Source: Thermoplasmatales archaeon (GTDB lineage: Archaea > Thermoplasmatota > E2 > DHVEG-1). From it: a stretch of DNA of 62,238 nucleotides. Location of the stretch: NCBI GenBank assembly GCA_020341795.1, contig CP070836.1, positions 765,439-827,676 of the forward strand, given 5' to 3'. The notes beneath the pieces were generated by a model. The model had not been told where the DNA came from. It did no database searches and saw only the letters and a list, made by a program, of their open reading frames with translations. The position numbers and the translations under genes were made by a program. Shown piece after piece: positions 1 to 62,238 of the stretch. How positions within the stretch are numbered: the first letter of the stretch is position 1; every line of letters starts with the position of its first letter.

Positions 1-64
1 CATTTTTACCATATATTTTATTTTATTTTGTTCAACATTCTCAACCTAAAAGGTTAAATATATT

Positions 65-98
65 TAACATAATGTTATATATAATTAACAATATGTTA
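65..98. promoter_or_regulatory. Two 13-bp palindromes (TAACA-N3-TGTTA) flanking a TATA-like element. Candidate operator/promoter of the membrane-protein/XRE operon.
   Basis: TAACATAATGTTA at 65-77 and TAACAATATGTTA at 86-98, centres 21 bp apart. TATATATAAT lies between them. SD-like AAGGTGAT at 113-120 and ATG at 127. Confidence 0.4.
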
Positions 99-126
99 TA
101 ATATAATAACATAAGGTGATATAAAA

Positions 127-570
127 ATGAAAGATAAATTAACAACTATTATAGGTATAGGAATAGCAGCATGTGTAATATTCACATTTTTATTTTATTT
201 AATAGCAAAAGATGATATTGAACTATTTGACATATTTACAATTTTAATAATAGCAATATTGGTAATCACATCATTATACCTAATATGGGACAGAGTAAAA
301 AATCTAAAAGCAGGACTGACCGTCCAAGATGAAAGATTAAAAGTTGTAGGATACAAAGCAGGATATTACGGTTTCATTGCTGCAATATGGAGTGCTGTAG
401 GTAGTAACCTTGGATATAATCTAATCTTTGATCAAGAATTAAGAGGAGGACTTGTCACCGCATCCGTTGTTTTAGTATCTGGAATTGTATTTATGATTTT
501 ATATATCTACTATTCCAGGAAAGGAACCTTAAATGAAAACAAGAACCAAAGAATTCAGAGCAAGATATGA
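127..570 (+). CDS. Small integral membrane protein of unknown function
   Basis: 147-aa ORF with about four hydrophobic segments and an SD-like AAGGTGAT upstream. Its 3' end overlaps the downstream XRE gene by 38 nt. Confidence 0.6.
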
Positions 571-727
571 TTTAACTCAAGAAGATCTTGCAAAGAAAAT
601 CAGTGTCAGAAGAGAAACAATTGTATTTCTAGAAAAAGGAAAATATAATCCATCATTAAAACTTGCATATGAAATAGCTAAAGCACTTAAGACAACTATT
701 GATGAATTATTCATCTTTGATGACTAA
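533..727 (+). CDS. XRE/Cro-C1 family helix-turn-helix transcriptional regulator
   Basis: 64 aa. [39 protein letters not shown] is a typical HTH_3 pattern for short XRE regulators paired with a small membrane protein. Confidence 0.85.
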
Positions 728-2370
728 AATCTCTCTAAAAACAAATTAAATAATGAACTAACTCTATCTAAAAATATGAATGTAATTTTATTTTTTGGTA
801 TTGTTATTGGTAATGGTTCTGACCATTGACTATATTTATTATTTTCATCTTTTGCAATCACGCGAACATAATAGCTTCCTTTCTCTTCCCAGCTATGACT
901 TGCTTCAACTGTGTCTCCTGAGTTATAAGGTCCAAGCCAGCCTGAGTCTAATTCATCACCCCAGTCAAACTTGTAATAAATAAAGTCCTGCTCAGGATCT
1001 ATACTCGATGAAGAATATGTATAAGATTTACCAGGACTCCCTTTCCCAGGTCCAGTAGGTCTAGAAGGTTTTTCAGGAGGTTGAGAACCTTCTGCTATTT
1101 GCAAAGATGGATCTCCAAACAAATGAAACTCTTCTAGTGTTAAAATATCTATTTCATCAAGTGGCTCCTGATAATAATCTCTAAGACCATTCCCCCACAG
1201 TTCTCCTAGAGTTGAATCACCCTGGATATAATTAATTGACATTTCAATACAGAGTTTCTCAATGCCCTTTGTAATAATATCAACTCCACCATATGATATA
1301 TCAATATCTGTTCCACCAAAAAAAGCAATACATCCACCATTTGGATTTGTAACAAAAGTCCAACCAAAACAATCAGGAGCTACATCATAAGTGCAATGAT
1401 AGCAAGCATCCGAGATGACTATGGGTAATTTATAGCCGTTACTAAGTCCCATCAGATTTGAATTATCATAACCATCATTTGGAATCCAATTATTATTCTC
1501 ATGTGGATGAGTAGCCCACATACGAAGATCCCCATGACCATTGAAAAATACAAAACTAGCACCATCATTGATTGCATCATCAATATTAGATGATTGGAGT
1601 AATAATTGATTAGATGCCCATATTTTCACTGGATTAAAATCATCCATTATACCCATTACTTGCTTATTAACATATTCACCTTCATCAACATGTTCACTAT
1701 CACCAAGTAAGGAATCTCCACCAATAAGTACCAAATTTTTAAACCATTCTTGCTCATAAGAAACCTGGTTTTCATAATTGATGATCTTATCAATACAAAC
1801 AAGAACTTCATCCTGGTTTATACAAGGAAGACGTCCTAGATAAACATCAGGTTTAAAATCAAGTTCATCTGTTTCACCGTCCCATTCATATTCTGCAAAA
1901 AGATTATTATTATTTGAATCCCAACTACAGAAATCATTATTTTGATCATATATATCTGCATAATAAAGATCTGATAAAAAATTCCAATATGTTTTGTAAT
2001 CATATTGATAGTAAACATTTGTATATCTACCAGGTAGAAGCTGTGCACCTCCGACTAACATAACATAACGAACGTCCCAGGTTTCAATAGCATATTTTAT
2101 AAAATATTTGATTTGTTCGGGATTGTCACGACCAGTAAATTCATCATAAATTTCTTCTGTTGTTTTAAGGATACTTTTTACATTACGACTGTTTTTATGA
2201 TTTAATAAGGGTTGTAAATCTGATGAAAAAATTTCTGGGGAAATTATTACAAGATCATATTCTTCTATGAATTTTAACATATTTTTTTCATTGTTTACTG
2301 AAAACGCAGATATTTTAAATGAGCTAATTAAAAAAACAATTATCATTATAATTGATAGCGATTTTTTCAT
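724..2370 (-). CDS. Secreted peptidase C25 (gingipain-like, clan CD) with a C-terminal PKD-like domain and a hydrophobic tail
   Basis: N-terminal signal/TM segment. His-Gly (FFNGHGD, H279) and Ala-Cys (ISDACYH, C323) dyad context, plus a FGDPSLQI end-of-domain motif. This is followed by a PPEKPSRP linker and FDWGD...[13 protein letters not shown]...[10 protein letters not shown] (PKD-like). Confidence 0.75.
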
Positions 2371-2429
2371 AACACTACCCCTATATATCAGAGAAATAAC
2401 TTTTTGTATATATTTCTATCTATTCTTAA

Positions 2430-3839
2430 TTATTGATATCCACCGATTTTAAGACTTGGATCCCCTATTAATACCCATTCCAAAACGCTTTTACAGTGAT
2501 ATTTATCCATTAAAACAGGTTGTGATGATACATAGTTTTCAACAGTTTTTGCATGAATATCACCTAGTATATCAATATTTTCTTCAGCATATAACCTGAA
2601 AACTTCTGCAGCTAAAAAACCTCCATATCTTTCAACATCATCAGGGATCTCATTTTGATTATTATCTCCAATTGCAGCATAGCATATATGCGTATTTGTT
2701 AAAACCGATACCGCTCCCGCATCTTTTTTATACATTAGTTTTTCTGCGATGCATTCTTTTCCAATATTTAGAGGGATAGGGTCTTGTTTGTTTACTATCA
2801 TATCGATTTTTAAAATACGAGTTAGAATTTCTTTGATGAATCTAAATGCATTATTAAAAATAGGTTTGGTTTTTGGTTTAGGCATTCCAAACTGTCCATG
2901 TTGACATTCACCTAGTATCATTATAGGATATTGATCCTTATTAGAAAGTTGATCTATTTCATCATTATTTAGAGCAATTATTTCGGTTCCATCAGATCTT
3001 GGTACCCTTATTCTATCTGTTCCACCTTTTGCTCTGGTAAAGAAGAAACCACATCCATTATTTATCGCATCAATAACCTCAGATGAACTGGTAAGTGTAC
3101 CTGTTGAATAATAAAGCTTAGTTATATCAAAACCCTGCATATAACCAGAGACATAATCACAAGTGATTTCGCCTTCATATCCCTCATAATCAGGGAAACT
3201 ATCGCCACCAACATTTACCATTTTATTAAACCAAGATTGACCATATGCATTGTTTTCATATTGTATTATTTTGTCAACACAATTTTCAACTTCGGATGTA
3301 TCCCTACATGGTAGTCGACCAATATTTACATCAGGATTTAAATCAAACTTATCCTTTGGCCACTGGGCAATTATATCATCTCCATTCTTGTCCCAGTCCT
3401 CAAATACTCCTTCATCTTTATATAAATCAGAATAGTAAAGATCGCTAATAAAAAATTTACCTCGACCTGCTCCATCATCAAGTTCTACATGTCTAACTGG
3501 AACATACCAATCATCTTGCTGACCTAATCTTCCACCTATAAGTAAAATATATCTGATACTTAAACTTTCAACAGCGTCTTTTATATAATATTTAATTTGC
3601 TCAGGTTTATCCCGACCATCATATTCTGAGTAAATATCCTCGGTTGTTTTTACTATAGTTTCAATTCCATGAGAATTTTTATGATCAACTAGGGGTTGTA
3701 CATACGAAACAAAAGTATCAGGGGTAATAATTACCATATCATATTGATCATAATTTTCTTCCATAACAGATATAGCACTTGCTCCAATAACACTTATAAC
3801 TAATATTCCTATTATTAAAATGGGTAATATTTTATACAT
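2430..3839 (-). CDS. Peptidase C25-like paralog lacking the catalytic His (possible pseudo-protease)
   Basis: Collinear with the 724-2370 and 57339-58781 proteins (QPLVDHKN, EQIKYYIKDA, LLIGG, GRLPC, IGDPSLKIGGY). The GHG position reads RAKGG (K271, codon 3027-3029). Confidence 0.7.
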   Translation of the reverse strand: MYKILPILIIGILVISVIGASAISVMEENYDQYDMVIITPDTFVSYVQPLVDHKNSHGIETIVKTTEDIYSEYDGRDKPEQIKYYIKDAVESLSIRYILLIGGRLGQQDDWYVPVRHVELDDGAGRGKFFISDLYYSDLYKDEGVFEDWDKNGDDIIAQWPKDKFDLNPDVNIGRLPCRDTSEVENCVDKIIQYENNAYGQSWFNKMVNVGGDSFPDYEGYEGEITCDYVSGYMQGFDITKLYYSTGTLTSSSEVIDAINNGCGFFFTRAKGGTDRIRVPRSDGTEIIALNNDEIDQLSNKDQYPIMILGECQHGQFGMPKPKTKPIFNNAFRFIKEILTRILKIDMIVNKQDPIPLNIGKECIAEKLMYKKDAGAVSVLTNTHICYAAIGDNNQNEIPDDVERYGGFLAAEVFRLYAEENIDILGDIHAKTVENYVSSQPVLMDKYHCKSVLEWVLIGDPSLKIGGYQ

Positions 3840-4066
3840 TATAATTTCCTCATCTTTTTTAATATACTTTAAATATTAAGAATATTTTAAAAATAATACT
3901 TATTATTAATAATTTGAACGAAATCAAAAAAATAAATTATAAAATTGAATTTGTACAAAATATTAATCATAATACTGATTTTTTTATACAATAATTTATT
4001 AATATAATTATGTAATTTAGACCTTTATGACAAATAGTATCTAAAAAAATTCCATGAGGATGTAAG

Positions 4067-4198
4067 ATGAAAATTAAATGTCTCTTAGGATTCCATAAAT
4101 GGGAAAAATATGGGGGACCAAGAAATCTTGGTGGAGGAAATTTCGAACAAAAATTCATATGTAATAAATGTAAAAAAATAAAAAGAGTAACAAGCTAA
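4067..4198 (+). CDS. Unannotated 43-aa Cys/His small protein (zinc-ribbon-like)
   Basis: ATG at 4067 preceded by GAGGA 6 nt upstream. Translation is MKIKCLLGFHKWEKYGGPRNLGGGNFEQKFICNKCKKIKRVTS, with C-x4-H near the N-terminus and CxxC near the C-terminus. It ends 13 nt before the nitroreductase gene. Confidence 0.35.
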   Translation: MKIKCLLGFHKWEKYGGPRNLGGGNFEQKFICNKCKKIKRVTS

Positions 4199-4211
4199 AA
4201 AGTGAAAAAAT

Positions 4212-4730
4212 ATGGAATTAAAACAGACAATTAAAAATCGTTATAGTGCAAGAAGTTATACCAAAAAAAAAATCCCAAAAAAAACAATAAATGAAATCAT
4301 AGAATATGCAAACCTTGCACCATCTGCAGGTAATCTACAGGCAAGAGATTTCATTATAGTTGATGATGAAAATATAAAAAAACAACTAAGTTCTGCAGCT
4401 CTTTATCAGATATTTATTATCCAAGCACCGATCAGCATTATTGTCTGTGCAAACTTAAAACGATCTGTTCCATATGGAAAAAGAGGAATTGAGCTATATA
4501 GTATTCAGGATGCAACAGCTGCAGTTGAACACATATTACTTTTAGCAGTGGACTATGGATTAGACACCTGCTGGGTGGGTGCATTTGATGAAGATTTAGT
4601 ATCAAAAATCCTAGATCTTCCCGCATATATTAGACCTATCGCAATTATCCCAATTGGTTATTCAAATGAATTAAAAAAATCCTCCAAAAGAATTGATACA
4701 GAACATCTAACTCATTATAATAAATGGTAA
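4212..4730 (+). CDS. Nitroreductase family protein
   Basis: RYSARSY, APSAGNLQ and WVGAF motifs typical of FMN nitroreductase/NADH oxidase-like proteins; 172 aa. Confidence 0.85.
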   Translation: MELKQTIKNRYSARSYTKKKIPKKTINEIIEYANLAPSAGNLQARDFIIVDDENIKKQLSSAALYQIFIIQAPISIIVCANLKRSVPYGKRGIELYSIQDATAAVEHILLLAVDYGLDTCWVGAFDEDLVSKILDLPAYIRPIAIIPIGYSNELKKSSKRIDTEHLTHYNKW

Positions 4731-4739
4731 AAAAACAAT

Positions 4740-5444
4740 TCATTCAAAAACATTTAATAAACCTTCATTCCGTAATCTTTTTCTAACCATTGGATAGAGT
4801 TTTATTTCCTCCTCTTCAAACATAATTCTATCTAATCCCAATTCTATAAGTTTTTGAAATAAACGCTGTTTCTTTTCCGTGTTTACTGATACTAATGCTA
4901 TGTTAAAACTAATTTGTTTTTCCTTTAAATATTGTAAAGCCTTAATTTGATACTCAAAACCTACATTAGCACCTGTAAAAAATGAAAATTCTTCAGAGTC
5001 AGCACCCTTTAAACATACTCTTACATGAAGATTTTCAAAATAAGAAAGACAATCAACAAATTGTTCATCAAATCCTAAAAGAATTCCATTTGTCTCCAAT
5101 ATAAACAAATATTTAGATTTGATTTTTTCAAGAAGCTCCACTAGATGTTGTATTCCAATAGTTGGCTCTCCCCCTGATATACGTAACTGGTGATACCCTT
5201 TTTTATCAGCTATGCTTTGAAGTTTTTCTGCAACAACATCAGGTGTGTAAAACTGACCTGTATTATTTGCATTCCAAACACTATTGCTTGACCAGCAAAA
5301 CTTACATCTTAAGTTACAACCTACAGTATCAGCAGTAGAAATTCCACCATAAAAACGGGTTGGTCTGAACCGATAATATTTTTTCAAATTATCTTTAACC
5401 ACGATCTGTTCAGTTTTTTTAGAAAGTTCAATCGGATTATACAT
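4740..5444 (-). CDS. Radical SAM protein
   Basis: CNLRCKFC (CxxxCxxC) cluster motif, followed by GGEPT. Confidence 0.85.
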   Translation of the reverse strand: MYNPIELSKKTEQIVVKDNLKKYYRFRPTRFYGGISTADTVGCNLRCKFCWSSNSVWNANNTGQFYTPDVVAEKLQSIADKKGYHQLRISGGEPTIGIQHLVELLEKIKSKYLFILETNGILLGFDEQFVDCLSYFENLHVRVCLKGADSEEFSFFTGANVGFEYQIKALQYLKEKQISFNIALVSVNTEKKQRLFQKLIELGLDRIMFEEEEIKLYPMVRKRLRNEGLLNVFE

Positions 5445-5775
5445 TTCTTACTCACCCAAAGGGAATCATAATATAAAATATTAATATAATTTGTACCTTA
5501 CTTATTATTAAATATTGTAAATCCATTAAAATTTCTAAAATGAGATAGAGAAATTACAGAAAAGCAAAATCAAAAAATCATTTTAATAAACGTTATAAAT
5601 TAAAACATAAACAAAAAAATAATGATGAAATGAAAAGTGCTAAAAACGATGAGAAAAGACTTAAAAAAAAAGAAACGACTATCAATTGATTGGTTTTTCA
5701 GACCTGAAGGGGATTAATCAAGTTTATATTTATTTCATAGTTAATCTTAAATGATGAAAATATTTTCTCAATATC

Positions 5776-6123
5776 ATGGATGAGAAAGTAGATAAATATA
5801 TAAATAAACAAAAATCACCGCAAAAAGAAATATGTCAAAAATTAAGAAGTATTATTAATAAAACCTATCCTGGAATTACCGAAGAGATGAGAGGAGGAAT
5901 TCCATGTTATGGTTACACAAAAAAAGATCCATGTGGAAAATATTATATAGCTGCACTAAAAGATCATGTAAACCTGGGATTTACACTCAAAGGATTAACA
6001 AAAAAAGACCAAGAACTCCTCGAAGGAACAGGAAAAACTATGAAACATATCAAGGTTTATTCAATAGAAGAAATGGATGAAAAAAAGATAGTTTACTTAA
6101 TCAATTCAATCAAAGAAAAATAA
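5776..6123 (+). CDS. DUF1801/YdhG-like domain protein
   Basis: 115 aa. N-terminal VDKYINKQKSPQKEICQKLRSII and HVNLGF pattern resemble the YdhG-like family. Confidence 0.6.
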   Translation: MDEKVDKYINKQKSPQKEICQKLRSIINKTYPGITEEMRGGIPCYGYTKKDPCGKYYIAALKDHVNLGFTLKGLTKKDQELLEGTGKTMKHIKVYSIEEMDEKKIVYLINSIKEK

Positions 6124-6183
6124 GATTAAATTGTAAATCAAAGGATGATTTTCTAAAATTTGCATAAATATCTGTTTCATTTG

Positions 6184-7725
6184 TTAATTTTTCGGAGTGG
6201 TAAGCGATATATGAATCAAACAATAATCTGAGCTATCATCTACATTTACAATTTTAACATAGCCTGCAAAATCTTTTTCCTGTTCATCTGGTGCAACCAC
6301 TGTAACATCAATTGTTATATATCCACTTTCAGGTGTTAAATCTTCCCCAGAGCTTGGTGAAAAAGTCCATGTTCCCCACTCTGGCCAAGATATAACCTCC
6401 CAATCAATTGATGACTCAGGAGATCCCACATTTCTAATAATAAAATCTCCTATTACTGTTTTACCAGCTGGAACATTAGCCCAATTCAGTAAACCCTCTC
6501 CTACTAACCCTGCATTTTCACTTGTTGGTTTAATATCAACAACTAATCCTTCAAGCACAGTTAATTCATAGGGTAATTCCTCAGGTAGCATATACCATCC
6601 ATCATATGAGCCACCCCAGCCAAAATTGATATGGAAAAAGCCTTCAGTGTCATAACCATCTACAACCATATTATGACCACTTGTCCAAGCATCATTTACA
6701 ACAGCTATATGTGCAGGGAGACCATTTTCAATATTTACCTGAAGTCTTTCATAAACATCTGAACCTTCCTGAAGCAATTCAACATCCTCAAAATTAAAAC
6801 GCTGATATGCTTGATATGCCTGGTTTACTCCAAATGTGCCTGAACCAGTAGGATGATAAACCTGTTTTGCAGCAACTCCACATGCAAAGTTAATAGCAGC
6901 TTTATCATCATCTGTTATTGGTATATCATTTTCATAGTTATATTGCAAAGTATCTAGATATACATTTAACTCTGGAAAAGAAGGAAAATCATATTCCTCA
7001 AAATCATCATCTATTTTATAGATATTCCCAGCATAATTATGAATGTAGTCATCATCATCAGTAAACTTTACATTTTGAGTTGTTCTATGATAATTCAAAA
7101 TCTGAGCCATAGCAACAGCAGGACATCCTGCAACACTTCGATCACTAGTATCTTTGTCAATTGGACAAAAATCCTTATATGGAGAATTTTGACTCCACTG
7201 TGTTTCAAGTAAAGGACCAATAATTGTTGTAGAAATTATTAGCTGATTTCCATAATCAGAGATCAAATATTTTTGCCATTGCTCATAATGATAACTTATT
7301 ATGTCAGTTGAAACCTGGTCAATATGTTCAACACGACTTGAAATATCGGCTTTTAACAACTGTAGCAGTACATTATCATCTGATATTATTCCAAAATCGT
7401 TACTAAATGAAAATGCAATAATGGGAGGAAGACTAATATGACCAGATACAACAATATAGCCTTTAGGAGTTAGCTTAAATATATACATCAAAGCAAAGTT
7501 ATTATCATTTTTAATATCAAATGAATCAATTATAAAAAATTCTTCTATTTCAATTGTTGAAATTTTTACTTCTGCAACCTTCTGAGCATCTTCAAAGCTA
7601 ATAAAACTATTATCATAATGTGTGTTTGAAATATTTTGCCCAGAAATTACTAGAATTAAACTTGCTGCAAATAATCCAAGTGCAACAAATATAGCGATTA
7701 ATCTTTTTGATTTACGATTTTCCAA
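6184..7725 (-). CDS. Secreted peptidase C10 (streptopain/SpeB-like) with N-terminal pro-region and C-terminal beta-sandwich-like domain
   Basis: Signal/TM at the N-terminus. TQWSQNSPY...VAGCPAVAMAQILNYH gives the catalytic Cys context and GHNMVVDGY...FHINFGWGG the catalytic His context. Confidence 0.75.
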   Translation of the reverse strand: MENRKSKRLIAIFVALGLFAASLILVISGQNISNTHYDNSFISFEDAQKVAEVKISTIEIEEFFIIDSFDIKNDNNFALMYIFKLTPKGYIVVSGHISLPPIIAFSFSNDFGIISDDNVLLQLLKADISSRVEHIDQVSTDIISYHYEQWQKYLISDYGNQLIISTTIIGPLLETQWSQNSPYKDFCPIDKDTSDRSVAGCPAVAMAQILNYHRTTQNVKFTDDDDYIHNYAGNIYKIDDDFEEYDFPSFPELNVYLDTLQYNYENDIPITDDDKAAINFACGVAAKQVYHPTGSGTFGVNQAYQAYQRFNFEDVELLQEGSDVYERLQVNIENGLPAHIAVVNDAWTSGHNMVVDGYDTEGFFHINFGWGGSYDGWYMLPEELPYELTVLEGLVVDIKPTSENAGLVGEGLLNWANVPAGKTVIGDFIIRNVGSPESSIDWEVISWPEWGTWTFSPSSGEDLTPESGYITIDVTVVAPDEQEKDFAGYVKIVNVDDSSDYCLIHISLTTPKN

Positions 7726-7891
7726 GATATCAGTCCCAACAAAAACAATATCATATTTTAGATATAAATCTATCTATATTTATAATCTATTTGTTTATTT
7801 TTTTAAAAATTTTGTCAATTTAATAATATAAATATATTAGGACATTGTTTATTTAGAGTAAACATCAAATTATCAAAATGGTGAGTGAAAG

Positions 7892-9139
7892 ATGAAAGTT
7901 GATATTCCATATGGAGAAAAAAATATCAAAGTAGATATACCAGAACCTAACGAGATTCTGGTTCCAAAAAAAGTATCTGTTGAAGATGAGGATAAATTAA
8001 TAGAAGAGGCACTTGAAAATCCAATTGGTTTTGAATCATATGACGAATTTGCAAATGATACAGAAAAACTACTTGTAATCATAAATGATGCAACTAGACC
8101 TACTCCTACTTCAAAAATACTCAAATATCTACTACCAGTATTGTCATCTCATCCTGATGTTAAATTTCTAATTGCAACGGGTGTACATCGAGCACCAACT
8201 GAGGAAGAATATCGATATATTTACGGTGATACCTATGAAGTATTCCGAAGAAAAGTATATGCTCATGACGCTCGAAAAGATGAGGATATGGAATACCTTG
8301 GAAAATCAAAAAATGGAACTGAAATGTATATTAACAAGCTTGTTCCAGAGTATAAAAATATCCTTGTAATCGGTAGTGTGGAACCCCATTATTTTGCTGG
8401 ATACACAGGTGGTCGTAAATCATTTCTTCCTGGTGTTGCCTCCTATAAAACAATCGAAATGAACCATAAACTTGCACTAAGCGATGAGGCATGCTCTCTA
8501 GCTCTTGATGGAAATCCTGTAAACGATGATATGGTCGATGCAATGAACGTTTTAAAAGATATAAATGTATTTTCAATTCAAACAGTACTTACAGGAGATC
8601 ACAAGTTATTTGCAGTTACAGCAGGTGATTTACATAAATCGTTTGATGCAGCAATCAATTATTCAAAAAAGATATTTTGTGTACCATTAAAAGAAAAAGG
8701 AAATATAGTAATTTCTGCAGCACCATATCCTATGGATATAGATCTTTACCAATCTCAAAAAGCACTGGATAATGGTAAACTTGCACTAAAAGATGATGGA
8801 ATAATCATCCTTATATCAAAATGTCGAACAGGAGTCGGTGAAGATGCTTTTCTTGATTTACTTGGAAAAGCAAATTCCTGTAAAGATGTATTAAATATTC
8901 TAGACGAGGAATATAAATTAGGTTATCATAAAGCTGCAAAAATGGCTCAAATTGGGATTAAAAATGAAATATGGGCTGTTACTGATCTAGATGATAAAAT
9001 CGTAAAAAAAGCACTAATGAAACCTTATAAAACTATTCAAACTGCAATTAATGATGCAGTAAACAAAATAATAGAAAGAGGCATCACACCAAGAGTTATT
9101 GTGATGCCATTTGGAAGTCTTACTATCCCATTAGTTTAA
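7892..9139 (+). CDS. larA: LarA-family nickel-pincer-dependent 2-hydroxyacid racemase (lactate racemase-like)
   Basis: 415 aa. DATRPTP, ATGVHR, EPHYFAGYTGGRKS and LYQSQKA motifs are typical of the LarA/DUF2088 family. Confidence 0.8.
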   Translation: MKVDIPYGEKNIKVDIPEPNEILVPKKVSVEDEDKLIEEALENPIGFESYDEFANDTEKLLVIINDATRPTPTSKILKYLLPVLSSHPDVKFLIATGVHRAPTEEEYRYIYGDTYEVFRRKVYAHDARKDEDMEYLGKSKNGTEMYINKLVPEYKNILVIGSVEPHYFAGYTGGRKSFLPGVASYKTIEMNHKLALSDEACSLALDGNPVNDDMVDAMNVLKDINVFSIQTVLTGDHKLFAVTAGDLHKSFDAAINYSKKIFCVPLKEKGNIVISAAPYPMDIDLYQSQKALDNGKLALKDDGIIILISKCRTGVGEDAFLDLLGKANSCKDVLNILDEEYKLGYHKAAKMAQIGIKNEIWAVTDLDDKIVKKALMKPYKTIQTAINDAVNKIIERGITPRVIVMPFGSLTIPLV

Positions 9140-9151
9140 ACAAATAAAGTA

Positions 9152-9355
9152 TTATCTTTCTATTTCAAAGGATATTTGCATCTCAGCTCTATAAAGAACT
9201 GGTTTATCGTCTTCAACCTTTACATCAAACTTCATGACTTCCGCACGTCTAATCTTTCTAACAGTTTTAGCAGCACCAATAACTGCGTTTTTTGCAGCAT
9301 CAGCAAAACTTTTCTCAGAAATACCAACTATATCTATTATTTTATAAATTCCCAT
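9152..9355 (-). CDS. Dodecin family flavin-binding protein
   Basis: 67 aa; KIIDIVGISEKSFADAAKNAV...V pattern typical of dodecins. Confidence 0.75.
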   Translation of the reverse strand: MGIYKIIDIVGISEKSFADAAKNAVIGAAKTVRKIRRAEVMKFDVKVEDDKPVLYRAEMQISFEIER

Positions 9356-9464
9356 AAGTTTACCTCCAATATTTTTAGATGAATAATATAATTTCAGTAC
9401 TTAATTTTTTATATTCTTTGGAAATATTTATAAAACAGCCTTATTTTCATGAATTGAAGATAAT

Positions 9465-9800
9465 ATGTCAGATGAACCAGTAATATTAAGAAGTGGAGAG
9501 CAAAAAAGTATTATTGAAACACCTGGTAAAAAGTTTAGATTAATGATTAAATCAAAAAATTTAGAAGCAATTATTGCAGAAATCGAGCCGCATACCTCAT
9601 CCCGTTGGTATAAACATAATGGAGAAGAACTACATTATGTTCTTGAAGGTGAAATAGAATATGAAGTAGGTGATCAATCATTTAAACTAAAAAAAGGAGA
9701 GCTTCTCTGGCATAAATCAACAGTTAAACATAGAGCTGTTAATCACACAAGTATAAAAGCAAAATATGCAACAGTTGGTACACCACCAACTTTCATGTAG
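9465..9800 (+). CDS. Cupin domain protein
   Basis: 111 aa; H-x-H..E-like core (WYKHNGEELHYVLEGE ... H) consistent with a cupin_2 fold. Confidence 0.7.
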   Translation: MSDEPVILRSGEQKSIIETPGKKFRLMIKSKNLEAIIAEIEPHTSSRWYKHNGEELHYVLEGEIEYEVGDQSFKLKKGELLWHKSTVKHRAVNHTSIKAKYATVGTPPTFM

Positions 9801-9872
9801 AATTTTTATAAAAACTTATAATAAAGAAATATATATCAGCTATCCTAAAACTTATAAGGGGGATATAAAAAA

Positions 9873-10343
9873 ATGAGTATTGACTTTAATGCAGATGAGG
9901 TTTTTGAAATAGCTGAGCAAATAGAGCGTAATGGTGCTAAGTTTTATAGATCATCTGCTAAAAACATAACAGATGAGAAAAACAAAAAACTTTTACTTGA
10001 TCTGGCAAAAATGGAAGATGAACATGAAATAATTTTTAAAAATCTGAGAAACAAGCTTAGCCAAGATGAAAAAGTAGAAACTACATTTGATCCAAATGGT
10101 GAAGCTGAAGCCTATCTACGTTCGCTTGCAGACACCCGTATTTTTTATGAAAAAGATATTGACACGTCCAATTTTAAGGAAATATTAAAAAGTGCAATAA
10201 CTGCTGAAAAAGACTCGATAGTATTTTACATTGGAATGAAAGATGTTGTACCAAGCCACCTTGGAAAAGACAAATTAGACGATATCATAAAAGAAGAAAT
10301 GAGCCATATCAGACTTCTAAGTAAAAAATTGTTAGAGTTATAA
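9873..10343 (+). CDS. Ferritin-like/rubrerythrin family diiron protein
   Basis: Two E..H motifs (MEDEHE, EEMSHI) and helix-rich sequence; 156 aa. Confidence 0.7.
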   Translation: MSIDFNADEVFEIAEQIERNGAKFYRSSAKNITDEKNKKLLLDLAKMEDEHEIIFKNLRNKLSQDEKVETTFDPNGEAEAYLRSLADTRIFYEKDIDTSNFKEILKSAITAEKDSIVFYIGMKDVVPSHLGKDKLDDIIKEEMSHIRLLSKKLLEL

Positions 10344-10630
10344 AAAAGGAAGTTTAAAATTACGAATTTTAGTGTTTATTATTATCTTCTTCAAGTTTCA
10401 GTGTTAATTCTGCGATTTTTTTCATTTTTTGATTATATTTTTTATTTTTTTTCATATCTTTATATTCTTTATGTGTATGTTCTTGGCTTGTTTCATAGAG
10501 TAATTTATCAATTTCTTTTTGGATTTCTTCATATTCTTTATTCGTTTATTCACCACCTTCCATCTTTATATCGTACTAGAATAGCATGTTACTCTTTGCC
10601 ATTTATTATATTTAAAACTAATTTGTTAAA

Positions 10631-10650
10631 ATGACAAAATGAAAAAAATA
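10631..10650 (-). terminator. Oligo-T tract downstream of the last gene of the large minus-strand cluster
   Basis: On the minus strand a T7 run (10642-10648) lies about 45 nt after the stop at 10692. Archaeal terminators are typically oligo-T. Confidence 0.3.
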
Positions 10651-10691
10651 TGGGTTTTAAACCATAGGTGTTTTAATTTGATTTGTATATT

Positions 10692-11057
10692 TTATTTTTT
10701 ATCAGGAAATCTTGGTACTGTTGCTTTTGAAATTTCCTTTAACTTTCCTTGTTCAAATTGTTTGATAGCATCTGTTATTTTTCCTTTAGCCTGGTATACC
10801 TTTATCCCATAGCGTTTAAATATTTCAAATGCTCTTGGACCGATATTTTCAGTAATTACAGCATCAATTCCTTCATTTGCAACTATTTGACCAACCATTG
10901 CTCCAATTTCACTTGGATTTTCTCTGATTGTGTTAAAAATTGCTTTTAGTGAATTGGTTTCTTTATCTACAATCAGGAAGAATGCACATCTATGAATTGT
11001 AGTATCAATATTACTATACTCTATTGTATTTCCTGTTGAACTTATACATATTTTCAT
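10692..11057 (-). CDS. NifB/NifX-family (dinitrogenase FeMo-cofactor-binding fold) protein
   Basis: 121 aa; GIDAVITENIGPRAFEIFKRYGIKVY is typical of NifX/NifB C-terminal domain proteins. Confidence 0.75.
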   Translation of the reverse strand: MKICISSTGNTIEYSNIDTTIHRCAFFLIVDKETNSLKAIFNTIRENPSEIGAMVGQIVANEGIDAVITENIGPRAFEIFKRYGIKVYQAKGKITDAIKQFEQGKLKEISKATVPRFPDKK

Positions 11058-11089
11058 TTTTTATAACCTCTTCTATCCAATTACATTAA

Positions 11090-14000
11090 TTATTTACCTA
11101 AGGCTTTAATCATTGATAATATCTGTCCATCTGTAAATCCAAGATGACTAATTGCACCGTTTAGACAGGCAGCAGAACATGAACCACATCCCTTACAGAG
11201 AGCCTCATTTACTTTTGCTACTAATACCCTATGGCCAAATCGATTGACTTCTTTAAGTTCAATGGCCTTATATGGACATGCATCTACACAGAAACCACAT
11301 CCGCGACATAATTCTTCATTTACATTTGCAACAGTTGCTTCGATTTCTAGTTGTTTTTTAGATAGAATGTCACATACTCTTGATGCAGCACCACTGGCTT
11401 GTGCAACAGTATCAGGTACATCCTTTGGACCCTGACAACAACCTGCTAAAAATATTCCATCTGTAAATGTATCAACTGGTCTAAGTTTTGGATGCGCTTC
11501 TAAGAAGAATCCATCTGCACTCTGATTTATATTTAAAATCCTAGCAAGAGCAATATTATCTTTTCGTGGGATAATACCAGTAGCTAAAACCACCAGGTCT
11601 GCTTTAGTATCAGGATGTCCCTTTGCTCTGACTATAACTTTCCCATTTTTCTTAGTAACCTTTATAGGATCATTTAGATCTCTACGTCGATAGGTGATTC
11701 CTTCACCTTGAACACGGTTGTAGAATTCTTCATATCCTTTTCCAAATGCACGCATATCAGTATAATAAATTGTTAGTTTTGAATTTGGAATTTTATCTCT
11801 GACCATGTGAGCCTGTTTTGCAGTATACATACAACAAACACGTGAACAATACTCATTGGTCTCTTTATCACGAGAACCTACACATTGAATGAATACAACA
11901 TTCTTTGGTTCCTTTCCATCTATTTGGATGTGCCCTTCTGTAGGTCCTGATGCTGAAACTAATCGTTCAAATTCAAGCCCTGAAATTACATTTTTATATT
12001 TGTTATATCCATATTCTGGTTTAGCTATTGGATCAAATAAATCAAAACCAGTTGCTACAACAATTGCACCAATATCTAGATTTACTATTTCCTCCTGAGC
12101 GTTATGGATAATTGCATCTGCTTCACAGGTTGTTTCACATTGTTTACAAATTGAACAAACATTACAACTCAAGCATCTTTGTGCTTCTTTAACTGCCATC
12201 TCCTCAGTTAATTCAAGCTCGACTTCCTTGAAGTTATGAATTCTATCTTTAACCGGGAGTTCAGGAAGCTTTACACGAGGTTTTTTCTCAAACTCACGTT
12301 CAGGTAAGGGTGCCACTATTGGTTCTTTTACGATTCGGCCTTTTTTCATGTCCTCACCTCGAAGATATCGATCAATTGATGTTGCAGCCTCATGGCCTTT
12401 TGCTATCGCGGTTATAACTAGACCAGGACCTTCAACTGCATCACCCGCCGCAAAAATACCAGGTACATTTGTTTCCTGTGTAATTCCATCGACTTGAAGT
12501 AATCCACCCTTAGTTACAAGAACACCATCACCAGCTTTTAACAATGTAAAATCAACTTCTTGCCCAATAGCAACAATAACTGAATCCGCCTCGATAATTG
12601 ACTCGGTTTCGGGGACTACCTGTGGATTAAAATTCCCATCTTTATCAAACACTGAACTGCAATTAATAGTTTCCAATCCAACAACCTTTCCTTCAACACC
12701 AAGGATTCTTTTTGGCATGAGACGAGGATGAATAACAACACCTTCTTCTTCAGCCTCTCGAATTTCATAATCAAAAGCTGGCATTTCTTCTCGAGACTCA
12801 ACACAGACAACATGAGTTTCTTTTGCACCAATTCGAACTGCTGAACGAGCAACATCAAATGCAACATTTCCTCCACCAATAACAACAACCTTTTTCCCCA
12901 GTTCTATCTTTTCGCCAACACTAAGTGCTCTTAAAAATGCAGTGAAGCCAAACACTCCTTTTAATTCAAGATGTTCTGTTGCAATTGGTATGACACCATT
13001 TTCTCGAAGTTCAATATTTACATGTGTTTCTGCAAGTGATGAAAGCATCGACATCTGACCAATTGCTGAGATTACGATATCTGCATCTAAGGTAAATGTC
13101 GATCCCAGGATAGGTACTGGTCGTCGTCTCCCAGTATCATCAGGTTCACCAAGTTTCATTCGTTGACATTCAATTCCAATAACCTTTCCCTTATCTCCTA
13201 ATATTTTCTTTGGAGCTGAAAGGTAATAAAATGAGATTCCTTCTTTTTCACAATCTTCTAATTCAGATTTCAATGCAGGAATTTCCGCCCTTGTTCTACG
13301 ATAAATAACAAATGCGGATTTTGCACCTAAACGGACAGCTGTTCGAACAGAATCAAGCGCAACATTTCCACCACCAATTACGGCAACAATTTTATCTTTG
13401 AAATCCAATTTTTTTCCGATACGTGTATCATGCAAAAATCCTGATGCATGAACAACACCTGTTAAATCTTCACCTTCGACACCTAAACGTTTACTTTTAT
13501 GTGTTCCTATCGCAATAAAAATTGCTTCATATCCGGCTTTTTTAAGATCCTTTAAGGTAAGATCAGGGCCAATTGGTGTATTTGTCCGGATTTCAACACC
13601 AGCTTGTTTAATTCGTTCTATATCATAATCAAGGATGTCCTCTGGTAACCGATACTTAGGCACACCAACACGTAACATACCACCAGATTTAGATAGTGCT
13701 TCGAATACCGTAGGTTTATATCCTTTCAAAGCAAGGTCATATGCAACAGTCAAACCTGCTGGACCAGCTCCCACGATAGCTACCTTTTTACCAGCCACAG
13801 GATTTATTTCTTCTTCTTCTTTCTCAGTGTCTTTTTCTTTTTTTGTCTCTTTCTTTTTTGTTTTATTACCGTGTTTCATCTCCCAATCTGATGCAAATCT
13901 TTTTAATGCTCTTACTGCAACTGCTTCATCGATATCCTTTCGATTGCAATTTTCCTCACAGACATGGGTACAAATCCGACCACATACACTTGGGAAGGGA

Positions 14001-14974
14001 TTGTTCTCACGAACTAAATCAATAGCCTCTTGAAATTTTCCTTCACGAATAAGAGCTACATATCCTTGAGCATTTACACCAGCAGGACATGCATTAACAC
14101 ATGGTGGAATACCAATCTTATCAATTGTATATTTCTGAGGCACCGCTTGTGGAAACGGAATATAAATTGCTTTTCTATCACCCTGACCCATATTAAACTC
14201 ATCTTCTAATATCACAGGGCATTCTTTAGTACATTCACCACAACCTGTACATTTATCCATGTCTATATATCTAGGTTTCTTACGAACTTGTACATTGAAA
14301 TTACCAACGTAACCTTCAATTCCCGCAACTTCTGAATACGTAAGTAGCTCAATATTAGGATGACGTGCAACATTAACCATCTTTGGTGTCAATATACATG
14401 CTGAACAGTCCATAGTTGGAAAAGTCTTATCTAGTTGTGCCATTCGCCCACCAATGCTAGGTGTTTTTTCTACAAGATATGTTTTAAATCCCATATCTCC
14501 GATGTCAAGTGCTGCTTGAATTCCAGCAATACCACCACCAATTACCATAGCAGTTGGTGTTACACCTACTTTCTTTTTCTCAAGAGGTGATGAAAGAGAA
14601 GTATTAAGAACAGCACTCTTAATTAAAGAAAATGCTTTTTTGGTTGCTTTTTCCCGATCTTTATGGACCCAAGAACATTGCTCTCTGATGTTAACCATTG
14701 TTAAAAAATATGGATTAACATCCATATCTTCAAGAACAGCTCGGAAAGTTGGTTCATGCATTCGGGGACTACAAGACGCTACAATGACACGGTCTAATTT
14801 CTTTTCTTTTATATCATTTTTAATTAGTTCTTGCCCAGGATCTGAACACATATACTTATAAAATCGGCTAACTGCTACGTTTGGTAATAATTTTGCTTGT
14901 TCTGCTATTTTTTCAACATCAACAGTTGCAGCTATGTTAACTCCACATTCACAAACATAAACTCCTATTTTCAT
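11090..14974 (-). CDS. hdrA: HdrA-type flavoprotein with an embedded GltD/NfnB-like NAD(P)H oxidoreductase module (1294 aa)
   Basis: HdrA N-terminal domain (YVCECG...ASCSPRMHEP...REQCSWVH), FAD motif VIGGGIAGIQAAL, and TFPTMDCSACIL. Residues about 287-932 (nt 12179-14116) are GltD-like: CVNACPAG...NPFPSVCGRICTHVCEENC, VGAGPAGL, and two GGGNVA(L/F)D Rossmann motifs. The HdrA core then resumes (VATGFDLFDP, FIQCVGSRD, YCSRVCCMY) and ends in C-terminal 2x[4Fe-4S] motifs. Confidence 0.85.
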   Translation of the reverse strand: MKIGVYVCECGVNIAATVDVEKIAEQAKLLPNVAVSRFYKYMCSDPGQELIKNDIKEKKLDRVIVASCSPRMHEPTFRAVLEDMDVNPYFLTMVNIREQCSWVHKDREKATKKAFSLIKSAVLNTSLSSPLEKKKVGVTPTAMVIGGGIAGIQAALDIGDMGFKTYLVEKTPSIGGRMAQLDKTFPTMDCSACILTPKMVNVARHPNIELLTYSEVAGIEGYVGNFNVQVRKKPRYIDMDKCTGCGECTKECPVILEDEFNMGQGDRKAIYIPFPQAVPQKYTIDKIGIPPCVNACPAGVNAQGYVALIREGKFQEAIDLVRENNPFPSVCGRICTHVCEENCNRKDIDEAVAVRALKRFASDWEMKHGNKTKKKETKKEKDTEKEEEEINPVAGKKVAIVGAGPAGLTVAYDLALKGYKPTVFEALSKSGGMLRVGVPKYRLPEDILDYDIERIKQAGVEIRTNTPIGPDLTLKDLKKAGYEAIFIAIGTHKSKRLGVEGEDLTGVVHASGFLHDTRIGKKLDFKDKIVAVIGGGNVALDSVRTAVRLGAKSAFVIYRRTRAEIPALKSELEDCEKEGISFYYLSAPKKILGDKGKVIGIECQRMKLGEPDDTGRRRPVPILGSTFTLDADIVISAIGQMSMLSSLAETHVNIELRENGVIPIATEHLELKGVFGFTAFLRALSVGEKIELGKKVVVIGGGNVAFDVARSAVRIGAKETHVVCVESREEMPAFDYEIREAEEEGVVIHPRLMPKRILGVEGKVVGLETINCSSVFDKDGNFNPQVVPETESIIEADSVIVAIGQEVDFTLLKAGDGVLVTKGGLLQVDGITQETNVPGIFAAGDAVEGPGLVITAIAKGHEAATSIDRYLRGEDMKKGRIVKEPIVAPLPEREFEKKPRVKLPELPVKDRIHNFKEVELELTEEMAVKEAQRCLSCNVCSICKQCETTCEADAIIHNAQEEIVNLDIGAIVVATGFDLFDPIAKPEYGYNKYKNVISGLEFERLVSASGPTEGHIQIDGKEPKNVVFIQCVGSRDKETNEYCSRVCCMYTAKQAHMVRDKIPNSKLTIYYTDMRAFGKGYEEFYNRVQGEGITYRRRDLNDPIKVTKKNGKVIVRAKGHPDTKADLVVLATGIIPRKDNIALARILNINQSADGFFLEAHPKLRPVDTFTDGIFLAGCCQGPKDVPDTVAQASGAASRVCDILSKKQLEIEATVANVNEELCRGCGFCVDACPYKAIELKEVNRFGHRVLVAKVNEALCKGCGSCSAACLNGAISHLGFTDGQILSMIKALGK

Positions 14975-14987
14975 AGCATCATTCCCC

Positions 14988-16934
14988 CTAGCCTACAAGT
15001 CCTCCTATTTGAGCAAGTAGTTGTTTCATATCAAAATGTTTCATTGAAATACAACCAGTTGGGCATGCTGATGCACATGAACCGCATCCTTTACATAGCA
15101 CATCATTTACCCGCATTATTTTATCTTTTTCATCAAACTCAAGAGCAGAATATGCACAGAGATCTTCACATATTCGGCATCCGCTACATAAATCTTCATC
15201 AATGTTTGCAGAAATTGCTTCTACCTCTACTTTACCTGCTGCAAGTGGCTCAGCTGCTCTAACCGCTGCACCACTAGCTTGTGCAACAGCATCAGGGATA
15301 TCCTTTGGACTTTGACAACAACCTGCTAAAAATATTCCATCTGTAAATGTATCAACTGGTCTAAGCTTTGGATGTGCCTCTAGGAAGAATCCATCTGCAC
15401 TCTGGTTGATATTTAAAATCCTAGATAACTCCTTTGAATCTTTTCTTGGTATTATACCCGTTGCAAGTACTACAAGGTCTGCTTCAATATCAGGATGCCC
15501 CTTGGCTTTTACAACGACTCTGTCACCTTGCTTGTTAACCTTTATAGGATCACCAAGATCTCTACGTCGATAGGTGATTCCTTCTCCTTGAACACGATTG
15601 TAGAATTCTTCAAAACCTTTACCGAAAGCTCGAACATCTGTAAAATAAATTATTAAATCTGCATCTGGAATTTTATCTTTTACCATATGAGCTTGTTTTG
15701 CAGTATACATACAACAAACACGGGAACAATACTCATTAGTCTCTTTATCACGAGAACCCACACATTGAATAAATACAACTTTTTTTGGTTTTTTACCATT
15801 AATTTCAACGTGCCCTTCTGTGGGTCCTGATGCTGAAACTAATCGTTCAAATTCAAGACCTGTAATAACATTATCATATTGACCATAACCATATTCTGCT
15901 TTTTTAGCAGGATCGAACAACTCGTAACCTGTAGCAACCACAATTGTCCCAACTTCAACTTCTACAATTTCTTCTTTCTGATCAAAATCTATTGCATTTC
16001 TATCATCACATGCTTCAATACATAAAGCATGGTCACCACATTTACCAGTTTTGAGAGTTATACAAGTTTCAGGATCGATGGTATATTTAAGTGGAACAGA
16101 TTGTGGAAATGGAACATAAATAGCACTACGTTTACTCATTTTCATGTCAAATTCATTTGGTATTCTATTGTGAAGCCTACAGGCTTCAGCACATGCTCCG
16201 CATCCAACACATTTCTCAATGTCAACATATCTAGGTTTCTTTTTAATTTTCACTTTGAAATTACCTATATATCCTTCAACATCTTGCACTTCTGAATAGG
16301 TAAAAAGTTCAATATTTGGATGACGTGCTACATCCACCATTTTAGGCGTAAGTATACATGCAGAACAGTCCATAGTGGGAAAAGTCTTATCAAGTTGAGC
16401 CATATGTCCACCGATACTTGGGTTTCGTTCTACAAGATACACCTTAAAACCTTTTTCTGCAATCTCAAGGGCTGCCTGAATTCCAGCGATACCCCCACCC
16501 ACAACAAGTGCTCGTGGAATTACACTTACTTCCTTTTTTTCAAGAGGTTCTAAAAAAGTTGCTCTTGCAACTGCTCCTTCAACTAAATGCTTAGCTTTTG
16601 CAGTTGCTCTGTCTTTGTCCTCATGAACCCATGAGCAATGTTCTCGTAGATTAACCATTTCAAAATAGTATGGATTCATACCCATATCCTCTAGAACAGC
16701 TCTGAAAGTAGGCTCGTGCATTCGTGGACTACACGATGCAACTACAACTCGATCTAATTTCATCTCTTTGATATCTTTTTTTATTAGCTCTTGTCCAGGA
16801 TCAGAACACATATATTTATAAAAACGAGCAACTTCTACACTAGGTAAGGTACTTGCGTATTTTACTACTTCTTCAACATCAACTGTTTGAGAAATATTGA
16901 TTCCACATTGACAGATATATACACCAATTTTCAT
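14988..16934 (-). CDS. hdrA: Heterodisulfide reductase subunit A (canonical length, 648 aa)
   Basis: All HdrA hallmarks are present: N-terminal Cys domain, VVGGGIAGIQAAL, TFPTMDCSACIL, inserted ferredoxin motifs, FIQCVGSRD, YCSRVCCMY and a C-terminal ferredoxin domain. Confidence 0.9.
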   Translation of the reverse strand: MKIGVYICQCGINISQTVDVEEVVKYASTLPSVEVARFYKYMCSDPGQELIKKDIKEMKLDRVVVASCSPRMHEPTFRAVLEDMGMNPYYFEMVNLREHCSWVHEDKDRATAKAKHLVEGAVARATFLEPLEKKEVSVIPRALVVGGGIAGIQAALEIAEKGFKVYLVERNPSIGGHMAQLDKTFPTMDCSACILTPKMVDVARHPNIELFTYSEVQDVEGYIGNFKVKIKKKPRYVDIEKCVGCGACAEACRLHNRIPNEFDMKMSKRSAIYVPFPQSVPLKYTIDPETCITLKTGKCGDHALCIEACDDRNAIDFDQKEEIVEVEVGTIVVATGYELFDPAKKAEYGYGQYDNVITGLEFERLVSASGPTEGHVEINGKKPKKVVFIQCVGSRDKETNEYCSRVCCMYTAKQAHMVKDKIPDADLIIYFTDVRAFGKGFEEFYNRVQGEGITYRRRDLGDPIKVNKQGDRVVVKAKGHPDIEADLVVLATGIIPRKDSKELSRILNINQSADGFFLEAHPKLRPVDTFTDGIFLAGCCQSPKDIPDAVAQASGAAVRAAEPLAAGKVEVEAISANIDEDLCSGCRICEDLCAYSALEFDEKDKIMRVNDVLCKGCGSCASACPTGCISMKHFDMKQLLAQIGGLVG

Positions 16935-16950
16935 ATCTTATCCCAAACCT

Positions 16951-17790
16951 CTATCTTTCACCTTGAAGTTTTTTTAACTCTCTATATGAAAACACAGGTC
17001 CATCTTTACACACATAAAGATTTCCAATATTACATCGGCCACATTTACCTATTCCACATTTCATTCTCATCTCAAGTGTGGTAAAGATTTGGTCATCGTT
17101 AAATCCAAGTTTTTCCAAGTTTTGAATTACAAATTTAATCATAATAGGTGGACCACAGGTTACTGCAATTGTGTTTTTAGGGGATGGTTTAACCTTTAGA
17201 AGGTTGTCAGGTACGAATCCTACAAACTTTTTCCAACCATCCTCTTTTACATCAATTGATAGATGAACACTCACATCTTTACGTTTCTCAAGCTCAGCAA
17301 ACTCATCTTTAAATGAAATATCCTCTGTGGTTCTTGCACCATAGATTACATCCAATTTCCCATAGTCTTTCTTGTTATCAAGTACATAGTCTATTAGACA
17401 TCTCAATGGTGCTTGTCCTATTCCACCGCCAATGAATACTATGTTTTTTCCTTTCCAACCTTTCATATCAAAATTATTGCCATATGGGCCCCGTACACCT
17501 ACAACATCACCTACTTCTGCTTCATGGAGTGCTTTTGTTACTTTTCCATGTCGCATTACACTTACTTCAATGTACCCTTTTTTAGTTGGTGAAGAAGAAA
17601 TAGCAAACATACATTCTCCTTTTCCAAGTAAGCTTACCATTGCACATTGACCAGGTTGAAACATAAAATTATTCTGCAAATTTTTATCCTGAAACTTCAG
17701 TCTAAAGGTTTTTATTGCTCTTTCGCCTCCAACTTCTTCTTTTATATTTTCTATAGTTGCGAGATTTGGTTGATATGGATTTTCGCTCAT
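16951..17790 (-). CDS. FAD/NAD(P)-binding [2Fe-2S] oxidoreductase subunit (FlxA / HydG / AsrB / PyrK-like)
   Basis: 279 aa; GGGIGQAPL NAD(P) motif and C-terminal CGIGKCGRC cluster motif. Confidence 0.75.
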   Translation of the reverse strand: MSENPYQPNLATIENIKEEVGGERAIKTFRLKFQDKNLQNNFMFQPGQCAMVSLLGKGECMFAISSSPTKKGYIEVSVMRHGKVTKALHEAEVGDVVGVRGPYGNNFDMKGWKGKNIVFIGGGIGQAPLRCLIDYVLDNKKDYGKLDVIYGARTTEDISFKDEFAELEKRKDVSVHLSIDVKEDGWKKFVGFVPDNLLKVKPSPKNTIAVTCGPPIMIKFVIQNLEKLGFNDDQIFTTLEMRMKCGIGKCGRCNIGNLYVCKDGPVFSYRELKKLQGER

Positions 17791-18806
17791 GGTTTCACCT
17801 CCCCTGCACGGGTTACTACATCAATTATATCAATATTTACTGGGCATCCTTCTATACATCTACCGCATCCTACACATGCTATTACATCCAGATTTTTCGG
17901 GTAATAATTATATTTATGATATACACGATTACGTACTCTATTAGCACGTGTTGGTCTTGGATTATAACCTGATGCTTGAAGTGTATACTCAGGAATCATA
18001 CATGTATCCCATATACGAACGCGTCCACCCTCTATCATCGTTGATTCATCCTGTATATCAAAACAATGACATGTTGGACAAAGATAAGTACAAGTACCGC
18101 ATCTTAAACATTTATCAGCAATTTCTTTCCAAAAATGATTTTCAAATATTTTATCCAGTTTTTCATCGATTTTATCAATCTTCTGAAAACGTGTTATTGA
18201 GTTAACTGCTTTCTTTTCGACTTCTTTTTTCTTTGTTTCATCTGCTTTTGTAGCAGGTTTAAAAAGGCTTGATTTAACAATCTTTTTACCTTTTTCACTG
18301 TTTACCTCTACAAAATATTTTTCTCCTATATCTGTTAGCAATATATCAACATGTTTTGAGGAAGCAGGACTGTCATTAAAAGAAGTACAAAAACAGTTTG
18401 GATAAGGATTTGTACAGCTTAGACCAACTAGTAACATGTTATCTCTCCTTGTTACATAAAAAGGATCTTCAAAATCTTCTTTGAAGACTGGATCAATGAT
18501 AAAAAAGCTTTTAGCATCACATGGTCTTATTCCAAAGATTGCTTTTTTACTGTTATTTATATCAGGTGGTTGGATTTTAACCTTGGTACCAGGTGTAAAT
18601 TTAAAAAGTGTTTCAGTCTGACAAAATAAAAGGCTCTTCGGTGGGAGTTTTGAGTTATCATATTTCATGTTTATATCTTTAGGATTTTTTATTTCTTTGA
18701 AGTACGTTTCATCATTAACCTCTACAGGTGCGAACACTTTATTTTTACCCATGATTTCTGTAATAAACTTAGGGAGGTTATCTTTAGATAAAATATATCC
18801 GCTCAT
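17787..18806 (-). CDS. Iron-sulfur subunit (FlxB / HydB / AsrA-like, 2x[4Fe-4S])
   Basis: CLRCGTCTYLCPTCHC and CVGCGRCIEGCP motifs. 4-nt overlap with the downstream FlxA-like gene. Confidence 0.7.
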   Translation of the reverse strand: MSGYILSKDNLPKFITEIMGKNKVFAPVEVNDETYFKEIKNPKDINMKYDNSKLPPKSLLFCQTETLFKFTPGTKVKIQPPDINNSKKAIFGIRPCDAKSFFIIDPVFKEDFEDPFYVTRRDNMLLVGLSCTNPYPNCFCTSFNDSPASSKHVDILLTDIGEKYFVEVNSEKGKKIVKSSLFKPATKADETKKKEVEKKAVNSITRFQKIDKIDEKLDKIFENHFWKEIADKCLRCGTCTYLCPTCHCFDIQDESTMIEGGRVRIWDTCMIPEYTLQASGYNPRPTRANRVRNRVYHKYNYYPKNLDVIACVGCGRCIEGCPVNIDIIDVVTRAGEVKP

Positions 18807-18817
18807 TACATATCACC

Positions 18818-19801
18818 TCACAATATAAACTCCTCGGGATCATCCGGTTTAAACATAGCAAGTAATGGTTTTGCCTCTGCATCAACTCCTGCTTTGTAAT
18901 CAAACATCTCATGTATATCCTTGGTAATTTTTTTATTTAGTTTCATAAGTGGAATATCCATTGGACATGAACGTTCACATTCTCCGCAGCTTATACAGCG
19001 ACCAGCTAGGTGGAAAGCGCGCAGTAGATTCCAAGCAGTGTTTTCAGATAAATTAACTGATCTGCGAACCCATTGAGGATCTAAAATTTCAACCATACAT
19101 TCTTTACAATAGCACATTGGACAAGCTTGCCGACATGCATAACATCTAATACATTTATCAAATTCTTTTTCCCAGTTTTTCCATTTATCATCAAGTGATT
19201 TTTTCTCAAAGCCTTCGATTTCTTTATAATCTGGTTTTTTTACTCCTTTGATTTCCTTACCTATCAGTATATCATGTATAATTGGAGTTGGATACTCACA
19301 TTCCTTACACTTTTCAGGCATTAGTTCATCTTTTGAAAACTTCTGTGTTTTTCCATCAACCGTAACTGCAAATTTATCGTTGTCATATTTTACCTCAACA
19401 CTTTTATGCTGTCCTGGAAACTTTACTTTTAGCTTCTTTGGGTCTATAACACCTGTACATGGAATACCTATGATTACTACGTCTTCTCTTTTCAAACCTT
19501 TTTCCTGAATAATCTGTACAATAGCTCTTGAATCACATCCCTTAAGTACGATTCCGATCTTTCTTGTATCTGGCTCTTCACCCTTGCGAAGTGGAGGCTT
19601 ATCTTCAAGCATAGGGTATACTGCCAAATTATTTACACAAGTTGGATTAAAAACAAATTTTTCAGCATCTTTTTCTTCATATGCAAACGTTGGTGCAGCC
19701 TGAAATCCAGTGGTACCTTTGTCATATCCAACTACATATTTTACATCCTTGCGTCCAACAGTTTTTTTTACTGCATCGCGAAGGGTTTTTTCATCTACCA
19801 T
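18818..19801 (-). CDS. Iron-sulfur subunit (FlxC-like, 2x[4Fe-4S])
   Basis: CIRCYACRQACPMCYC and CISCGECERSCP motifs. It sits between the MvhD-like and FlxB-like genes. Confidence 0.65.
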   Translation of the reverse strand: MVDEKTLRDAVKKTVGRKDVKYVVGYDKGTTGFQAAPTFAYEEKDAEKFVFNPTCVNNLAVYPMLEDKPPLRKGEEPDTRKIGIVLKGCDSRAIVQIIQEKGLKREDVVIIGIPCTGVIDPKKLKVKFPGQHKSVEVKYDNDKFAVTVDGKTQKFSKDELMPEKCKECEYPTPIIHDILIGKEIKGVKKPDYKEIEGFEKKSLDDKWKNWEKEFDKCIRCYACRQACPMCYCKECMVEILDPQWVRRSVNLSENTAWNLLRAFHLAGRCISCGECERSCPMDIPLMKLNKKITKDIHEMFDYKAGVDAEAKPLLAMFKPDDPEEFIL

Positions 19802-20223
19802 TTATTCTCCCTCCTGAAATGCTGCATTGGACCTAATTTTCGTATATCTTCTGTTACTTCTTTTACTACCTCTGCAAATTTGTGTCCTTCAGCTGCAGAT
19901 ACCCATGTCATCCTAACTCGATTAGAATCTATACCTGTGTATTCAAGTAGATTTTTTAAAACAGCCATTCTCCGTCTTGCAAGATAATTACCACGTTCAT
20001 AATGACAATCACCAGGGTGGCAACCACCAATTAGTACACCATCTGCACCTTGTTGTAACGCGTTTATAACAAATATTGGATTTACACGTCCTGAGCACAT
20101 AACCCGGATTACTTTTAGATTCGGTGGATATTGTATCCTACTAGTACCAGCCAAATCAGCTCCAGCATATGAACACCAATTACATAAAAATCCAATTATG
20201 TTTGGTTCAAATTTTTCCTTCAT
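19795..20223 (-). CDS. mvhD: MvhD/FlxD-type [2Fe-2S] adaptor protein
   Basis: FLCNWCSYAGADLAG, MCSGRV and GGCHPGDCHY motifs. Very similar to the ORF at 22660-23094. Confidence 0.85.
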   Translation of the reverse strand: MKEKFEPNIIGFLCNWCSYAGADLAGTSRIQYPPNLKVIRVMCSGRVNPIFVINALQQGADGVLIGGCHPGDCHYERGNYLARRRMAVLKNLLEYTGIDSNRVRMTWVSAAEGHKFAEVVKEVTEDIRKLGPMQHFRRENKW

Positions 20224-20225
20224 AC

Positions 20226-21239
20226 TTAGCCTCCAATTTTTCTTTTTTCAATTTTTTTTATCGGACCTATTTTATCCAATTCTTTAACATAATCATCAAT
20301 TGCCTTCGATAGTTTTGCTGATTCCCCTGTTGAAAACCATTCTAGTCTAATTCGTTTTGGATCTATACCTAATTCCTTTATGACGTTCTTAAGAAGTACA
20401 AGTCGTCTTCTCGTCTTATAGTTACCATCATGGTCACATTCCTCAGGGGGACATCCAGCGACCATAACACCCCATGCACCTTCTTCAATGGCATCTAAAA
20501 CAAGTTCTGGTGCAACTCGACCAGAGCACATACTAACAATTATTCCATAAGGTGTTTTAACCAAAGATGGTGATTCACTAAGTTGCATACCTGGAAAAAC
20601 TGACCAGTTACATGCAAAGACGATAAGCTTTTTTTTGTCTTCTTTGATTATTTCTTTAACTTTATTATGAAGTTCTGGCAGTGTTATTTCGCATCCTTCT
20701 TTTTGAGAAATGGCACCGGTTGGGCATGCTGCCATGCATAAACCACAGCCTCTGCATTCAATTTTATCAACGGTCATTTTTTCTTTTCCTTCTTTGTCTT
20801 TTTTCACTTCAAGGGCCTCATATTTACAAATAGATTCACAAATGTGACAAATTGAGCAGAGATCTTCATCAATTTTAGCAATTGTTCCTTCGACGTCGAA
20901 TCCTTGTTCTATTAAATCCGCTCTAGCATCTGTAAGAATATCTGTTATGGGTACTCCTGCTGAACAGTTATCACTGCAGTTTTTACAATAAAAACATTGG
21001 AATATCTTATCAACAATTTTCTGAGTGGGTTTTATTTCACCAGTAATCATTCCATAGATTAGAAGTAATTTCCCACGAGGTGTATCTGATTCCCAATAAA
21101 AGGATTTAAAAAGTGGACAAAGCTCATAACAGTAACCACATCGAATGCATTTGTTTAGTTCCTGTTCATATTTTCTTGATCTTTTGAAATCACCATTTCC
21201 TTTAAAATAAAATAATTTACCTAAAATTCCCATAATCAC
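20226..21239 (-). CDS. Fusion protein: GlcF/HdrC-like N-terminal FeS domain + 2x[4Fe-4S] ferredoxin + MvhD-like domain
   Basis: CIRCGYCYELCP...DTPRGK...CFYCKNCSDNC (GlcF-N-like), then CSICHICESIC and CRGCGLCMAACP (ferredoxin). Residues about 203-337 read FACNWS...MCSGRV...AGCPPEECDH (MvhD-like). No CCG motifs. Confidence 0.75.
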   Translation of the reverse strand: MIMGILGKLFYFKGNGDFKRSRKYEQELNKCIRCGYCYELCPLFKSFYWESDTPRGKLLLIYGMITGEIKPTQKIVDKIFQCFYCKNCSDNCSAGVPITDILTDARADLIEQGFDVEGTIAKIDEDLCSICHICESICKYEALEVKKDKEGKEKMTVDKIECRGCGLCMAACPTGAISQKEGCEITLPELHNKVKEIIKEDKKKLIVFACNWSVFPGMQLSESPSLVKTPYGIIVSMCSGRVAPELVLDAIEEGAWGVMVAGCPPEECDHDGNYKTRRRLVLLKNVIKELGIDPKRIRLEWFSTGESAKLSKAIDDYVKELDKIGPIKKIEKRKIGG

Positions 21240-22663
21240 CCCACCTTGTATCTAAGATTTGTAGCTTGAACCCAGTTATCTGGTGCATCCATAATCTTAT
21301 GAGGATTCAATATATTGTTTGGATCAAGTGCCCGTTTTACTTTTCTCATAACTGGTATTATATCACTACGTGCTTTTTTCCATGGTGGTGCTTTTGAAAG
21401 CCCTATTCCATGTTCTGCTGAAGTTACACCGCCAACAGAATGAATATAATCATATAATTCATCAATTACTTTCTCTGCATCCTCCCATTGACTCTTCTTT
21501 TTTGAATCAAGCATAATTTTTGTATGAATTACGCCAGAGCCACAATGACCATATACTGCCATTATTACATTGTTGCGTTCTGCTATCTCATGGATTTTCT
21601 CTGCAGCCTCTGCAATCTTTGAATTAGGAACACCCATATCATCTGCAAGATCGGTGCAAATAATTCCTTCCTTATAGCGTGATAGAGAAGCAAAAAGTTT
21701 TTTTCTTCCACTAAATAGTTTTGTTCTTTCTGCTAAATCATAGCTTTTCTTGATATCTTTACCATTGTATTTTTTACAGATTTTCTTCATTTTTTCAATT
21801 TCAAAATCGACTGCTTCTTTTACATTTCCATCAGCTTCAAATAAAATAATTGCTCCTACCTCTTTGAGTCCAAGATTCATTGCTTTGTTTACAGCAACAA
21901 TCCCAATTTTATCCATTAATTCTAACATTGAAGGTTCACAGCCACTTGAGATAATGTCTGAAATTGCATTACCAGCATCCTCAAGTTTATCAAAATTTGC
22001 CACAGCTAAGCATCTAAATTTGGGTATAGGTCTGATTCCCATAGTTGCTTCAACAACAATACCTAAAGTTCCTTCAGATCCAACGATTAATCTTTCAAGT
22101 TGATAGCCTGAGGAGTGAACACGTGTATTACTACCAAGGTTTACTAGATCACCATTTGCAAGTACGACTTTCATACCATATACATAATCTCGGGTAGCAC
22201 CATATTTAACTGATCTAACACCTGATGCATTAGCTGCAATTTCCCCGCCAATTGTAGCAATTCTACTTGATGCAGGAGCAGGTGGATAGAATAGACCCAT
22301 AGGTTTTAATGCGCGGTTAAGGTCATCATCAACAACACCAGGTTCAACCTTTACTAGCATATCTTCAGGTCGAATATCTAAAATACGATTCATTTTTTTC
22401 ATATCTAGAATAATTCCACCATCGATTGGAACGGTATGACCTGATGTTCCAGACCCTGCACCTCTAGCGATTATAGGAGTTTTACTGGAGTTTGCATATC
22501 TCATGATTTTTTGTACTTGTTCAATTGTTTGTGGTCGAACTATTGCTGTTGGCATTGCATGATGAACTGATGCATCTGATGCATATACATATAAATCAGC
22601 TATATCATCTGAAACATTTTCTTTTCCAACTATTTTTTTTAACTTTTCTATATCAATCTTCAT
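21236..22663 (-). CDS. glcD: FAD-linked oxidase (GlcD / D-lactate dehydrogenase family)
   Basis: 475 aa. ARGAGSGTSG FAD-binding (PCMH-type) motif and C-terminal SAEHGIG...LDPNNILNP motif typical of GlcD/Dld. Confidence 0.85.
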   Translation of the reverse strand: MKIDIEKLKKIVGKENVSDDIADLYVYASDASVHHAMPTAIVRPQTIEQVQKIMRYANSSKTPIIARGAGSGTSGHTVPIDGGIILDMKKMNRILDIRPEDMLVKVEPGVVDDDLNRALKPMGLFYPPAPASSRIATIGGEIAANASGVRSVKYGATRDYVYGMKVVLANGDLVNLGSNTRVHSSGYQLERLIVGSEGTLGIVVEATMGIRPIPKFRCLAVANFDKLEDAGNAISDIISSGCEPSMLELMDKIGIVAVNKAMNLGLKEVGAIILFEADGNVKEAVDFEIEKMKKICKKYNGKDIKKSYDLAERTKLFSGRKKLFASLSRYKEGIICTDLADDMGVPNSKIAEAAEKIHEIAERNNVIMAVYGHCGSGVIHTKIMLDSKKKSQWEDAEKVIDELYDYIHSVGGVTSAEHGIGLSKAPPWKKARSDIIPVMRKVKRALDPNNILNPHKIMDAPDNWVQATNLRYKVG

Positions 22664-23094
22664 TTTTTCACTTCTTTTAACGGGTTTGGACCGATTTTTT
22701 TAAGTTGATCAACAAACTCTGTAGCAACCGATGCAAATTTTGCTCCCTCAGAAGCAGAGATATACTCAAAACGTAGTCGTCCAGGATCAATAGCTAATTC
22801 TTCTAGGAGTTTTTTCAAAAGTTTCATTCTTCTATTAGCTTTATAATTTCCAGACTGGTAATGACAATCACCAGGGTGGCAACCACCAATTAGTACTCCA
22901 TCAGCACCTTTTCGTAAAGCCTCTAAAACAAATACAGGATCAACACGCCCTGAGCACATAACACGTATTGATTTTATATTTGGTGGATATTTCATCCTAC
23001 TGGTACCTGCCAAATCAGCTCCAGCATATGAACACCAATTACATAAAAACCCGATTATGTTTGGTTCAAATTCTTTTGCCATATCCTTTTTCAC
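22660..23094 (-). CDS. mvhD: Methyl-viologen-reducing hydrogenase delta subunit
   Basis: FLCNWCSYAGADLAG, MCSGRVDP and GGCHPGDCHY motifs. Located immediately downstream of mvhG-mvhA-protease. Confidence 0.85.
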   Translation of the reverse strand: MKKDMAKEFEPNIIGFLCNWCSYAGADLAGTSRMKYPPNIKSIRVMCSGRVDPVFVLEALRKGADGVLIGGCHPGDCHYQSGNYKANRRMKLLKKLLEELAIDPGRLRFEYISASEGAKFASVATEFVDQLKKIGPNPLKEVKK

Positions 23095-23095
23095 C

Positions 23096-23572
23096 TCAAC
23101 TCGAAATTTTTAAATTATTTTTTATTTCTTTAAGCGTCATTTTCACTGCTTTTGGTACTGCAGCAGCTATTTTAGGGCTTAGTTCCTCCCCAAAAATATA
23201 CGGAATTTTCCTTAGCACAATTCCAATTATTACAACCTCACGAGGGATTTTTTCTTCACCAAGACATTTTGCAAGTTTTATTGCTTCAACAAGTGAAACA
23301 TCATGCGGATTGTCAGAATGATAAGATGATAAATCAGAAAGAAGTAAGCGTTTTACTTCGCCATCTTTTGCCCCTCTAATATTTACTGCGTCGATTAATA
23401 TTGCTTTATCATAACCTACTATTAAATCTAGTAGATTCATACCACCTGTTTGGGCTTCATCTATGGTTATATCTGGATTTTTTACATATTGCTTTAATTG
23501 ATTTGCAACATGTATTCCTACTCCATCATCCTGTAGTATAGGATTTCCTATCCCGAGTACTATTGTTTTCAT
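23096..23572 (-). CDS. [NiFe] hydrogenase maturation endopeptidase
   Basis: MKTIVLGIGNPILQDDGVG N-terminus typical of HycI/HybD/FrhD-type proteases; 158 aa. Confidence 0.85.
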   Translation of the reverse strand: MKTIVLGIGNPILQDDGVGIHVANQLKQYVKNPDITIDEAQTGGMNLLDLIVGYDKAILIDAVNIRGAKDGEVKRLLLSDLSSYHSDNPHDVSLVEAIKLAKCLGEEKIPREVVIIGIVLRKIPYIFGEELSPKIAAAVPKAVKMTLKEIKNNLKISS

Positions 23573-23583
23573 TTTTTTTCCTT

Positions 23584-25044
23584 TTACATATTTTGTCTTA
23601 GTGTTTTGTATAATTTTTTATTATAATCATATATTTTTACTTCCATAGGCATTTGACCTGGAAGTGTATGTGTTGCACATCCGAAACATGGATCATATGC
23701 TCGAAATGCCATCTCAACCATGTTTAGGAGTCCATCGTTGACTTTTCCACCTTTGATAAGTCCTTTTGCAGCGTTTCTAATTGACATGTTTATTGCCCCT
23801 GCATTGTTAACAGTTGCAACGATAAGGTTTGCTTTGTCGATTAATCCTTTTTTATCAAGTTTATAATGATGAATAAGTGTTCCACGACAGGCTTCAACAA
23901 CTCCATATCCTTCTCCTGGTTCACCAACAGGATTTTTTATTTTATCTGATGTTATTTCAGGGTCTTTAATTAGTTCAAGTGTTCTCTCTGTTGCATATAA
24001 AAGTTCAACTAGTCGAGCCCAATGAAATGCTAGTGTACTATTTACAGGTCTTCCACCTAGTGTTTCATATAACCTTTTGTATTCTTTATCAGCAAGTGGT
24101 GTTGCCATTCCATCTGCAGCATTTAGTCTTCCAAGTGGTCCTACACGATAAAGTCCACTATCCTTTCCATCGACATAACCCTTCCATCCTATTTTTTTAA
24201 GAAATGGAAATTTTATATAGCTCCATTCTTCAACGTGTTCACCAATGTTTTTGTAATAATCTTTCACATCGAATTTAGTAAATTCTTTTCCTTTTTGATC
24301 TGTAACTCGTATTTTTCCATCATAAAAGTTTACCTTGTTGTTTTTATCAACTAGTCCCATGTTGTAGGTTGCAAGTTGATAAGGATCGCTTAATATTACG
24401 TCAACATAGTCTTTGTTTTTTAGAACTATGTCATCAAACAGTTTTAGTGTAAATTGTGCAAAATCCCTGCAGGATTTAGCCATTGTTTCAATATCTTTTA
24501 CCTCATCTTTATTAAGACCTTTTGAAACACCACCTGGTAGTCCACATACTGGATGTGTTGCTTTTCCTCCAAGTATTGCTGTAATTTTTTGACCATATGC
24601 TCGGTGTTTTATGACTTCTTTACCAATTTCTACTCCTGCTTTTTCTATTACCCCTAGAACATTTCTTTTTGCAGCAGGTGCATCAGGACCTACTACAAAG
24701 TCTGGCCCACCAAGGTAATAAAAATGAAGTGTGTGATCATAGATGTAATAACCTACATACATTAACTCTCGAAGTTTCTTTGCAGATGATGGTGGATCAA
24801 CGTTAAATGCATCATCAAGAGCTTTTGTAGCTGCAAAGTGATGTGCTACTGGGCAAACCCCACAAATACGAGATGTAATTTGCGGCATATCTTCAGCACG
24901 TCTGCCTTGCGAAAATCTCTCAAAACCTCTAAGTTCAGGTATCTGCATATATGCATTTGCTACATCGCCTTTTCCATCAAGGAAAATAGCTATTTTTCCG
25001 TGACCTTCGAGTCTAGTTATTGGGTCTATTAAAATTTGTTTCAT
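23584..25044 (-). CDS. mvhA: [NiFe] hydrogenase large subunit, F420-non-reducing (group 3c, MvhA-like)
   Basis: N-terminal RLEGHG and RICGVCPVAHH motifs. C-terminal DPCFGCATH Ni-binding/cleavage motif with a 27-aa tail. Confidence 0.9.
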   Translation of the reverse strand: MKQILIDPITRLEGHGKIAIFLDGKGDVANAYMQIPELRGFERFSQGRRAEDMPQITSRICGVCPVAHHFAATKALDDAFNVDPPSSAKKLRELMYVGYYIYDHTLHFYYLGGPDFVVGPDAPAAKRNVLGVIEKAGVEIGKEVIKHRAYGQKITAILGGKATHPVCGLPGGVSKGLNKDEVKDIETMAKSCRDFAQFTLKLFDDIVLKNKDYVDVILSDPYQLATYNMGLVDKNNKVNFYDGKIRVTDQKGKEFTKFDVKDYYKNIGEHVEEWSYIKFPFLKKIGWKGYVDGKDSGLYRVGPLGRLNAADGMATPLADKEYKRLYETLGGRPVNSTLAFHWARLVELLYATERTLELIKDPEITSDKIKNPVGEPGEGYGVVEACRGTLIHHYKLDKKGLIDKANLIVATVNNAGAINMSIRNAAKGLIKGGKVNDGLLNMVEMAFRAYDPCFGCATHTLPGQMPMEVKIYDYNKKLYKTLRQNM

Positions 25045-26042
25045 TTATCTAACCTCCTATTTATTAAAGCAGCTGGTAAACCATATTTGTAAAAGGTACC
25101 AACTGGGTCGACTATTTGATCGATTAATTTTTCAACTTCTGCATCACTCATATTTTCTTCTCCATCAATTCCAATTACTGATGCAAGTGCAGAAATCATT
25201 TTAGCTCCTTGATCTAGTGCATTTGGTGTTGGACCACCGCATCCTGTACATGGCATATTTGCATCAAGACATCTTGCCTCACAGCTTCCACGGGTAGCAG
25301 GGCCCATACAGATAATTCCTTGTTCAAGAAGACATTTATCTTCTATCTTGTCGACCTCATAGATTCGTTTTATTTCTTTGATTCTTTTTTCTGATTTTTC
25401 AAATCTGCATTCATCACATACTGATTTCAAAGGACCAATCACACTGCCTTTTGGCGGTAGTTTTCCTTCAACAATTGCACCAACAGCGGTCATAATAAGA
25501 TCAGGAGTTGGCGGACAACCTGGTAAGTAATAATCGACATCTATTACCTGGTCAAGCTTACTAACTGATTCATAAAACTCAGGAAGAGTAAGGGTACCTT
25601 CTTTAACTTTAACATTTGTTTTTGGAACAACTTTCTTTGGATTATCAATCGAAGGATTGTTCTTATAAACAACGTCAAAGATTTCCTCCTTATTTGTAAC
25701 ATTTGCAAGTCCAGGTATTCCACCAAGGACTGCACATGCTCCAAATGCTACCATTACCTTTGATTTCTTTCGAAGTAGTTTTGCAATATGTTCCTGTTCG
25801 GAATTACGAATACCACCATTGAAGAAACATACATCAATTTGGTTATCCTTCATCGCTTCAACGTCTTTGTATTTAAAATCCATCGCAACTGGCCAAAATA
25901 ATATATCAGCTACAGCTACAACATCTAGAACTTTTTCATCAATGTCTAGAACAGCTATTTCACATCCACCACAACTTGCCGCCCAGTAAAATGCAAGTTG
26001 TAGTTTTTTCTTATCTTTTTTCTCTTTTTTCTCCTTACTCAT
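25041..26042 (-). CDS. mvhG: [NiFe] hydrogenase small subunit (MvhG-like)
   Basis: WAASCGGCEIA proximal cluster motif and further Cys clusters (CDEC, CMGPATRGSC, CTGCGGP). 4-nt overlap with mvhA. Confidence 0.85.
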   Translation of the reverse strand: MSKEKKEKKDKKKLQLAFYWAASCGGCEIAVLDIDEKVLDVVAVADILFWPVAMDFKYKDVEAMKDNQIDVCFFNGGIRNSEQEHIAKLLRKKSKVMVAFGACAVLGGIPGLANVTNKEEIFDVVYKNNPSIDNPKKVVPKTNVKVKEGTLTLPEFYESVSKLDQVIDVDYYLPGCPPTPDLIMTAVGAIVEGKLPPKGSVIGPLKSVCDECRFEKSEKRIKEIKRIYEVDKIEDKCLLEQGIICMGPATRGSCEARCLDANMPCTGCGGPTPNALDQGAKMISALASVIGIDGEENMSDAEVEKLIDQIVDPVGTFYKYGLPAALINRRLDK

Positions 26043-26076
26043 ATAATCACCAATTTCTATTCGATTTTAATCTATT

Positions 26077-26958
26077 TTATTTTTCAAATACCCCCTTTTT
26101 CTTTAACAAAAGGACTGGATCCACAACATGTTCCTCAAACCCATAAAATTTTGGATCCAAACCCAACGCAACAGCTATAAGTTGGGTGTAATAGTAAACC
26201 GGAAGTTGTTTATAATTATTAAAAATTTTTTCTGCTTCTTTTCCACGTACATCAAGATTAAACCGACACAATGGACAAGAAAGCATTATAGCATCACTAC
26301 CACGGTCAATTGCATAATTTGTAATTTTATGCGCTCTATTTGAGACAAGTGTTTTCTCCTCAATTGTATGATAAGAACCGCAACATTCAATCTTAAATGG
26401 ATTATCAATAACCTCAGCACCAAGAGCTTTCAAAAGATCCTGCATTATTGTTGGTTCCTCAGCATCATCAATGGCAACTTCACGAGGTCTAAGCATCATA
26501 CATCCATAGTATGGCATTATTTTCATGCCTTTTAGAGGATTTTTAACCATTTTTTTAAGAACTGTGAAACTTACCTCGTCACGAAGGAACTCCAGGAAAT
26601 GCATAATTTTTATTGTACCTTTATAGTCATTTTCTCGATCCATGAATGAATTTAGTGTTTCAAGGTCATCAGGTATGTCTTTGACACGTTGATTTGTCTG
26701 TTTTAAAGTATTACAGCACATATCACATAGCGTGACTATTGTTTCTTCACCTTGATCTTCAGCATATACCAGGTTTCTAAGTGGTGCTAGATGATGCATT
26801 AGATCATCATCAGTCAATGATGCAACTACACCGCAGCATGTCCAATCCTCCATCTCAACCATTTCATGACCTAGTTTTTCAGCTATTGCAAACGCTGATT
26901 TCTCAAGGTTTTTTGCAGATGTCTTGAGTGTACAACCGGGGTAGTATAATAGTTTCAT
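26077..26958 (-). CDS. hdrB: Heterodisulfide reductase subunit B (two CCG domains)
   Basis: YYPGC...CCGV and YYGC...CCGS motifs (CCG domains); 293 aa. Confidence 0.85.
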   Translation of the reverse strand: MKLLYYPGCTLKTSAKNLEKSAFAIAEKLGHEMVEMEDWTCCGVVASLTDDDLMHHLAPLRNLVYAEDQGEETIVTLCDMCCNTLKQTNQRVKDIPDDLETLNSFMDRENDYKGTIKIMHFLEFLRDEVSFTVLKKMVKNPLKGMKIMPYYGCMMLRPREVAIDDAEEPTIMQDLLKALGAEVIDNPFKIECCGSYHTIEEKTLVSNRAHKITNYAIDRGSDAIMLSCPLCRFNLDVRGKEAEKIFNNYKQLPVYYYTQLIAVALGLDPKFYGFEEHVVDPVLLLKKKGVFEK

Positions 26959-26963
26959 AATAT

Positions 26964-27389
26964 TTAACCTACATTTTTCCTAAATAGGCTTACAAATGCC
27001 ATTTGAGGAATTGTTTCTTTTTCATCTTTTGTTATATTCTTTATATTTGTTCTATCAATTTTTTTCCTAAGAATTATCTGCCTAAGAGCCTCCATAATTT
27101 TAGTAATGTTAATATCACGTGGGCATCGCTCAGCACATGTAAAACATGAAGAGCATAACCATATTGTTTTTGAGTTTAGCACTTCTTTTCTATCAAGTAT
27201 TATATATCTTATTACTTCATCAGGTGAAAGATCCATCTCATCAACAAAGGGACAACCAGCTGAACATGTACCACACTGGTAACAGCCAAAAAGGTTTTCT
27301 CCACAGAGCTCCTCTACCTCCGTGAGTAGCTCGCCTTTTTTAAGCTGAATAGTGTTTAAATTTAAATTTCCTTGTAGTTTCTTACTCAT
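26964..27389 (-). CDS. hdrC: Heterodisulfide reductase subunit C
   Basis: CYQCGTCSAGCP and CSSCFTCAERCP motifs; 141 aa. 4-nt overlap with the upstream tandem hdrA. Confidence 0.85.
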   Translation of the reverse strand: MSKKLQGNLNLNTIQLKKGELLTEVEELCGENLFGCYQCGTCSAGCPFVDEMDLSPDEVIRYIILDRKEVLNSKTIWLCSSCFTCAERCPRDINITKIMEALRQIILRKKIDRTNIKNITKDEKETIPQMAFVSLFRKNVG

Positions 27390-30300
27390 TTAGCTTTCCC
27401 CTTTTCACATAATGCTGCAATCATTACATTTATCTGATCACTTTTGTAACCTTTCTGTTCAATAGCACTTGATAAGCATGCTGCTGCACATGAACCACAT
27501 CCTTTACAAAGAGCTCTATTGACCTCTGCAAGCATTCTACTTGGATCTTGTGGATGTGGTTTCATTTCAATAGCTGAATAAGCACATGCTGATTCACAAA
27601 GTCCACAACCTCTACAGAGTGCTTCATTTACTTCAGAAACAATTCCCTCTCCTTTCATTTTTTCTTGCGCAATTGGTATTGCTGCACGTGATGCAGCACC
27701 TTCCGCTTGTGCGATTGAATCAACTAAATTTTTTGGATAATGTGCAGCACCGCACATGTAAACGCCTGATGTTGAGAAATCAAGTGGTTTGATTTTTGCA
27801 TGTGTCTCAATGAAAAATCCTGCAGCATCTACGGGGACTTTCAACATATTTTTAAGTTTTTCAGTTGCTGCTCCGCCTTCTGTGTTAACAGTTAAAACCA
27901 ATAAATCAGCAGGTAGAGTCATTTCTTCATTTAATATGTCATCATAAACTTTAACGGATACAGACCCTTTTTTAGGATCTTTTTTATCAAGAATTATACC
28001 TGGTTTTTTATCACCTGGATAACGAATCATTGTAACATGATGCTTCTTAAGCACCTCAGCAAAATACTCTTCTTCTTCTTTACCAAAAACTCTCATATCT
28101 CTATATAGCATGTAGATTTTAGATTTTGGATATTTTTGACTAATTAATTTAGCATTTTTTATTGCAACACCACACCCAACTCTACAACAATAGGGCCGCT
28201 CTTCTTCCATTGCGCCAGCGCAGTTAATCATCACTACATTTTTGGGTTCTTTTAATTTGTTAGCTTTAATTTTTGTTTCAAGTTCTGTTTGTGATATGAT
28301 GTTATCATTTTTCCCATACTCATATTTACCCTTAAGGTCTATTTCTCTGAAGCCTGTTGCAACAATTATTGTTCCGAATTCTATTTCCATTGTTTTGCCT
28401 TTTTGTTTAATTGTTCCCTTGTAGTTACCAATGTACCCTTCAAGTTTGTCAAGTTCTGAGTCAGTCATTACAGTTATGAGCTTGTTCTTTTTGATTTTAT
28501 TAATTATTGGATTTAGAATATCCTCTGTTTTAGTATCAGATGGAAACATTGAATGAAGGTTTGTAAGTCTTCCGCCAAGTTGTTTTTCTTTTTCAACAAT
28601 AATAGATTTAATTCCCATATCTGCAAGTGCAAGAGCTGCTTTCATACCAGATATTCCACCACCAATAATTAACGTGGCAGGATATATCGAAAATTCCTCT
28701 TCAGATAACGCTTCAAGTCCTCTTGCTTTTGCAACTGATGATCTAACAAGTCTAATTGCTTTTTCAGTTGCTGCATCCCAATCATCTGAGTGAACCCATG
28801 AACAATGATTACGAATATTTGCCATTTCAAAAAGATACTTGTTCAATCCTGCTTCCATTAATGTATCCTGGAAAAGTCCTCCATGAGTACGTGGTGAACA
28901 AGCAGCAACAATAATTCTATTAAGTTTTTTCCCTTCTATTGCTTCTTTGATTTTTTTACAGCTATCCTCAGAGCATACAAACATAATATGTTCAGCATGT
29001 TCAACATTTGGAAGTTTCTTTGCCTCCTCAGTTACCTTTTCAACGTCAAGATAGTTTGCAACGTTTTTACCACAATGACAAACATATACACCAATGCGAG
29101 GTTTCTTACCTTTTACATCTTTTTCAGGCGGAAATTCCTTACCTATATGTCTTTCACGATCCTTTATAGGTGCAACTGCCTTTGCAGCAGCTCCACTAGC
29201 CATTGATACACTATCAGGTATATCCTTTGGTCCCTGAATACAACCTGCTAGAAAAACACCTTCACGTGTTGATTGAATCGGATCGGTAAGTAGCTCTTGT
29301 TGTTTGAAAAAACCATTTTCATCAACTTCAATTCCAAGTGCTTCCCCTAGTCTTTTATTTTCCTCATTTGGTTTTATAGCAGTTGATAAAACAAGCATTT
29401 CCACTGTGTCTTCTTTTATCTCTCCAGTTAGAGTATCTTTATACTTAATGGTAAGACTTTTATCTTTATTTTCATAAACAGATGAAGGTCTTCCTCGTAT
29501 GTATTTAACTCCTAAGTCTTTTGCATGATCATAATACTGCTGGAAATCTTTACCATACGCGCGTATATCCATATAATAGATAGTAATATCTATATCAGGA
29601 TTTGCCTCTTTAGCAATTGAGGCTTCTTTTGTTGCGTACATGCAGCAAACTCGTGAACAATATGGAAATCCTAGTTGTTCACTACGTGACCCTACACATT
29701 GAATCCAACCGATGCTCTTTGGTATTTTAGCATCAGACAGGCGTTTTACTTTTCCCTCGGTTGGGCCAAATGATGAAAGAAGTCGTTCGAATTGTAGAGC
29801 AGTAATTACATTATCATATTTACCATATCCATATTCTTTTCTCATCTCGGTTGGTTCAAATACTTCAAAACCAGTTGCAAGTATTACACTTCCAACGTTT
29901 ACCTCTATTTCCTCTGATTTCTCTAAAAAGGATATAGCTTCTGGTTCGCATACCCGATCACATGAGCCACAACCAATACAAGCGTCATAATCAATTGTAT
30001 AAACAATTGGTACTGCCTGTGGAAACTCTATATAGATGGCTTTTCTTGTTGAAAGTTTTTCATCAAAAGGATTAACTATTTCAACTGGGCATACTTCAGC
30101 GCAGTCATCACATCCTGTACATTTATCTGGATCAACATATTTACTTTTTCGCCAAATTTGTGCTTTGAATTTTCCAGGTTTTCCTTGAAGGTTGTTTATA
30201 CCTGCATATGTTATAAGTTCAATGTTTGGATGACGTGAAAGTTCTACCATTTTTGGTGCAGCGGTACAAATTGAGCAATCATTAGTTGGAAATGTTTTAT

Positions 30301-30631
30301 CTAGTTTCACCATCGCTCCACCAATAGTTGATGTTTTATCTATAATAACGACTTTATATCCTTTATCAGCAGTATCAAGTGCTGCTTGCATTCCTGAAAT
30401 TCCTGCTCCAACAACAAGTACATCAGCGTTAATTACGCGTTTTTTTATTTTTTCTGCTCTTTGTGTAACTGTTTGAATTGTACTTTCTAGTTGTGGTGCA
30501 TCTTTGTTTTCAATTATTTCCTCTGGTTCTTCGTAGAAATAATCATCTTCTAACGGAATACCAAGATCATGGTCTTTTTTCTTATCGTAAGTCTTTAAGG
30601 GCATTTTTTCCTGCCTCAAAACCTCTTTCAA
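27386..30631 (-). CDS. hdrA: Single-chain tandem HdrA (two HdrA-type flavin modules, 1081 aa)
   Basis: Module 1 (about aa 66-490): VVGAGISGMQAAL, TFPTNDCSIC, inserted ferredoxin motifs, WIQCVGSR and YCSRVCCMY. Module 2 (about aa 510-1081): HdrA N-terminal Cys domain (YVCHCG...AACSPR...RNHCSWVH), IIGGGISGMKAAL and a C-terminal ferredoxin domain. The 5' end overlaps korC by 50 nt, or 23 nt if the second ATG is used. Confidence 0.85.
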   Translation of the reverse strand: MKEVLRQEKMPLKTYDKKKDHDLGIPLEDDYFYEEPEEIIENKDAPQLESTIQTVTQRAEKIKKRVINADVLVVGAGISGMQAALDTADKGYKVVIIDKTSTIGGAMVKLDKTFPTNDCSICTAAPKMVELSRHPNIELITYAGINNLQGKPGKFKAQIWRKSKYVDPDKCTGCDDCAEVCPVEIVNPFDEKLSTRKAIYIEFPQAVPIVYTIDYDACIGCGSCDRVCEPEAISFLEKSEEIEVNVGSVILATGFEVFEPTEMRKEYGYGKYDNVITALQFERLLSSFGPTEGKVKRLSDAKIPKSIGWIQCVGSRSEQLGFPYCSRVCCMYATKEASIAKEANPDIDITIYYMDIRAYGKDFQQYYDHAKDLGVKYIRGRPSSVYENKDKSLTIKYKDTLTGEIKEDTVEMLVLSTAIKPNEENKRLGEALGIEVDENGFFKQQELLTDPIQSTREGVFLAGCIQGPKDIPDSVSMASGAAAKAVAPIKDRERHIGKEFPPEKDVKGKKPRIGVYVCHCGKNVANYLDVEKVTEEAKKLPNVEHAEHIMFVCSEDSCKKIKEAIEGKKLNRIIVAACSPRTHGGLFQDTLMEAGLNKYLFEMANIRNHCSWVHSDDWDAATEKAIRLVRSSVAKARGLEALSEEEFSIYPATLIIGGGISGMKAALALADMGIKSIIVEKEKQLGGRLTNLHSMFPSDTKTEDILNPIINKIKKNKLITVMTDSELDKLEGYIGNYKGTIKQKGKTMEIEFGTIIVATGFREIDLKGKYEYGKNDNIISQTELETKIKANKLKEPKNVVMINCAGAMEEERPYCCRVGCGVAIKNAKLISQKYPKSKIYMLYRDMRVFGKEEEEYFAEVLKKHHVTMIRYPGDKKPGIILDKKDPKKGSVSVKVYDDILNEEMTLPADLLVLTVNTEGGAATEKLKNMLKVPVDAAGFFIETHAKIKPLDFSTSGVYMCGAAHYPKNLVDSIAQAEGAASRAAIPIAQEKMKGEGIVSEVNEALCRGCGLCESACAYSAIEMKPHPQDPSRMLAEVNRALCKGCGSCAAACLSSAIEQKGYKSDQINVMIAALCEKGKAK

Positions 30632-31127
30632 ATGCTTTTATATTCAACTCTGTGAACCTTTTTGGAACACTATCAATAACTGATTCTTTTACTGCTTCTG
30701 GTTTTAACAATCCTGAAATACTTGTGAAAGCCCCAACCATAACAATATTTGTTACAATTTTATTCCCAAGTTCTTCTGCAATTTTAAGAGCTTGTACTTT
30801 ATATAGAGGCCGTCCGATTTCATGTTTTTTTACAAGATCGGGATCTACAACAATAACTGTATCATCGCGTATATCATCTCTATAGCTATCAAATGATTCT
30901 TGAGACATAGCTAACAAGATATCAACGCTTAATGGTCTAGGATAACCGATTTTTTTATCAGAAATAATGATTTCTGATCTTGCAGCCCCACCGCGCGCCT
31001 CAGGACCATATGATTGGCTCTGTACAGCATGATAGTTTTCAAATACAGATGCAGCTTTGCCAATGATGAAGCCTGCAAGGATTACTCCTTGTCCACCGAA
31101 ACCACAGATTCGTATTTCTTTTTTCAT
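30582..31127 (-). CDS. korC: 2-oxoglutarate:ferredoxin oxidoreductase gamma subunit
   Basis: GFGGQGVILAG...GPEARGG motif typical of OFOR gamma subunits; 181 aa. Confidence 0.8.
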   Translation of the reverse strand: MKKEIRICGFGGQGVILAGFIIGKAASVFENYHAVQSQSYGPEARGGAARSEIIISDKKIGYPRPLSVDILLAMSQESFDSYRDDIRDDTVIVVDPDLVKKHEIGRPLYKVQALKIAEELGNKIVTNIVMVGAFTSISGLLKPEAVKESVIDSVPKRFTELNIKAFERGFEAGKNALKDLR

Positions 31128-32005
31128 TTTTTACCCTCTCTTTTTTTATTTTCTTCTACCTTTAGACGTTCCATAAGTTGATCATATAGCTCAAAGAAAC
31201 CAGGTTTCTGGATATCCTGGAAAACTCCAATTTGCATCTTGTCTTTAACTTCTTCTTTTTCTTTTACAGATCCGTATTTCATAATTTTATCGTAATCTTC
31301 TATAAGAATAGTGTTGTCATCATACCACGCCCAATGTTTTTTGATATCTCCAAGTTTATTTCTTCGGCCATATGCAGTTGGGCATGGTGCCAGAAATTCT
31401 AAAAGTGAGAAACCCTTCTTTTGTAGTCCTTCTTTGATAGATTTAATTGGCTGATAGGGATGAGAAACAGGCCAGCGTGCTACATAGTTTGCACCTAGTG
31501 CTTTTGCTAGTTCACAAATATCAAATGGATGTTCGATATTTCCATATGGTGCAGTAGTTGCAATACTTCCAAGAGGTGCTGTTGGTGCTAACTGACCTCC
31601 AGTCATACCATAAATAAAGTTGTTAATCATAATAACAGTCATATCTATATTACGTCGCGCTGCATGAATAAAGTGATTACCACCAATACCTGCACAATCA
31701 CCATCTCCAGTGAAAACAATAACGTTGAAATCTGGATCTGCTGCTTTTATACCTGTTGCAAATGCGATTGCTCGTCCATGTGTTGTATGTAGACCATCAG
31801 CATTTATGTATCCGGGTAGGCGGGATGAACACCCGATACCTGAGGCAAACATTGTTTTATCCATATCCCATCCTAATTCTTCTAATGCCCAAAAGGTATA
31901 TTCAAGGACTACTCCATGACCACAGCCATTACAAAATATGGTAGGCCACATGCCTTCTCTGAGGAATTTTTTATTTAATTCTTCTGCTGTTTTTACTTCT
32001 ACCAT
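31124..32005 (-). CDS. korB: 2-oxoglutarate:ferredoxin oxidoreductase beta subunit (TPP-binding)
   Basis: FCNGCGHG and GDGDCAGIGGNH TPP motifs. The start is trimmed to the ATG at 32005 (MVEVKT), one nt after the korA stop. The longer track ORF would overlap korA by 125 nt. Confidence 0.8.
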   Translation of the reverse strand: MVEVKTAEELNKKFLREGMWPTIFCNGCGHGVVLEYTFWALEELGWDMDKTMFASGIGCSSRLPGYINADGLHTTHGRAIAFATGIKAADPDFNVIVFTGDGDCAGIGGNHFIHAARRNIDMTVIMINNFIYGMTGGQLAPTAPLGSIATTAPYGNIEHPFDICELAKALGANYVARWPVSHPYQPIKSIKEGLQKKGFSLLEFLAPCPTAYGRRNKLGDIKKHWAWYDDNTILIEDYDKIMKYGSVKEKEEVKDKMQIGVFQDIQKPGFFELYDQLMERLKVEENKKREGKK

Positions 32006-32006
32006 T

Positions 32007-33191
32007 TTATTTCGCCTCCAAGTATTTATAGACCTCATCAGGATAGTGTATTTCACCACCGATTTTTGGTGCACATATAACTTCACAATTACCATTAGCA
32101 GCTTCACGAATAGGGTGAACCATCTGTCCAAGGTTCATCTCTGGTACAATTATTTTGTCTACCTGTTTCGCCAATTTGTGTACTTCTTTTTCTGGGACTG
32201 GCCAGACTATTTTCAATCTAAGCATACCAACTTTGATACCGTTTTTTCTACCCATTTCCATTGCTGATTCTGTTGGTCGCGCAGAGGCTCCATATGTGAC
32301 GAAAGCGATCTCTGCATCATCCAGATTAAATTTTTCAACACTGACAAGTTTATCTGCGTCATCAATGATTTTTTCAGTAATTCTTTTTACAAGCCTTTCA
32401 TGATCTGGTTGTTTATCTGTTGCGGGAAAACCTTTTTCGTTATGTGTCAGTCCTGTTACATAAGTTCTATATCCTGTTCCAAAAGTGGGAAAATCAGGCA
32501 CTTTACAATTTTTCCTTGTTTGTGAGTTCGTAAACGGGATAAATTTCTTTTTGTCAATAGTGGCTTCAACTCGGTCAATAAGTTTTAGATCCTTTTCTTC
32601 TGGAATAATAATCCTTTCTCTAAGATGACCTACTTCCCCATCAGTCATTACAAGTGCGGGATTACGGTATTTTTCTGATAGATTGAAAGCTTCTATAGTG
32701 AAATCCATACATTCCTGTACAGTACTTGGAGCAAAAGCTATTGCCTCGAAATCTCCATGTGTTCCCCATCGAGCTTGCATCATATCCCCTTGTGCACCAA
32801 GAGTTGGTTGACCAGTTGAAGGTCCAGTTCTTTGGACATTAACTATAACACATGGTGTTTCGGTCATTGCTGCAAATCCATAGTTTTCCATCATTAGTGA
32901 AAATCCTGGACCTGATGTTGCAGTCATTGATTTTGCACCACCCCATGCTGCACCAATTACTGCAGCGATGCTTCCAATTTCATCTTCCATTTGGATATAT
33001 GTCCCCCCAACTCGTGGTAGTCTTCGAGCCATACCTTCAGCAACTTCAGAAGCAGGAGTTATTGGATATCCTCCAAAAAATGAGCATCCTGCTAGTAATC
33101 CACCATAGACACAAGCCATATCTCCAAGTATAAATTGGACTTTTTTTCCTAAAACTTGACGTATCCGTTTAGGATCTCGTTTGTATTTCAT
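32007..33191 (-). CDS. korA: 2-oxoglutarate:ferredoxin oxidoreductase alpha subunit
   Basis: 394 aa; GYPITPASE and TSGPGFSLM motifs typical of OFOR alpha subunits. Confidence 0.8.
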   Translation of the reverse strand: MKYKRDPKRIRQVLGKKVQFILGDMACVYGGLLAGCSFFGGYPITPASEVAEGMARRLPRVGGTYIQMEDEIGSIAAVIGAAWGGAKSMTATSGPGFSLMMENYGFAAMTETPCVIVNVQRTGPSTGQPTLGAQGDMMQARWGTHGDFEAIAFAPSTVQECMDFTIEAFNLSEKYRNPALVMTDGEVGHLRERIIIPEEKDLKLIDRVEATIDKKKFIPFTNSQTRKNCKVPDFPTFGTGYRTYVTGLTHNEKGFPATDKQPDHERLVKRITEKIIDDADKLVSVEKFNLDDAEIAFVTYGASARPTESAMEMGRKNGIKVGMLRLKIVWPVPEKEVHKLAKQVDKIIVPEMNLGQMVHPIREAANGNCEVICAPKIGGEIHYPDEVYKYLEAK

Positions 33192-33448
33192 TTTTTAATT
33201 CCTCCTACAGGACTTAGTAGGGTTTTTTTCTCAACTTTTTTAATATCTTCATCTGGGATAACAGATATTGCTAGATCTGGACATATGAGTTCGCAGTATC
33301 TGCAATAATTACATTCATTTTCTTTTTTCAATTGAGGGGGTCGAATTCCTCTTTTGTTTAATTTATCTGACTCTTCTAAAGCATCGACTGGACATCGGTC
33401 GATGCAGATGTTGCATCCTTTGCACCAGTCGTCTTTTACTTCAATCAT
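33188..33448 (-). CDS. korD: 2-oxoacid:ferredoxin oxidoreductase delta subunit (2x[4Fe-4S] ferredoxin)
   Basis: CKGCNICIDRCP and CNYCRYCELICP motifs. The preferred start is the ATG at 33448, preceded by GGTGA. The alternative ATG at 33475 would overlap the upstream gene. Confidence 0.75.
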   Translation of the reverse strand: MIEVKDDWCKGCNICIDRCPVDALEESDKLNKRGIRPPQLKKENECNYCRYCELICPDLAISVIPDEDIKKVEKKTLLSPVGGIKK

Positions 33449-33461
33449 TAATTCACCATTT

Positions 33462-35108
33462 TTAGAATATATCAAGGGCTCGAGAAATTGTCATTTCACC
33501 TCTGTATTCCGGTAGAATAATTGGTGCTGTTTTTGTTGGTTTAATTTTCGCTTGTTCGAGCATTTTATTATATTTGTCAAGGTGAGAAAGTGTGAGTTTT
33601 CCGATCTTTGCTTTTTTAACATATTTTGCTGCATATATTCCTGCTCTTCGGCCAAATACGTTGAAATCTAAAAGTGAATTACCCATTAGTCTGTTTTTTC
33701 CATGAACTCCACCTGTAACTTCACCGGCTCCAAATAAACCAGGTAGTTTTGTTTCAGTTTTTTCATTGATTTCTACTCCACCATTTTGATAATGAAGTGT
33801 TGGATAAACAAGAATTGGTATTTTTGTCATATCTATTCCAAATCGCTTGAATTTTCGTACTTCTCCTGCAAGCTTTGACTCTATTGTTCCTTCACCATGT
33901 AATATTTCAATCATAGGGGTATCAAGCCATACACCTGGCATACCTGTAGGTGTTACAATACCACGTCCTTCTTTGCATTCTTTAATGAAAGATGCAGATT
34001 CAACATCACGAGGCTCTAGTGGAAATACAAATGGATCGCCGTTTTTATTAATCGGTATAGCTCCAAGTCCTCTGATTTTTTCAGTAGAAAGAATTCCAAC
34101 TAAAGGTTCTGGATATGCATCACCAGTAGGATGTATCTGAATTGTATCTAGATCAAGAAGATTTGCTCCAGCATGATATGCCATTACTAAACCATCACCA
34201 GTTGCTCCATAATGATTTGTTGTTGGATAATTTGAAAGATGTAATCGTCCACTGCCACCTGTGGCAAGAATTGTAGCTTTGGCACGAATAACATAATATT
34301 CAAATGTTTCAAGGTTGAATGCAACACCACCAGCGACTTGGCCTTTATCATCCATAATTAGCTCTGCTACAGGGCAGAATTCTAAAACAGGAATCTCCAA
34401 GTTTCTAGACTCGTCACGGATGTTTCTCATAATCTCCATACCTGAATAATCCTTACAGCTATGCATACGATTACGACAAGTTCCACCACCAGATAATTCC
34501 TGGAACTCACCATCTTCATGACGATCATACATAACTCCTAAGTCTTCATGCCATTTGATAATACCAGGTGCATCAAGTGCAAGAGCACGAGCAAGCTCTG
34601 GTTTATTTGTAAAATGTCCTCCTCCATAAATATCTAAATAATGCAAAGTTGGATTATCCTCTGGTCGATCAGCTGCTTGAATGCCACCTTGTGCCATCAT
34701 ACTATTTGCATCACCATGTCGCAGTTTTGTAACAATCAAAATCTTATCAAGTGGAACACCAGATTCATATGCAAAAAGGGCTGCAACAGTACCTGCACCG
34801 CCTCCCCCAATTATTAAGAGGTCAACCTCATAATCAATCTTACTAAGATCAACATCTTTAGTATCAAGAACAGGTTTTGCTTCAAGAAGATCAACAAGAC
34901 CGTTATACAGCAATTTGTCTTTATCAATACCAACTCGTAGTTTTCTTTTAGTTCCAACCATGTAATCTGGATGATATTTACTCAGCATTTTTTCTCGATC
35001 TTTAAGTGACATTGGTTTAACTGGTTCGGCCATATTTTTTTCTCGTTTCTTTTCAACTAGTTTTATTGATTTCATCATGTATTCAGGGTAACCTTCTATT
35101 GTTTTCAT
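33462..35108 (-). CDS. Fumarate reductase/succinate dehydrogenase-family flavoprotein (soluble type)
   Basis: LIIGGGGAG dinucleotide fold, MAQGGIQ, IQIHPTG...STEKIRGLG and GLFGAGEVTGGVHGKNRLMGNSLLD. The position of the covalent-FAD His (SHT/SHS in SdhA) reads ANS. There is a roughly 95-aa N-terminal extension. Confidence 0.7.
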   Translation of the reverse strand: MKTIEGYPEYMMKSIKLVEKKREKNMAEPVKPMSLKDREKMLSKYHPDYMVGTKRKLRVGIDKDKLLYNGLVDLLEAKPVLDTKDVDLSKIDYEVDLLIIGGGGAGTVAALFAYESGVPLDKILIVTKLRHGDANSMMAQGGIQAADRPEDNPTLHYLDIYGGGHFTNKPELARALALDAPGIIKWHEDLGVMYDRHEDGEFQELSGGGTCRNRMHSCKDYSGMEIMRNIRDESRNLEIPVLEFCPVAELIMDDKGQVAGGVAFNLETFEYYVIRAKATILATGGSGRLHLSNYPTTNHYGATGDGLVMAYHAGANLLDLDTIQIHPTGDAYPEPLVGILSTEKIRGLGAIPINKNGDPFVFPLEPRDVESASFIKECKEGRGIVTPTGMPGVWLDTPMIEILHGEGTIESKLAGEVRKFKRFGIDMTKIPILVYPTLHYQNGGVEINEKTETKLPGLFGAGEVTGGVHGKNRLMGNSLLDFNVFGRRAGIYAAKYVKKAKIGKLTLSHLDKYNKMLEQAKIKPTKTAPIILPEYRGEMTISRALDIF

Positions 35109-35864
35109 TTAACTACCTCCTTCTTCAGCTTCGATTTTTCTATTTTTGTATAGCTCTTTGATTTCTTGTTTGTTCATTTTAATCATTTTTTCTATTTCTG
35201 AATCATATTTTCTGTTCTCGATTTCTTTTATTCGTTTTGAAAGATTTTTTGACCGTGTATCTATATATTTACCACGAAGTCGTCGGGCTAGTTGTGATAC
35301 ATGATAATGTTTAATATCTGCAGGGCATCTCATTGCACAAAGACCACATTGAATACAGTCAAAGGAGATTTCTGCGCATTTTTCTATGTCTCCTCGAATT
35401 GCTCTTTGGATATATTTCATAACCTCAATATCTTGAGGGCAAGATTTTGAACAAGTATTACAACTAACACACCTGGCTATTTCAGGGTAATACTCAAGTA
35501 TTTTACTTTCTGAAGGTCTTATTTTTTCAATATCATATTCAGCTTTAGCGGCAGGGACAAAAGGAAGTTGAACCAGGTACATTTTATCTTCTACAACTTT
35601 TTGGCAGGCAAGATCAAATCCTAATTTTTGTTCATCTTCAAGTCTATAAATTGTTGAACAAGCACCACAAAAGCCAGCTCTACATCCGCATCCTCTGATA
35701 TATCTGTATCCTGCGTATTCTAAGGCCTTCATTATTGTAAGACCTGCAGGAACTTTGTAGCTTTTTCCCATTATAAAAACTTCTAGAGTTCCAGCTTTTT
35801 TTTCTACATCTTCTGCTTTTTTAACTTCAGGTTCTTCTAATATGACCTGTTCTTTTTTACTCAT
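35109..35864 (-). CDS. Fumarate reductase/succinate dehydrogenase-type iron-sulfur subunit
   Basis: CGCRAGFCGAC ([2Fe-2S]-type), plus CVSCNTCSKSCP and CIQCGLCAMRCP. The start is trimmed to the ATG at 35864, preceded by AGGGGT. The stop abuts the start of the flavoprotein gene. Confidence 0.7.
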   Translation of the reverse strand: MSKKEQVILEEPEVKKAEDVEKKAGTLEVFIMGKSYKVPAGLTIMKALEYAGYRYIRGCGCRAGFCGACSTIYRLEDEQKLGFDLACQKVVEDKMYLVQLPFVPAAKAEYDIEKIRPSESKILEYYPEIARCVSCNTCSKSCPQDIEVMKYIQRAIRGDIEKCAEISFDCIQCGLCAMRCPADIKHYHVSQLARRLRGKYIDTRSKNLSKRIKEIENRKYDSEIEKMIKMNKQEIKELYKNRKIEAEEGGS

Positions 35865-36151
35865 TTTATTACCCCTTAAAATGATTAGAAATAGCAATGG
35901 ATTTTGATTTTTTCCTATTGATAGTATCCTCTGTTATTTGCCTTATCAAGAAGGCTCCTCCCAAAGTTATACATATATATATTTAATATATTATAAAGTT
36001 TTTGGAAGAATTCTCATTTTAATAAAAGAAATTTAAAAAAATGTATTTTTGATAATAATTCTAAATAATTTTACTCTTTTTTTTAAAAAAAAGTGTATAA
36101 TTCGTAAAAATGAGAAAAAGATTTATATTGAAAATTCACATTCTTATAATT
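35865..36151. promoter_or_regulatory. Divergent AT-rich intergenic region between the 22-gene minus-strand cluster and the regulator-sucCD unit
   Basis: 288 bp of non-coding sequence. TATA-like AT runs at 35971-36000 (read on the minus strand) lie roughly 110-135 nt upstream of the ATG at 35864. Further A/T-rich boxes precede the plus-strand gene. Confidence 0.3.
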
Positions 36152-37240
36152 ATGAAAAACATAGAACTAACCCACAAAGAACAGTTAATGCTTTATGGTC
36201 TTTCAAAGTATCCACAACTATCAGATAAATCATTATCGGAAACACTTAATCTTAAACATTCAACAGTTACTTCGATTAGACACAGACTACATAGTAAGGA
36301 ATATTTTAGAAGGCTTATAATTCCAAGACTTCAAAATATGGATTGTCAAATGCTTGTAGCAACTTATACAAATTTTAATCCATTAATTCCTTTAGAAGAA
36401 AGAGTTGATATAACAGGTGAAACAATTGAAGTTTTTGAAGAAATATTTTTTTCTGTGGGTGAACAAGATAAAGGGTTTTCTTTAAGTTTATCTCATGATT
36501 ATGCAACAATTGGAAAAATTAATGATATTAGAATCCAGACTTTTGGAACTCGTGGTCTTTTAGAAGAAGAATATTCTAATATGGTTTTATTTCCTTTTGA
36601 AATTAGTCATATTTATCGATTTTTTGATTTTAGTCCATTATTAAAAAGGAGTTTTAATCTAGGTTTAGAAGAAGAAGAGGTTATTAGTAATTTTGGTTTA
36701 AAAGATGCAGAAAATGTTATTTTATCAGATACAGAAAAAAATGTATATTGTATGATGGTAAGCTACCCTGAAATGTCAGATGGTGATATAGGTCGAGAAA
36801 TAGGTGTTTCCCGCCATACAGTTTCACGCTTAAGAAGAAAATTTGAAGATAAAAATTTTATCAGAAGAATTAGCCTTCCAAACCTACAGAAACTTGGTTT
36901 TGAAATTCTTGTATTTTATCATATAAAATTTAATCCTCGAAATCCTCCTGATATGGAAAATTACGAGGTTGCTGGTTTGATGAGCGAGTCGACAGTTTTT
37001 CTGGCTAGTAGAATGTTTGAAGCAGTAATGATATCTGTATATATGGATTATGATGATTATAAAGCTGATATGATGAGAATTATGCAGAATCTAAAAGAAA
37101 ATAAATGGATTGCTGAAGATCCTGTTATTCGAACATACAGTTTGAATACAATGGTTTATATTAAGGATTTTAAATTCGCACCGATTACACATAAGATAGT
37201 AGGTTGTGATTTTTGGGTTAAAAAGCTATTAAATATGTGA
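36152..37240 (+). CDS. Internally duplicated winged-HTH protein (putative transcriptional regulator)
   Basis: Two collinear repeats: L(T/S)..E...YP..SD...TV...R....F.RR..P.LQ.......FNP. The ATG at 36152 (MKNIELTH) is preferred over 36110. Confidence 0.55.
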   Translation: MKNIELTHKEQLMLYGLSKYPQLSDKSLSETLNLKHSTVTSIRHRLHSKEYFRRLIIPRLQNMDCQMLVATYTNFNPLIPLEERVDITGETIEVFEEIFFSVGEQDKGFSLSLSHDYATIGKINDIRIQTFGTRGLLEEEYSNMVLFPFEISHIYRFFDFSPLLKRSFNLGLEEEEVISNFGLKDAENVILSDTEKNVYCMMVSYPEMSDGDIGREIGVSRHTVSRLRRKFEDKNFIRRISLPNLQKLGFEILVFYHIKFNPRNPPDMENYEVAGLMSESTVFLASRMFEAVMISVYMDYDDYKADMMRIMQNLKENKWIAEDPVIRTYSLNTMVYIKDFKFAPITHKIVGCDFWVKKLLNM

Positions 37241-37258
37241 ATTTGCATTCAAGATGCC

Positions 37259-38359
37259 ATGAAACTTTTCGAGTACCGGGGGAAGGAACTGCTTGTTAAA
37301 TATGAAATAGCGGTTCCAAATGGCAAGCTAGTAAAAACTGAAAAAGATTTTTCAACTCTTAATTTTCCACTTGTTTTAAAAGCACAAGTTCCAATTGGTG
37401 GTCGAGGTAAAGCAGGAGGGATTAAAACTGTAAAAAATCTTAAAGATGCAAAAGAAAATTTATCAAATATTCTTGGAATGGATATCAGAGGTTATAAAGT
37501 TGGAAAAGTTCTTGCAGAGGAAATGGCTGATATCAAAAAAGAATTGTATCTTAGCATAACATTAGATAGATCAAAAAGAATGCCTCTAATTATGGCAAGT
37601 GCTTCGGGAGGAATGGATATTGAATCAGTACCTGATGAAGAAATATTTAAAGAATGGGTAAATCCATTGATTGGAATTCAACCTTTTAATATTAGGTTTA
37701 TTACATCAAAATTAAAGCTAGACAAAGAACAAAGTAAAGAGTTTTCAAAAGTTCTTTCAAATTTATATAAATTATTTCGTGAGTATGACTGTGAACTTGT
37801 AGAAATTAATCCACTTATTGTCAGAGGTGATGGTGGCATAATGGCTCTAGATTCAAAGGTTAATATAAATGATGATGCTATGTATCGACATCAAGATATA
37901 GAACCAGAACTAGTCGAGCTTACACCTCTTGAACAAGATGCAAAAGAAAAAGGTATAACCTTTGTTCAGCTTGGAGGAAACATTGGAGTTATTGCAAATG
38001 GTGCAGGTCTTACAATGGCAACTCTTGATGCATTAACACATTTTAAAGGAGACGGTGGTGTATTTCTTGATCTAGGGGGTACTGATGATCCTGAAAAAGT
38101 AAAACAGGCTTTCGAACTAATGAAAAAAGCAAAACCCAAGGTAATATTTTTAAATTTATTCGGCGGAATCACAAAATGTGATACAGTTGCTAAAGGTGTA
38201 AAAGAAGTAATAACTAAGGAAGGTATTGATTGTCCTGTGATAACTAGAATTAAAGGCTGTAATGAAACACAAGCTAAAGAAATACTTAAGGATGCTGGGC
38301 TTATCACTGGTGTAACACTTCAAGATGCGGCTCAAAAATCATCCGATCTAGCGAGGTGA
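37259..38359 (+). CDS. sucC: Succinyl-CoA synthetase (ADP-forming) beta subunit
   Basis: ATP-grasp N-terminus ([12 protein letters not shown]...[16 protein letters not shown]) and NGAGLTMAT motif. Confidence 0.9.
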
Positions 38360-38366
38360 AAAAGAT

Positions 38367-39227
38367 ATGGCAGTTTTTGCAGATAAAAATAACAAGGTCT
38401 TAGTACAAGGTGCAACAGGACATCAAGGTGTTTTTCACATTAGTGAAATGTTAGATTTTGGAACAAATGTAGTTGCTGGTGTAACACCGGGCAAAGCAGG
38501 TCAAGAAGTACATGGCGTTCCGATTTTTAATACAGTTCAAGAAGGTGTAGATGCAACGGGTGCAAATACATCTCTTGTATTGGTACCAGCCCGTTTTGCT
38601 AAAGATGCAGTTTTTGAAGCACTAAATGCTGGTATAAAAACTTTGGTCGTTATCACAGAAAACATTCCATTTCATGATGCTATGGAATTCGTTCACTACG
38701 GAAAATATCAAGATGCAATAATAATTGGTCCAAATTGTCCGGGTATAGCAAGTCCAGGAAAAGCTAAAATCGGTATACTTCCTGGACAAATTTTCAAAGA
38801 AGGTAGCGTTGGAGTTGCAAGTCGAAGTGGAACACTTACATATGAAATTGTAAATTCATTAACAGAAAAGGGAATAGGTCAAAGTACTTGTATTGGACTC
38901 GGTGGTGATCCTATTATCGGAACTACCTTTATTGATGCTTTAAATGCTTTTGAAAAAGATAAAGAGACAAAATCAGTGGTATTAGTTGGTGAGATTGGAG
39001 GTACAGCTGAGGAAGAAGCAGCTGAATATATTAAAGAAAATATCAGTAAACCAGTATTTGCGTTTATTGCTGGACGTACAGCACCTAGTGGTAAGAGAAT
39101 GGGTCATGCAGGTGCAATAATTGCTCGTGGAAAAGGTACTGCTGATTCAAAAATAAAAGCATTTGAGAAAGCGGGTGTAAAACTCGCTAAGTTTCCAACA
39201 GATATTGCAGATCTTATTGAAAAATAA
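38367..39227 (+). CDS. sucD: Succinyl-CoA synthetase alpha subunit
   Basis: [24 protein letters not shown] and the phosphohistidine motif MGHAGAII. Confidence 0.9.
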
Positions 39228-39239
39228 GAAAAAAGAAGT

Positions 39240-40841
39240 TTAGAGATATATTACTCTTTGAATTAATTGGAATAAGTTTGGAAATAACTCTGAAAATTTT
39301 TCAAAAGAGCTAAGTGGTGAATTTTTGATTCTTGGTATACTTATTGGTAATGGCTCTGACCAGTCACTTTCAATTCCACGTATATCCATTGCGATTACAT
39401 AGATTAAGTAGGTTCCTTTTTCATTCCATGAATGAGTGGCTGTACAGGTTTCACCTGATTCGTAAAAATCAGACCAGAAATCAACTCTAAGATCTCCATC
39501 CCAATCCCATCCATATTGAATTTGATCACCATTGATATCTGTTGTAGATGAGGTATATGAATATTCCTTTCCAGTCTCACCTACTATTAAACCACTTGGC
39601 CTTCTTGGTTTTTCTGGTGGTATTAATGATTGAACAAATGGATATCTATCTTGATTCTCACCACCAGGTATATCATATGGTGTGTCAATTATACCATCAT
39701 TATCATCGTCATCACCTGAATGAAAAGTCCAATAATTTCCACCAGCAGGGTAGTCATTATCCCATGTATTACTCCCATAATCTAGTGCGCTATTATGAAT
39801 AAAATTATTATGATATACTATGTTGTCATTAGAACTAATTCCAAAACGAATTCCTTGCTCAGAATTATAAGATATATTATTCCCAGTTATCATGTTTCCA
39901 TCTGAATCAGCTAGTTCACCTGCTAATATACCATCGTACATATTTGAGTCTATTTCATTTTTTGTAATAAGATTAGAATTTGAAAATTGAATCTGGATTC
40001 CACTCCATCCATTTGATTTTATTACATTATCTATTATGACATTTCCAATATTATTAGTTGTAAGTTTTATACCATTAACAGAGTTTGACTCAATTGTATT
40101 TTGGTAAACTATATTACCAGTACATAAATCAAAAAAATGAATACCATTCTTGTCATTGAGTTTTAGTATATTTTTATATAAAAAATTGTCTTCACAGTCA
40201 TAAAGATATATTCCTTGAAATCCGTTGTTAATTATTGTGTTTAATGAAATAGAATTGTTATCTGAGTTATACATGAAAATGCCGTCCATTTGATTTAATT
40301 CTATTATGTTATTTGAAATCTCATTGTCATTACCATCGTGAATTGATATAGCATAATAACTACCAGCCAGATAATTGCCATCAATGTGATTATTATTAGA
40401 ATGTATATGAATTGCTGCATCAAGGTTAATAAAATCAAACCCACTATTTGTAATTCCAAGTCCACTAATTGAAATATTATCTGAAGAAATATTTATTACA
40501 TCACCATTGGAATTACCAATTATTATTGGGGGTCCAGAATCACCACCCGCTCCAAGTTCATAGTTAATCCCCACAATCGTTAAATCAGCAATATTAATCT
40601 GAATTGTTGATGTTTCTTCATAATTTCCGCTATAAACGTTGATTGTTGTACCAGGATCGGATTCCTCAATTGCACTTTGTAAATTTAAAAAATCACCATC
40701 ACCTTCATCATCGACTGTAATTGTGTCTAAATAAGCAGGTATTTTCTCATTTTCATTTGTTATCGTTAATGCAGAGATTGACATGCAATTTGCAAGGCAT
40801 ATTATAATAAATATTACAAATACTTCTAATTGTTTTTTCAA
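39240..40841 (-). CDS. Secreted right-handed beta-helix repeat protein (NosD/pectate-lyase-like fold) with a C-terminal PKD-like domain and hydrophobic tail
   Basis: Signal/TM N-terminus. Many ~22-aa repeats of the N.I..N...GI type. C-terminal PPEKPRRP linker plus WDWDGD...HSWNEKGTYLIYV...WSEPLPISIP plus a FSELFPNLFQL tail. Confidence 0.7.
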   Translation of the reverse strand: MKKQLEVFVIFIIICLANCMSISALTITNENEKIPAYLDTITVDDEGDGDFLNLQSAIEESDPGTTINVYSGNYEETSTIQINIADLTIVGINYELGAGGDSGPPIIIGNSNGDVINISSDNISISGLGITNSGFDFINLDAAIHIHSNNNHIDGNYLAGSYYAISIHDGNDNEISNNIIELNQMDGIFMYNSDNNSISLNTIINNGFQGIYLYDCEDNFLYKNILKLNDKNGIHFFDLCTGNIVYQNTIESNSVNGIKLTTNNIGNVIIDNVIKSNGWSGIQIQFSNSNLITKNEIDSNMYDGILAGELADSDGNMITGNNISYNSEQGIRFGISSNDNIVYHNNFIHNSALDYGSNTWDNDYPAGGNYWTFHSGDDDDNDGIIDTPYDIPGGENQDRYPFVQSLIPPEKPRRPSGLIVGETGKEYSYTSSTTDINGDQIQYGWDWDGDLRVDFWSDFYESGETCTATHSWNEKGTYLIYVIAMDIRGIESDWSEPLPISIPRIKNSPLSSFEKFSELFPNLFQLIQRVIYL

Positions 40842-40949
40842 TTTACAACACCTCCAATATCATAAATCATAAAATGGATTTTATAATATTTACGAAATTC
40901 ATAACGACATTTGACGTATTATAAAATTTTATGAAAAATTACTAATTAT

Positions 40950-42122
40950 TTAGTGAAAACTTTTTTCAATTCTCTCAATTGCTTCATCAATATTTTTCAA
41001 AGTATTAGCATAAGAAAATCTAAGATACCCTTCACCATATGGTCCAAAAGCTGTACCAGGTAATGCTGCAACACCTGCTTTATAAAGAATGTGATCTGCA
41101 CATTCTTGTGAGTTCATACCAGTTTTTTTAATATTTGGAAAAGCATAAAACGCACCACGAGGTGAAAGACATTTGAAACCATTTATTTGGTTTAATCCTT
41201 TTACTATTCTATCTCTTTTTTCTTTAAATCTTTTCATCATATCAGCAATAAAACTTTGATCGCCAGTTAATGCTTCAACACCTGCCCACTGAGTAAAATC
41301 AGCAGTACAAGAAACAGCACTAACAAGAAAATCCTGAAGCTTATCTGCCATTTTTACAGGTGCAACCATGAAACCAAGTCTCCAACCAGTCATAGCAAAA
41401 TACTTGGAAAATCCATCAAGAAGCACAGATCTTTCCCTAGCTTCATCACGAGCTGTAGGGGTATAATGATCACATTCATATGTCATCTTGCTATAAATCT
41501 CATCTGAAACAATAAATATATCATGTTCCTCTGCAAGCATTGCTATTTCATCAAGCTCAGATTTTGCCATAACAGATCCTGTCGGATTCTGAGGAGAATT
41601 AATGATAATAAGCTTTGTTTTACTTGTAATTTTCTTTTTTATATCATCTGGATTCATTCGAAACTCGTTTTCCTCGAGCAAAGGGATCATAACACCCTTG
41701 GCTCTGAGAAAAGATGATACAGAACCATATGTTGGATAACCAGGATCCTGATAAATCACTTCATCACCTGGATTAACAACCGCAAGCATAGAGAAAAAAA
41801 TACCAGGTTTCAGACCAGGTGTGATTACGACCTGATCAAGATTTGGCCTAAAACCTCGAGTTTTTTCAACTTGATCCTGAACCGCTTTTCTAAGCTCAAG
41901 TATACCTATAGAAGGTGTATAATGAGTTTTTTTATTCTTGATTGCTATAATCCCTGCTTCAGAAATGTTTTTTGGAGTCTCCATATCTGGTTCACCAATT
42001 TCAAAATGAAGAATATGTTTACCTTTTCGCTCAAGTTCTTGGGCTTTTGCTAGCACTTCAAAAGCAGCTTCTCCATATATTTTTTTTGCTCCATTACTTA
42101 ATTCTGGCATAACTTTTATCAC
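40950..42122 (-). CDS. Class I/II PLP-dependent aminotransferase (aspartate aminotransferase-like)
   Basis: 390 aa; NSPQNPTG and SKYFAMTGWRLG (PLP-lysine context) motifs. Confidence 0.85.
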   Translation of the reverse strand: MIKVMPELSNGAKKIYGEAAFEVLAKAQELERKGKHILHFEIGEPDMETPKNISEAGIIAIKNKKTHYTPSIGILELRKAVQDQVEKTRGFRPNLDQVVITPGLKPGIFFSMLAVVNPGDEVIYQDPGYPTYGSVSSFLRAKGVMIPLLEENEFRMNPDDIKKKITSKTKLIIINSPQNPTGSVMAKSELDEIAMLAEEHDIFIVSDEIYSKMTYECDHYTPTARDEARERSVLLDGFSKYFAMTGWRLGFMVAPVKMADKLQDFLVSAVSCTADFTQWAGVEALTGDQSFIADMMKRFKEKRDRIVKGLNQINGFKCLSPRGAFYAFPNIKKTGMNSQECADHILYKAGVAALPGTAFGPYGEGYLRFSYANTLKNIDEAIERIEKSFH

Positions 42123-43940
42123 CTAAATCTGATATTTATCTAAACCTAGTTGTTTTAATTTACTTGTCGTAGGTACTCCTTTCTCATCCCAGCCTCTTAG
42201 TTTATAGTATTCGCAAAGGCTTTTTTCAAATCCATCTTTTGTTAAAACTATATCTTTTGCAGGACCTTTTGTAAATGCATTATTAAAAAGTCTTGAGGGA
42301 AGTATATCACCTCCAGGAGCGAGACCTTCACGTAGATTGAATAACCTGATAATATTCCATATACGCTCACCACATTCTAGGTAACTATCAGTTGTGTGTT
42401 TGAATCCTGTTGAAAGATTCCACATATCAACACAATTATCAACAGATATGGGTGCGAAATCACAAAGCACAAGTGAAAAAAACGCTGCACGTTCATCTTG
42501 GACTTCTTTTACTATTTTTGCCTTTTTTTCAAAAGAAAATCTTTCAAGTTCTGGATCTTTTAACTCTGCATTAACAGTCCAAGCTCGTTGATGACAAGCA
42601 CCTCTATCTGAAGTTGCATATGCAAGACCCATTCCAAAAGTTCCACGGGGATCATAACCTGGAATGTCTAATCCCTTGCAATGTACTGCAAAACTTTCCC
42701 CTTTTAGTTTTTCAGATGCTTTTTGTATACCTTCACCAAGCAATTTTGTAAGTTTGCTTTTACGATGTGCTATTTTAGACAAAAGCTCAGTTAATTCAGC
42801 AGTTTTTCCCCAACCAATATCAATACCTTCAAGATCATCCTTTGTAACAATAACTTTATTATATGCTTCAATTGTAAAACCTAAAATACCTCCCATTGAA
42901 ATTGTATCCATGCCAAGCTCATTACATCTATCGCATATATATGCAACATCCTCAATTGATTTAAGTCCAAGATTAGAACCCATCAATGCAATTGTTTCAT
43001 ACTCTGGTCCTATCAACTTTGTACCCTTGAAAGGTCCTTGTTTTACTGATGATTTGTTCCAACATGCAATAATACAATTATAGCACGCTCCACCACCGTC
43101 TACTATTCTTTTCTGCATTGTCTCAGCGTTGATTTCTACACCATATTCAAAAAAACCCTCTGAAAAGTTTCTAGTTGGAATAAAACCCTCTTTGTTGATT
43201 TTTTCAACCCAAAAAGGAGTTCCATATTTTCTTCTAATAGGTACAAAATTATTATCTTGAACCTGTTGCCTTACTTCTTTTGATTTATTTTTAAATCCTT
43301 CCTCATTATCCAGAGGTATTTTTCCACTACCAGTAAGAGCAATTGCTTTTAGGTTTTTAGAACCCATAACAGCACCAGTACCACCACGACCAGCATGTCG
43401 ATGACCATCAATTGTGATACAAGCAACACGAACAAGGTTTTCACCCGCTGGACCAATTACAGCAGTTTTTAGTTTCCCGATATTTTTCTGCAACCAATCA
43501 TGAGTTTTTAGACACTCTAAACCCATTATTCTTTTTGCATCTTTAAACTCAACTTTATCATCCTTTATTATTAGATATATTGGTGTTTTTGATTTCCCAT
43601 TTATTACTATAAAGTCCCAACCTGCTTTTTTCATTTCATTTCCAAAAATTCCGCCAAAATGAGAATCTACAAATAGACCTGTTAGTGGGCTTTTTGTAAC
43701 AACTGTCCCACGACCACTTGTTTGAGCACTAGTACCAGTAAGTGGGCCGGTAGTAAAAATTAAAATATTATCAGATGAGAGTGGATTTGTACCTTTGGGT
43801 AGATGATCCATTAAATATTTTGCACCAAGACCTTTTGCACCAATAAAATGCTTAGCATCTTCAAGATCCGTTCTATCAATAGATGTTGTTTTTTTTGTCA
43901 ATTCTACTACAAGAGTTTTACCTGTATAACCTCCACTCAT
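42123..43940 (-). CDS. aor: Tungsten-containing aldehyde:ferredoxin oxidoreductase
   Basis: 605 aa. N-terminal GYTGKTLVVEL, GGRGxG-type motifs, a CxxCxxxC-type cluster context (CYNCIIAC) and DRGACH are typical of the AOR family. Confidence 0.9.
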   Translation of the reverse strand: MSGGYTGKTLVVELTKKTTSIDRTDLEDAKHFIGAKGLGAKYLMDHLPKGTNPLSSDNILIFTTGPLTGTSAQTSGRGTVVTKSPLTGLFVDSHFGGIFGNEMKKAGWDFIVINGKSKTPIYLIIKDDKVEFKDAKRIMGLECLKTHDWLQKNIGKLKTAVIGPAGENLVRVACITIDGHRHAGRGGTGAVMGSKNLKAIALTGSGKIPLDNEEGFKNKSKEVRQQVQDNNFVPIRRKYGTPFWVEKINKEGFIPTRNFSEGFFEYGVEINAETMQKRIVDGGGACYNCIIACWNKSSVKQGPFKGTKLIGPEYETIALMGSNLGLKSIEDVAYICDRCNELGMDTISMGGILGFTIEAYNKVIVTKDDLEGIDIGWGKTAELTELLSKIAHRKSKLTKLLGEGIQKASEKLKGESFAVHCKGLDIPGYDPRGTFGMGLAYATSDRGACHQRAWTVNAELKDPELERFSFEKKAKIVKEVQDERAAFFSLVLCDFAPISVDNCVDMWNLSTGFKHTTDSYLECGERIWNIIRLFNLREGLAPGGDILPSRLFNNAFTKGPAKDIVLTKDGFEKSLCEYYKLRGWDEKGVPTTSKLKQLGLDKYQI

Positions 43941-43960
43941 CCTAAATCACGCCTTATTAT

Positions 43961-45001
43961 TTATTTACAACTTAGTTTACGATTTATGTTTAATAAATCA
44001 ATCAATAATGAAAAACCTGTCTCACGCTTACCCGCTCCAGGTCCAACAATTGTAACAGGGCCAAGTTCATCTGTATAAAAAGTCAAAGCATTTGTTGCTT
44101 TATTGACTCCTGCAAGTGGATCATCCATTGGAAGTTTAACTGGTTTAACACTTGCTTTAACACTTCCATCTTTTTGTATTTCTGCACTACCGATTAGTTT
44201 CCATCGCATTCCTTGAAGTTTTGCGTCTTCAATATCTTTTTTTGAAATTTTAGTTATACCTTTTCTTTTAACATCTTGCCATCCTATGTTTTTTCCAAGA
44301 ACAACATTTGTTAGAATCACAACTTTTCCTAAAGCATCAAGTCCTTCTACATCCCCTGTTGGATCAGCCTCAGCATATCCAAGTTCTTGGGCTTTGGTAA
44401 GAGCATTTTCATATGTCATACCTTCTTCCATCTTAGTAAGAATATAATTAGTAGTTCCATTAAGAATTCCTTTAAAACCATTTATTTGATTTCCAGCAAG
44501 GGTATATTCTACCAGGTTTATAGCGGGTGTTCCTGCAAGAACAACACCTTCAAAGTTGTATTGAACGTTTTTTTCTTTTGCTAGTTTTAAAAGATCAATT
44601 GCTTGCTTGACAACAGGTCCTTTATTTGTAGAAACAACATTTTTTCCTGCTTCAAGAGCAGCTTTAATATGGGTAATTGCAGGTTCACCTGTTTTCACAT
44701 CTGTATACGTTACTTCAACAATTGTATCAGCACCTGTATCTTTAATGGTCTTTAAACTATCGTATCCTTTTATCCCACTTGGATACTCATCAATTTTTTT
44801 ACCATTTTTAACAAAATCGAGGATCTTTTCCATATCAAGACCATTTTCATCATAAACACTACCTTTTTTAAAATCAGAAATTGCTACCACTGAAGCTGAA
44901 AAATTATATTTTTTTTCAAGAAGTTCCTTTTTCTCAAGTATTATTTCAGTAAGACCTTGAGCTACTGTTCCATAGCCAATAAAAGCAAGCTTAAAATGCA
45001 A
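43961..45001 (-). CDS. hom: Homoserine dehydrogenase
   Basis: FIGYGTVAQG Rossmann motif, NKGP, GILNGTTNYIL and AEADPTGDVEG motifs. Confidence 0.85.
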   Translation of the reverse strand: MHFKLAFIGYGTVAQGLTEIILEKKELLEKKYNFSASVVAISDFKKGSVYDENGLDMEKILDFVKNGKKIDEYPSGIKGYDSLKTIKDTGADTIVEVTYTDVKTGEPAITHIKAALEAGKNVVSTNKGPVVKQAIDLLKLAKEKNVQYNFEGVVLAGTPAINLVEYTLAGNQINGFKGILNGTTNYILTKMEEGMTYENALTKAQELGYAEADPTGDVEGLDALGKVVILTNVVLGKNIGWQDVKRKGITKISKKDIEDAKLQGMRWKLIGSAEIQKDGSVKASVKPVKLPMDDPLAGVNKATNALTFYTDELGPVTIVGPGAGKRETGFSLLIDLLNINRKLSCK

Positions 45002-45004
45002 ATA

Positions 45005-46279
45005 TTATTCCCTCCTATGATGAAGGTTTGGTGCTGCAATAAATGAAAGTCCTTTTTCTGTTAAAGCACGAGCTGTATTATTTACTGCCTCGTGTTTATC
45101 AAGATAATTTCGGTATACTGCTTGTATTAGATCTTTTTTTTCTAGTTCTACTTTTGGAACAAAATAATCAAGAATATCACTTGGATGATCACGTTTTGAA
45201 TCAACATCAACTTCCCCGCCTTCATGTTTTGCGCTAATATTTTTAATTTTACGGGCCATTTCTAAAAGCTCATCTCGTCTATCATATGGTTGTACAACTA
45301 TGCTTTTCCAAGTTTCAAGTATATGGTGTTCAAATCGAACAAAATCTTCAAGACCTAAAGATTTTCTTATTTCGCTACTAAGTTCAATTGTTGTATTATT
45401 TACACTATTTGAAAAATTAAAACCAATTAAACTTGTAGAGCCATCATCACGCGAAAACATCCGTGCTGCCATAAGTGTCCAAAAAACAGCATAAGGATTA
45501 TCATTACCCATATATACAGAGATTTTAAACTCAATATCAATCCCTAGTTTATGCATTAAATAACCTAATAAAATTGTTCCAGGATTAATGTTTAATACTT
45601 GTTTTACACCATAATTAATATAATAATATAAAAACTCATCAACCCATTTAATTGGGTAATCATTTGGTTGACCTACTCCACCAAAATAACCTGTTATTGT
45701 ATCAGGACCACCTAGATGAACATTTGAACCATCGGTTCCCTTCGTATCAAGAGTTTCACACCAACTTGCTCCAAGAATAAGCATAGCTGCAGTCATAGCA
45801 AGAAGGTCATTATCCTCTTCTTGTTCTTTCATACAACGAACTCTGATAAAACGACTAGGCATTAGCTCTTTTTTTTCAACAGCTTGACGAGCTTGTGCCA
45901 TAAAAGCAGGGAAATATTGACAGGCAGATATCTCTAAAGTTACAGCATAATCTTCATTAAAATCAATATCATTTATTTTTTCACCAAGGATTTTTTTCCT
46001 ATACTCATCAATAGTAATAAAGGCACCATTATCCCTCTGTTCTATCAACCATTCAAGATCTTTTACATATAATGAGTTTTTTGCTTTTAATTTATTTATT
46101 AACCTCTCTATATTTGCTGCTTCTTTTGCTTTTTTATTAATCTCTTCAGGTCCACCATATTTTTCGATAACTTGTAATAAATCAGATATTATCTTGTTAT
46201 CAGGATTTAATAAAAAATCATTTATTTCTTTTAATCTTTTTTCATCTATAATAAGTTTATTTCGAATATTTATTGACAT
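45005..46279 (-). CDS. Conserved-looking protein of unknown function (424 aa from the preferred start)
   Basis: Long uninterrupted ORF with non-repetitive, enzyme-like composition. The ATG at 46279 is preceded by GGAGAGGA. The stop is 3 nt from the hom start. I recognised no motif. Confidence 0.6.
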   Translation of the reverse strand: MSINIRNKLIIDEKRLKEINDFLLNPDNKIISDLLQVIEKYGGPEEINKKAKEAANIERLINKLKAKNSLYVKDLEWLIEQRDNGAFITIDEYRKKILGEKINDIDFNEDYAVTLEISACQYFPAFMAQARQAVEKKELMPSRFIRVRCMKEQEEDNDLLAMTAAMLILGASWCETLDTKGTDGSNVHLGGPDTITGYFGGVGQPNDYPIKWVDEFLYYYINYGVKQVLNINPGTILLGYLMHKLGIDIEFKISVYMGNDNPYAVFWTLMAARMFSRDDGSTSLIGFNFSNSVNNTTIELSSEIRKSLGLEDFVRFEHHILETWKSIVVQPYDRRDELLEMARKIKNISAKHEGGEVDVDSKRDHPSDILDYFVPKVELEKKDLIQAVYRNYLDKHEAVNNTARALTEKGLSFIAAPNLHHRRE

Positions 46280-46396
46280 AATCAAATCCTCTCCCATAAT
46301 ATAGCTCTTTAATCTTGTGTAGAGAAAATATAACATTGTTTTAATAAATTTTTGTTTGAGCGAAAATTTAATTAGCATACATGTTTTGTAATAAAG

Positions 46397-46693
46397 ATGG
46401 AGGTAATTATGATAATATCACAATTAAGTATTGCACCTATAGGATTAGGGACTAGTTTAAGCAAATATGTTAAAATCGTTCTTCAAACTTTGGATGAACA
46501 CAATCTAAAAAATAAGACAAATGATATGGCAACAGTTATTGAAACATCAGATCTTGATACATTATTCAATACTGTAAAAGATGCACATAATGCAGTAATA
46601 AACGCTGGCGCAAAACGTGTAATAACTGAACTTAAAATTGATCATCGTCTTGATAAAGATGTTTACCTCGGAACAAAGTTAAAATCTCTCTAG
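46397..46693 (+). CDS. MTH1187/YkoF-family (DUF77) small protein
   Basis: SIAPIG...S.YV...L.... and ATVIE... pattern typical of the MTH1187 thiamine-binding-like family; 98 aa. Confidence 0.7.
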   Translation: MEVIMIISQLSIAPIGLGTSLSKYVKIVLQTLDEHNLKNKTNDMATVIETSDLDTLFNTVKDAHNAVINAGAKRVITELKIDHRLDKDVYLGTKLKSL

Positions 46694-46765
46694 TAATGAT
46701 CAAAAAAATTTATTCAAAACAGTTATATAAAACATTTTCATTCCGAGATTCGGGAGTGTATTATT

Positions 46766-47341
46766 ATGAACTCGGAGGATTTAGTTGAAATAGTATTTCA
46801 TGGACGTGGCGGACAAGGTGCTGTCACTGCAGCAAATCTTATAGTCGCAGCAGCTTTAAAAGATGGAAACAAAGGTGTACAAGCATTCCCGTTTTTTGGT
46901 GCAGAAAGACGTGGTGCACCAGTAAGAGCATTTGCTCGAATATCTCATACTGAGATACATCTTAGAAGTGAGATTTATTATCCAGATATTGTAATAGTAC
47001 TTGATGAAAGCCTAATGGACATTGTTGATGTATTAAAAGGTTTGAAAAAAGACGGCAGAGTATTAATAAACACAAGAAAAAAACCAAGTGATTTTGATTT
47101 TTCAAAAAAATACAAAGTGGCAACTGTCGATGCAACTGGAGTTGCTCTAAAAAATGAAATTCTTGTAGGAGGAATACCAGTTATAAATACTCCTATTCTT
47201 GGTGCCGTTCCAAAAATACTTAATAGAGTCACTTTAAAGTCTATTCAAGATACAATTAGAAAGAAATGGAATAAAGATCTCGCAGAGCGAAATGTGAAAG
47301 CAACGAAAGATGCATATGATTTAGTGGAGGTAAAATCTTGA
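46766..47341 (+). CDS. porG: Pyruvate (or 2-ketoisovalerate):ferredoxin oxidoreductase gamma subunit
   Basis: HGRGGQGAVTAA...GAERRGAP motif. Gene order gamma-delta-alpha-beta. Confidence 0.8.
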   Translation: MNSEDLVEIVFHGRGGQGAVTAANLIVAAALKDGNKGVQAFPFFGAERRGAPVRAFARISHTEIHLRSEIYYPDIVIVLDESLMDIVDVLKGLKKDGRVLINTRKKPSDFDFSKKYKVATVDATGVALKNEILVGGIPVINTPILGAVPKILNRVTLKSIQDTIRKKWNKDLAERNVKATKDAYDLVEVKS

Positions 47342-47610
47342 AAAAATACAATGTTGTAACATCGATTTCATATCCAAAAAAAGGTGCAATGGGTAAAACA
47401 GGAAACTGGCGTGTTTTCAAACCGATTTTAGACAAAGAAAAATGTGTAAAATGTTTACGATGTTGGATTTTTTGTCCAGAAGCCACAATTATTAGAAATA
47501 AAGATAACACAGTTGATATAGACTATGAATACTGTAAAGGCTGTGGAATATGTGCCAATGTATGTAAAGTTAATGCGATAGAACTTGAACGTGAGGGGGC
47601 TAGAAAATGA
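47338..47610 (+). CDS. porD: POR/VOR delta subunit (2x[4Fe-4S] ferredoxin)
   Basis: CVKCLRCWIFCP and CKGCGICANVC motifs. 4-nt overlaps with both neighbours. Confidence 0.8.
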   Translation: MKKYNVVTSISYPKKGAMGKTGNWRVFKPILDKEKCVKCLRCWIFCPEATIIRNKDNTVDIDYEYCKGCGICANVCKVNAIELEREGARK

Positions 47611-48767
47611 ACCAAGTTATGATTGATACAGGTAATTATATTGCAGCAAAAGCAGCTGTTATGTGTAAACCAGATGTAGTGGCGGCTTATCCCATAACTC
47701 CACAAACAACACTTGTTGAAGGTATAGCAAATTATCAAGGAAAAGGAGAGTTTAAAGGCGAATACATTTGTGTTGAAAGCGAACATTCTGCAATGGCAGC
47801 ATGTATTGGTGCTAGTGCAACTGGAGTTAGAACTTTTACAGGTACTTCCTCTCATGGGCTATTACTTATGCATGAAATGCTTCACTGGGCTGCACTTGCC
47901 AGACTACCAGTTGTCATGTGTAATATTAACCGTGTAGTAGGTCCAGGTTGGAATATATGGACCGATGAAAATGATAGTATATCCCAGAGAGATACAGGTT
48001 GGATACAATTTTACTGCAGTAGTAATCAAGAGATATTTGATACTATAATTCAAGCATTTAAAATAGGGGAACACCAAAAAGTGTCACTCCCTGTTATGAT
48101 CAGTTATAATGCGTTTATTCTTTCGCATACAAGTATGCCTGTATATGTCCCAGACCAGAAAGAAATTGATGCATTTTTACCAAAAAGAAAACCTTTATGG
48201 TATCTTGATCCAAATAATCCAATAACTTTTGGAAATATAATTCTACCTGCAGAATACGAAAAAGTAAGATTTGATATGCAAAAATCACAATATTATTGTA
48301 AAAAATTAATACCTGAAATTTCGAAAGAATGGAAAGAAAAATTTGGACGATTTCATGGTGATTTATTAGAATATTACAAATGTGAAAATGTAGAATATAT
48401 TCTTCTTTCAATGGGAGCTATTGGTGCAGAAAGCAAAGTAGCTATTGACAATCTTAGAAAACAAGGATTAAAAATTGGTCTTGCACGTGTTAGAACATTT
48501 AGACCATTTCCACAAGAGGAAATATTAAAGTTGAGTAAAAATGCTGATTTAATAATAATTGATAGAAATATTTCACCTGGAATGGAAGGTGCAGTTTTTT
48601 CAGAGATTAAAGCATCGCTTTATGGTAAATCAGATGCAAAAGTATATGGTTATATTGCTGGTCTCGGTGGAAAGGATGTTACTTTCGGTGATATCGAAAA
48701 AATGTGCAAAAAGGCAATAGATGGAAAAACAAAACATCTTGAATGGTATGGACTTGAGGGGGTATAA
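47607..48767 (+). CDS. porA: POR/VOR alpha subunit
   Basis: AAYPITPQT, ESEHSA and TSSHGL motifs; 386 aa. Confidence 0.8.
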   Translation: MNQVMIDTGNYIAAKAAVMCKPDVVAAYPITPQTTLVEGIANYQGKGEFKGEYICVESEHSAMAACIGASATGVRTFTGTSSHGLLLMHEMLHWAALARLPVVMCNINRVVGPGWNIWTDENDSISQRDTGWIQFYCSSNQEIFDTIIQAFKIGEHQKVSLPVMISYNAFILSHTSMPVYVPDQKEIDAFLPKRKPLWYLDPNNPITFGNIILPAEYEKVRFDMQKSQYYCKKLIPEISKEWKEKFGRFHGDLLEYYKCENVEYILLSMGAIGAESKVAIDNLRKQGLKIGLARVRTFRPFPQEEILKLSKNADLIIIDRNISPGMEGAVFSEIKASLYGKSDAKVYGYIAGLGGKDVTFGDIEKMCKKAIDGKTKHLEWYGLEGV

Positions 48768-48769
48768 AA

Positions 48770-49675
48770 TTGGCATTAAAAGATTTACCAACAAAAGAAT
48801 GCTATATTCCAGGTAGTGCAGCATGTCCAGGATGTCCAGCTACTATAGCATTACGTATTGTTTATAAAGCACTAGGAAAAAATACAGTAAAAGTTGTACC
48901 TGCATGTTGTACTGCTGTAATAGAAAGTCTTCATCCGCATACATCTTTTGATATACCTACGATGAATATTGCATTTGAAGCAGCTGCTGCTGGTGCAAGT
49001 GGTGTTGAAGCAGGTTTAAGAATGCAGGGTAAAACAGATACAACAGTAGTTGCATGGGCAGGTGATGGTGGAACTTATGATATTGGAATTCAAGCTTTAT
49101 CTGGAGCACTTGAACGTAATACTAACTTTATCTATATTTGTTATAATAATGAGATTTATTCAAATACAGGAATACAGCGAAGTGGTGCGACACCATATGG
49201 TGCATGGACTACAACTACAGTTTTAGGTAAAACCGAGTTTAGAAAAGAGATGGGTGAAATAATAATGGCACACCATATACCATATTCTGCACAGACATGT
49301 ATTGCATATCCCGAAGATTTATTTAAAAAACTTCGTAAAGCAAAAAGCATTAATGGACCAAAATATATTGAAATAATGGCCCCATGTCCACCTGGTTGGC
49401 GGTTCCCAATGGAGAAAACCGTGGAAATGGGAACCATGGCTGTTGAAACAGGTGCATGGGCGCTTTATGAAGTTGAAAAAGATAAAATCACTTTTAATGG
49501 TAAAAGTAAATTGATTCTTGAAGGAAAAATCGATCGTAAACCTATTGATGATTGGATTATATACCAAGGTCGATTTCGTCATCTATTTAGACCTAAAAAA
49601 GACACTAAAAGAATTAAGGAAATTGAAGAACATATCGAAAAGATGTGGGAAAGATATAGAAGTTGTTATTTATAA
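48770..49675 (+). CDS. porB: POR/VOR beta subunit (TPP-binding)
   Basis: CPGCP and GDGGTYDIG TPP motifs. TTG start at 48770, 2 nt after the porA stop. Confidence 0.8.
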   Translation: MALKDLPTKECYIPGSAACPGCPATIALRIVYKALGKNTVKVVPACCTAVIESLHPHTSFDIPTMNIAFEAAAAGASGVEAGLRMQGKTDTTVVAWAGDGGTYDIGIQALSGALERNTNFIYICYNNEIYSNTGIQRSGATPYGAWTTTTVLGKTEFRKEMGEIIMAHHIPYSAQTCIAYPEDLFKKLRKAKSINGPKYIEIMAPCPPGWRFPMEKTVEMGTMAVETGAWALYEVEKDKITFNGKSKLILEGKIDRKPIDDWIIYQGRFRHLFRPKKDTKRIKEIEEHIEKMWERYRSCYL

Positions 49676-49719
49676 TAATATTTACTTGGAGTGTGAAAAG
49701 AGTATGGAGGCTATTGTAA

Positions 49720-50295
49720 ATGTATGCAAAGGAAATGGTGAAACAGAGCCTCCCCCTAATCATTTTTTGTGGTTTAGGTGCAATAGTTACAGGTAGCACT
49801 CTTATTTTAATGACTGGTCTTTTTAAAACTATTCCTGGTCTAATAGTTGTAATTCCAGCAATCATCGCAATGCGTGGGAATATTAGTACAGCACTTGGTT
49901 CAAGACTTGGTTCTGCTTATCACTTAGGAGTAATTAATTCCGATAATCTTTGGAATAATGAGCTTAAGCAAAATGTCATTGGATCTCTGGTTCTTAGCTT
50001 TCTTGTATCATTCATAATCGGAGTGTTAGCTTTTATTACCACTCTCATATTTTTCAGAAATATAATTAATATTGATCCTTTATTGCTTGCTATAAAACTT
50101 ATATTTATTGTACTATTAGCAGGAATATTATCAGGTTCGATTTTAACAATTATGACTATTAGTATTATTTATTTGGTATTCAAACGCGGTTATGATCCTG
50201 ATAATATTACAGGACCAGCTCTTGCAACTTTTGGTGATATGATTTCCATGTTTTGCATTTTTATAAGTTCTTCTTTAGTGGGGGCGATAATTTGA
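49720..50295 (+). CDS. MgtE/SLC41-like divalent cation transporter membrane domain protein
   Basis: Polytopic membrane ORF. PDN(I)TGPALATFGDM motif resembles the MgtE transmembrane domain signature. Confidence 0.7.
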   Translation: MYAKEMVKQSLPLIIFCGLGAIVTGSTLILMTGLFKTIPGLIVVIPAIIAMRGNISTALGSRLGSAYHLGVINSDNLWNNELKQNVIGSLVLSFLVSFIIGVLAFITTLIFFRNIINIDPLLLAIKLIFIVLLAGILSGSILTIMTISIIYLVFKRGYDPDNITGPALATFGDMISMFCIFISSSLVGAII

Positions 50296-50855
50296 TATAT
50301 AGCTGGAAAAAAATAGTAAAACATGGTCTACCATTGCTATTAATTGCGATATTCATTGAAATTTTTGCAGGGCAAATAATACAGGGAAAACAAGAGCTTC
50401 TAGTTACTTTACCTATTTTTTTAATATCAATTCCAGTAGTAAATAGCGTAGCAGGAAATGTTGGTAGTGTACTAGGTGCTCGTCTTGCATCAGGTCTTCA
50501 TGTTGGATATATTACTAATAGCTACAAAGACAATGAAATGCATCATAATCTGATTATTTCTATTCTTATCGGATTTATTACATATTTTATACTTGCGATA
50601 GTTATTTATCTAGTAGCATCATTTAGTAATTTAGTAGAGGATATAACCTTGATAAAGTTTGTATCAATACTATTAATCACAGGTTTTTTACTTATTTTAG
50701 TTGTTTCATTTGTAAGTGTTTTAACTGCGTTTATCTCATTTAAAAGAGGATTTGATCCTGATGATATGGTTGCACCAGTTGTAACAACTTTTGGGGATGT
50801 AATGGGAATAATATTTTTATTTGTAGTAATGGGAATTTTTGGAGTAATATTATGA
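50292..50855 (+). CDS. MgtE/SLC41-like membrane domain protein (paralog of the preceding gene)
   Basis: PDDMVAPVVTTFGDV motif. The TTG at 50292 overlaps the upstream TGA (ATTTGA). The alternative ATG at 50253 would overlap by 43 nt. Confidence 0.65.
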   Translation: MIYSWKKIVKHGLPLLLIAIFIEIFAGQIIQGKQELLVTLPIFLISIPVVNSVAGNVGSVLGARLASGLHVGYITNSYKDNEMHHNLIISILIGFITYFILAIVIYLVASFSNLVEDITLIKFVSILLITGFLLILVVSFVSVLTAFISFKRGFDPDDMVAPVVTTFGDVMGIIFLFVVMGIFGVIL

Positions 50856-51520
50856 ACGAGAAGAGAAGAAGAATATTTGGAAGACTTCAAAGGATGCCAA
50901 AAGAAAAATGGAAAAAAGAAGAATTTACTGAACTTGAATATGAGCCAACTCCTGTAAAAGAATTACTAACTGAGATGAAAGATATCTCTGAACTTATTAT
51001 TGATCTTGCATATTCTGCAGTGTTATTTGATAATGATGAAATAGCAGAAGAAGTAAAATTCTTAGATGTTAGAATGGACAAATTAAACTATGATATAAGA
51101 ATAATGGCAATGATGGCAGCAAGAACTAAGGAAGACGCAGAACAACTTGCAGGGATTCTTCAGGTTGCTGAAGCCGCTGAAAGTATTTCAAATGCTGCAG
51201 GCGATATTGTAAATCTACTTTCAAAGGAAGAAAAAACAGGTCCAATACTTCCTAAGATTTTAAAAGAAGCTCAAGAACAATTATTCAGAATAAAAGTATC
51301 TGCAAAATCAAAAGCATGTAATAAAAAAATTGATGATTTAAAAGTAGAATCTGAAACAGGTATGAGAATTATCGCAATACGACGGGGAGAAGGTTGGATC
51401 TACAATCCCCAATCAGATACAGACATTAAAGCTGATGATTGGTTAATAACTCGTGGTTCATATGAGGGATTTAAGGATTTAAGCAAGTTTTTACATGGAG
51501 AACTGGAGGTGCTAGATTGA
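50852..51520 (+). CDS. PhoU-like/TrkA-C (RCK_C) domain regulatory protein
   Basis: Helical N-terminal half (ELIIDLAYSAVLF...) plus a C-terminal TrkA-C-like segment (L..ESETGMRIIAIRRGE.W...P......DD.LI..G). Confidence 0.65.
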   Translation: MNEKRRRIFGRLQRMPKEKWKKEEFTELEYEPTPVKELLTEMKDISELIIDLAYSAVLFDNDEIAEEVKFLDVRMDKLNYDIRIMAMMAARTKEDAEQLAGILQVAEAAESISNAAGDIVNLLSKEEKTGPILPKILKEAQEQLFRIKVSAKSKACNKKIDDLKVESETGMRIIAIRRGEGWIYNPQSDTDIKADDWLITRGSYEGFKDLSKFLHGELEVLD

Positions 51521-52098
51521 AAGAAAAAACAGTAGAAGATATAGTACTCGAAATTAAAGATAAATCTGAATTAATGATAGATCTATCTTACTCATCTCTA
51601 ATTTATAATAATAAGGTAATTGCAAAGGAAGTATATGATCTTGAAGATCTTGTTGATAAATTATATAAAACTTTACAGAGAAAAACGATTGAAAATGTAA
51701 AAAACAAAAAACTAAACGTAGATGATGCATTAACTGTACTGCGTCTTGCAGAAGCAGGAGAACAAATTGCAGATGCAGCACAGGAAATCGCTGATGTCGA
51801 GCTTCGAGATGTAGAGCTACACCCAATTCTGAAATTGAGTATTAGAGAATCAGATGTAGTATTTACAATGATAAAAATTGAATCCAATTCAGTACTCTGT
51901 GGAAAAAAATTAGGTGAAATTAAACTTGGAAGTGAAACTGGTATGTATGTTCGTGCAATGAGACATGGTAATCGATGGCTTTATGGACCTGATAAAAAAA
52001 CTCGTATCGACGAGGGTGATATTATATTTGCACGAGGACCTGAAGATGGTGAAAAACACCTTATTGAACTTGCAACAGGTAAAACAAGTGAAATATAA
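51517..52098 (+). CDS. PhoU-like/TrkA-C (RCK_C) domain regulatory protein (paralog)
   Basis: Same architecture as 50852-51520 (ELMIDLSYSSLIY..., GSETGMYVRAMRHGNRW). 4-nt overlap with the upstream gene. Confidence 0.65.
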   Translation: MKEKTVEDIVLEIKDKSELMIDLSYSSLIYNNKVIAKEVYDLEDLVDKLYKTLQRKTIENVKNKKLNVDDALTVLRLAEAGEQIADAAQEIADVELRDVELHPILKLSIRESDVVFTMIKIESNSVLCGKKLGEIKLGSETGMYVRAMRHGNRWLYGPDKKTRIDEGDIIFARGPEDGEKHLIELATGKTSEI

Positions 52099-52106
52099 CA
52101 AAAAAT

Positions 52107-52973
52107 TTATTTTATAATTCTTGCACCATACTCATCAACACTACATACATATATTTTACCAAAAGGCGATAGAACTTTACAGAGATCGTCTGTTTTTCCT
52201 GATGCAAAAACACTGTTTCCAAGCATACACATACTTGCCATACCATAATTATTTGCCTCATTAATTGCATTAATTACTTTTTTATTAGCAAGACCTGTTT
52301 TATTTGTAAAAATCTGCGAATAATGAAATAGGTTTTCTATATTAGGTTTTTCAAGTATTTTTTTTGTACAAAATTTACCATATTCAACTATCTTAGCAGA
52401 TATTTCTGGATTAGATAATACTTTTTTAGTTTCAACTTTTTTACCAATTATACAGAGTACAATTTCCAGTTTGCCAGGAATATGCTCTATTACTCCCCAT
52501 GGTGGTAGACCAGCACTTTTACGGATTTCAATTCCACCAAAACTACTGGATATTACATCACCAAGACCTGTCCTTAATTGTATTTCAGCATAGTGTGATG
52601 CACGTATTGCATCTTCAATTTTCAATCCCACAATTTTTGAGGTGGCAAGAGTACTACTGAGTGATCCTGCAGCACTCATTCCAAAACCTTGGCCAGTAGG
52701 TAAATCAAATTTAGATTTGACTACAATATTAAGTTTATTATTTCCTATAAGATATTTTAATGCAAGATTTGTAACAGGTGCAGCTGCTTTTTTATTATTA
52801 ATAAATATTTCAAAATGCTGGCTTTTATTATCCTTAATGGTTACTTCTGAGATTGCTCCAAATGAAATATTAATACCTGCGCCTCTACTACCTGTTTTAG
52901 AAATATCACTATTATGATAAACTGGTTCAAAAAATCCTGATATATGACCTGGCGCAAATGCTGATGCTTTCAT
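52107..52973 (-). CDS. Pantoate kinase (archaeal CoA pathway, GHMP kinase fold)
   Basis: APGHISGFFEP, GSRGAGINI and PTGQGFGMSAAG (GHMP motif). Adjacent to coaBC. Confidence 0.7.
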   Translation of the reverse strand: MKASAFAPGHISGFFEPVYHNSDISKTGSRGAGINISFGAISEVTIKDNKSQHFEIFINNKKAAAPVTNLALKYLIGNNKLNIVVKSKFDLPTGQGFGMSAAGSLSSTLATSKIVGLKIEDAIRASHYAEIQLRTGLGDVISSSFGGIEIRKSAGLPPWGVIEHIPGKLEIVLCIIGKKVETKKVLSNPEISAKIVEYGKFCTKKILEKPNIENLFHYSQIFTNKTGLANKKVINAINEANNYGMASMCMLGNSVFASGKTDDLCKVLSPFGKIYVCSVDEYGARIIK

Positions 52974-52985
52974 AAAATCTTACCC

Positions 52986-54179
52986 TTATTTAATTGTTTG
53001 TAAAATGAATTTAGCTAAATTATTTTTATTATCTTTTTTATGGATCATATTACTATTATTATATATCCAAATCTCATTTGAGTCCTTTGATATACCAGAT
53101 ATAGTATTACCAATTACATAATCAAGGTTGTAGTTTTTTAGTAATTCTTTTGATTTTTTCATTAAATCATTTTTATTTCTTTCAAGTTTAAAACCAACAA
53201 TTACAGATTTTGTTGCTTTTTTTCTAATCAAAGGAAGTAGTTTTTCAGCAGGTTTTAGTTGAATAATTAAGTCTTTCTTCCCTGATTTAATTTTGCCTTT
53301 CTGTATTTTTGGAATATAATCAGCAATTGCTGCACAAACAATAATATAATCAAAATTATTCATGTTTGTTTTTTCAACAAGTTTTTTTAAATCAATAAAT
53401 GTTCTAAAATCCACTTTATCTATGTAATCTGGTATCTTTTCACTTGCATATCCATACCAAACAGTTATATCGGCACCCATAAAAAATGCTTGTTTTGTAA
53501 GAGTAACAGTAGTTTTTCCTGAACTCTTATTAGTTAAAATTCTTACATCATCAATATTTTCAGTTGTTGGACCACCGATAATTAAGATTTTTTTATTAAT
53601 GAATTCTTTTTTTGTAATTTGACGAATCGTATAACTCGCTATTTTATCTATACTAGGCATCTTTGCTTTATTTACTTCAATATTTGGTTCGAGAAAATTG
53701 ATACCTGCTTTTTTGCATATCTCTATATTTTTCTGAATTATTTTATGATCATACATTGATAAATGCATTGCTGGAACAATAAGAATCGGCAAACTTGAGC
53801 CAATCGCTGTTGTAGCAAATGTTGTAACACTTGTATCATCGATTCCATAAGCTATTTTTGATATAGTATTTGCTGTACAAGGGCAAATTAATAACAAATC
53901 CACTGGATCTTTTACTCGACCGCAATAACTTACATGTTCAGCTGCACCAGAAAGCTCTATAATAGGTTTTTTACCAGTTGCAAACCATAAACTATCAGGG
54001 TGAATAATCTTAGTTGCAGATTTTGTCATTACAGGTATTACTTCTGCTCCATGTCTTATTAACTCTCGAACCAGTTTTATTGTTTCAACAGCAGCAATGC
54101 TTCCTGTTACACATAGTACAATTTTTTTACTAATAAGAATTTTGCTTTTTACTCCTCGTATTTCTTCTGCAGGATGCAT
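52986..54179 (-). CDS. coaBC: Bifunctional phosphopantothenoylcysteine decarboxylase/synthetase
   Basis: Flavoprotein N-terminal half (VLCVTGSIAAVE...PAM) and C-terminal CoaB half (IGGPTTENIDDVRILTNKSSGK). Confidence 0.85.
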   Translation of the reverse strand: MHPAEEIRGVKSKILISKKIVLCVTGSIAAVETIKLVRELIRHGAEVIPVMTKSATKIIHPDSLWFATGKKPIIELSGAAEHVSYCGRVKDPVDLLLICPCTANTISKIAYGIDDTSVTTFATTAIGSSLPILIVPAMHLSMYDHKIIQKNIEICKKAGINFLEPNIEVNKAKMPSIDKIASYTIRQITKKEFINKKILIIGGPTTENIDDVRILTNKSSGKTTVTLTKQAFFMGADITVWYGYASEKIPDYIDKVDFRTFIDLKKLVEKTNMNNFDYIIVCAAIADYIPKIQKGKIKSGKKDLIIQLKPAEKLLPLIRKKATKSVIVGFKLERNKNDLMKKSKELLKNYNLDYVIGNTISGISKDSNEIWIYNNSNMIHKKDNKNNLAKFILQTIK

Positions 54180-54204
54180 AATTAATCACAAAAAAATGAA
54201 ATTT

Positions 54205-54645
54205 TTATCTTACAACCATAACAGATACGCTTGCATGACGTACTACTTTATCTGTTACACTTCCTAGTAAAAACCTCCCCTCTTTTCCATATCCTTTGTA
54301 ACCGAGTATAATGATATCTGCTTCGACTTTTTTTGCAGTAATTAGTATTTCATCTGCAGGGTCCCCATCTTCAACAATAATATCTACTTTTCCAACATAA
54401 TGCTTTATTTCTTTTACAACTTTTGATAATGAATCTCTTGCCTTATCTTTGAAACTTCCTGATTTAACTATAGTACTTAAATCAATGGTAGGAAGTAGCA
54501 TCTTGGTAAAAGATGATTCAGCAAGTTCAGCGGGGACAACAGTTAAAAGTGTTATTATATCATCTTGATTTGCACATTTATTTACCATTTCAATGGCTTT
54601 TTTTGAAGCATCAGATCCATCATAGGCAATTAGCATCTTTTTCAT
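54205..54645 (-). CDS. Universal stress protein (UspA family)
   Basis: KKMLIAYDGSD...ADIIILG...G.....LGSVTDKVVRHA..SVMVV pattern. The ATG at 54645 is preferred. Confidence 0.85.
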   Translation of the reverse strand: MKKMLIAYDGSDASKKAIEMVNKCANQDDIITLLTVVPAELAESSFTKMLLPTIDLSTIVKSGSFKDKARDSLSKVVKEIKHYVGKVDIIVEDGDPADEILITAKKVEADIIILGYKGYGKEGRFLLGSVTDKVVRHASVSVMVVR

Positions 54646-54907
54646 GATAATCAGCAAAGCACATATACAGAACCTTTGTAAAAACGTTTCGAAATATAAT
54701 CGTTTTAACTAGAAGAATTTACTAATATTTCCTCAGATTGCAAGTCAAAAAATTTTATAATTATAAAAATATTTAAAATATTGATAAAGATGAAGGAAGG
54801 AGGAAAAAAATAACTGAATGTATCAAATATATGTTTTATCTTTCTTCTCTACTCTCTTATTGGTTTTTTTAGAATTAATATTTTATTTGGTAATATTTAA
54901 ATAATTT

Positions 54908-55438
54908 TTAATCTTTTATATTAAATTGTTTACATAAATAATTAATGAAATCAGACAAGGGCATACCCTCTTTCCATCTCATAATAAAATTGCCACTCTT
55001 ACTTTTATTAAGTTTTGGAAGTCTGTTATACAAAAAACTTGTTCTTCCTTCCAAACCTTTTAAATCAATTGTAAAAATACGCCATGAATCACCACGATAA
55101 CCTTTTGTTCGAAATGCATAAATAGGTAGAGTTTTTGTTTTTTCACAAACCGCCTTCATAATTTCTGCTTGTTGTTGTAATTTTCCACCTACACTACTGA
55201 AATGCAGAGTATCACCAAAACTTGTTTTTACCTCAGTTAAAAAAGATATATCTCCGCGTGTGGCTACTAAATCTATACCTAGAGAGCCTGCTGCTCTAAT
55301 AACTGCAAATGGTTTATTTTTAATTTTAAAATAATTATCTTTTTCAATTGTTGAACAAGTTTTTGTAACTTTAGAAAGAGTCTTTACTTCTCCTTCTAAA
55401 ATGCTTTTAAGTTCACGTTCATATTGACTAGTACTCAT
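54908..55438 (-). CDS. hjc: Holliday junction resolvase Hjc-like PD-(D/E)xK nuclease, with an insertion and a C-terminal extension
   Basis: YERELKSIL ... FAVIRAAGSLGIDLVATRGD..FLTEVKTS matches the Hjc E...D...EVK core. About 25 extra residues follow helix 1. At 176 aa it is longer than typical Hjc. Confidence 0.55.
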   Translation of the reverse strand: MSTSQYERELKSILEGEVKTLSKVTKTCSTIEKDNYFKIKNKPFAVIRAAGSLGIDLVATRGDISFLTEVKTSFGDTLHFSSVGGKLQQQAEIMKAVCEKTKTLPIYAFRTKGYRGDSWRIFTIDLKGLEGRTSFLYNRLPKLNKSKSGNFIMRWKEGMPLSDFINYLCKQFNIKD

Positions 55439-55517
55439 ATAAAAAATATAATATAGTCAAAGGTATTAATGTTTGGGCATAGTTATAAAAAACCTTGAAA
55501 GATTGAGGGACGCTTAT

Positions 55518-56075
55518 ATGAGCAAAGAAGTAATAGTCAAAGAAGCCATGAAAACCAATCTTGCAATAGTTAAACCCGAGATATCAGTACTAGAAGCTAC
55601 TAAAATAATGAAAAAAAGAAAAATTGGAAATGTAATAGTGGTAGAAAAAGAGCGGCCAATTGGAATACTAACTGAAAGCGATATAATAAAAAAAGTAATA
55701 GCTGAAGGAAAATCAGCAAAGGATGTACAAATTAAGGATGTTATGAGTACACCTATTATTGTTATAGAACCTTATAACACCCTTGAAGAAGCAATGAAAA
55801 TAATGGGTAAATGTAATATTAGAAGACTACCTGTAATTGAAAACGATAAACTTATTGGAATAATTACTCAAAAAGATATCTCAAGGATTTCACCAATTCT
55901 TCATGAGATCAGTAGAGAATGGTATGATATAAAAGTAAGAGATGAAAACTATTATAAAAAACAAATTTTCTCAGGTAAATGTGAGGACTGTGGAATTCTA
56001 TCAGCAAATCTAAAAAATATAGAAGGTCGTCTACTATGTAATGATTGTATCGACGCTTTAGAGTATAATGAATAA
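55518..56075 (+). CDS. CBS-pair domain protein with a C-terminal Cys4 zinc-ribbon
   Basis: Two CBS repeats (IGNVIVVEKERPIGILTESDI; IRRLPVIENDKLIGIITQKDI) and CEDCG...CNDC. The ATG at 55518 is preceded by GAGGGA. Confidence 0.8.
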   Translation: MSKEVIVKEAMKTNLAIVKPEISVLEATKIMKKRKIGNVIVVEKERPIGILTESDIIKKVIAEGKSAKDVQIKDVMSTPIIVIEPYNTLEEAMKIMGKCNIRRLPVIENDKLIGIITQKDISRISPILHEISREWYDIKVRDENYYKKQIFSGKCEDCGILSANLKNIEGRLLCNDCIDALEYNE

Positions 56076-56106
56076 AATAAGTAGTATTTTTTAGGAGTTG
56101 GAAAGG

Positions 56107-56886
56107 ATGAAAGTTAGCGAAGTTATGGTCAAAGATGTTATTACAATTGACAAAGATGTTGATTTAACTCAGGTATTAAATCTGATGAAGAAACATAATA
56201 TTACTAAAATACCAGTGTTAGAAAATAAACAATTAATTGGTATGATAACTGATAATATAATTGCATATAAACTTGGGTCAATTAGAAAAAGAGGAGTACC
56301 ACCCTCAAGGCTTCATGCATCAAGTGTAACTGATAAAGAAATTGATTGCATAACACCTGACACAGAAGTTAAAACAATACTAAAGACAGTTGGAAAACCT
56401 GGTCCAACAATGTTATGTGTTACAGAAAATAAGCGTCTTCTAGGAGTTATTACAAAAGCAGATTTATTACATTTAGTAAACTCTAAAAAGAATTTACGTC
56501 AAATTATTAAAAGTAAAATCATTACTGTTTCTCCTGATGACCGAGTGGTTCATGCACGGCGTGTAATGATAAATGAAAAAATAGCACGACTACCAGTAGC
56601 TGAACATGGAAAACTTGTTGGTTTAATATCTGATAATGAAATTGCATTTGCATTTGCAGAAATAAAAAAGAGTATTTCACTAGGTCATCAGAGACATCAT
56701 CTTGATGAGCTTTTAGTAAGGACAATTATGAAAACACCTGTCATATGGACAAGTCCAGATATCACCGCATCTTATGCAGCAGCATTAATGTTGAAGAAAA
56801 ATATTGGAGCGCTACCAATCGTCGAAAAGGATAAAATAATAGGTATAGTAAGTAGAACAGATTTATTAAACACTATCCCCCGCTAA
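56107..56886 (+). CDS. Four-CBS-domain protein
   Basis: Four CBS-type repeats (ITKIPVLENKQLIGMITDNI; LGVITKADL; IARLPVAEHGKLVGLISDNEI; IGALPIVEKDKIIGIVSRTDL). Confidence 0.8.
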   Translation: MKVSEVMVKDVITIDKDVDLTQVLNLMKKHNITKIPVLENKQLIGMITDNIIAYKLGSIRKRGVPPSRLHASSVTDKEIDCITPDTEVKTILKTVGKPGPTMLCVTENKRLLGVITKADLLHLVNSKKNLRQIIKSKIITVSPDDRVVHARRVMINEKIARLPVAEHGKLVGLISDNEIAFAFAEIKKSISLGHQRHHLDELLVRTIMKTPVIWTSPDITASYAAALMLKKNIGALPIVEKDKIIGIVSRTDLLNTIPR

Positions 56887-56922
56887 AATATTAAAAAGAG
56901 GCGCTTTATTTCCTTTAATGTT

Positions 56923-57324
56923 ATGCCATATCGTATAGCATCAGATGAACAGATTAAAAAATCTTTAAAAAAAGTTATAACAAAATGTAGAACAGTACAT
57001 TCACAGAGCAAGCTTAGAAGTTTAATTTTAAGAGAATTAAGTAATAAGAAAGAAAAATTTACAGTTAGTAAGGCAAGACTTCGTAAAATTGCAATAAATA
57101 CCAATTTTATAAGATTTGAAATTCACTCGCGTGAAGGTGATCCTCGCAAGACTATGAATAAATGTCCTGTTTGTAGTTCAAATTTAAAACGTGTTAAAAA
57201 CCTTACTATTTGGGGTGGAGAGGTGACCATCGAGTTCAAATGCAGTAAATGTGGGTATTGGACTGGTAAGAAAAAAAGAATTCCTACACGGTATGATTTT
57301 CATCTGAAAAAAAGAAAAAAATAA
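56923..57324 (+). CDS. Basic zinc-ribbon protein of unknown function
   Basis: 133 aa; CPVC...CSKCG ribbon in the C-terminal half and a Lys/Arg-rich tail. Confidence 0.5.
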   Translation: MPYRIASDEQIKKSLKKVITKCRTVHSQSKLRSLILRELSNKKEKFTVSKARLRKIAINTNFIRFEIHSREGDPRKTMNKCPVCSSNLKRVKNLTIWGGEVTIEFKCSKCGYWTGKKKRIPTRYDFHLKKRKK

Positions 57325-57338
57325 GTTAATATCAAGAT

Positions 57339-58781
57339 TTAATTATATCCTCCAATTTTTAGACTTGGATCGCCTATGAGCAACCATTGTTCAACATTTT
57401 TTACAATTAATGCATCACCTGTGTTAGATGGATCAGCCCAATTAATATTTTGATTATCGAGAAAAGCATCTACTGCTTTACCCCAACATTCACCTAAAAT
57501 ATCAATATCATTTTCCCCATATTGTTCAAAGAAATGAATATCAAGTCTTTCACATCCACCTACACCACTATCGATGTCTGATGATTCGTAACTAAAAGCA
57601 GTTGATGCAATAGTTGCAATACTTCCTCCATTAGATTTACGGACAAGAGTCCATCCCCAACATCTTGGAATATTATATTTTACACCATAGCTACTATAAA
57701 CCCAATCAGTATGACCCAGACTTACATTAAACATGTTATTAAAGCAACCACTTGCAGATAAACAAACTGGCAGTTTATTTCTATTTATAAGTAACGTGAA
57801 ATGTCTTAATTTGATATCAATCCAGGTTTTACTATCATTATAGGGATGTGTACCCCAAAGATGAGGACCTCCATGCCCTGAAAACCAGACAAAACCACAA
57901 CCCCTGTTAATAGGTATAACTATATCAATCCAATTTTTTAATTCACCATTTGAAACCCAAATTTTCACATGTTCAAAATCAGACATATATGAAAGACCCT
58001 CTTGTGTATAAACCTCACCGTCTATATAATCAGTTTTTTTTGGATAAGTATCACCTGCTATTGCTACTATATTTTTAAACCAGGAGTCTGAGAAACTACC
58101 AGTTTCATAATTAATAATTTTATTTACAATTGTTTTTACTTCATACTCATTACGACAAGGTAAACGACCCACAAATACATCAGGGTGAAGATCAGGAAAA
58201 TCAACAGCAGGTCCATTTTCTATCCATTCACCAAAGATTCCATTTTCGTTGTCATCCCAACTTGAAAAATTACCTTCAGAGTCATAAATATCTGCGAAAT
58301 ATAAATCGCATAGGAATTTATTCTCAATACGAGTGCTATAATTCCTATCCAAATACGAATATCTAACCGGTATCCACCATGTTTCCTCTTTAGATTGATC
58401 TTTTCTACCACCAACAAGAAGTACGTATTTTATTTCCCAGTTTTCATAGGCTTCTTTTATGAAATATTTAATATTTTCTGCATCGTCTGATCCAGTCCAA
58501 TATATTTGTTGATAAACCTCTTCATCATCGACTAATTTTGTTTTAATCCCATATTTATTTTTATGATCCACTAATGGCTGTAGATATGGGGTAAATTTTG
58601 TTGGAGCAATAATTAAAAGGTCATATGAATCATCTAATAAATTATTTATAGGTTTAGATATAAATTGTCTATCAATTAATAATTTATTTTGCAATGCAAA
58701 AACTTGAAAACTTGATATTAATATAATTGTAATAAAAAAAAATGTTCCAATCTTGGAAAAAATTGCACGATTGTTAGTCAT
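57339..58781 (-). CDS. Secreted peptidase C25 (gingipain-like) paralog
   Basis: Signal/TM segment. QPLVDHKN, NIKYFIKEA, LLVGG, GRLPC, WFSGHGGPH (His) and LSASGCF (Cys) motifs, and a terminal IGDPSLKIGGYN. Confidence 0.75.
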   Translation of the reverse strand: MTNNRAIFSKIGTFFFITIILISSFQVFALQNKLLIDRQFISKPINNLLDDSYDLLIIAPTKFTPYLQPLVDHKNKYGIKTKLVDDEEVYQQIYWTGSDDAENIKYFIKEAYENWEIKYVLLVGGRKDQSKEETWWIPVRYSYLDRNYSTRIENKFLCDLYFADIYDSEGNFSSWDDNENGIFGEWIENGPAVDFPDLHPDVFVGRLPCRNEYEVKTIVNKIINYETGSFSDSWFKNIVAIAGDTYPKKTDYIDGEVYTQEGLSYMSDFEHVKIWVSNGELKNWIDIVIPINRGCGFVWFSGHGGPHLWGTHPYNDSKTWIDIKLRHFTLLINRNKLPVCLSASGCFNNMFNVSLGHTDWVYSSYGVKYNIPRCWGWTLVRKSNGGSIATIASTAFSYESSDIDSGVGGCERLDIHFFEQYGENDIDILGECWGKAVDAFLDNQNINWADPSNTGDALIVKNVEQWLLIGDPSLKIGGYN

Positions 58782-59050
58782 AATAATATATAATACATGA
58801 TATATTATATTAAAATTTTGCCTTAAAAAATTTGTAAAAAGTTTACAGGAGAAATATAAGTTAGATTGAGACTTAGCACCTTAAGCAATTGGAAAATATC
58901 TAAAATTACAAACAACGCTTCTTGTTTTACATGCTGCAATTACATGACTAATAACAAGAGTTATCCGAAATTTTAAAAAATGGAAAGATTCATTACTTTC
59001 TTTAGAGGGAAGATGTGATCCATAAAGTTTAATATTTGGAGATGTGAAGG

Positions 59051-59275
59051 ATGTCTTTTTTTAAGAGAAAAACAATAATTGAAAAAATATTATTTAAAAA
59101 AATCATGACATCTAATAATAAAGATAAAATTTCTGAAGATTTATCCAAAAAAGAATCTAAAGTTGATATATATAAGAATAAATATTTCACGTTAAAGCAT
59201 CAGTATCAACAATTGGAAGAAGAGTATCAAGAGCTTAAATTAGCTGTTGATAAATTGCTTAATTTAGATAAATAA
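59051..59275 (+). CDS. Small coiled-coil protein (hypothetical)
   Basis: 74-aa ORF with GGAG-like sequence upstream and heptad-like composition in the C-terminal half. No other support. Confidence 0.3.
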   Translation: MSFFKRKTIIEKILFKKIMTSNNKDKISEDLSKKESKVDIYKNKYFTLKHQYQQLEEEYQELKLAVDKLLNLDK

Positions 59276-59403
59276 TAAGTTTATAAAAAACTATAAAAAT
59301 TAAAAAAGATTAATATTACAAAATCTTATTATCAAATAAATTTTATTTAGCATGAGAAGGAGACGACCATTATTGAATATTGGTTGGGGTGAGGCATGAT
59401 ACA

Positions 59404-61461
59404 ATGTTAAATAATTCTGAGAAATTAAAAGAAAAAATAAATGAAGGAACAGACGAGGAGTTCTTATCAATATATCTAAAAGGACGGAATCCTGTATTCG
59501 TTATTGATAGAAAGGGTAATTTATCTGATGCAAATGAAGCCTTTTGTGAAAAAGTAGGAGTAAAAAGTAGCGAATTAATAGGGCGGGATTTTGCCGATTC
59601 AAGGTTTCTTACAGAAGAGGCAAAAAAACAAGTTAGATATAGACATGTTTCTAGGCTCATCGGTAAAGAAAGTCCTAAATATACTCTTGACACAATTACT
59701 AAAGATGGAAGTATCCTCACCCTTGAAATTAATACTAAGCCTTTTATAAAAAACGGCCGTGTTGCAGGAGAAATAAATTTTGTTAGAAAAATTATACACG
59801 ATAATAAAATAAAAAAAATGAAAACAAAGAAGATAAAAAAAGAGGATATAAAAGCAAACATTGAACTTATTAGTGCAATGGATAAGATAAAACAAAAAGA
59901 TCGTGCGTTAAATAAGATAAAATTAGAATTTGAAGAGATTCAAACAAATTTTGAAAAACAAAAAAGAAATTTAAAGGATTTAACTCAAAGATGGATTGAA
60001 AGTGAGGCTGACCTTCAGCAAAAACAAGATCAAATAAAAAATCAACAGGATGAAATAGAAAAAATTCGACATAGACTTGAGATGCGTGAAAGAGAAATCG
60101 ATGAATTAAGAGAAGAACTTAGTGAAAGTAAGACAAGTTTTGAAGAAAAAAATTTTGAAATTGAAAAAATTAATAAAGATATCGAAGAAAAAAGCAAAGA
60201 TCTTACTGATAAAGTTGATGAATTAAAAACAAAAGATAATGAAATAAATAATCTTAAAATAGAACTTGATAAGAAAGTTAAAGAAGTACAATCTAAAAAT
60301 AACGAACTTGAAAAAAAATTAGAGGAAATATTAAATATTCAAAAAGATCTCGAAGAAAGTAAAAAAGAGATAGAAAATAAAAAAGCTGAGTCAAAGAAAC
60401 TAAAAATTGAACTTGATAAAAAACAAGAAGAAATAAATAATAAATTTGATGATTTTGACGAAAGAAATAAACTCATTGAAGAGCTTAAAAGACAAGTTGT
60501 TGAAAATCAATTAGAATCAGCTGAGAACAATAAAAATGTATTAAACCTTCAAACTATAATAGATCAAAAACAAAAAGAATTAGAAAAAATTACAATTGAA
60601 AAAAATAAAAAAGATGATGAACTGTATTTATTACAAACAAGTATTGATGAAAAACAAGAAGAACTTGATGTAAGAAACGAAGAGCTGAAACAATTTGAAA
60701 TAGAACTTAATAAAAAAAGCAATGATTTAGAAATAATAAAAAAAGATTTAACTAAAAAAATCAAAAATATTGAGGATAAAGAACAAGAATTAAATGAAAA
60801 AGAAAATAAAATAAAAAATTTAGAATTAGAACTTGAGAAAAATAAAATAGAATTAAATAATAAAACAGAAGAATTAAATGTTATAAAATCAGGAATTGAA
60901 GAAAAAAATAAACAAATTGAAGAAATTAAAAACAAATTTGAATTACAGATAAATGATTTGGAAATAAAAAACAATGAGCTTATAAATAAACAGAAATCAA
61001 TTGATGAGTTACAAGAGATACTTGATAGTAAACAAACAGAAATTGAACTTATTAGAAATGAATTACAGTCTAGCAATGAAGAACATAGAAATAATATTTT
61101 AAGATTTGAAGAATTAACTAAAGAATTCGAAAAAAATAAAAATGAACTTGATAAAAAAACCAAGGAAATTAAAAATAAAGAAAATCTCATATCTAATTTA
61201 ACAAACCAAGTTAGAGAAGGACAAAACGAATTAGAATCGTTAAATTTGGAACTAAATAACCGAAATGTAGAATTTAACTCAATAAAAATCGAATTTGAAG
61301 AAAAAATAATCCATTTAGAACAAATCCAAAAAGAGCTATCGGATAAACAGTATGAAATTGATAACAATTCAAAAAGATTAATTGAATTAGAATCAGAATT
61401 AAAAGAAGAAAAAAACTCAAGTAAAAATAGATATGTTAAAAAAATATCAAAAAAATTTTAA
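59404..61461 (+). CDS. PAS-domain protein fused to a very long coiled coil
   Basis: The ATG at 59404 is preceded by GGTGAGG. The N-terminal ~120 aa is PAS-like (NPVFVIDRKGNLSDANEAFCEKVGVKSSELIGRDF...KDGSILTLEINTKPF..NGRVAGEINFVRKI). It is followed by about 560 aa of E/K/N/L/I heptad-rich sequence. The ORF ends at TAA 61459-61461. Confidence 0.7.
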   Translation: MLNNSEKLKEKINEGTDEEFLSIYLKGRNPVFVIDRKGNLSDANEAFCEKVGVKSSELIGRDFADSRFLTEEAKKQVRYRHVSRLIGKESPKYTLDTITKDGSILTLEINTKPFIKNGRVAGEINFVRKIIHDNKIKKMKTKKIKKEDIKANIELISAMDKIKQKDRALNKIKLEFEEIQTNFEKQKRNLKDLTQRWIESEADLQQKQDQIKNQQDEIEKIRHRLEMREREIDELREELSESKTSFEEKNFEIEKINKDIEEKSKDLTDKVDELKTKDNEINNLKIELDKKVKEVQSKNNELEKKLEEILNIQKDLEESKKEIENKKAESKKLKIELDKKQEEINNKFDDFDERNKLIEELKRQVVENQLESAENNKNVLNLQTIIDQKQKELEKITIEKNKKDDELYLLQTSIDEKQEELDVRNEELKQFEIELNKKSNDLEIIKKDLTKKIKNIEDKEQELNEKENKIKNLELELEKNKIELNNKTEELNVIKSGIEEKNKQIEEIKNKFELQINDLEIKNNELINKQKSIDELQEILDSKQTEIELIRNELQSSNEEHRNNILRFEELTKEFEKNKNELDKKTKEIKNKENLISNLTNQVREGQNELESLNLELNNRNVEFNSIKIEFEEKIIHLEQIQKELSDKQYEIDNNSKRLIELESELKEEKNSSKNRYVKKISKKF

Positions 61462-61476
61462 AAAATCACAAAATAA

Positions 61477-62238
61477 TTAGATGAAAAAACAAATCTTGCA
61501 AATGATCTCAATTTTAAACTTAAAATATTTGAAAAAGACTTAAATGAAAACAGTAATAAATTACAAGAAAAAGAAAAAGCTATTCAACATCTTAAAAAAG
61601 AACTCGATGATAAAAAACATAATTTAGATTTTAAGGCAGAAGAGCTAAATGGAAAAGAAGATGAAATCCAACAAATAAAAAATCAATTAGAAGAAAAAAC
61701 AGAACAACTAGAAATAAAAGAACAACAAATAACAATCTTAGAATCTGAGATACAAAATAAAACTAAAGATTTAGAGTTTGAAATAAATGAATTAAACTTT
61801 AGACAACAAGAATTATCAGACTTAAAGGATGAATTAAACAGGATAAAAGAACAATTAGAGTTAAAAAATCAGCAAATAGAAACCCTACAAAATGAGTTAG
61901 AAGGAAAAAAAAGTGATATAGAACAGCGAAATGATGAATTAAATAAAAAAGATGAAGAAATAAATCAATTACAAAACCAACTAAACACAATAACAGAAAC
62001 ACTACAAAAAAATGAAAAAGAACTAGAACAAAAACAAGAAGAAATAACAACACTACAAAAAGAACTAAATGACAGAACAAGCGACCTCGAATGGAGAAAT
62101 AACCAACTAAACAACAGACAAGAAGAAATAAATCAATTACAAAACCAACTAAACACAATAACAGAAACACTACAAAAAAATGAAAAAGAACTAGAACAAA
62201 AACAAGAAGAAATAACAACACTACAAAAAGAACTAAAT
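61477..62238 (+). CDS. Coiled-coil reading frame with no start codon; apparent continuation of 59404-61461, running off the window edge
   Basis: Same frame as the upstream ORF, resuming after TAA (61459) and TAA (61474). It has 254 sense codons with no in-frame ATG, GTG or TTG and no stop before the window end. Confidence 0.55.
61954..62238 (+). repeat. Two identical 117-bp direct repeats (61954-62070 and 62122-62238) with a 168-bp period, inside the coiled-coil frame
   Basis: Both copies read gaagaaataaatcaattacaaaaccaactaaacacaataacagaaacactacaaaaaaatgaaaaagaactagaacaaaaacaagaagaaataacaacactacaaaaagaactaaat. The period is 56 codons. Confidence 0.9.

Follow-up and report, generated by a model that had tools for sequence, protein, structure and literature searches.

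A Kor/Frd/Flx/Hdr gene cluster of a Thermoplasmatota archaeon that looks like an expanded version of the proposed bacterial Flx-Hdr-fumarate reductase system

Organization of the Gene Cluster

The analyzed stretch of DNA, herein referred to as the window, comprises 62,238 nucleotides and belongs to a Thermoplasmatota archaeon of the MBG-D/Thermoprofundales type. Archaea of this type are abundant and uncultured inhabitants of sediments. Positions 35864 to 10692 of the window (about 25 kb) are occupied by 22 ORFs, all located on the minus strand. The ORFs were assigned by Pfam and NCBIfam profiles, and the Hdr, MvhD, and GlcD-like proteins were also aligned with PDB chains. The genes, from frdB-like to nifX-like, had been named and ordered in a preliminary description of this DNA, and every one of these assignments, as well as the common strand of all 22 ORFs, was recovered here.

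In the order of transcription, beginning from frdB/frdA, the first nine junctions measure 0, -14, -4, +1, -4, -50 or -23, -4, +5, and +34 nt, and the remaining twelve, through nifX, measure -4, +11, +1, -4, -4, +2, -7, +11, -4, +16, +13, and +32 nt. The frdA/korD value depends on the start of korD: TTG at 33475 gives an overlap of 14 nt, while the next ATG, at 33448, gives a gap of 13 nt; relatives of KorD are annotated at 86 aa. For korB, the junction analysis indicated ATG at 32005 rather than an upstream TTG. The spacing described earlier (gaps of 0-34 nt, overlaps of 4-7 nt, and 23-50 nt for korC/tandem hdrA) thus stands, except for the possible 14-nt overlap of frdA with korD. Most of the start codons are preceded by a GGAGG-like, Shine-Dalgarno-like motif, and no run of six or more T was found in any intergenic gap of the unit. 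A terminator-like hairpin with a T7 run (10640..10691, minus strand; at about 10648) lies directly 3' of nifX. At the opposite end, an AT-rich divergent control region (35865..36109) contains a conserved BRE/TATA-like element, CCAAAAAcTTTATA, ahead of frdB and a second conserved element, TGGGAGGAGCC, downstream of it. Judging from the short gaps and overlaps, the ribosome-binding motifs, the lack of oligo-T in the gaps, the terminal T7 run, and the promoter-like element, the 22 genes appear to be co-transcribed as one operon-like unit.

Divergently from frdB, a gene for a MarR/TrmB-type regulator was found by Pfam (36110..37240, plus strand); its position relative to frdB is kept, always divergent, in about 35 contigs. 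In the synteny comparison, this regulator is always followed by sucC and sucD for succinyl-CoA synthetase (37259..39227, plus strand, also assigned by Pfam). On the other side of the cluster, a LarA-family 2-hydroxyacid racemase is encoded (7892..9139, plus strand; Pfam Lar_N and LarA_C), the best PDB match of which is the malate racemase Mar2. A gene of this family recurs near the cluster at varying positions (L012, L020, L130-L135, and L153), and it is possibly an accessory to the cluster.

Fumarate Reductase-Like and 2-Oxoacid:Ferredoxin Oxidoreductase Genes

The first gene encodes an FrdB-like Fe-S subunit (35109..35864, minus strand; Pfam Fer2 and Fer4 families) with a [2Fe-2S] motif and two CxxCxxCxxxCP motifs for [4Fe-4S] clusters. 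No CCG domain was found in this protein by the Pfam and NCBIfam profiles, and it matches the TfrB profile only weakly, at positions 18-83. The adjacent FrdA-like flavoprotein (33462..35108, minus strand; PF00890 at 3e-64) has TfrA as its best NCBIfam match, at 314 bits, which is under the 718-bit cutoff of that profile. It has a 92-aa N-terminal extension and lacks the SdhA C-terminal domain. From its sequence, it is predicted to be the flavoprotein of a soluble, non-canonical fumarate reductase. The motifs for dicarboxylate binding and catalysis (HPT, RG, HY, and NRLxGNSL) are retained. The His for covalent FAD attachment is replaced by Asn (GDANSMMAQGG), and this Asn is shared by 80 of 80 homologues from archaea and by the bacterial one. 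In E. coli FrdA, non-covalent FAD allows fumarate reduction but not succinate oxidation. The missing His therefore disfavours succinate oxidation by the FrdA-like protein and, together with the retained catalytic motifs, argues for the direction of fumarate reduction.

Downstream, all on the minus strand, four genes encode the subunits of a 2-oxoacid:ferredoxin oxidoreductase: KorD, a delta subunit with two [4Fe-4S] clusters (33188..33475; best NCBIfam matches OGOR_delta and OorD); KorA, the alpha subunit (32007..33191; Pfam POR_N and PFOR_II; NF006412 at 553 bits, over cutoff); KorB, the TPP-binding beta subunit (31124..32005; Pfam TPP_enzyme_C; best NCBIfam match the beta subunit of 2-oxoglutarate:ferredoxin oxidoreductase); and KorC, the gamma subunit (30582..31127; Pfam POR family; NF006323 at 220 bits). 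The 2-oxoglutarate specificity is based on best matches that lie under the equivalog cutoffs for three of the four subunits. The preliminary description assumed oxidation of 2-oxoglutarate, but its synthesis with reduced ferredoxin is at least as likely.

HdrA Forms and the HdrBC Pair

In agreement with the earlier count, the cluster contains four HdrA flavin modules in three genes. A fused, or type II, HdrA of 1081 aa (27386..30631, minus strand) matches the NCBIfam HdrA2 and HdrA profiles in three stretches. Alignment to 5ODC_A assigns FAD, Cys197, and the inserted ferredoxin domain to its N-terminal half, and the N-terminal cluster domain, FAD, and C-terminal ferredoxin domain to its C-terminal half. 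The halves are complementary rather than equivalent, and the fused protein would thus carry only one complete set of entry and exit sites, so that four flavin modules should not be equated with four bifurcation sites. A canonical HdrA of 648 aa with all four domains is encoded at 14988..16934 (minus strand; 5odc_A, 2.8e-242, residues 2-646). The third gene (11090..14974, minus strand) had been called an hdrA-gltD chimera. Both modules were found by profiles and alignment, and the description can be refined to a type III HdrA, in which a GltD/NfnB-like module of 645 aa (residues 287-931) with two NAD(P)-binding subdomains is inserted inside the inserted ferredoxin domain. The equivalents of Lys409 and Glu356 are kept in all four HdrA modules.

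Only one HdrBC pair is present, also as described before. HdrC (26964..27389, minus strand; Pfam Fer4_8 and Fer4_17; two [4Fe-4S] clusters) matches TIGR03290 at 84 bits and, in addition, the TfrB profile at positions 125-231. HdrB (26077..26958, minus strand; two Pfam CCG domains) has two intact CCG motifs, and all 10 of its Cys residues align with those of solved HdrB chains. It scores almost equally with TIGR03288 (HdrB, 165 bits) and SdhE (153 bits); the latter is the MFR anchor subunit, the CCG protein to which SdhAB binds in fumarate reductases of type E. Both HdrB and HdrC score under the equivalog cutoffs. Taken together, FrdB, HdrC, and HdrB follow the domain order of TfrB from methanogens, covering profile positions 18-83, 125-231, and 263-465, respectively.

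Electron-Donor Modules and MvhD Adaptors

MvhD is an adaptor plugging donor modules into HdrA, and we know of no other role for MvhD domains. Three such modules were found, each located by a different donor, as proposed in the preliminary description; domain calls identify the donors as a [NiFe] hydrogenase, a GlcD/LctD-like FAD dehydrogenase, and an NAD(P)H unit of the FlxABC type. All genes of these modules are on the minus strand.

The hydrogenase consists of the small subunit MvhG (25041..26042; Pfam Oxidored_q6; VhuG at 227 bits) and the group 3c-like large subunit MvhA (23584..25044; VhuA at 419 bits), the translation of which has the motifs RICGVCPVAHH and DPCFGCATH. These are followed by a maturation endopeptidase (23096..23572; Pfam HycI; TIGR00072 at 121 bits, over cutoff) and the first MvhD module (22660..23094; FlpD at 2e-57; VhuD at 149 bits). 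The second donor is a FAD-dependent D-2-hydroxyacid dehydrogenase (21236..22663; Pfam FAD_binding_4 and FAD-oxidase_C), with LctD of the confurcating Ldh-EtfAB complex as its best PDB match (7qh2_C, 3e-80). Its partner (20226..21239; Pfam, NCBIfam, and alignment) is a fusion of a GlcF-type N-terminal dicluster domain, a 2x[4Fe-4S] domain like the C-terminal one of HdrA, and the second FlpD/MvhD domain; the CCG half is lacking, and the ferredoxin and MvhD domains are present instead. The full-length architecture of this fusion is rare, being found in about 3-7 clusters (50% identity) among 1.84 billion representatives.

The third MvhD module, FlxD (19795..20223; Pfam FlpD at 2e-58), scores 173-181 bits against solved MvhD chains. 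It is followed by the Fe-S proteins FlxC (18818..19801; Pfam FrhB_FdhB_C and Fer4 families) and FlxB of the HydB/AsrA type (17787..18806; Pfam Fer4_22; NCBIfam ShyB, HydB, and AsrA) and by FlxA with NAD(P)H, FAD, and [2Fe-2S] domains (16951..17790; Pfam NAD_binding_1, FAD_binding_6, and DHODB_Fe-S_bind). The unit ends with the gene for a small NifX/NifB-family protein (10692..11057, minus strand; PF02579 at 7.5e-18), which may carry a cofactor or Fe-S cluster; this gene is kept at the same place in three related loci (L004, L005, and L013).

Conservation of the Gene Order

Conservation in relatives had been suggested as a check, and the gene order was found in more than 40 related contigs, with the divergent MarR-type regulator and sucCD. 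The order from korC to nifX is the same in at least eight genome loci, and about 35 contigs of more than 12 kb from metagenomes show the part sucD-sucC-marR/frdB to mvhA, so the arrangement is not due to chance. A core consisting of hdrC-hdrB-korDABC-hdrA-flxDCBA was found in Eubacteriales (L032, L036, and L039), Bacteroidota (L022 and L023), and Aminicenantes (L037), and frdB-frdA follows flxA in all three bacterial contigs that reach beyond flxA. The core genes (hdrCB, korDABC, hdrA, flxDCBA, and frdBA) are 45-62% identical to those of the window; over the full length, the FrdB-like protein shows 52% identity to FrdB of a Eubacteriales cluster, and the FrdA-like protein, N-terminal extension included, 55% identity to its bacterial counterpart. 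The window HdrB is 44-47% identical to HdrB proteins linked to Kor and Frd, but only 32-35% identical to those of ordinary Flx-Hdr clusters.

Proposed Function and Alternatives

The favoured reading, to which we give a probability of about one in two, is HdrA-centred bifurcation with exchangeable two-electron donors and fumarate as the high-potential acceptor. Electrons from H2 via MvhAG, from NAD(P)H via FlxABC and also the GltD module inserted in the third HdrA, or from a D-2-hydroxyacid (D-lactate or D-malate) via the GlcD/LctD-like enzyme would pass through an MvhD-type [2Fe-2S] adaptor to an HdrA flavin, where the pair would be split. In the high-potential branch, HdrC and HdrB would pass electrons on to the soluble FrdAB, which would reduce fumarate to succinate without a diffusible CoM/CoB-type heterodisulfide. 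The low-potential branch would reduce ferredoxin, with which KorDABC, working reductively, may convert succinyl-CoA and CO2 to 2-oxoglutarate once SucCD has activated succinate; other ferredoxin-dependent reactions may use it instead. One bifurcation event would thus yield one succinate and two low-potential electrons, exactly the need of KOR per 2-oxoglutarate, and sucCD adjoins the cluster.

Several observations point to this model, among them the operon-like structure, the conserved gene order, and the argument for FrdA working towards succinate. Cofactor sites are intact (the Lys409 and Glu356 equivalents and both CCG motifs of HdrB), the HdrB subtype tracks Kor and Frd, FrdB/HdrC/HdrB resemble a split TfrB, with HdrB close to SdhE, and the Frd, Kor, Flx, and Hdr genes are linked across domains. 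The thiol/disulfide substrate of HdrB, earlier called not identifiable, may therefore not exist, with fumarate taking its place. Standard potentials are +30 mV for fumarate/succinate, about -420 mV for ferredoxin, -190 mV for a lactate-type donor, and -140 mV for a disulfide. The mean of fumarate/succinate and ferredoxin is about -195 mV, and from these standard potentials a lactate-type donor would be feasible with fumarate, but not with a disulfide, as acceptor. This would account for the connection of a GlcD/LctD-like enzyme to an MvhD domain. In MBG-D MAGs, the genes for HdrA(GltD-like), the 2-oxoglutarate synthase alpha subunit, and a hydrogenase are among the most strongly transcribed (PMC6461988, Table 3). 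Against the model, frdBA and hdrCB are not adjacent, being separated by korDABC and the tandem hdrA, and with a single HdrBC pair for two potential HdrA dimers, some of the machinery may pass its electrons to a different acceptor.

The cluster could instead be a set of independent enzymes sharing a promoter, without a hub or an Frd-Hdr complex: a standard Mvh-Hdr reducing a disulfide, an independent NAD(P)H:ferredoxin system made of Flx and HdrA, a D-lactate dehydrogenase working alone, and KOR with the fumarate reductase of a branched TCA pathway. This is unlikely, although several points favour it. In L012 and L015, a group-3b-like hydrogenase replaces Flx-HdrA-HdrA/GltD, a swap that fits both such modularity and the earlier proposal of exchangeable donors; the bacterial clusters lack the Mvh (no hydrogenase) and GlcD modules; other Hdr/MvhD clusters exist in the same genomes (L017-L019, L080, L091, and L142); and the CCG motifs of HdrB are complete, of the disulfide type. 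It accounts poorly for the invariance of the 22-gene order across dozens of contigs with FrdA identities of 82-95%, for the cross-domain linkage with a matching HdrB subtype, for MvhD known only as a plug into HdrA, and for a GlcD partner that gained ferredoxin and MvhD domains and lost the CCG half needed for autonomy.

MBG-D archaea are regarded as fermenters of peptides, making rather than needing reduced ferredoxin, and the window also encodes C25 and C10 peptidases, an aminotransferase, AOR, and a second 2-oxoacid:ferredoxin oxidoreductase. Operation mainly in reverse is thus plausible: in a peptide or lactate fermenter, electrons of ferredoxin (from KOR and other 2-oxoacid oxidoreductases) and of NAD(P)H or lactate would merge at HdrA and be released as H2 via Mvh, with fumarate reduction as an auxiliary sink only. 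Such confurcation agrees with the published metabolism of MBG-D (PMC6461988), with the closeness of the GlcD-like enzyme to LctD, and with the NADH-linked H2 production proposed for type III HdrA beside mvhADG (PMC12054007). We nevertheless regard it as unlikely, for it leaves the conserved linkage with FrdAB and sucCD unexplained, the bacterial core is present without any hydrogenase, Flx and Mvh both enter by MvhD-type mid-potential ports, which makes an NADH-to-H2 route through one flavin not obvious, and the FrdA-like protein is ill-suited to succinate oxidation.

The CCG motifs of methanogen HdrB carry out disulfide chemistry, and their completeness here makes a thiol/disulfide carrier possible, which counts against direct electron transfer to FrdAB. 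The disulfide reduced by HdrBC would then be a small molecule or a protein, and the resulting diffusible thiol would reduce fumarate, on the model of methanogen TfrAB with Mvh-Hdr. TfrA as the best NCBIfam match of the FrdA-like protein fits this scheme, which is the option listed first in PMC6315080. It seems improbable, since the FrdB-like protein, having no CCG domain, gives Frd no thiol-oxidising site of its own, HdrB being the sole CCG protein of the cluster. Moreover, profile annotation revealed no DsrC, GcvH-like protein, or CoM/CoB biosynthesis gene in the window, that is, no visible gene for a carrier.

Comparison with Known Systems

The preliminary description knew of no system with this combined architecture. 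That holds for the full archaeal assembly only, since a bifurcating Flx-Hdr-fumarate reductase(-Kor) system was proposed in 2019-2020 for a few bacteria, and is still at the proposal stage (PMC6315080, PMC7282089), and fused and GltD-inserted HdrA forms are known. The closest counterpart is korABCD-tfrAB-flxABCD-hdrABC of rTCA Gammaproteobacteria, namely tubeworm symbionts and Thioflavicoccus mobilis (Rubin-Blum et al., 2019, PMC6315080). For this cluster, the text and Supplementary Note 3 of that study propose that bifurcation serves 2-oxoglutarate synthase as well as the reduction of fumarate. It was compared by description, the alignments covering Eubacteriales, Bacteroidota, and Aminicenantes. 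In both clusters, FlxABCD and HdrABC lie together with Kor and a soluble fumarate reductase in one orientation, and the proposed logic is the same. The window differs in being archaeal and in adding Mvh with its protease, the GlcD/LctD-like enzyme with its MvhD-fused partner, the fused and the GltD-inserted HdrA, and the NifX-like gene; neither ATP-citrate lyase nor other rTCA genes were found within it. The succinate operon of Pseudoclostridium thermosuccinogenes (PMC7282089 and a preprint cited in it), likewise compared by description, encodes a novel soluble FrdAB with Flx-Hdr, proposed as a bifurcating fumarate reductase; it includes fumarase and, unlike the window, lacks Kor, hydrogenase, and a GlcD module.

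With methanogen MvhADG-HdrABC (PDB 5ODC and later entries), the window shares the six subunit types, cofactor motifs, and MvhD adaptor. However, the HdrA encoded beside hdrCB and mvh has the form of a fused pseudo-heterodimer, the host is not a methanogen, and HdrB and HdrC fall short of the equivalog cutoffs; CoM-S-S-CoB is probably not the acceptor. As in the FlxABCD-HdrABC of Desulfovibrio vulgaris (Ramos et al., 2015, as presented in PMC6315080 and PMC7282089), flxD-C-B-A lies beside an hdrA and an NAD(P)H-dependent donor reaches HdrA via an MvhD-like FlxD; compared with that account, the window lacks the adh/DsrC context, its hdrCB genes belong to the same unit but are located 7 kb upstream, and its HdrB subtype differs from that of ordinary Flx-Hdr clusters. 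A precedent for alternative donors on one Hdr core is Methanococcus maripaludis, where Hdr binds Vhu hydrogenase or formate dehydrogenase (cited in PMC9012536); in the window, one operon encodes three chemically different donors and a separate MvhD module for each. In Ldh-EtfAB of Acetobacterium woodii (PDB 7QH2, PMC9232219), a FAD lactate dehydrogenase is also coupled to a bifurcating/confurcating flavoprotein. In the window, the partner is not EtfAB but an Fe-S protein with a C-terminal MvhD domain, which implies HdrA as the bifurcating flavoprotein.

Fused type II and GltD/NfnB-inserted type III HdrA proteins were described in ANME, methanogens, and Bathyarchaeota (PMC9012536, PMC12054007). 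The window's forms share with them the complementary N-terminal domain and Cys197 of type II and the insertion site of type III. They differ in the opposite order of the fused halves relative to ANME HdrA3/4, in the duplicated NAD(P)-binding subdomain of the GltD insert, and in their host, a non-methane-metabolising Thermoplasmatota archaeon. New are thus the archaeal expansion with Mvh hydrogenase, the GlcD/LctD-like dehydrogenase with its rare MvhD-ending Fe-S partner, and two extra HdrA forms in a Kor/Frd/Flx/Hdr cluster, which altogether looks like an expanded archaeal version of the proposed bacterial system.

Organization of the Gene Cluster

The cluster consists of 22 consecutive minus-strand genes running from position 35864 to position 10692 of the window, and the single-strand run claimed in the preliminary description was thus borne out by ORF listing and translation. 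In the direction of transcription, the genes are frdB, frdA, korDABC, tandem hdrA, hdrC, hdrB, mvhG, mvhA, a maturation protease gene, mvhD, glcD, a gene for a GlcF N-terminus/ferredoxin/MvhD fusion protein, flxDCBA, hdrA, hdrA/gltD, and a nifX-like gene. Each of the earlier gene assignments and module counts was upheld by profile annotation with Pfam and NCBIfam. The spacing of the junctions needed a partial correction: gaps of 0 to +34 nt were found as described, but the overlaps span 4–14 nt rather than 4–7 nt. The exception among the junctions is korC/tandem hdrA, with an overlap of 23 nt (start codon ATG at 30604) or 50 nt (TTG at 30631). GGAGG-like motifs are located 5' of most start codons in the cluster.

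As the host is an archaeon, oligo-T runs and BRE/TATA-like motifs were examined instead of a sigma-70 promoter/terminator scan. No runs of at least six T were found in any intergenic gap of the cluster. The only T7 run follows a short hairpin at ~10648, directly downstream of the last gene. Five sense-strand runs of at least six T were found in the 25.2 kb of the cluster vs. 22 in the 21.9 kb of other window genes, i.e., five-fold fewer, and the codon-shuffle expectation is 9.9 ± 2.7. This scarcity fits, weakly, a long archaeal transcript. An AT-rich divergent region of 245 nt (35865–36109) precedes frdB, with sucCD and a gene for a MarR-type regulator as the divergent neighbors. This region contains a BRE/TATA-like element, CCAAAAAcTTTATA, and, about 30 nt beyond it, a second element, TGGGAGGAGCC, followed by a TTG; both elements are conserved among relatives. 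A small TTG-initiated ORF (26–40 aa) between TGGGAGGAGCC and frdB was rejected as a gene because its peptides are not conserved among relatives, and for this reason the region after TGGGAGGAGCC is probably a 5' leader.

The G+C content is 0.35–0.39 in the cluster vs. 0.29–0.32 in the flanks. Rfam and tRNA scans of the whole window gave no matches. Three stretches outside the cluster (724–3839, 6184–7725, and 40950–49675) have the gene content typical of a protein degrader: they encode two C25 (gingipain-type) peptidases, one C10 peptidase, an aminotransferase, an aldehyde:ferredoxin oxidoreductase, a homoserine-dehydrogenase-like protein, and another 2-oxoacid:ferredoxin oxidoreductase. A plus-strand ORF of 693 aa (59380–61461) is located at the end of the window; positions 60001–62000 have a very low G+C content (0.22) and a strongly positive AT skew (+0.43).

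Conservation and Variants in Related Genomes

The closest named homologues, by protein matches, belong to Thermoplasmatales/Thermoplasmata archaeon SG8-52-1, SG8-52-3, SG8-52-4, and M9B1D, and to MAGs named "Thermoplasmatota archaeon." SG8-52-3, SG8-52-4, and M9B1D are MAGs of MBG-D/Thermoprofundales (PMC6461988). Gene order was read by tblastn of all 22 proteins against loci surrounding the fusion gene. The order proposed for this window was kept from korC to hdrA/gltD in the genome loci L004–L008, L011, L013, and L014, the closed chromosome CP070724 among them, and nifX comes next after hdrA/gltD wherever the conserved locus reaches that far. The frdB-side half was covered by metagenome loci fetched around FrdA. 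In about 35 contigs of more than 12 kb, sucD, sucC, and marR are divergent from frdB, frdA, korDABC, tandem hdrA, hdrC, hdrB, mvhG, mvhA, and the protease gene, with FrdA identity of 82–92% across these contigs. Taken together, the fusion-gene loci and the FrdA contigs therefore indicate that the lineage stably keeps all 22 genes in this order, together with the divergent regulator and succinyl-CoA synthetase. The best 120 FrdA homologues all come from close MBG-D relatives, and a wider distribution is known from genome loci only.

Modular variants were also found. In two genome loci, L012 (~11000–15500) and L015 (~6000–10300), a group-3b-like hydBGDA set replaces flxDCBA-hdrA-hdrA/gltD. This set consists of genes for flxB-like and flxA-like proteins, a small subunit, a large subunit, and a protease, with 27–41% identity. 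Both loci retain the Frd-Kor-tandem HdrA-HdrCB-Mvh-GlcD part, and FrdA (P0329) is encoded on the L012 contig.

Genomes of this kind also have other arrangements. The loci L017, L018, and L019 lack glcD but have a paralogue of the fusion gene (60–63% identity), which adjoins genes for a TauE-family exporter and radical-SAM proteins; next come mvhD, a split hdrA pair, two flxC-like genes, and one more mvhD. Three metagenome loci (L080, L091, and L142; ~2300–5800) have an additional hdrA (55–57%), hdrB (29–30%), and hdrC just past sucD on the opposite strand. This set is missing from that place in the window, where a gene for a NosD/beta-helix protein is located instead.

Electron-Donor Modules

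Three candidate donor units were found in the cluster, each next to an MvhD-type module. For the hydrogenase, the best matches are VhuA (419 bits) and VhuG (227 bits), both below the equivalog cutoffs, and the maturation protease matches HycI above the cutoff. The large subunit contains the Ni-binding cysteine motifs RICGVCPVAHH and DPCFGCATH. Both free MvhD proteins match the Pfam FlpD family (~1e-57 each), and the copy encoded at 19795–20223 scores 173–181 bits against solved MvhD chains. The fused MvhD diverges further (95 bits), with CNWS in place of CNWC; this serine (Ser211) is invariant in 13 homologues.

The genes flxA (NAD(P)H/FAD/[2Fe-2S]), flxB, flxC (Fe-S), and flxD (MvhD-like) form one row, the order of which is the same in ~30 bacterial loci. 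The hdrA gene directly follows flxA, and hdrC and hdrB are located ~7 kb upstream in the same co-directional unit. Neither adh nor dsrC, the partners of FlxABCD-HdrABC of the Desulfovibrio type, was detected among the window proteins scanned.

The GlcD-like enzyme has both Pfam domains and scores 385 bits with TIGR00387, below the cutoff of 568 bits. The window shares the GlcD-type FAD subunit with GlcDEF and GlcD-GlcF D-lactate dehydrogenases, but the C-terminal CCG domains of GlcF and the GlcE subunit are absent. The nearest relative of this enzyme is LctD (7qh2_C, E = 3e-80) of the confurcating Ldh-EtfAB complex of A. woodii (PMC9232219). No genes for Etf, the partner in that complex, were found in the window, which has the LctD-like subunit only. 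A LarA-family racemase is encoded nearby on the plus strand (7892–9139); its closest solved relative is the malate racemase Mar2 (6d6z, E = 4e-63), with lactate racemases ranking behind it. Homologues of larA are located near the cluster at varying positions in the loci L012, L020, L130–L135, and L153. The likeness to LctD and the nearby racemase therefore point to a D-2-hydroxyacid as the predicted substrate of the GlcD-like enzyme, with D-lactate and D-malate as the candidates.

The fusion protein (20226..21239, minus strand) has a GlcF-type N-terminal dicluster domain (residues 20–107), followed by a segment collinear with positions 559–775 of HdrA2, which corresponds to the C-terminal ferredoxin domain plus MvhD. 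By this makeup, the CCG half that gives GlcF/HdrD-type partners their autonomy appears to have been replaced by an HdrA plug. The full-length architecture is rare, being found in ~3–7 clusters among 1.84 billion 50%-identity representatives; in genomes, it is limited to these Thermoplasmatota and one Fermentibacteria MAG. An AlphaFold2 model built from a 13-sequence alignment has a mean pLDDT of 50, with only the MvhD part moderately confident.

In the Candidatus Fermentibacteria MAG (L020, 1392–17600), genes were observed for larA, glcD (67%), GlcF/Fd/MvhD (52–55%), mvhG, mvhA (61%), and the protease, and HdrA is not within reach in this locus. This hints at a hydroxyacid-hydrogenase module able to move between domains.

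HdrA Forms

Three HdrA architectures are encoded in the cluster. HdrA(648) is a complete canonical HdrA (5odc_A, E = 2.8e-242) that has every feature of the HdrA of MvhADG-HdrABC: the N-terminal cluster, Cys197, Lys409, Glu356, and the inserted and C-terminal ferredoxin domains. Equivalents of Lys409 and Glu356 are present in all four HdrA flavin modules.

The HdrA/GltD protein (11090–14974) corresponds to the "type III" HdrA (PMC12054007) and to the NfnB-inserted HdrA (PMC9012536). It carries a 645-aa insertion (residues 287–931) inside the inserted ferredoxin domain, with matches to Fer4_20 and Pyr_redox_2 (Pfam) and to GltA/GltD profiles (NCBIfam) and with an FAD-binding motif. Within this insertion, two tandem NAD(P)-binding Rossmann subdomains (residues ~513–655 and ~680–806) are 40% identical to each other. 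Both contain GGGNVA, followed by YRRTRAE in one and VCVESREE in the other, and these differing motifs may reflect different nucleotide preferences. The duplicated NAD(P) subdomain appears lineage-specific, since residues ~522–704 are missing from the SG8-52-3 (L008) and M9B1D (L011) homologues.

The tandem HdrA (27386–30631, 1081 aa) is a fused "type II" HdrA, with two TrxR/FAD modules in one chain (PMC9012536; PMC12054007). Its first half has the motif DCSIC (Cys197) plus the inserted ferredoxin domain and lacks the N-terminal cluster domain as well as the C-terminal ferredoxin domain. The second half has the N-domain along with the C-terminal ferredoxin domain and lacks Cys197 and the inserted ferredoxin domain, so that the HdrA feature set is complete only when the two complementary halves are combined. 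Electrons bound for ferredoxin would leave from the cluster of the N-domain and Cys197 through the inserted ferredoxin domain. By this scheme of entry and exit domains, the fused HdrA would have one complete entry and one low-potential exit and would form one bifurcation unit, not two. A reading of the four HdrA modules as four equivalent bifurcation sites was rejected, the domains being complementary. The half order in the window, the Cys197 half and then the N-domain half, is opposite to that of ANME HdrA3/4 (PMC9012536) and may reflect an independent fusion event.

Fumarate Reductase and the HdrBC Pair

FrdA retains four motifs of fumarate/succinate flavoproteins, HPT, RG, HY, and NRLxGNSL. 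The histidine for covalent FAD attachment (SHT motif) is replaced by asparagine (GDANSMMAQGG), a replacement shared by all 80 archaeal metagenome homologues compared and by the Eubacteriales one. His44 variants of E. coli FrdA, in which FAD is bound non-covalently, reduce fumarate and hardly oxidize succinate. Because of this precedent and the missing histidine, FrdA is predicted to be a one-way fumarate reductase. FrdB has a [2Fe-2S] motif (Fer2), two full 4Fe-4S motifs, and no CCG domain. Quinol:fumarate reductases and succinate:quinone oxidoreductases have a membrane anchor and the covalent-FAD histidine; FrdAB of the window lacks this histidine, and no membrane anchor gene was found in the cluster.

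FrdA scores 314 bits against TfrA, below the equivalog cutoff of 718, over profile positions 6–426 of 546 and has an extra N-terminal extension of 92 aa. In methanogens, TfrB fuses HdrC-like and CCG (HdrB-like) domains, whereas FrdB of the window lacks them and HdrC and HdrB are separate. The TfrB profile is tiled by three proteins: FrdB (18–83), HdrC (125–231), and HdrB (263–465). HdrB scores 153 bits on SdhE, the CCG subunit of type-E fumarate reductases, vs. 165 bits on HdrB; the equivalog cutoffs are not reached by either HdrB (165 vs. 345 bits) or HdrC (84 vs. 160 bits). All ten cysteines of both CCG motifs are intact in HdrB, and HdrC has two [4Fe-4S] clusters. The split TfrB profile and the near-equal SdhE score favor direct transfer from HdrC/B to FrdB over a thiol carrier. 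The substrate of MvhADG-HdrABC is CoM-S-S-CoB, but no mcr and no CoM/CoB genes were found in the window, and the Thermoprofundales lineage has been described as non-methanogenic (PMC6461988).

A Core Shared with Bacteria

The arrangement hdrC-hdrB-korDABC-hdrA-flxD-flxC-flxB-flxA was found in Eubacteriales (L032, L036, and L039), Bacteroidota (L022 and L023), and Aminicenantes (L037). All three bacterial contigs that continue past flxA have frdB-frdA next. The window proteins are 45–62% identical to those of the Eubacteriales, Bacteroidota, and Aminicenantes clusters. FrdA and FrdB are 55% and 52% identical to the bacterial versions over their full length, including the unusual N-terminal extension of FrdA and the charged tail of FrdB. 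HdrB is 44–47% identical to Kor/Frd-linked HdrB vs. 32–35% to HdrB of ordinary Flx-Hdr clusters (L025–L052), and for FlxA these values are 56–62% vs. 40–50%. The shared order and this split in HdrB and FlxA therefore indicate that Hdr, Flx, Kor, and Frd form one evolutionary unit in both domains. By gene content, the archaeal cluster is this core plus the Mvh hydrogenase set, the GlcD module, two more HdrA forms, and the NifX-like gene.

Proposed Mechanism and Alternatives

In the favored model, electrons from the donors would pass through MvhD to an HdrA flavin, where they would be split to HdrCB/FrdAB (fumarate) and to ferredoxin/KOR. The potentials (E°') are ~+30 mV for fumarate/succinate, −140 mV for CoM-S-S-CoB, −190 mV for lactate/pyruvate, −320 mV for NADH, −414 mV for H2, and ~−420 mV for ferredoxin. 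With fumarate as the high-potential acceptor, the mean of the acceptor pair would be ~−195 mV; H2 and NAD(P)H would then have a large margin for ferredoxin reduction, and even a donor of the lactate type could just drive it. With a disulfide as acceptor, such a donor would fall short, and fumarate would thus explain why a GlcD/LctD-like enzyme would be wired into HdrA. Each bifurcation event would yield one succinate and two low-potential electrons. After activation of succinate by the adjacent SucCD, the products of one event would be the exact input of KorDABC for one 2-oxoglutarate. A role of FrdAB as a succinate oxidase was judged unlikely, given the absence of the covalent-FAD histidine and a mean potential of succinate plus reduced ferredoxin (~−200 mV) too positive for the reduction of NAD+ or protons.

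In its most integrated form, to which we assign a probability of roughly 0.15, the model would have the 22 products form one or two soluble megacomplexes. The three donors, H2, NAD(P)H, and a D-2-hydroxyacid, would converge on the HdrA flavins via MvhD plugs, fumarate would replace the heterodisulfide, and the outputs would be carrier-free, from HdrCB to FrdAB and from the ferredoxin branch to KorDABC, making a self-contained module from fumarate to 2-oxoglutarate. The fusion protein would supply in trans the C-terminal ferredoxin domain absent from the first half of the fused HdrA, and FrdB, HdrC, and HdrB would have a fused descendant or relative in methanogen TfrB.

Among the alternatives, the one with the best prospects, itself doubtful, is that the cluster encodes independent enzymes under one promoter. 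The modular variants and the further Hdr clusters elsewhere in the same genomes agree with it, but the invariant gene order, the linkage across domains, and the MvhD fusion argue against it. It is somewhat less probable that the system runs in reverse, with H2 release in a peptide fermenter; the proteolytic, fermentative genomic context suits such a role, which leaves the Frd/SucCD linkage and the hydrogenase-less bacterial cores unexplained. A diffusible thiol carrier between HdrBC and Frd would account for the intact CCG motifs. However, Frd lacks a thiol-oxidizing domain and the window shows no gene for a carrier, and we consider this explanation quite improbable.

Implications for MBG-D/Thermoprofundales

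MBG-D/Thermoprofundales are among the most abundant archaea of marine and estuarine sediments, and we know of no cultured representative. In the main metabolic reconstruction of this lineage, none of the MAGs was found to have frdAB, and an oxidative-only TCA cycle was inferred from this absence (PMC6461988). The same study barely mentions Hdr, and HdrA (GltD-like), KOR, and hydrogenase are among its most highly transcribed genes. The korC-to-hdrA/gltD part of the cluster was found in two of its MAGs, M9B1D and SG8-52-3. The frdBA genes precede korDABC in every related contig that is long enough, and divergent FrdAB are encoded in dozens of MBG-D-type contigs (L075–L154 among the loci compared). 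As judged from these contigs, the cluster corrects the frdAB inference: the lineage has a predicted divergent soluble fumarate reductase. This enzyme is probably embedded in the central redox-balancing machinery of the lineage. In the source annotations, it is named "FAD-binding protein" or "succinate dehydrogenase/fumarate reductase flavoprotein."

If fumarate is the acceptor, this would answer, for this cluster family, the "unknown disulfide" problem posed by HdrABC of non-methanogens; energy could be conserved from fumarate reduction without quinones, and thermodynamics would allow a lactate-type donor to drive ferredoxin reduction. The cluster is also a compact natural test bed for the question of interchangeable donor modules on HdrA cores, and the cross-domain core gives cultivable bacterial relatives in which the proposed bifurcating fumarate reductase can be tested.

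Comparison with Known Systems

The preliminary description knew of no system with this combined architecture, and this statement holds only for the complete archaeal assembly. The Kor-Frd-Flx-Hdr combination is a published hypothesis (PMC6315080): as in the Kor-Frd/Tfr-Flx-Hdr proposal, kor, frd/tfr, flx, and hdr are co-localized in one orientation in the window, and this is kept in the relatives. A version lacking Kor has been proposed for P. thermosuccinogenes (PMC7282089). No biochemical demonstration of fumarate-dependent ferredoxin reduction was found in the searched literature for any cluster of this kind. For the full archaeal assembly, no prior description was found in a search outside subscription journals that included two Thermoprofundales papers.

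Each building block is of a known kind: Mvh-Hdr, Flx-Hdr, type II and type III HdrA, KOR, soluble Frd, and a GlcD/LctD-like dehydrogenase. What is new, as read from gene content and motifs, is the archaeal assembly of 22 genes, kept across an uncultured lineage that is abundant worldwide; the GlcF-N/Fd/MvhD fusion, which is rare and predicted to plug a hydroxyacid dehydrogenase into HdrA; the presence of three putatively differently wired MvhD modules and three HdrA architectures within one unit; and the arguments for a fumarate acceptor provided by the split TfrB, the lost covalent-FAD histidine, and the HdrB subtype.

Follow-up and report, generated by a model that had tools for sequence, protein, structure and literature searches.

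The window (the whole 62,238-nucleotide stretch of contig CP070836.1 of a Thermoplasmatales archaeon that was analysed) contains an ORF of 1294 aa at positions 11090-14974, which an earlier sequence-only reading had located correctly, without giving its strand (minus). The gene and the genes upstream of it are:

11090..14974, minus strand: whole gene, 1294-aa HdrA with an inserted GltD/NfnL-like module (HdrL / type III HdrA) (ORF list and translation; Pfam, NCBIfam; PDB matches)
14988..16934, minus strand: canonical 648-aa HdrA, 13 bp upstream (Pfam, NCBIfam, BLASTP)
16951..18806, minus strand: HydG/AsrB-like protein (FAD, NAD(P), [2Fe-2S]; 279 aa) and HydB/AsrA-like protein (Fer4_22; 339 aa) (Pfam, NCBIfam)
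18818..20223, minus strand: 327-aa FrhB/FdhB-C-like Fe-S protein and MvhD (142 aa) (Pfam)
20226..27389, minus strand: HdrC-like/2x[4Fe-4S]/MvhD fusion, GlcD-like FAD oxidase, MvhD, hydrogenase protease, MvhA, MvhG, HdrB and HdrC (Pfam, NCBIfam)

When compared with the 648-aa neighbour using BLASTP, aa 1-285 were 68% identical to HdrA residues 1-287 and aa 953-1292 were 69% identical to residues 313-646, which bears out the previously noted end-to-end HdrA alignment, except for ~645 GltD/NfnB-like residues (nt 12179-14116, aa 287-932 on the minus strand) placed between both cluster motifs of the inserted ferredoxin domain. In HdrA this domain forms the low-potential arm (PMC13518236). All motifs quoted for the insert and its borders were found: CTGCGECTKECP (aa 242-253) and YTID (aa 282-285) before it, CVNACPAG (aa 292-299), NPFPSVCGRICTHVCEENC (aa 325-343), VGAGPAGL (aa 401-408), AVIGGGNVALD (aa 531-541) with YRR (aa 558-560), VVIGGGNVAFD (aa 697-707) with EEMPA (aa 729-733) and GIFAAGD (aa 839-845) within it, and CLSCNVCSICKQCETTC (aa 934-950) at its end, followed by VATGFDLFDP (aa 973-982). 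Pfam matched the insert to Fer4_20 (aa 290-369) and Pyr_redox_2/3, and a PDB sequence search with the 1294-aa protein returned HdrA (5odc_A, E 2e-224) and NfnB/GltD-type chains (E 1e-119 to 1e-63). The domains are, from the N-terminus:

14585..14974, minus strand: HdrA N-terminal domain (aa 1-130), Cys 8, 10, 43, 68 and 100 matching the neighbouring HdrA (BLASTP; Cys-by-Cys alignment)
14270..14584, minus strand: HdrA thioredoxin-reductase-like FAD domain, first part (aa 131-235; GGGIAG 146-151; C190/C193) (Pfam, BLASTP)
14117..14269, minus strand: HdrA inserted ferredoxin domain, first half (aa 236-286; C242-x2-C245-x2-C248-x3-C252-P ... YTID) (BLASTP; four Cys invariant in 59/59 relatives)
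13859..14116, minus strand: module Fe-S domain (aa 287-372), from PPC292xxxC296P, with C331/C335/C339/C343 and K358 at the non-Cys ligand position (Pfam; alignments to 9bov_A, 8oh5_C and 5jca_L; conservation)
13799..13858, minus strand: Lys/Glu-rich low-complexity linker (aa 373-392), absent from solved relatives (alignment gap; low-confidence model segment, pLDDT <50)
13469..13798, minus strand: module FAD-binding domain, N-terminal part (aa 393-502; VGAGPAGL; R442 in YRLP) (Pfam; alignments; conservation)
12971..13468, minus strand: duplication unit 1 (aa 503-668), GVVHASGF lead-in and Rossmann domain D1 of the 'YRR' type (GGGNVA; Y558-R559-R560; LGEPDDTGRRRP loop; AIGQ) (self-alignment; domain typing; alignment to NfnL/StnC NADPH domains)
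12560..12970, minus strand: duplication unit 2 (aa 669-805), GVFGFTAF lead-in and Rossmann domain D2 of the 'CxE' type (GGGNVA; C724-V725-E726; EEMPA; AIGQ) (self-alignment; domain typing)
12335..12559, minus strand: module FAD domain, C-terminal part (aa 806-880; beta-hairpin, GIFAAGD, helix ending RYLRG) (second aligned stretch to 9bov_A, 9n5u_A and 5jca_L)
12158..12334, minus strand: permuted segment (aa 881-939), equivalent to the NfnL/GltD N-terminus (KPRVKLPELPVKDRIHNFKEVELELTEEMAVKEAQRC934LSC937; aligns to 5jca_L and 5vj7_A 6-48, 4ylf_B 8-56 and 9bov_A 517-570)
12119..12157, minus strand: HdrA inserted ferredoxin domain, second half (aa 940-952; C940-x2-C943-x2-C946-x3-C950) (aligns to HdrA 8rvv_A and 5odc_A; Cys invariant)
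11360..12118, minus strand: HdrA FAD domain, second part (aa 953-1205), Cys 1031, 1043, 1047, 1048, 1179 and 1180 conserved (BLASTP, 69% to the neighbouring HdrA)
11093..11359, minus strand: HdrA C-terminal 2x[4Fe-4S] ferredoxin domain (aa 1206-1294), motifs at 1223 and 1260 (Pfam Fer4_7/Fer4)

All four domains of the canonical HdrA of MvhADG-HdrABC (5odc, 8rvv, 7bkb) are present and every HdrA cluster cysteine is kept (Cys-by-Cys alignment to the neighbouring HdrA), and MvhD, HdrB, HdrC and the Mvh hydrogenase of that system are encoded nearby. In contrast to canonical HdrA, 645 residues interrupt the inserted ferredoxin domain, the second motif of this domain is CxxCxxCxxxC rather than Cx7Cx5Cx3C, and the protein scores below the NCBIfam equivalog cut-offs. 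An AlphaFold2 model of aa 131-1294 (pLDDT 80.3, pTM 0.68) retained both folds, the insert sparing that of HdrA, with target-normalised Foldseek TM scores of 0.86-0.87 to the HdrA core chains 8rwn_A and 8rvu_a, 0.77 to NfnL (5jca_L, 4ylf_B) and 0.78 to GltD (6s6s_E). The gene thus encodes an HdrA whose inserted ferredoxin domain holds an NAD(P)H-binding flavoprotein module, and alignments and model agree with the sequence-only reading in its placement of a GltD/NfnB-type FAD/NAD(P)H module there.

The NfnB-type Fe-S signature described for the insert is present, but it is not N-terminal in order, being split across the insert ends. The Fer4_20 match begins with PPC292xxxC296P at profile position 30 (NfnL residue ~50), and the N-terminal helices and CxxC pair of the signature are located at aa ~896-937, such that the insert closes with the equivalent of NfnL residues 6-48. 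Relative to NfnB, this amounts to a circular permutation of the module, one that StnC and Bfu-type NfnA share: 9bov_A, 9n5u_A and 8oh5_C have the same order, with the GltD body followed by the N-terminal helix and RCxxC, and among the best 150 representative proteins the permuted order was seen in all 49 readable cases, free-standing proteins of ~500 aa included. The permuted segment, of which C934 and C937 are invariant among relatives, would supply the two cysteines missing from the distal cluster. Of 59 relatives, 58-59 keep each of the 16 cysteines of the inserted-ferredoxin and module Fe-S motifs. The position of residue 358, occupied by K170 in StnC and NfnA and by Glu in NfnL, is Lys in 41, His in 17, Arg in one and Glu in none of the 59 relatives. 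An extra cysteine, C331, is conserved in 58/59 relatives and missing in StnC, NfnA and NfnL; it could replace Lys358 as cluster ligand, which makes any argument from Lys358 only indirect. R442, the counterpart of the Arg hydrogen-bonding N5 of the bifurcating FAD in NfnB, is kept in 59/59 relatives, and since StnC also has the equivalent Arg, it does not discriminate between bifurcating and non-bifurcating flavins.

A mis-joining of separate hdrA and gltD genes during assembly has a negligible probability and was rejected for practical purposes, as the gene recurs in its operon on independent contigs and the junction is intact in other genomes. A 1294-aa member of a 90%-identity cluster, represented by P0001 (92% identical to the window protein), is encoded in this operon on two separate JGI contigs (L001, 198 kb; L002, 15 kb), a 79%-identical ortholog is located in the same operon of an NCBI MAG, and the GC content of the insert (39%) is close to that of its flanks (36%). 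Other than the ortholog being called as two ORFs (908 and 409 aa) in some assemblies, nothing positive speaks for a chimera. The database search for the same domain order, which had been proposed as a check, showed that HdrA with an inserted module is a widespread design: there are at least 120 homologs with the same junctions, and all 80 loci returned by a junction-specific scan of species-representative genomes from many phyla span the junction end to end.

Both motif sets of the two consecutive NAD(P)-type Rossmann units claimed previously were found, but GVFGFTAF (aa 673-680) is not an altered GIFAAGD: it aligns with GVVHASGF (aa ~507-514), the lead-in of the first unit, so it is here that the second copy of a ~165-residue tandem duplication begins. 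By self-alignment and domain typing, the pair is a tandem duplication consisting of a YRR (NADPH-like) and a CxE (NADH-like) domain. In Rossmann domains, two Arg residues following beta-2 suit the 2'-phosphate of NADP, whereas an acidic residue at this place suits NAD, a difference also seen between NADPH- and NADH-dependent glutamate synthases. We therefore tentatively suggest that D1 may bind NADPH and D2 NADH, with a single module FAD served by both, for instance through alternate docking. Among 70 double-domain proteins D1 has YRR[ST/G] in 67 and D2 has C[LV]E in all 70; single-domain relatives show both flavours (43 YRR and eight CxE), and each flavour shares more identity with its like in the double-domain proteins (52% and 49%) than with the other type (38-41%). 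D1 and D2 both retain GGGNVAxD, E(I/M)PA and AIGQ, are conserved alike (mean identity 0.65 and 0.62) and are confidently folded in the model. However, specificity is read here from a single motif, a flavin stacks one nicotinamide at a time, and either D1 or D2 may have a structural or regulatory role only.

The architecture itself has already been published, as HdrL (2009), HdrA9-11 of ANME-1 (2022) and type III HdrA (2025); the permutation, the ligand identity, the YRR and CxE duplication and the GVFGFTAF lead-in were not found in those papers. In type III HdrA (classes A9/A10; Microbiol Spectr 2025, PMC12054007), which corresponds to the 'HdrA9-11' of ANME-1 (Chadwick et al. 2022, PMC9012536), a GltD/NfnB-like domain likewise splits the inserted ferredoxin domain, structure predictions put the module at the ferredoxin site (PMC12054007, PMC9012536), and the Bathyarchaeota version is clustered with mvhADG, as here. 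However, that insertion is ~500 aa with one nucleotide domain, compared with ~645 aa and tandem YRR and CxE domains in the window, where the host is a non-methane-metabolising archaeon, probably of the Thermoplasmatota. By its published description the protein also resembles HdrL of the sulfate reducers Desulfobacterium autotrophicum HRM2 (PMC2702500) and Syntrophobacter fumaroxidans (Sfum_0824, PMC5947623), which is abundant under sulfidogenic conditions (PMC2702500, PMC5947623), but HdrL is bacterial, often contains selenocysteine and is a proposed DsrC reducer, and every Desulfobacterota locus retrieved has a single nucleotide domain.

With regard to function, the sequence-only reading had offered a link between the low-potential arm of HdrA and NAD(P), which fits the evidence, or the coupling of two bifurcation-competent flavins, which is disfavoured by the relatives, the ligand and the scarcity of the partner. 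In the latter case the module FAD would behave as the L-FAD does in NfnSL, its two [4Fe-4S] clusters would form a low-potential branch that meets that of the HdrA FAD, and the co-encoded HydG/AsrB-like FAD/[2Fe-2S] protein would take the role of NfnS. The NfnL fold and FAD/NADPH motifs are kept and R442 is invariant, the HydG-like/HydB-like pair is a conserved neighbour of the gene, occurring in the window, in L001, L005 and L006, and in the Asgard locus L007, and two bifurcation sites were proposed for the ANME-1 versions (Chadwick et al. 2022, PMC9012536). We nevertheless consider this unlikely, given the kinship with StnC and NfnA, the permuted order with Lys, and the fact that only 10 of 41 large loci have a HydG/NfnS-like protein near the gene, the other 31 lacking one. 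The nearest solved relatives of the insert are Bfu-type NfnA (9bov_A, E 1e-109; 9n5u_A, 3e-107) and StnC (8oh5_C, 2e-91), followed by NfnL (~1e-82), and the FAD of StnC and NfnA, at the end of the electron chain, was shown or argued to be non-bifurcating (PMC10482914, PMC11829005). The relatives have almost always Lys or His, and never the Glu of bifurcating NfnB, at the ligand position, a near-solitary Planctomycetota gene lacks the HydG-like partner, and the HydG-like protein scores 263 bits as sulfhydrogenase gamma/AsrB-type against 89 bits as NfnS-type PRK06222. NfnB/NfnL of NfnAB (NfnSL; 4ylf, 5jca) shares the fold, the two [4Fe-4S] clusters, FAD and NADPH domain (~45% identity), but it is free-standing and linear in order, bifurcates at its own FAD, requires an NfnA/NfnS partner and has Glu as a ligand of its proximal cluster. 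StnC (8oh5) and Bfu-type NfnA (9bov, 9n5u) share the permuted order, the insertion into a host Fe-S protein and the Lys at the proximal-cluster ligand position, and their FAD passes NADPH electrons into an Fe-S chain leading to a bifurcating flavin elsewhere; they differ in having a NuoG/Fdh-like host subunit with HydBC-like StnAB/NfnBC partners instead of HdrA, a single NADPH domain and no Cys331 equivalent, while Cys114 of StnC is missing here.

The gene encodes an HdrL / type III HdrA, a complete HdrA opened for a permuted GltD/NfnL-type module that probably acts as a non-bifurcating NAD(P)(H) port to the bifurcating HdrA FAD, a reading also in print for type III HdrA (PMC12054007) and HdrL (PMC2702500, PMC5947623). 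HdrA is the bifurcating subunit of heterodisulfide-reductase-type complexes, with FAD and six clusters; the module has two [4Fe-4S] clusters and a single FAD and, in this protein, a tandem pair of dinucleotide-binding domains. Hydride would pass from NAD(P)H to the module FAD, or from it to NAD(P)+, this FAD being an ordinary two-electron/one-electron converter rather than a second bifurcation site, and single electrons would move via the proximal and distal clusters and the two inserted-ferredoxin clusters to the HdrA FAD as the sole bifurcating or confurcating centre. Probable partners here are the adjacent plain HdrA, the Mvh-type [NiFe] hydrogenase, the HydBG-like NAD(P)H module, the GlcD-like dehydrogenase and HdrBC. 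The 648-aa HdrA is proposed as heterodimer partner of the 1294-aa protein; the gene pair also occurs in L001, L002, L005 and L006, and in relatives of ~1650 aa both HdrA units are fused in one chain. In the 41 large loci MvhD is found in 39 (within 10 kb), HdrC in 31 and HdrB in 24. Against the port, the module sits on the low-potential arm of canonical HdrA, where a simple NAD(P)+ sink would waste energy; mid-potential entry at the module, as proposed for NADH (PMC12054007, 2025), requires another low-potential exit; and the HydG/AsrB-like FAD/[2Fe-2S] NfnS homolog, co-located in the window and two other lineages among those examined, could serve as high-potential branch for an Nfn-like bifurcating flavin. 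With two nucleotide specificities, which would fit either model of the module flavin, the HdrA complex could take electrons from both pyridine-nucleotide pools or supply them to both, or it could couple the two pools as Nfn does. As a port, the insert would replace or occlude the free-ferredoxin docking site of HdrA and would allow an HdrA complex associated with MvhD/HdrBC to use the pyridine-nucleotide pool directly as substrate.

The ORF listing of the window contains a 1294-codon frame at 11090-14974 on the minus strand, the HdrL gene, which encodes an HdrA with an inserted GltD/NfnB-like module and lies directly downstream of a canonical 648-aa HdrA (the neighbouring HdrA). The sequence-only reading had proposed that the two proteins match end to end apart from one insert at 12179-14116, and this was borne out: these coordinates correspond to aa 287-932 of the minus-strand frame, the motifs it had quoted are all found in place in the translation, and BLASTP against the neighbouring HdrA gave two blocks flanking the insert, HdrL aa 1-285 vs HdrA 1-287 (68% identity) and HdrL aa 953-1292 vs HdrA 313-646 (69% identity). 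The cluster cysteines of the neighbouring HdrA are all kept in HdrL except the last (C628, replaced by Ala), and the HdrA cluster ligands (N-terminal, FAD-domain, inserted and C-terminal [4Fe-4S]) are invariant among 59 relatives at the positions checked. The HdrA-type FAD domain is represented by GGGIAG at aa 146 and a PDB sequence match to 5odc_A (E 2e-224). HdrL scores below the NCBIfam equivalog cut-offs for HdrA2 (835 bits vs 1100) and HdrA (615 bits vs 1400), as does the neighbouring HdrA, and hence neither protein is an equivalog of methanogen HdrA.

The placement of a GltD/NfnB-type module inside the inserted ferredoxin domain, also proposed earlier, is supported by Pfam, NCBIfam and PDB matches lying between the HdrA blocks. 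Pfam detected Fer4_20 at aa 290-369, from profile position 30 only, and Pyr_redox_2/3 over the insert, while NCBIfam assigned the region to the glutamate-synthase-small-subunit group, with the 'NAD(P)-binding protein' subfamily PRK12771.1 at 660.1 bits (cut-off 516, aa 287-666) and TIGR01316 at 464.3 bits, slightly below its cut-off of 471.75. The FAD motif (GxGxxG) and NADPH motifs (GGGNxAxD, YRR) are present in the module, and the PDB sequence search matched NfnB/GltD-type chains besides HdrA chains. The two cluster motifs of the inserted ferredoxin domain are thus separated by a GltD-like FAD/NAD(P)H domain, the arrangement by which HdrL or type III HdrA is defined (PMC12054007, PMC9012536, PMC2702500).

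The insert starts with PPC292-x3-C296-P, corresponding to residue ~50 of P. furiosus NfnL (the NfnB-type large subunit), and ends with a segment (KPRVKLPELPVKDRIHNFKEVELELTEEMAVKEAQRC934LSC937) matching NfnL residues 6-48 (5jca_L, 5vj7_A) and T. maritima NfnB residues 8-56. Because this equivalent of the NfnL N-terminus closes the insert, sitting at aa 896-938 after the module body, and the insert opens at NfnL residue ~50, the module is circularly permuted; the linear order of NfnB/NfnL (N-terminal helices with CxxC, then CxxxCP, FAD and NADPH domains) is absent from the HdrL module. The permutation break falls within the first Cys motif of the GltD Fe-S domain, so that the two module ends come to lie side by side in the cluster-binding loop, and the second motif of the HdrA inserted ferredoxin domain (C940-x2-C943-x2-C946-x3-C950) follows directly. 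The insert is more than an unmodified NfnB placed in a loop.

This permuted order also occurs in the GltD-like domains of StnC (8oh5_C) and Bfu-type NfnA (9bov_A, 9n5u_A), where the HdrL link region aligns to 9bov_A 517-570, 9n5u_A 550-602 and 8oh5_C 523-573, and the module body to residues 102-437. These are the closest solved relatives of the insert (E 1e-109 to 2e-91; NfnL ~1e-82). In those proteins the module sits in a NuoG/Fdh-like subunit that has HydBC-like bifurcating partners, whereas the host here is HdrA, and Pfam found no NuoF/HydB-like protein among the 39 window ORFs scanned (of 67 ORFs ≥100 aa). In the best 150 representative proteins from a 1.8-billion-protein library, which include free-standing ~500-aa proteins and other Fe-S hosts, the order was permuted in 49/49 proteins with a detectable terminal segment and canonical in none, which assigns the insert to a clade of NAD(P)H plug-in modules with permuted order.

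Judged from the homologous dihydropyrimidine dehydrogenase, NfnB and StnC, the distal cluster of the module would be bound by C292, C343, C934 and C937, while C296, C335 and C339 would bind the proximal cluster together with a fourth ligand at position 358. The ligand assignments of the homologues are taken in part from PMC11829005. The module cluster cysteines and the eight cysteines of the inserted ferredoxin domain are invariant across the 59 aligned relatives. K358 aligns with the Glu ligand of the FAD-proximal [4Fe-4S] cluster of NfnL, and in the alignment none of the 59 relatives has Glu at this position (K/H/R in 59/59); StnC and Bfu-type NfnA likewise have Lys (K170), and the contrast between Glu and Lys at this ligand position has been stated previously (PMC10482914). 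An additional cysteine, Cys331 (window 13982-13984, minus strand), lies four residues ahead of the first Cys of the CxxxCxxxC motif. It is conserved in 58/59 HdrL relatives and in many free-standing permuted modules, and is without counterpart in StnC, Bfu-type NfnA and NfnL. Cys331 could serve as a ligand of the proximal cluster in place of K358, and may in this way alter the ligation of the flavin-proximal cluster.

A chimeric assembly of separate genes, named in the sequence-only reading as a possible refutation, can be ruled out, as the same two junctions occur on independent contigs and in hundreds of homologues. The 90%-identity cluster represented by P0001, a protein 92% identical to that of the window, contains a 1294-aa protein whose gene lies in this operon on two JGI metagenome contigs independent of each other (198 kb and 15 kb), and a 79%-identical orthologue in an NCBI MAG has the same neighbours as in the window. 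Members of the P0001 cluster bear the names Thermoplasmatales archaeon or Thermoplasmatota archaeon. Some assemblies of the P0001 cluster have orthologues split into two ORFs of ~908 and 409-419 aa (P0125 and P0129 on one 143.5-kb JGI contig; UCF13866.1 on a 2.3-Mb Thermoplasmatales MAG contig), which may reflect a frameshift, an error of sequencing or, in some strains, a gene that is truly split. The insert has a GC content of 39%, the flanks one of 36%.

The database search for the same domain order found it in many bacterial and archaeal phyla. At least 120 full-length relatives with the same junctions were present among the protein-search matches listed. The genome scan, with one genome per species and a query alignment spanning the N-terminal junction, gave at least 80 loci, 80/80 of those listed covering the junction end to end; these 80, for which coverage is known, are part of 498 confirmed relatives, the closest relatives lying outside the listed set. 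The 80 listed loci are from Chloroflexota, Desulfobacterota, Bacillota, Actinomycetota, Armatimonadota, Gemmatimonadota, Thermotogae, WOR-3, Hadarchaeota, Bathyarchaeia and others, and include the cultured Desulfotruncus arcticus.

Local self-alignment showed a tandem duplication of ~165 residues within the module, aligning ~496-640 (LGVEGEDLTGVVHASGFLHD...KIVAVIGGGNVALD...AIGQ) with ~663-805 (IATEHLELKGVFGFTAFLRA...KVVVIGGGNVAFD...AIGQ), which gives two Rossmann domains, D1 and D2. It had been noted before that only the second is followed by an intact GIFAAGD and that GVFGFTAF stands in its place after the first; both strings are present, but GVFGFTAF is not a decayed GD motif, since the self-alignment pairs it with GVVHASGF and it is therefore the duplicated lead-in of the first unit. 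GGGNVAxD, E(I/M)PA and AIGQ are kept in both domains with equal conservation. After beta-2, YRR[S/T/G] is found in the first domain of 67/70 double-domain proteins and C[L/V]E in the second domain of all 70, while the 51 single-domain relatives are divided into 43 with YRR and 8 with CxE. Single and double forms share 52% and 49% identity between domains of like type, and 38-41% with the other type. Classically, basic residues after beta-2 go with NADP and an acidic residue with NAD, and by these residues D1 looks NADPH-specific and D2 NADH-specific. The two could form a dual-nucleotide port, in which an NADPH-type and an NADH-type domain serve one flavin and the complex reaches both pyridine-nucleotide pools; we consider this unlikely, and if true it could, with ferredoxin, H2 or a thiol/disulfide couple, give an Nfn-like transhydrogenation by a route unlike that of NfnAB or StnABC.

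Double-domain forms are a minority (1/80 listed genome loci) and are dominant among the nearest relatives of the window protein, which comprise a ~1290-aa class and a ~1650-aa class, in the latter of which the module-bearing HdrA is truncated at its N-terminus and joined in one chain with a second HdrA that has no inserted ferredoxin domain. Apparent double-domain matches in seven non-HdrA representative proteins were actually one domain split by a short insertion. In the data of this analysis, true tandem domains are confined to HdrA hosts.

An AlphaFold2 model of aa 131-1294, built from the 59-sequence alignment (mean pLDDT 80.3, pTM 0.68), has D1 and D2 both confidently modelled, the low-confidence stretches being a Lys/Glu-rich linker (aa 376-390) and the segments after each AIGQ. 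Foldseek searches of the PDB gave target-normalised TM scores of 0.86-0.87 to HdrA core chains (8rwn_A, 8rvu_a), 0.77 to NfnL/NfnB and 0.78 to GltD. The high scores to the HdrA chains argue that the insert leaves the HdrA flavin domain undisrupted, answering the question whether the HdrA fold survives the insertion: in the model it is intact. The score to NfnL is compatible with either D1 or D2 in the canonical position over the FAD.

According to Pfam and NCBIfam, the HdrL gene is at the end of a tightly packed minus-strand gene string encoding, in order, a tandem (type II) HdrA, HdrC, HdrB, MvhG, MvhA, a maturation protease, MvhD, a GlcD-like FAD oxidase, an HdrC-like/ferredoxin/MvhD fusion, MvhD, a 327-aa FrhB-C-like Fe-S protein, HydB/AsrA-like and HydG/AsrB-like proteins, HdrA, HdrL and a small FeMo-cofactor-binding-domain protein. 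Features of this region are as follows.

30582-33191, minus strand: pyruvate:ferredoxin oxidoreductase subunits
27386-30631, minus strand: tandem 'type II' HdrA-like protein, 1081 aa, with two FAD/thioredoxin-reductase-like regions
26964-27389, minus strand: HdrC
26077-26958, minus strand: HdrB
25041-26042, minus strand: MvhG
23584-25044, minus strand: MvhA
21236-22663, minus strand: GlcD-like FAD-linked 2-hydroxyacid dehydrogenase
20226-21239, minus strand: HdrC-like/2x[4Fe-4S]/MvhD fusion, adjoining the GlcD-like gene
14988-16934, minus strand: neighbouring HdrA, 648 aa
10692-11057, minus strand: dinitrogenase FeMo-cofactor-binding (NifX/NifB-C-like) domain protein, 115-121 aa across the window and close relatives, directly downstream of HdrL
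7892-9139, plus strand: LarA lactate racemase

The three HdrA-type genes (1081, 648 and 1294 aa) make up four HdrA-like FAD units in 20 kb when the tandem protein is taken as two, and the string has the context expected of HdrA, with three MvhD domains, HdrB (CCG) and HdrC. The GlcD-like dehydrogenase, LarA and pyruvate:ferredoxin oxidoreductase hint at lactate oxidation as one electron source for the Hdr machinery. Elsewhere in the window three cysteine peptidase genes are found near one another, two of the C25 (gingipain) type and one of the C10 (streptopain) type (724-2370, 2430-3839 and 6184-7725, all minus strand), which suggests a protein-degrading lifestyle of this archaeon.

The sub-cassette MvhG-MvhA-MvhD-327aa-HydB-like-HydG-like-(HdrA)-HdrL is found again in GCA_030603365.1 and a Promethearchaeota MAG. 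In 41 large loci from many phyla the neighbours were MvhD (39), HdrC (31), HdrB (24), HydBG-like proteins (10) and Mvh hydrogenase (4); a HydG-like protein near HdrL was always accompanied by a HydB-like protein, and a Planctomycetota tandem HdrL had a small HdrC-like protein as its only neighbour. Additional HdrA genes are left out of these neighbour counts, since an HdrA query can hit HdrL itself. The fusion of a module-bearing HdrA to a second HdrA in the ~1650-aa class lends support to a heterodimer of the neighbouring HdrA and HdrL of the window. The FeMo-cofactor-binding-domain protein is conserved immediately downstream of HdrL in close relatives too (L001 13918-14283, L002 7248-7613, L005 13895-14242), and was not found near the 80 listed, more distant loci. 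At a further locus, L004 (Logan SRR25293831 contig, 4497-20736), a 1649-aa tandem relative lies beside an HdrD-like protein, a lipoate-protein ligase, a fused HydB-HydG protein with a group-3-like [NiFe] hydrogenase, several DsrE-family proteins, TusA and a GcvH-like protein, a context that resembles sulfur-oxidising sHdr-LbpA systems.

In canonical HdrA the low-potential electron leaves the bifurcating FAD via the inserted ferredoxin domain (PMC13518236), and in StnC and Bfu-type NfnA the FAD is at the end of the electron chain and does not bifurcate (PMC10482914, PMC11829005). As the same permuted plug-in, the HdrL module is probably a non-bifurcating NAD(P)H port: its FAD would act as an ordinary hydride-to-single-electron converter, with no second bifurcation site, and four [4Fe-4S] clusters would form the path between NAD(P)(H) and the HdrA FAD, a wiring that we consider somewhat favoured by the sequence comparisons. 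Besides this kinship, the replacement by Lys/His of the Glu that tunes the proximal cluster of NfnB (PMC10482914) and the frequent absence of an NfnS-type partner (HydBG-like proteins in only 10/41 large loci) argue for a non-bifurcating module. The same three points weigh against the module FAD being a second bifurcation site beside the HdrA FAD, as the sequence-only reading had considered together with a link of HdrA to NAD(P). NfnB/NfnL has an obligate NfnA/NfnS partner (FAD and [2Fe-2S]); a HydG/AsrB-like homologue adjoins the HdrA-HdrL pair here, but one is present in only 10/41 large loci overall. Two bifurcating flavins would fit this local HydG-like protein, the additional Cys331 and the N5 arginine, both of which are conserved; on balance we regard them as improbable, and it is the link to NAD(P) that we retain. 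With a non-bifurcating module, NAD(P)H could be the mid-potential donor, as proposed previously (PMC12054007, PMC2702500), with disulfide and a low-potential acceptor being reduced, or the complex could run in reverse by confurcation towards NAD(P)H or H2.

The HdrL gene is nothing new as to kind. Its architecture is already published under several names. In Desulfobacterium autotrophicum it was called HdrL, a 'heterodisulfide reductase/glutamate synthase fusion' (PMC2702500); ANME-1 has it as HdrA9-11, where the ferredoxin domain takes up an NfnB-like insertion of 500 aa and two bifurcation sites were suggested (PMC9012536); and it is the type III HdrA for which structure predictions and a hypothesis on NADH have been put forward (PMC12054007). 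The gene is therefore a further member of a known, widespread and biochemically uncharacterised kind. We did not find in the literature describing it the permutation common to StnC and NfnA, the Lys/His ligand position, the two nucleotide-domain types, the fixed YRR-then-CxE tandem or the partner frequencies, and a bioRxiv survey of HdrA evolution (10.1101/2024.09.26.615249) does not cover the insertion. HdrA-type complexes are a major class of flavin-based electron-bifurcating systems. The comparison sharpens the picture of how they may be coupled to NAD(P)H outside methanogens: the plug-in is also that of StnC and Bfu-type NfnA, has two kinds of nucleotide domain that are combined here, and travels with MvhD and HdrBC in most genomes. 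As the design is common in both bacterial and archaeal phyla, the physiological role of HdrL matters for anaerobic energy metabolism generally.

Follow-up and report, generated by a model that had tools for sequence, protein, structure and literature searches.

Our analysis defines a conserved, widespread and previously undescribed three-gene module consisting of a GlcD-type flavoenzyme, a five-cluster iron-sulfur protein ending in an MvhD-like domain (FUS) and a LarA-family racemase homologue. In one Thermoplasmata lineage the GlcD-FUS pair is inserted between the two mvhD genes of an hdr/mvh/flx array of about 25 kb. One far-reaching reading, to which we give a probability of roughly one in four, is that GlcD-FUS, HdrBC together with a fused double HdrA, MvhAGD and perhaps a TfrAB-like fumarate reductase lacking CCG domains would form one multi-port flavin-based bifurcating or confurcating complex linking malate/oxaloacetate and fumarate/succinate to H2 and ferredoxin, while the bacterial operons would encode a general MvhD-plug dehydrogenase. 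The window is a stretch of 62,238 nucleotides from a Thermoplasmatales archaeon (assembly GCA_020341795.1, contig CP070836.1, positions 765,439 to 827,676), and its relevant features are collected in Table 1.

Table 1. Features of the window, with positions counted from its first nucleotide.
Feature	Position	Strand	Evidence or residues
LarA-family nickel-pincer racemase, displaced third module member	7892-9139	+	malate-racemase signature (Tyr-Phe ... His-Lys)
HdrA-GltD fusion (Flx-like module)	11090-14974	-	
HdrA (Flx-like module)	14988-16934	-	
FlxC/B/A-like (Flx-like module)	16951-19801	-	
MvhD #2 (Flx-like module)	19795-20223	-	
FUS, FeS electron-transfer subunit with five clusters; 335 aa from the probable ATG start, 337 aa from GTG	20226-21239	-	
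FUS C-terminal MvhD-like domain, predicted [2Fe-2S], CNWS motif, residues ~203-331	20247-20633	-	Cys210, 238, 263, 268
FUS central 2x[4Fe-4S] ferredoxin domain, residues ~121-179	20703-20879	-	Cys128, 131, 134, 138, 162, 165, 168, 172
FUS N-terminal GlcF-N/HdrC-like 2x[4Fe-4S] domain, residues ~27-96	20952-21161	-	Cys31, 34, 37, 41, 82, 85, 88, 92
GlcD/LctD-family FAD-dependent D-2-hydroxyacid dehydrogenase, 475 aa	21236-22663	-	Pfam, LctD match, catalytic residues
MvhD #1, canonical, 144 aa	22660-23094	-	PF02662 2e-57
HycI-type maturation protease	23096-23572	-	HycI
MvhA	23584-25044	-	NiFeSe_Hases; VhuA family 1.3e-125
MvhG	25041-26042	-	Oxidored_q6
HdrB	26077-26958	-	CCG
HdrC	26964-27389	-	Fer4_8/17
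Fused double HdrA, 1081 aa	27386-30631	-	HdrA models
2-oxoacid:ferredoxin oxidoreductase gamma/beta/alpha, array head	30582-33191	-	
TfrA-like flavoprotein	33462-35108	-	
TfrB-like FeS subunit without CCG	35109-35897	-	

Both reading frames of the pair were located exactly where an earlier note on this DNA had placed them. The glcD stop codon overlaps the GTG start of FUS by 4 nt (GTGA), and glcD itself overlaps mvhD #1 by 4 nt (ATGA); glcD and FUS are translationally coupled. An alternative ATG at 21233 lies two codons downstream of the GTG, after the sequence AAGGTGG; FUS more probably starts there, which gives the length found in the database entry. GlcD lies immediately 5' of FUS in all five Thermoplasmata loci and in all eight bacterial loci of the sister clade. 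Given these 4-nt overlaps, the constant adjacency and an N-terminal domain of FUS that is closest to the N-terminus of GlcF, which in GlcDEF is the FeS partner of GlcD, it is highly probable that the two proteins form a heteromer. The E-values reported below, together with synteny conserved in 5/5 related loci, place the architecture and gene context far beyond chance.

The three-part architecture read earlier for FUS is borne out by domain profiles, a structure match and invariant cysteines. Residues 27-96 match Fer4_8/Fer4_17 (Pfam, 3.5e-11), and the model of the GlcF N-terminus (NF008434, positions 14-100) aligns with residues 20-107 at 1.1e-13, compared with only 2.2e-6 for the HdrC model. 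A 2x[4Fe-4S] ferredoxin match (Fer4_7/Fer4) follows over residues 121-178 (6e-16), and PF02662 (FlpD/MvhD) covers residues 206-325 along model positions 2-123 of 123 (1.5e-32). Taken together, the ferredoxin and MvhD parts (residues 109-328) match the C-terminal region of HdrA2 (NF040770 positions 559-775, 4.7e-52). The nearest solved structure for residues 201-331 is the MvhD chain 5odc_D (2.9e-26). In this regard, the AlphaFold2 (AF2) model of FUS is compact (pLDDT 84.4, pTM 0.78), with pLDDT of ~86-96 across most of the MvhD domain; the top four Foldseek matches of this predicted fold are MvhD chains (TM-target 0.76-0.82), and the HdrA C-terminal ferredoxin domain is also matched. No CCG domain (PF02754) was detected in FUS at E<=0.01, while the same search set finds HdrB at 3e-21. 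The absence of CCG domains, already remarked upon in the earlier note, means that FUS is not a GlcF or an HdrD.

As had also been observed, the CNWC motif of MvhD reads CNWS in FUS. Across 151 sampled instances of the MvhD domain, this second cysteine is present in 89 of 137 aligned domains and replaced by Ser in 28, whereas the other four cysteines are retained in 136/137, 150/151, 146/151 and 149/151 instances. Within the FUS family, the 20 cluster cysteines (8+8+4) are invariant across 57 members and Ser213 is at least 90% conserved. Judged from these alignments, the serine is a family hallmark at a position that varies among MvhD domains in general, and not a defect. Cys210, 238, 263 and 268 are candidate ligands for a predicted [2Fe-2S] cluster, with the second cysteine of the CxxC apparently dispensable family-wide. 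The C-terminal domain thus keeps both its MvhD profile match and four invariant cysteines, whose loss would have spoken against the earlier reading.

GlcD carries FAD_binding_4 (9e-44) and FAD-oxidase_C (5e-54) domains, and among solved structures it is closest to LctD from the confurcating Ldh-EtfAB complex (7qh2_C, 2.6e-80). Its score of 384.6 bits against TIGR00387 (glcD) is under the 567.9 cut-off, so the protein is not a glycolate oxidase equivalog. By alignment, the catalytic His418 corresponds to LctD His423, the metal-site residues His373, His380 and Glu417 to LctD His377, His384 and Glu422, and the carboxylate-binding Arg320 to LctD Arg328. These residues identify GlcD as a catalytically intact, predicted D-2-hydroxyacid dehydrogenase of the VAO/PCMH GlcD/LctD/D-2-HGDH group. 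In the distal pocket, Tyr371 and Lys382 align with Tyr432 and Asn443 of D-2-HGDH, which bind the distal carboxylate; both are invariant in the window GlcD and its eight orthologues, whereas lactate enzymes have small or hydrophobic residues there. Genes found nearby in the loci also speak for a malate-type substrate; they encode malic enzyme, Mdh-like proteins, citrate synthase, PEPCK, fumarase, TfrAB-like proteins and SucCD, among others.

The LarA-family gene noticed earlier is real, and its best PDB match is the malate racemase Mar2 (4.3e-63). It lies 12 kb from GlcD-FUS. According to a rule of thumb (PMC11770544), LarA1 positions 175, 176, 358 and 359 are F, F, W and E/Q in lactate racemases (LAR), and variable, variable, H/Q and K in malate racemases (MAR). 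The window homologue reads Y, F, H and K, which agrees with the MAR signature and not with the LAR one, and the same residues are found in the five operon-encoded racemases compared (L007, L008, L085-L087). It scores below every NCBIfam cut-off (for LarAH6, 384 bits against 500). The malate-racemase signature and the conserved Tyr/Lys pair of the pocket make D-malate a likelier substrate than lactate; the earlier assignment to D-2-hydroxyacids holds with respect to catalysis, but its lactate component does not fare as well. On these residues, the substrate of GlcD could well be a dicarboxylate such as D-malate, with D-lactate or D-2-hydroxyglutarate also possible.

The connection of the racemase to the pair is much stronger than had been suggested from their distance in the window. 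In a non-random sample of loci, GlcD-FUS-LarA is contiguous in 8/8 bacterial loci (L007, L008, L085-L090). Acidobacteriota and Desulfobacterota-type bacteria are among the groups that carry the module. Database labels for the genes of the module include 'glycolate oxidase' and 'hydrogenase iron-sulfur subunit'.

The physical association of the pair with Hdr/Mvh genes, in turn, is conserved in the archaeal lineage. The order OFOR-HdrA2x-HdrC-HdrB-MvhG-MvhA-HycI-MvhD-GlcD-FUS is kept despite differing downstream genes (L001 compared with L003-L005), and the Flx-like module is missing from L001, yet GlcD-FUS is retained there. All six subunits of HdrABC-MvhAGD are encoded together in the window, with a non-canonical HdrA: the fused double protein has a single N-terminal domain and a single C-terminal ferredoxin domain (domain map against 8rvu_a). 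No ETF domain was found in the array proteins or in the scanned window ORFs.

In a simple neighbour-joining tree of 23 sequences, FUS of the window lineage groups at 100% bootstrap with bacterial FUS embedded in hdrA-mvhD-(mvhG)-FUS-mvhA clusters, and not with the stand-alone clade. Embedded FUS also score higher against the MvhD Pfam model than stand-alone ones (111-121 versus 90-99 bits). The closest relatives (52-62% identity) lie in hdrA/mvh clusters of other phyla, with no adjacent GlcD. In addition, the Hdr enzyme can carry two different input modules simultaneously via VhuD, which is described as held by the N-terminal domain and the C-terminal ferredoxin domain of HdrA (PMC13518236). 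Conserved gene order, the FUS clade, the MvhD bit scores and this two-input precedent support coupling of GlcD-FUS to HdrA/Mvh in this organism, which we regard from sequence data as plausible, if somewhat short of probable. Against it, the single N-terminal domain and single C-terminal ferredoxin domain of the fused HdrA may provide only one canonical MvhD site per polypeptide, which MvhD #1 already needs.

From the genes present, the identity of their domains, the ligands for the clusters, the catalytic residues and the conserved synteny, we propose the following model. GlcD-FUS would be a soluble heteromeric D-2-hydroxyacid:acceptor oxidoreductase. The LarA homologue would convert L-malate to D-malate, which GlcD would oxidize at the metal/His active site beside FAD, and electrons would run along a linear wire from the GlcF-like 2x[4Fe-4S] domain through the ferredoxin-like 2x[4Fe-4S] domain to the MvhD-like [2Fe-2S] cluster, a plug docking the wire onto a partner. 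In the Thermoplasmata lineage this partner would be the HdrA/Mvh machine whose genes surround the pair, with separate MvhD-type adaptors serving three modules: H2 (MvhAG with MvhD #1), hydroxyacid (GlcD with FUS) and NAD(P)H (the Flx-like module with MvhD #2). Which way the electrons would run is suggested by textbook potentials only: about -170 to -190 mV for the oxaloacetate/malate and pyruvate/lactate couples, -414 mV for H2, ~-450 mV for ferredoxin, ~-140 mV for the HdrBC disulfide and +30 mV for fumarate. With a couple near -170 to -190 mV, reduction of ferredoxin plus disulfide would be uphill, so that a hydroxyacid is no substitute for H2, and the input analogous to H2 put forward in the earlier note would be thermodynamically unfavourable with HdrBC. 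A high-potential partner, or a donor with fumarate as acceptor, fits better. The system could thus (a) provide the high-potential acceptor in H2-driven bifurcation (2 H2 + 2-oxoacid + oxidized ferredoxin -> hydroxyacid + reduced ferredoxin), (b) run in reverse as confurcation, producing H2 from hydroxyacid and ferredoxin reduced by the adjacent 2-oxoacid:ferredoxin oxidoreductase, or (c) use the hydroxyacid as donor and fumarate, via the TfrAB-like protein, as high-potential acceptor.

The bacterial loci suggest another possibility, namely that GlcD-FUS is an autonomous D-2-hydroxyacid dehydrogenase, the MvhD-like [2Fe-2S] being an exit cluster to a diffusible or non-Hdr acceptor (ferredoxin/flavodoxin, MetVF or a thiol protein) and the position in the array a matter of co-regulation or operon drift. 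None of the eight bacterial loci has hdrA, Hdr or Mvh genes within 8-10 kb of the module: it stands alone in L087 and L088, is directly followed by MetV-MetF in L007, L008 and L085 (with no hdrA beside MetVF in that range), and has unrelated or non-Hdr flanking genes in the others. The MvhD-like domain clearly uses other partners or acceptors there and, since the module mostly occurs without nearby hdrA/mvh, HdrA dependence is no general property of GlcD-FUS. The wiring into HdrA envisaged earlier is favoured by the archaeal embedding and by the FUS relatives in hdrA-mvhD-mvhGA clusters, but not by the bacterial module. The 12-kb displacement of the window racemase also indicates that the module has been rearranged. 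Nevertheless, we consider an autonomous enzyme rather unlikely: the pair sits exactly between two mvhD genes with translational coupling, an arrangement that is conserved; the archaeal FUS falls in the clade of Hdr/Mvh-embedded proteins and not in the stand-alone one; and, to our knowledge, the MvhD domain of every characterized system is a docking adaptor, never a free carrier. Alternatively, FUS might dock on MvhG, making MvhAG-FUS-GlcD an H2:2-oxoacid oxidoreductase that bypasses HdrA as an exergonic sink. FUS does lie between mvhG and mvhA in L006 and between mvhD and mvhG in Chloroflexota loci, and electron transfer from H2 to a 2-oxoacid (~-180 mV) is strongly downhill; such a route is improbable, however, as all those clusters also encode hdrA, a canonical MvhD is already encoded beside mvhA and ~230 mV would be wasted in an energy-limited fermenter.

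The earlier model in its literal form, where D-lactate from a lactate racemase enters HdrA as H2 does and drives reduction of ferredoxin and the HdrBC disulfide, could appeal to LctD, a lactate dehydrogenase subunit, as the closest solved GlcD relative, and to the lct operon of Acetobacterium woodii, which likewise joins a GlcD-type Ldh with a LarA racemase. The racemase signature, the Tyr/Lys pair in the pocket and the insufficiency of a -190 mV donor for both acceptors make it very improbable. Finally, FUS may serve another flavoenzyme, such as the TfrAB-like one, where it occurs in hdr/mvh clusters without GlcD: TfrAB-like genes flank such clusters in L009 and L010, and L006 and L029 have FUS but no hdrBC. 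FUS could then be primarily the partner of a TfrAB-like fumarate reductase, whose TfrB-like protein without CCG needs one, or of HdrA as an HdrC substitute, leaving the GlcD adjacency secondary. GlcD and FUS are adjacent throughout the sister clade and the window lineage, however, the N-terminal domain is GlcF-like and the window TfrAB-like genes lie ~12 kb away, which leaves little room for this reading.

The known inputs to HdrA-based bifurcation are H2, formate, F420H2 and NAD(P)H. A hydroxyacid/oxoacid port would bring central carbon metabolism within its reach in archaea that are abundant in sediments but uncultured, relatives of Thermoplasmatales SG8-52, and would be another way, independent of Etf, to achieve the uphill oxidation of hydroxyacids at ~-180 mV. 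If true, the multi-port complex would be the first case of an organic 2-hydroxyacid being used by an HdrA-based machine, allowing cytoplasmic, membrane-free energy conservation in C4-dicarboxylate or amino-acid fermentation, and hundreds of bacterial GlcD-FUS-LarA operons would encode a dehydrogenase plugged by MvhD into varied partners, including the methylene-THF reductase MetVF. Independently of Hdr, the analysis defines a widespread module in which GlcD and an FeS wire ending in MvhD go together with a LarA homologue resembling malate racemases, the hypothesis predicting a specific substrate, heteromer and docking partner. The in vivo role of nickel-pincer malate racemases is an open question of that field (PMC7583248), and the module places such enzymes in a physiological setting.

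Among known systems, Ldh-EtfAB (LctBCD) of A. woodii (7qh2; PMC9232219) has the closest solved dehydrogenase subunit, whose catalytic His, metal triad and Arg recur in GlcD. It ties a hydroxyacid couple of ~-190 mV to low-potential ferredoxin chemistry via a dedicated electron-transfer partner. GlcD-FUS may work in a like manner. It is no LctBCD member, the partner of GlcD being an FeS protein that has five clusters and an MvhD domain, in an array without etf genes; any bifurcating flavin would be that of HdrA, and racemase and pocket residues suggest malate instead of lactate. The lct operon resembles the module in combining Ldh with a LarA-type racemase. GlcDEF glycolate oxidase and the GlcD/HdrD (Dld-HdrD) pairs of archaea and sulfate reducers, the latter discussed in the literature for non-methanogenic archaea, share a GlcD flavoprotein and an FeS subunit with a GlcF/HdrC-type N-terminal 2x[4Fe-4S] domain. 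GlcF and HdrD, however, end in CCG domains reacting with quinone or disulfide, where FUS ends in ferredoxin and MvhD domains, and GlcE is absent here. The ferredoxin-MvhD C-terminus of Methanosarcina acetivorans HdrA2 resembles FUS, which lacks the HdrA flavin domain. In FlxABCD-HdrABC of Desulfovibrio, an NADH-dependent Hdr, HdrA receives its input from a module that is no hydrogenase and has an MvhD-like subunit of its own, FlxD; in the window, a Flx-like module that includes MvhD #2 follows immediately downstream of FUS. For GlcD-FUS the input is a hydroxyacid dehydrogenase, not a flavoprotein that binds NAD(P)H, and its MvhD forms one protein with the wire. The association of MvhD with MetFV in MetFV-HdrABC-MvhD of Moorella thermoacetica is echoed by MetV-MetF following the module in three bacterial loci. 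In MvhAGD-HdrABC and FdhAB-MvhD-HdrABC of methanogens (5odc, 7bkb; Hdr-Vhu-Fwd super-assembly, PMC13518236), an MvhD-type [2Fe-2S] adaptor links the input enzyme to HdrA, all six Mvh/Hdr subunits are likewise encoded beside the window pair, and there is precedent for one Hdr taking two different input modules; in this non-methanogenic host, four additional [4Fe-4S] clusters are joined to the MvhD domain, which is part of a flavoenzyme for an organic acid, and HdrA is a fused, domain-complementary double protein.

GlcD (a GlcD-family flavoenzyme) and its FeS partner FUS are two translationally coupled genes, and the pair is conserved across two domains of life. Both open reading frames described in the earlier note are present (see table), and the three-part build without CCG that it had read in FUS is borne out by domain profile matches, no CCG domain being detectable in the profile search. 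An ATG two codons after the GTG, preceded by AAGGTGG, is the more likely start of FUS and would give 335 aa. In profile comparison, the N-terminal domain is closest to the GlcF N-terminus (1.1e-13), with LutB/LdhH, HdrC and GlpC behind, and residues 109-328 match the HdrA2 C-terminus (ferredoxin plus MvhD) as one block (4.7e-52). The AlphaFold2 model of FUS is confident (pLDDT 84.4, pTM 0.78; alignment of 57 sequences); against the PDB, the MvhD chains of solved Hdr complexes come out on top (TM-target 0.76-0.82), followed by the HdrA C-terminal ferredoxin domain. FUS carries a GlcF-type docking domain, an MvhD-fold terminus and twenty cluster cysteines (8+8+4) that are invariant in 57/57 family members.

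The serine found in place of the second cysteine of the MvhD CNWC motif had been regarded as a possible weakness. Among 151 MvhD-domain instances, drawn from 50%-identity representatives, this cysteine is kept in 89 of 137 aligned cases and is Ser in 28, the first cysteine is kept in 136/137 and the three later ones in 150/151, 146/151 and 149/151. The Ser of CNWS is in turn at least 90% conserved among the 57 FUS-family members. On account of these cysteine statistics and the conserved serine, CNWS reads as a family hallmark that leaves four putative [2Fe-2S] ligands, from which we infer cluster binding; the idea that the serine disables the cluster was rejected on the same grounds. The MvhD-type reading would have fallen with a terminus lacking either an MvhD match or cluster-binding capacity; the profile match (1.5e-32) and the four retained cysteines leave it standing.

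Positions and content of the features (nucleotide positions in the window, residues for protein domains)
Feature	Position	Strand	Content
GlcD	21236-22663	minus	475 aa; FAD_binding_4 + FAD-oxidase_C domains of GlcD group
FUS	20226-21239	minus	Downstream of GlcD; 337 aa from GTG overlapping GlcD stop
FUS N-domain	residues 27-96		Fer4_8/Fer4_17
FUS central domain	residues ~121-179		2x[4Fe-4S] ferredoxin
FUS C-terminal domain	residues 206-325		MvhD/FlpD family, 1.5e-32
Array, order 1	33462-35897	minus	262-aa SdhB/TfrB-like FeS protein without CCG, TfrA-like flavoprotein
Array, order 2		minus	2-oxoacid:ferredoxin oxidoreductase alpha/beta/gamma
Array, order 3		minus	1081-aa fused double HdrA (HdrA2x, 27386-30631), HdrC, HdrB
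Array, order 4		minus	MvhG, MvhA, maturation protease, MvhD#1 (22660-23094)
Array, order 5		minus	GlcD, FUS
Array, order 6		minus	MvhD#2 (19795-20223), FlxC/B/A-like proteins, HdrA, HdrA-GltD fusion
HdrA-GltD fusion	11090-14974	minus	1294 aa; HdrA-like N-part, GltD/NfnB-like Fer4_20 + pyridine-nucleotide oxidoreductase core, C-terminal 2x[4Fe-4S] domain
LarA homologue	7892-9139	plus	LarA-family racemase
C25 (gingipain-type) peptidases x3, C10 peptidase x1	724-3839, 6184-7725, 57339-58781	minus	
693-aa ORF	59380-61461	plus	N-terminal PAS domain; low-complexity, coiled-coil-like tail

About 20 genes on one strand, 11090-35897 (-), form the array that contains the pair; from the 2-oxoacid oxidoreductase onwards, no intergenic gap exceeds 34 nt. 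The gene order places three MvhD-type domains in a row, each with its own redox module (hydrogenase; GlcD; NAD(P)H-type Flx). FUS and GlcD are each represented by more than 120 clusters, at no less than 73% and 74% identity, respectively; the best 120 matches of the GlcD search are all Thermoplasmata orthologues at least 74% identical, more distant partners lying outside that view. Wherever the flank of a related locus is long enough (5/5), the genes run OFOR (2-oxoacid:ferredoxin oxidoreductase)-HdrA2x-HdrC-HdrB-MvhG-MvhA-HycI-MvhD-GlcD-FUS. The Thermoplasmata locus L001 has a different hydrogenase in place of the downstream Flx-like module; GlcD-FUS is thus linked to the Hdr/Mvh genes on its upstream side, not to the Flx genes. 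This locus, too, has a LarA homologue, at a distance of about 10 kb.

HdrA2x is, by its domain matches, a fusion of two HdrA units that complement each other in domain content. Residues 68-441 correspond to HdrA positions 151-524 (FAD domain and inserted ferredoxin domain), residues 503-689 to the HdrA N-terminal domain and the beginning of the second FAD domain, and residues 924-1075 to the C-terminal ferredoxin domain. The inserted ferredoxin domain is apparently missing from the second unit, and the GxGxxG motif is kept in both. Double-HdrA fusions have already been noted (PMC11237513). At the end of the array, a Flx-like module in reversed order (MvhD#2-FlxC-FlxB-FlxA-HdrA) finishes with the 1294-aa fusion. 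The TfrAB-like pair heading the array (fumarate-reductase-like flavoprotein and FeS subunit) recurs at 55-59% identity beside FUS-containing hdr/mvh clusters of two bacterial MAGs (L009 16924-19286, L010 19711-21362) and is possibly a soluble fumarate reductase linked to Hdr.

Elsewhere, the window holds C25 and C10 peptidases, an aminotransferase, an aldehyde:ferredoxin oxidoreductase, a second 2-oxoacid oxidoreductase and a succinyl-CoA synthetase; the peptidases, the aminotransferase, the aldehyde enzyme and the two 2-oxoacid:ferredoxin oxidoreductases fit the profile of a peptide-fermenting, detrital-protein-degrading sediment archaeon. Named protein relatives belong to Thermoplasmatales archaea SG8-52-1, -3, -4 and M9B1D. 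An Rfam scan of the window gave no match, and a promoter/terminator scan of the array, which models no archaeal promoters, gave sites not above shuffles. At 60001-62000, G+C falls to 22% with a strong AT skew of +0.43, this stretch overlapping the 3' half of the 693-aa ORF.

A search over 1.84 billion representatives plus one genome per species recovered full-length three-domain FUS relatives in several bacterial phyla. Group 1 (about 35-45% identity to the window FUS) is spread over Acidobacteriota, Desulfobacterales, Syntrophorhabdaceae, Desulfovibrionales and other taxa and numbers at least 290 clusters at 90% identity. The order GlcD-FUS-LarA homologue occurs in 8/8 examined loci (L007, L008, L085-L090), with GlcD 60-65% and racemases 47-50% identical to their window counterparts, the flanking 8-10 kb being free of hdrA and mvh genes in all eight. 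Neighbours include two Mdh/Ldh-type genes, citrate synthase and PEPCK in L085, malic enzyme and aconitase in L090, and EtfAB with an HdrD-like protein on the opposite strand in L086; L087 and L088 have no related neighbour genes. In three of the eight loci, from Acidobacteriota MAGs and a bacterial genome of 6.9 Mb, the genes directly downstream encode MetV (DUF5981) and MetF (MTHFR) (L007 12197-13493, L008 12218-13808, L085 10246-11853), and hdrA is absent within 8-10 kb. This arrangement suggests a hydroxyacid-dependent methylene-THF reductase in which the MvhD-like plug replaces HdrABC-MvhD. On two unrelated contigs (L086 2842-6449, L089 2364-6045), a RACo-type corrinoid reductive activator pair lies divergently, directly upstream of the operon.

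Group 2 FUS (52-62% identity) is encoded within hdrA-mvhD-mvhG-mvhA clusters (L006, L009, L010, L082) that come from unclassified bacterial MAGs and one MAG of Gemmatimonadota, with an adjacent GlcD absent from 4/4 loci and TfrAB-like genes nearby in L009 and L010. The protein is fused in L006 and split between the ferredoxin and MvhD parts, in different frames, in the other three of the four (L009 ~10001-10947, L010 ~10417-11362, L082 10001-10923); the break falls at the same place in independent MAGs and reflects either genuine gene fission or a recurrent frameshift. Group 3 FUS (about 30% identity) has the same position in hdrA-mvhD-FUS-mvhG-mvhA clusters of Chloroflexota, which lack hdrBC. 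Compact bacterial hdrA-mvhD-(mvhG)-FUS-mvhA clusters without hdrB and hdrC are seen at L006 644-6402 and L029 7477-14256, an MvhB-like polyferredoxin coming next in the Chloroflexota one.

In a neighbour-joining tree, Thermoplasmata FUS and group 2 form a clade (100% bootstrap) that is sister to the GlcD-FUS-LarA clade. Identities, synteny and tree indicate that, in the archaea, an operon-type GlcD and racemase are joined to an Hdr/Mvh-embedded type of FUS. Pfam MvhD (FlpD) scores show a weak trend in few sequences, 111-121 bits for Hdr/Mvh-embedded FUS versus 90-99 bits for stand-alone FUS. They replaced a 'canonical MvhD' HMM, dropped because the stand-alone representatives behind it were themselves FUS matches, some probably split FUS C-domains, and biased the scores.

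With regard to the substrate, the best solved relative of GlcD is LctD of the A. woodii Ldh-EtfAB complex (2.6e-80); the Arg, the His/His/Glu metal site and the catalytic His are all kept, and GlcD is, by these residues, catalytically intact. Assignment as glycolate oxidase was rejected, since the score falls short of the equivalog cut-off and both GlcE and a CCG partner are lacking. The LarA homologue, ~12 kb from GlcD-FUS, has the malate racemase Mar2 as best solved relative (4.3e-63) and LarAH6 malate racemase as best NCBIfam model, with a score below cut-off. At four specificity positions, lactate racemases carry F, F, W and E/Q, and malate racemases carry H/Q and K at the last two (PMC11770544). 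These positions are Y, F, H and K in the window homologue and in five operon racemases (L007, L008, L085-L087); given this signature and the proximity to Mar2, lactate racemase was rejected as the default. In human D-2-hydroxyglutarate dehydrogenase, Tyr432 and Asn443 bind the distal carboxylate of D-2-HG or D-malate, the equivalent positions being small or hydrophobic in lactate and glycolate enzymes (PMC7801405). Their equivalents in GlcD, Tyr371 and Lys382, are invariant in the window protein and eight archaeal and bacterial orthologues, and C4-dicarboxylate enzymes are repeated neighbours of GlcD-FUS. Taken together, the racemase match and signature, the Tyr/Lys pocket and these neighbours make D-malate (L-malate after racemisation) the most likely substrate, at roughly even odds, and point away from lactate; D-2-hydroxyglutarate, tartrate-like acids or D-lactate are possible.

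MvhD, VhuD and FlxD are adaptors joining an input enzyme to HdrA in characterised systems, and a 2026 Hdr-Vhu-Fwd structure has hydrogenase and formate dehydrogenase on one Hdr simultaneously through VhuD (PMC13518236). Owing to this analogy, the conserved insertion of GlcD-FUS beside mvhD and the clade membership of FUS, HdrA/Mvh appears to be the best candidate partner in the window archaeon, and we put functional coupling at a probability of about 0.45. Electrons would pass from the FAD of GlcD to the GlcF-like clusters of FUS, reach the ferredoxin-like clusters next and end at the MvhD-like [2Fe-2S] cluster, whose domain would dock on the partner. The main rival, which we consider rather unlikely in the face of these three arguments, is that GlcD-FUS is an autonomous dehydrogenase with another acceptor. 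It draws on the bacterial stand-alone operons, where the MvhD-like plug has sockets other than HdrA, MetV-MetF being an obvious candidate because methylene-THF (-200 mV) is nearly isopotential. Two further points weigh against coupling to HdrA/Mvh. In the domain map, HdrA2x offers a single copy of the N- and C-terminal regions that reportedly bind VhuD, and among the FUS relatives embedded in Hdr/Mvh clusters the closest ones lack a neighbouring GlcD, so that FUS might serve another flavoenzyme there.

The earlier note had envisaged the hydroxyacid as an input analogous to H2. Textbook midpoint potentials (oxaloacetate/malate ~-170 mV, pyruvate/lactate -190 mV, H+/H2 -414 mV, ferredoxin ~-450 mV, CoM-S-S-CoB -140 mV, fumarate/succinate +30 mV) speak against this, since a hydroxyacid cannot replace H2 as donor to ferredoxin and an HdrBC-type disulfide. 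Under coupling to HdrA/Mvh, the hydroxyacid couple could be the high-potential acceptor in H2-driven bifurcation, or the hydroxyacid could be the high-potential donor in a confurcation to H2 with reduced ferredoxin, which the adjacent 2-oxoacid:ferredoxin oxidoreductase would furnish. With oxaloacetate kept low, electrons from the hydroxyacid as donor could also be split between fumarate, through the TfrAB-like pair, and ferredoxin.

In the literature searched, with incomplete coverage, we found no description of an MvhD domain at the end of a GlcD partner, nor of a GlcD module inside an hdr/mvh cluster; HdrD/GlcD pairs, Ldh-Etf and double-HdrA fusions are described there, together with the general observation that LarA homologues have COG0277/COG0247 genes as neighbours. 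The GlcD-FUS-LarA-homologue module is, provisionally, defined here for the first time. Ldh-EtfAB draws its dehydrogenase from the same family, also has a racemase gene in its operon and faces the same thermodynamic problem, but relies on an Etf that is missing from the GlcD-FUS system. GlcDEF and HdrD/GlcD pairs resemble FUS in the N-terminal FeS domain but differ from it in CCG, which FUS lacks. The Mvh-, Fdh-, Flx- and MetFV-Hdr complexes, in turn, have the MvhD adaptor principle in common with FUS.
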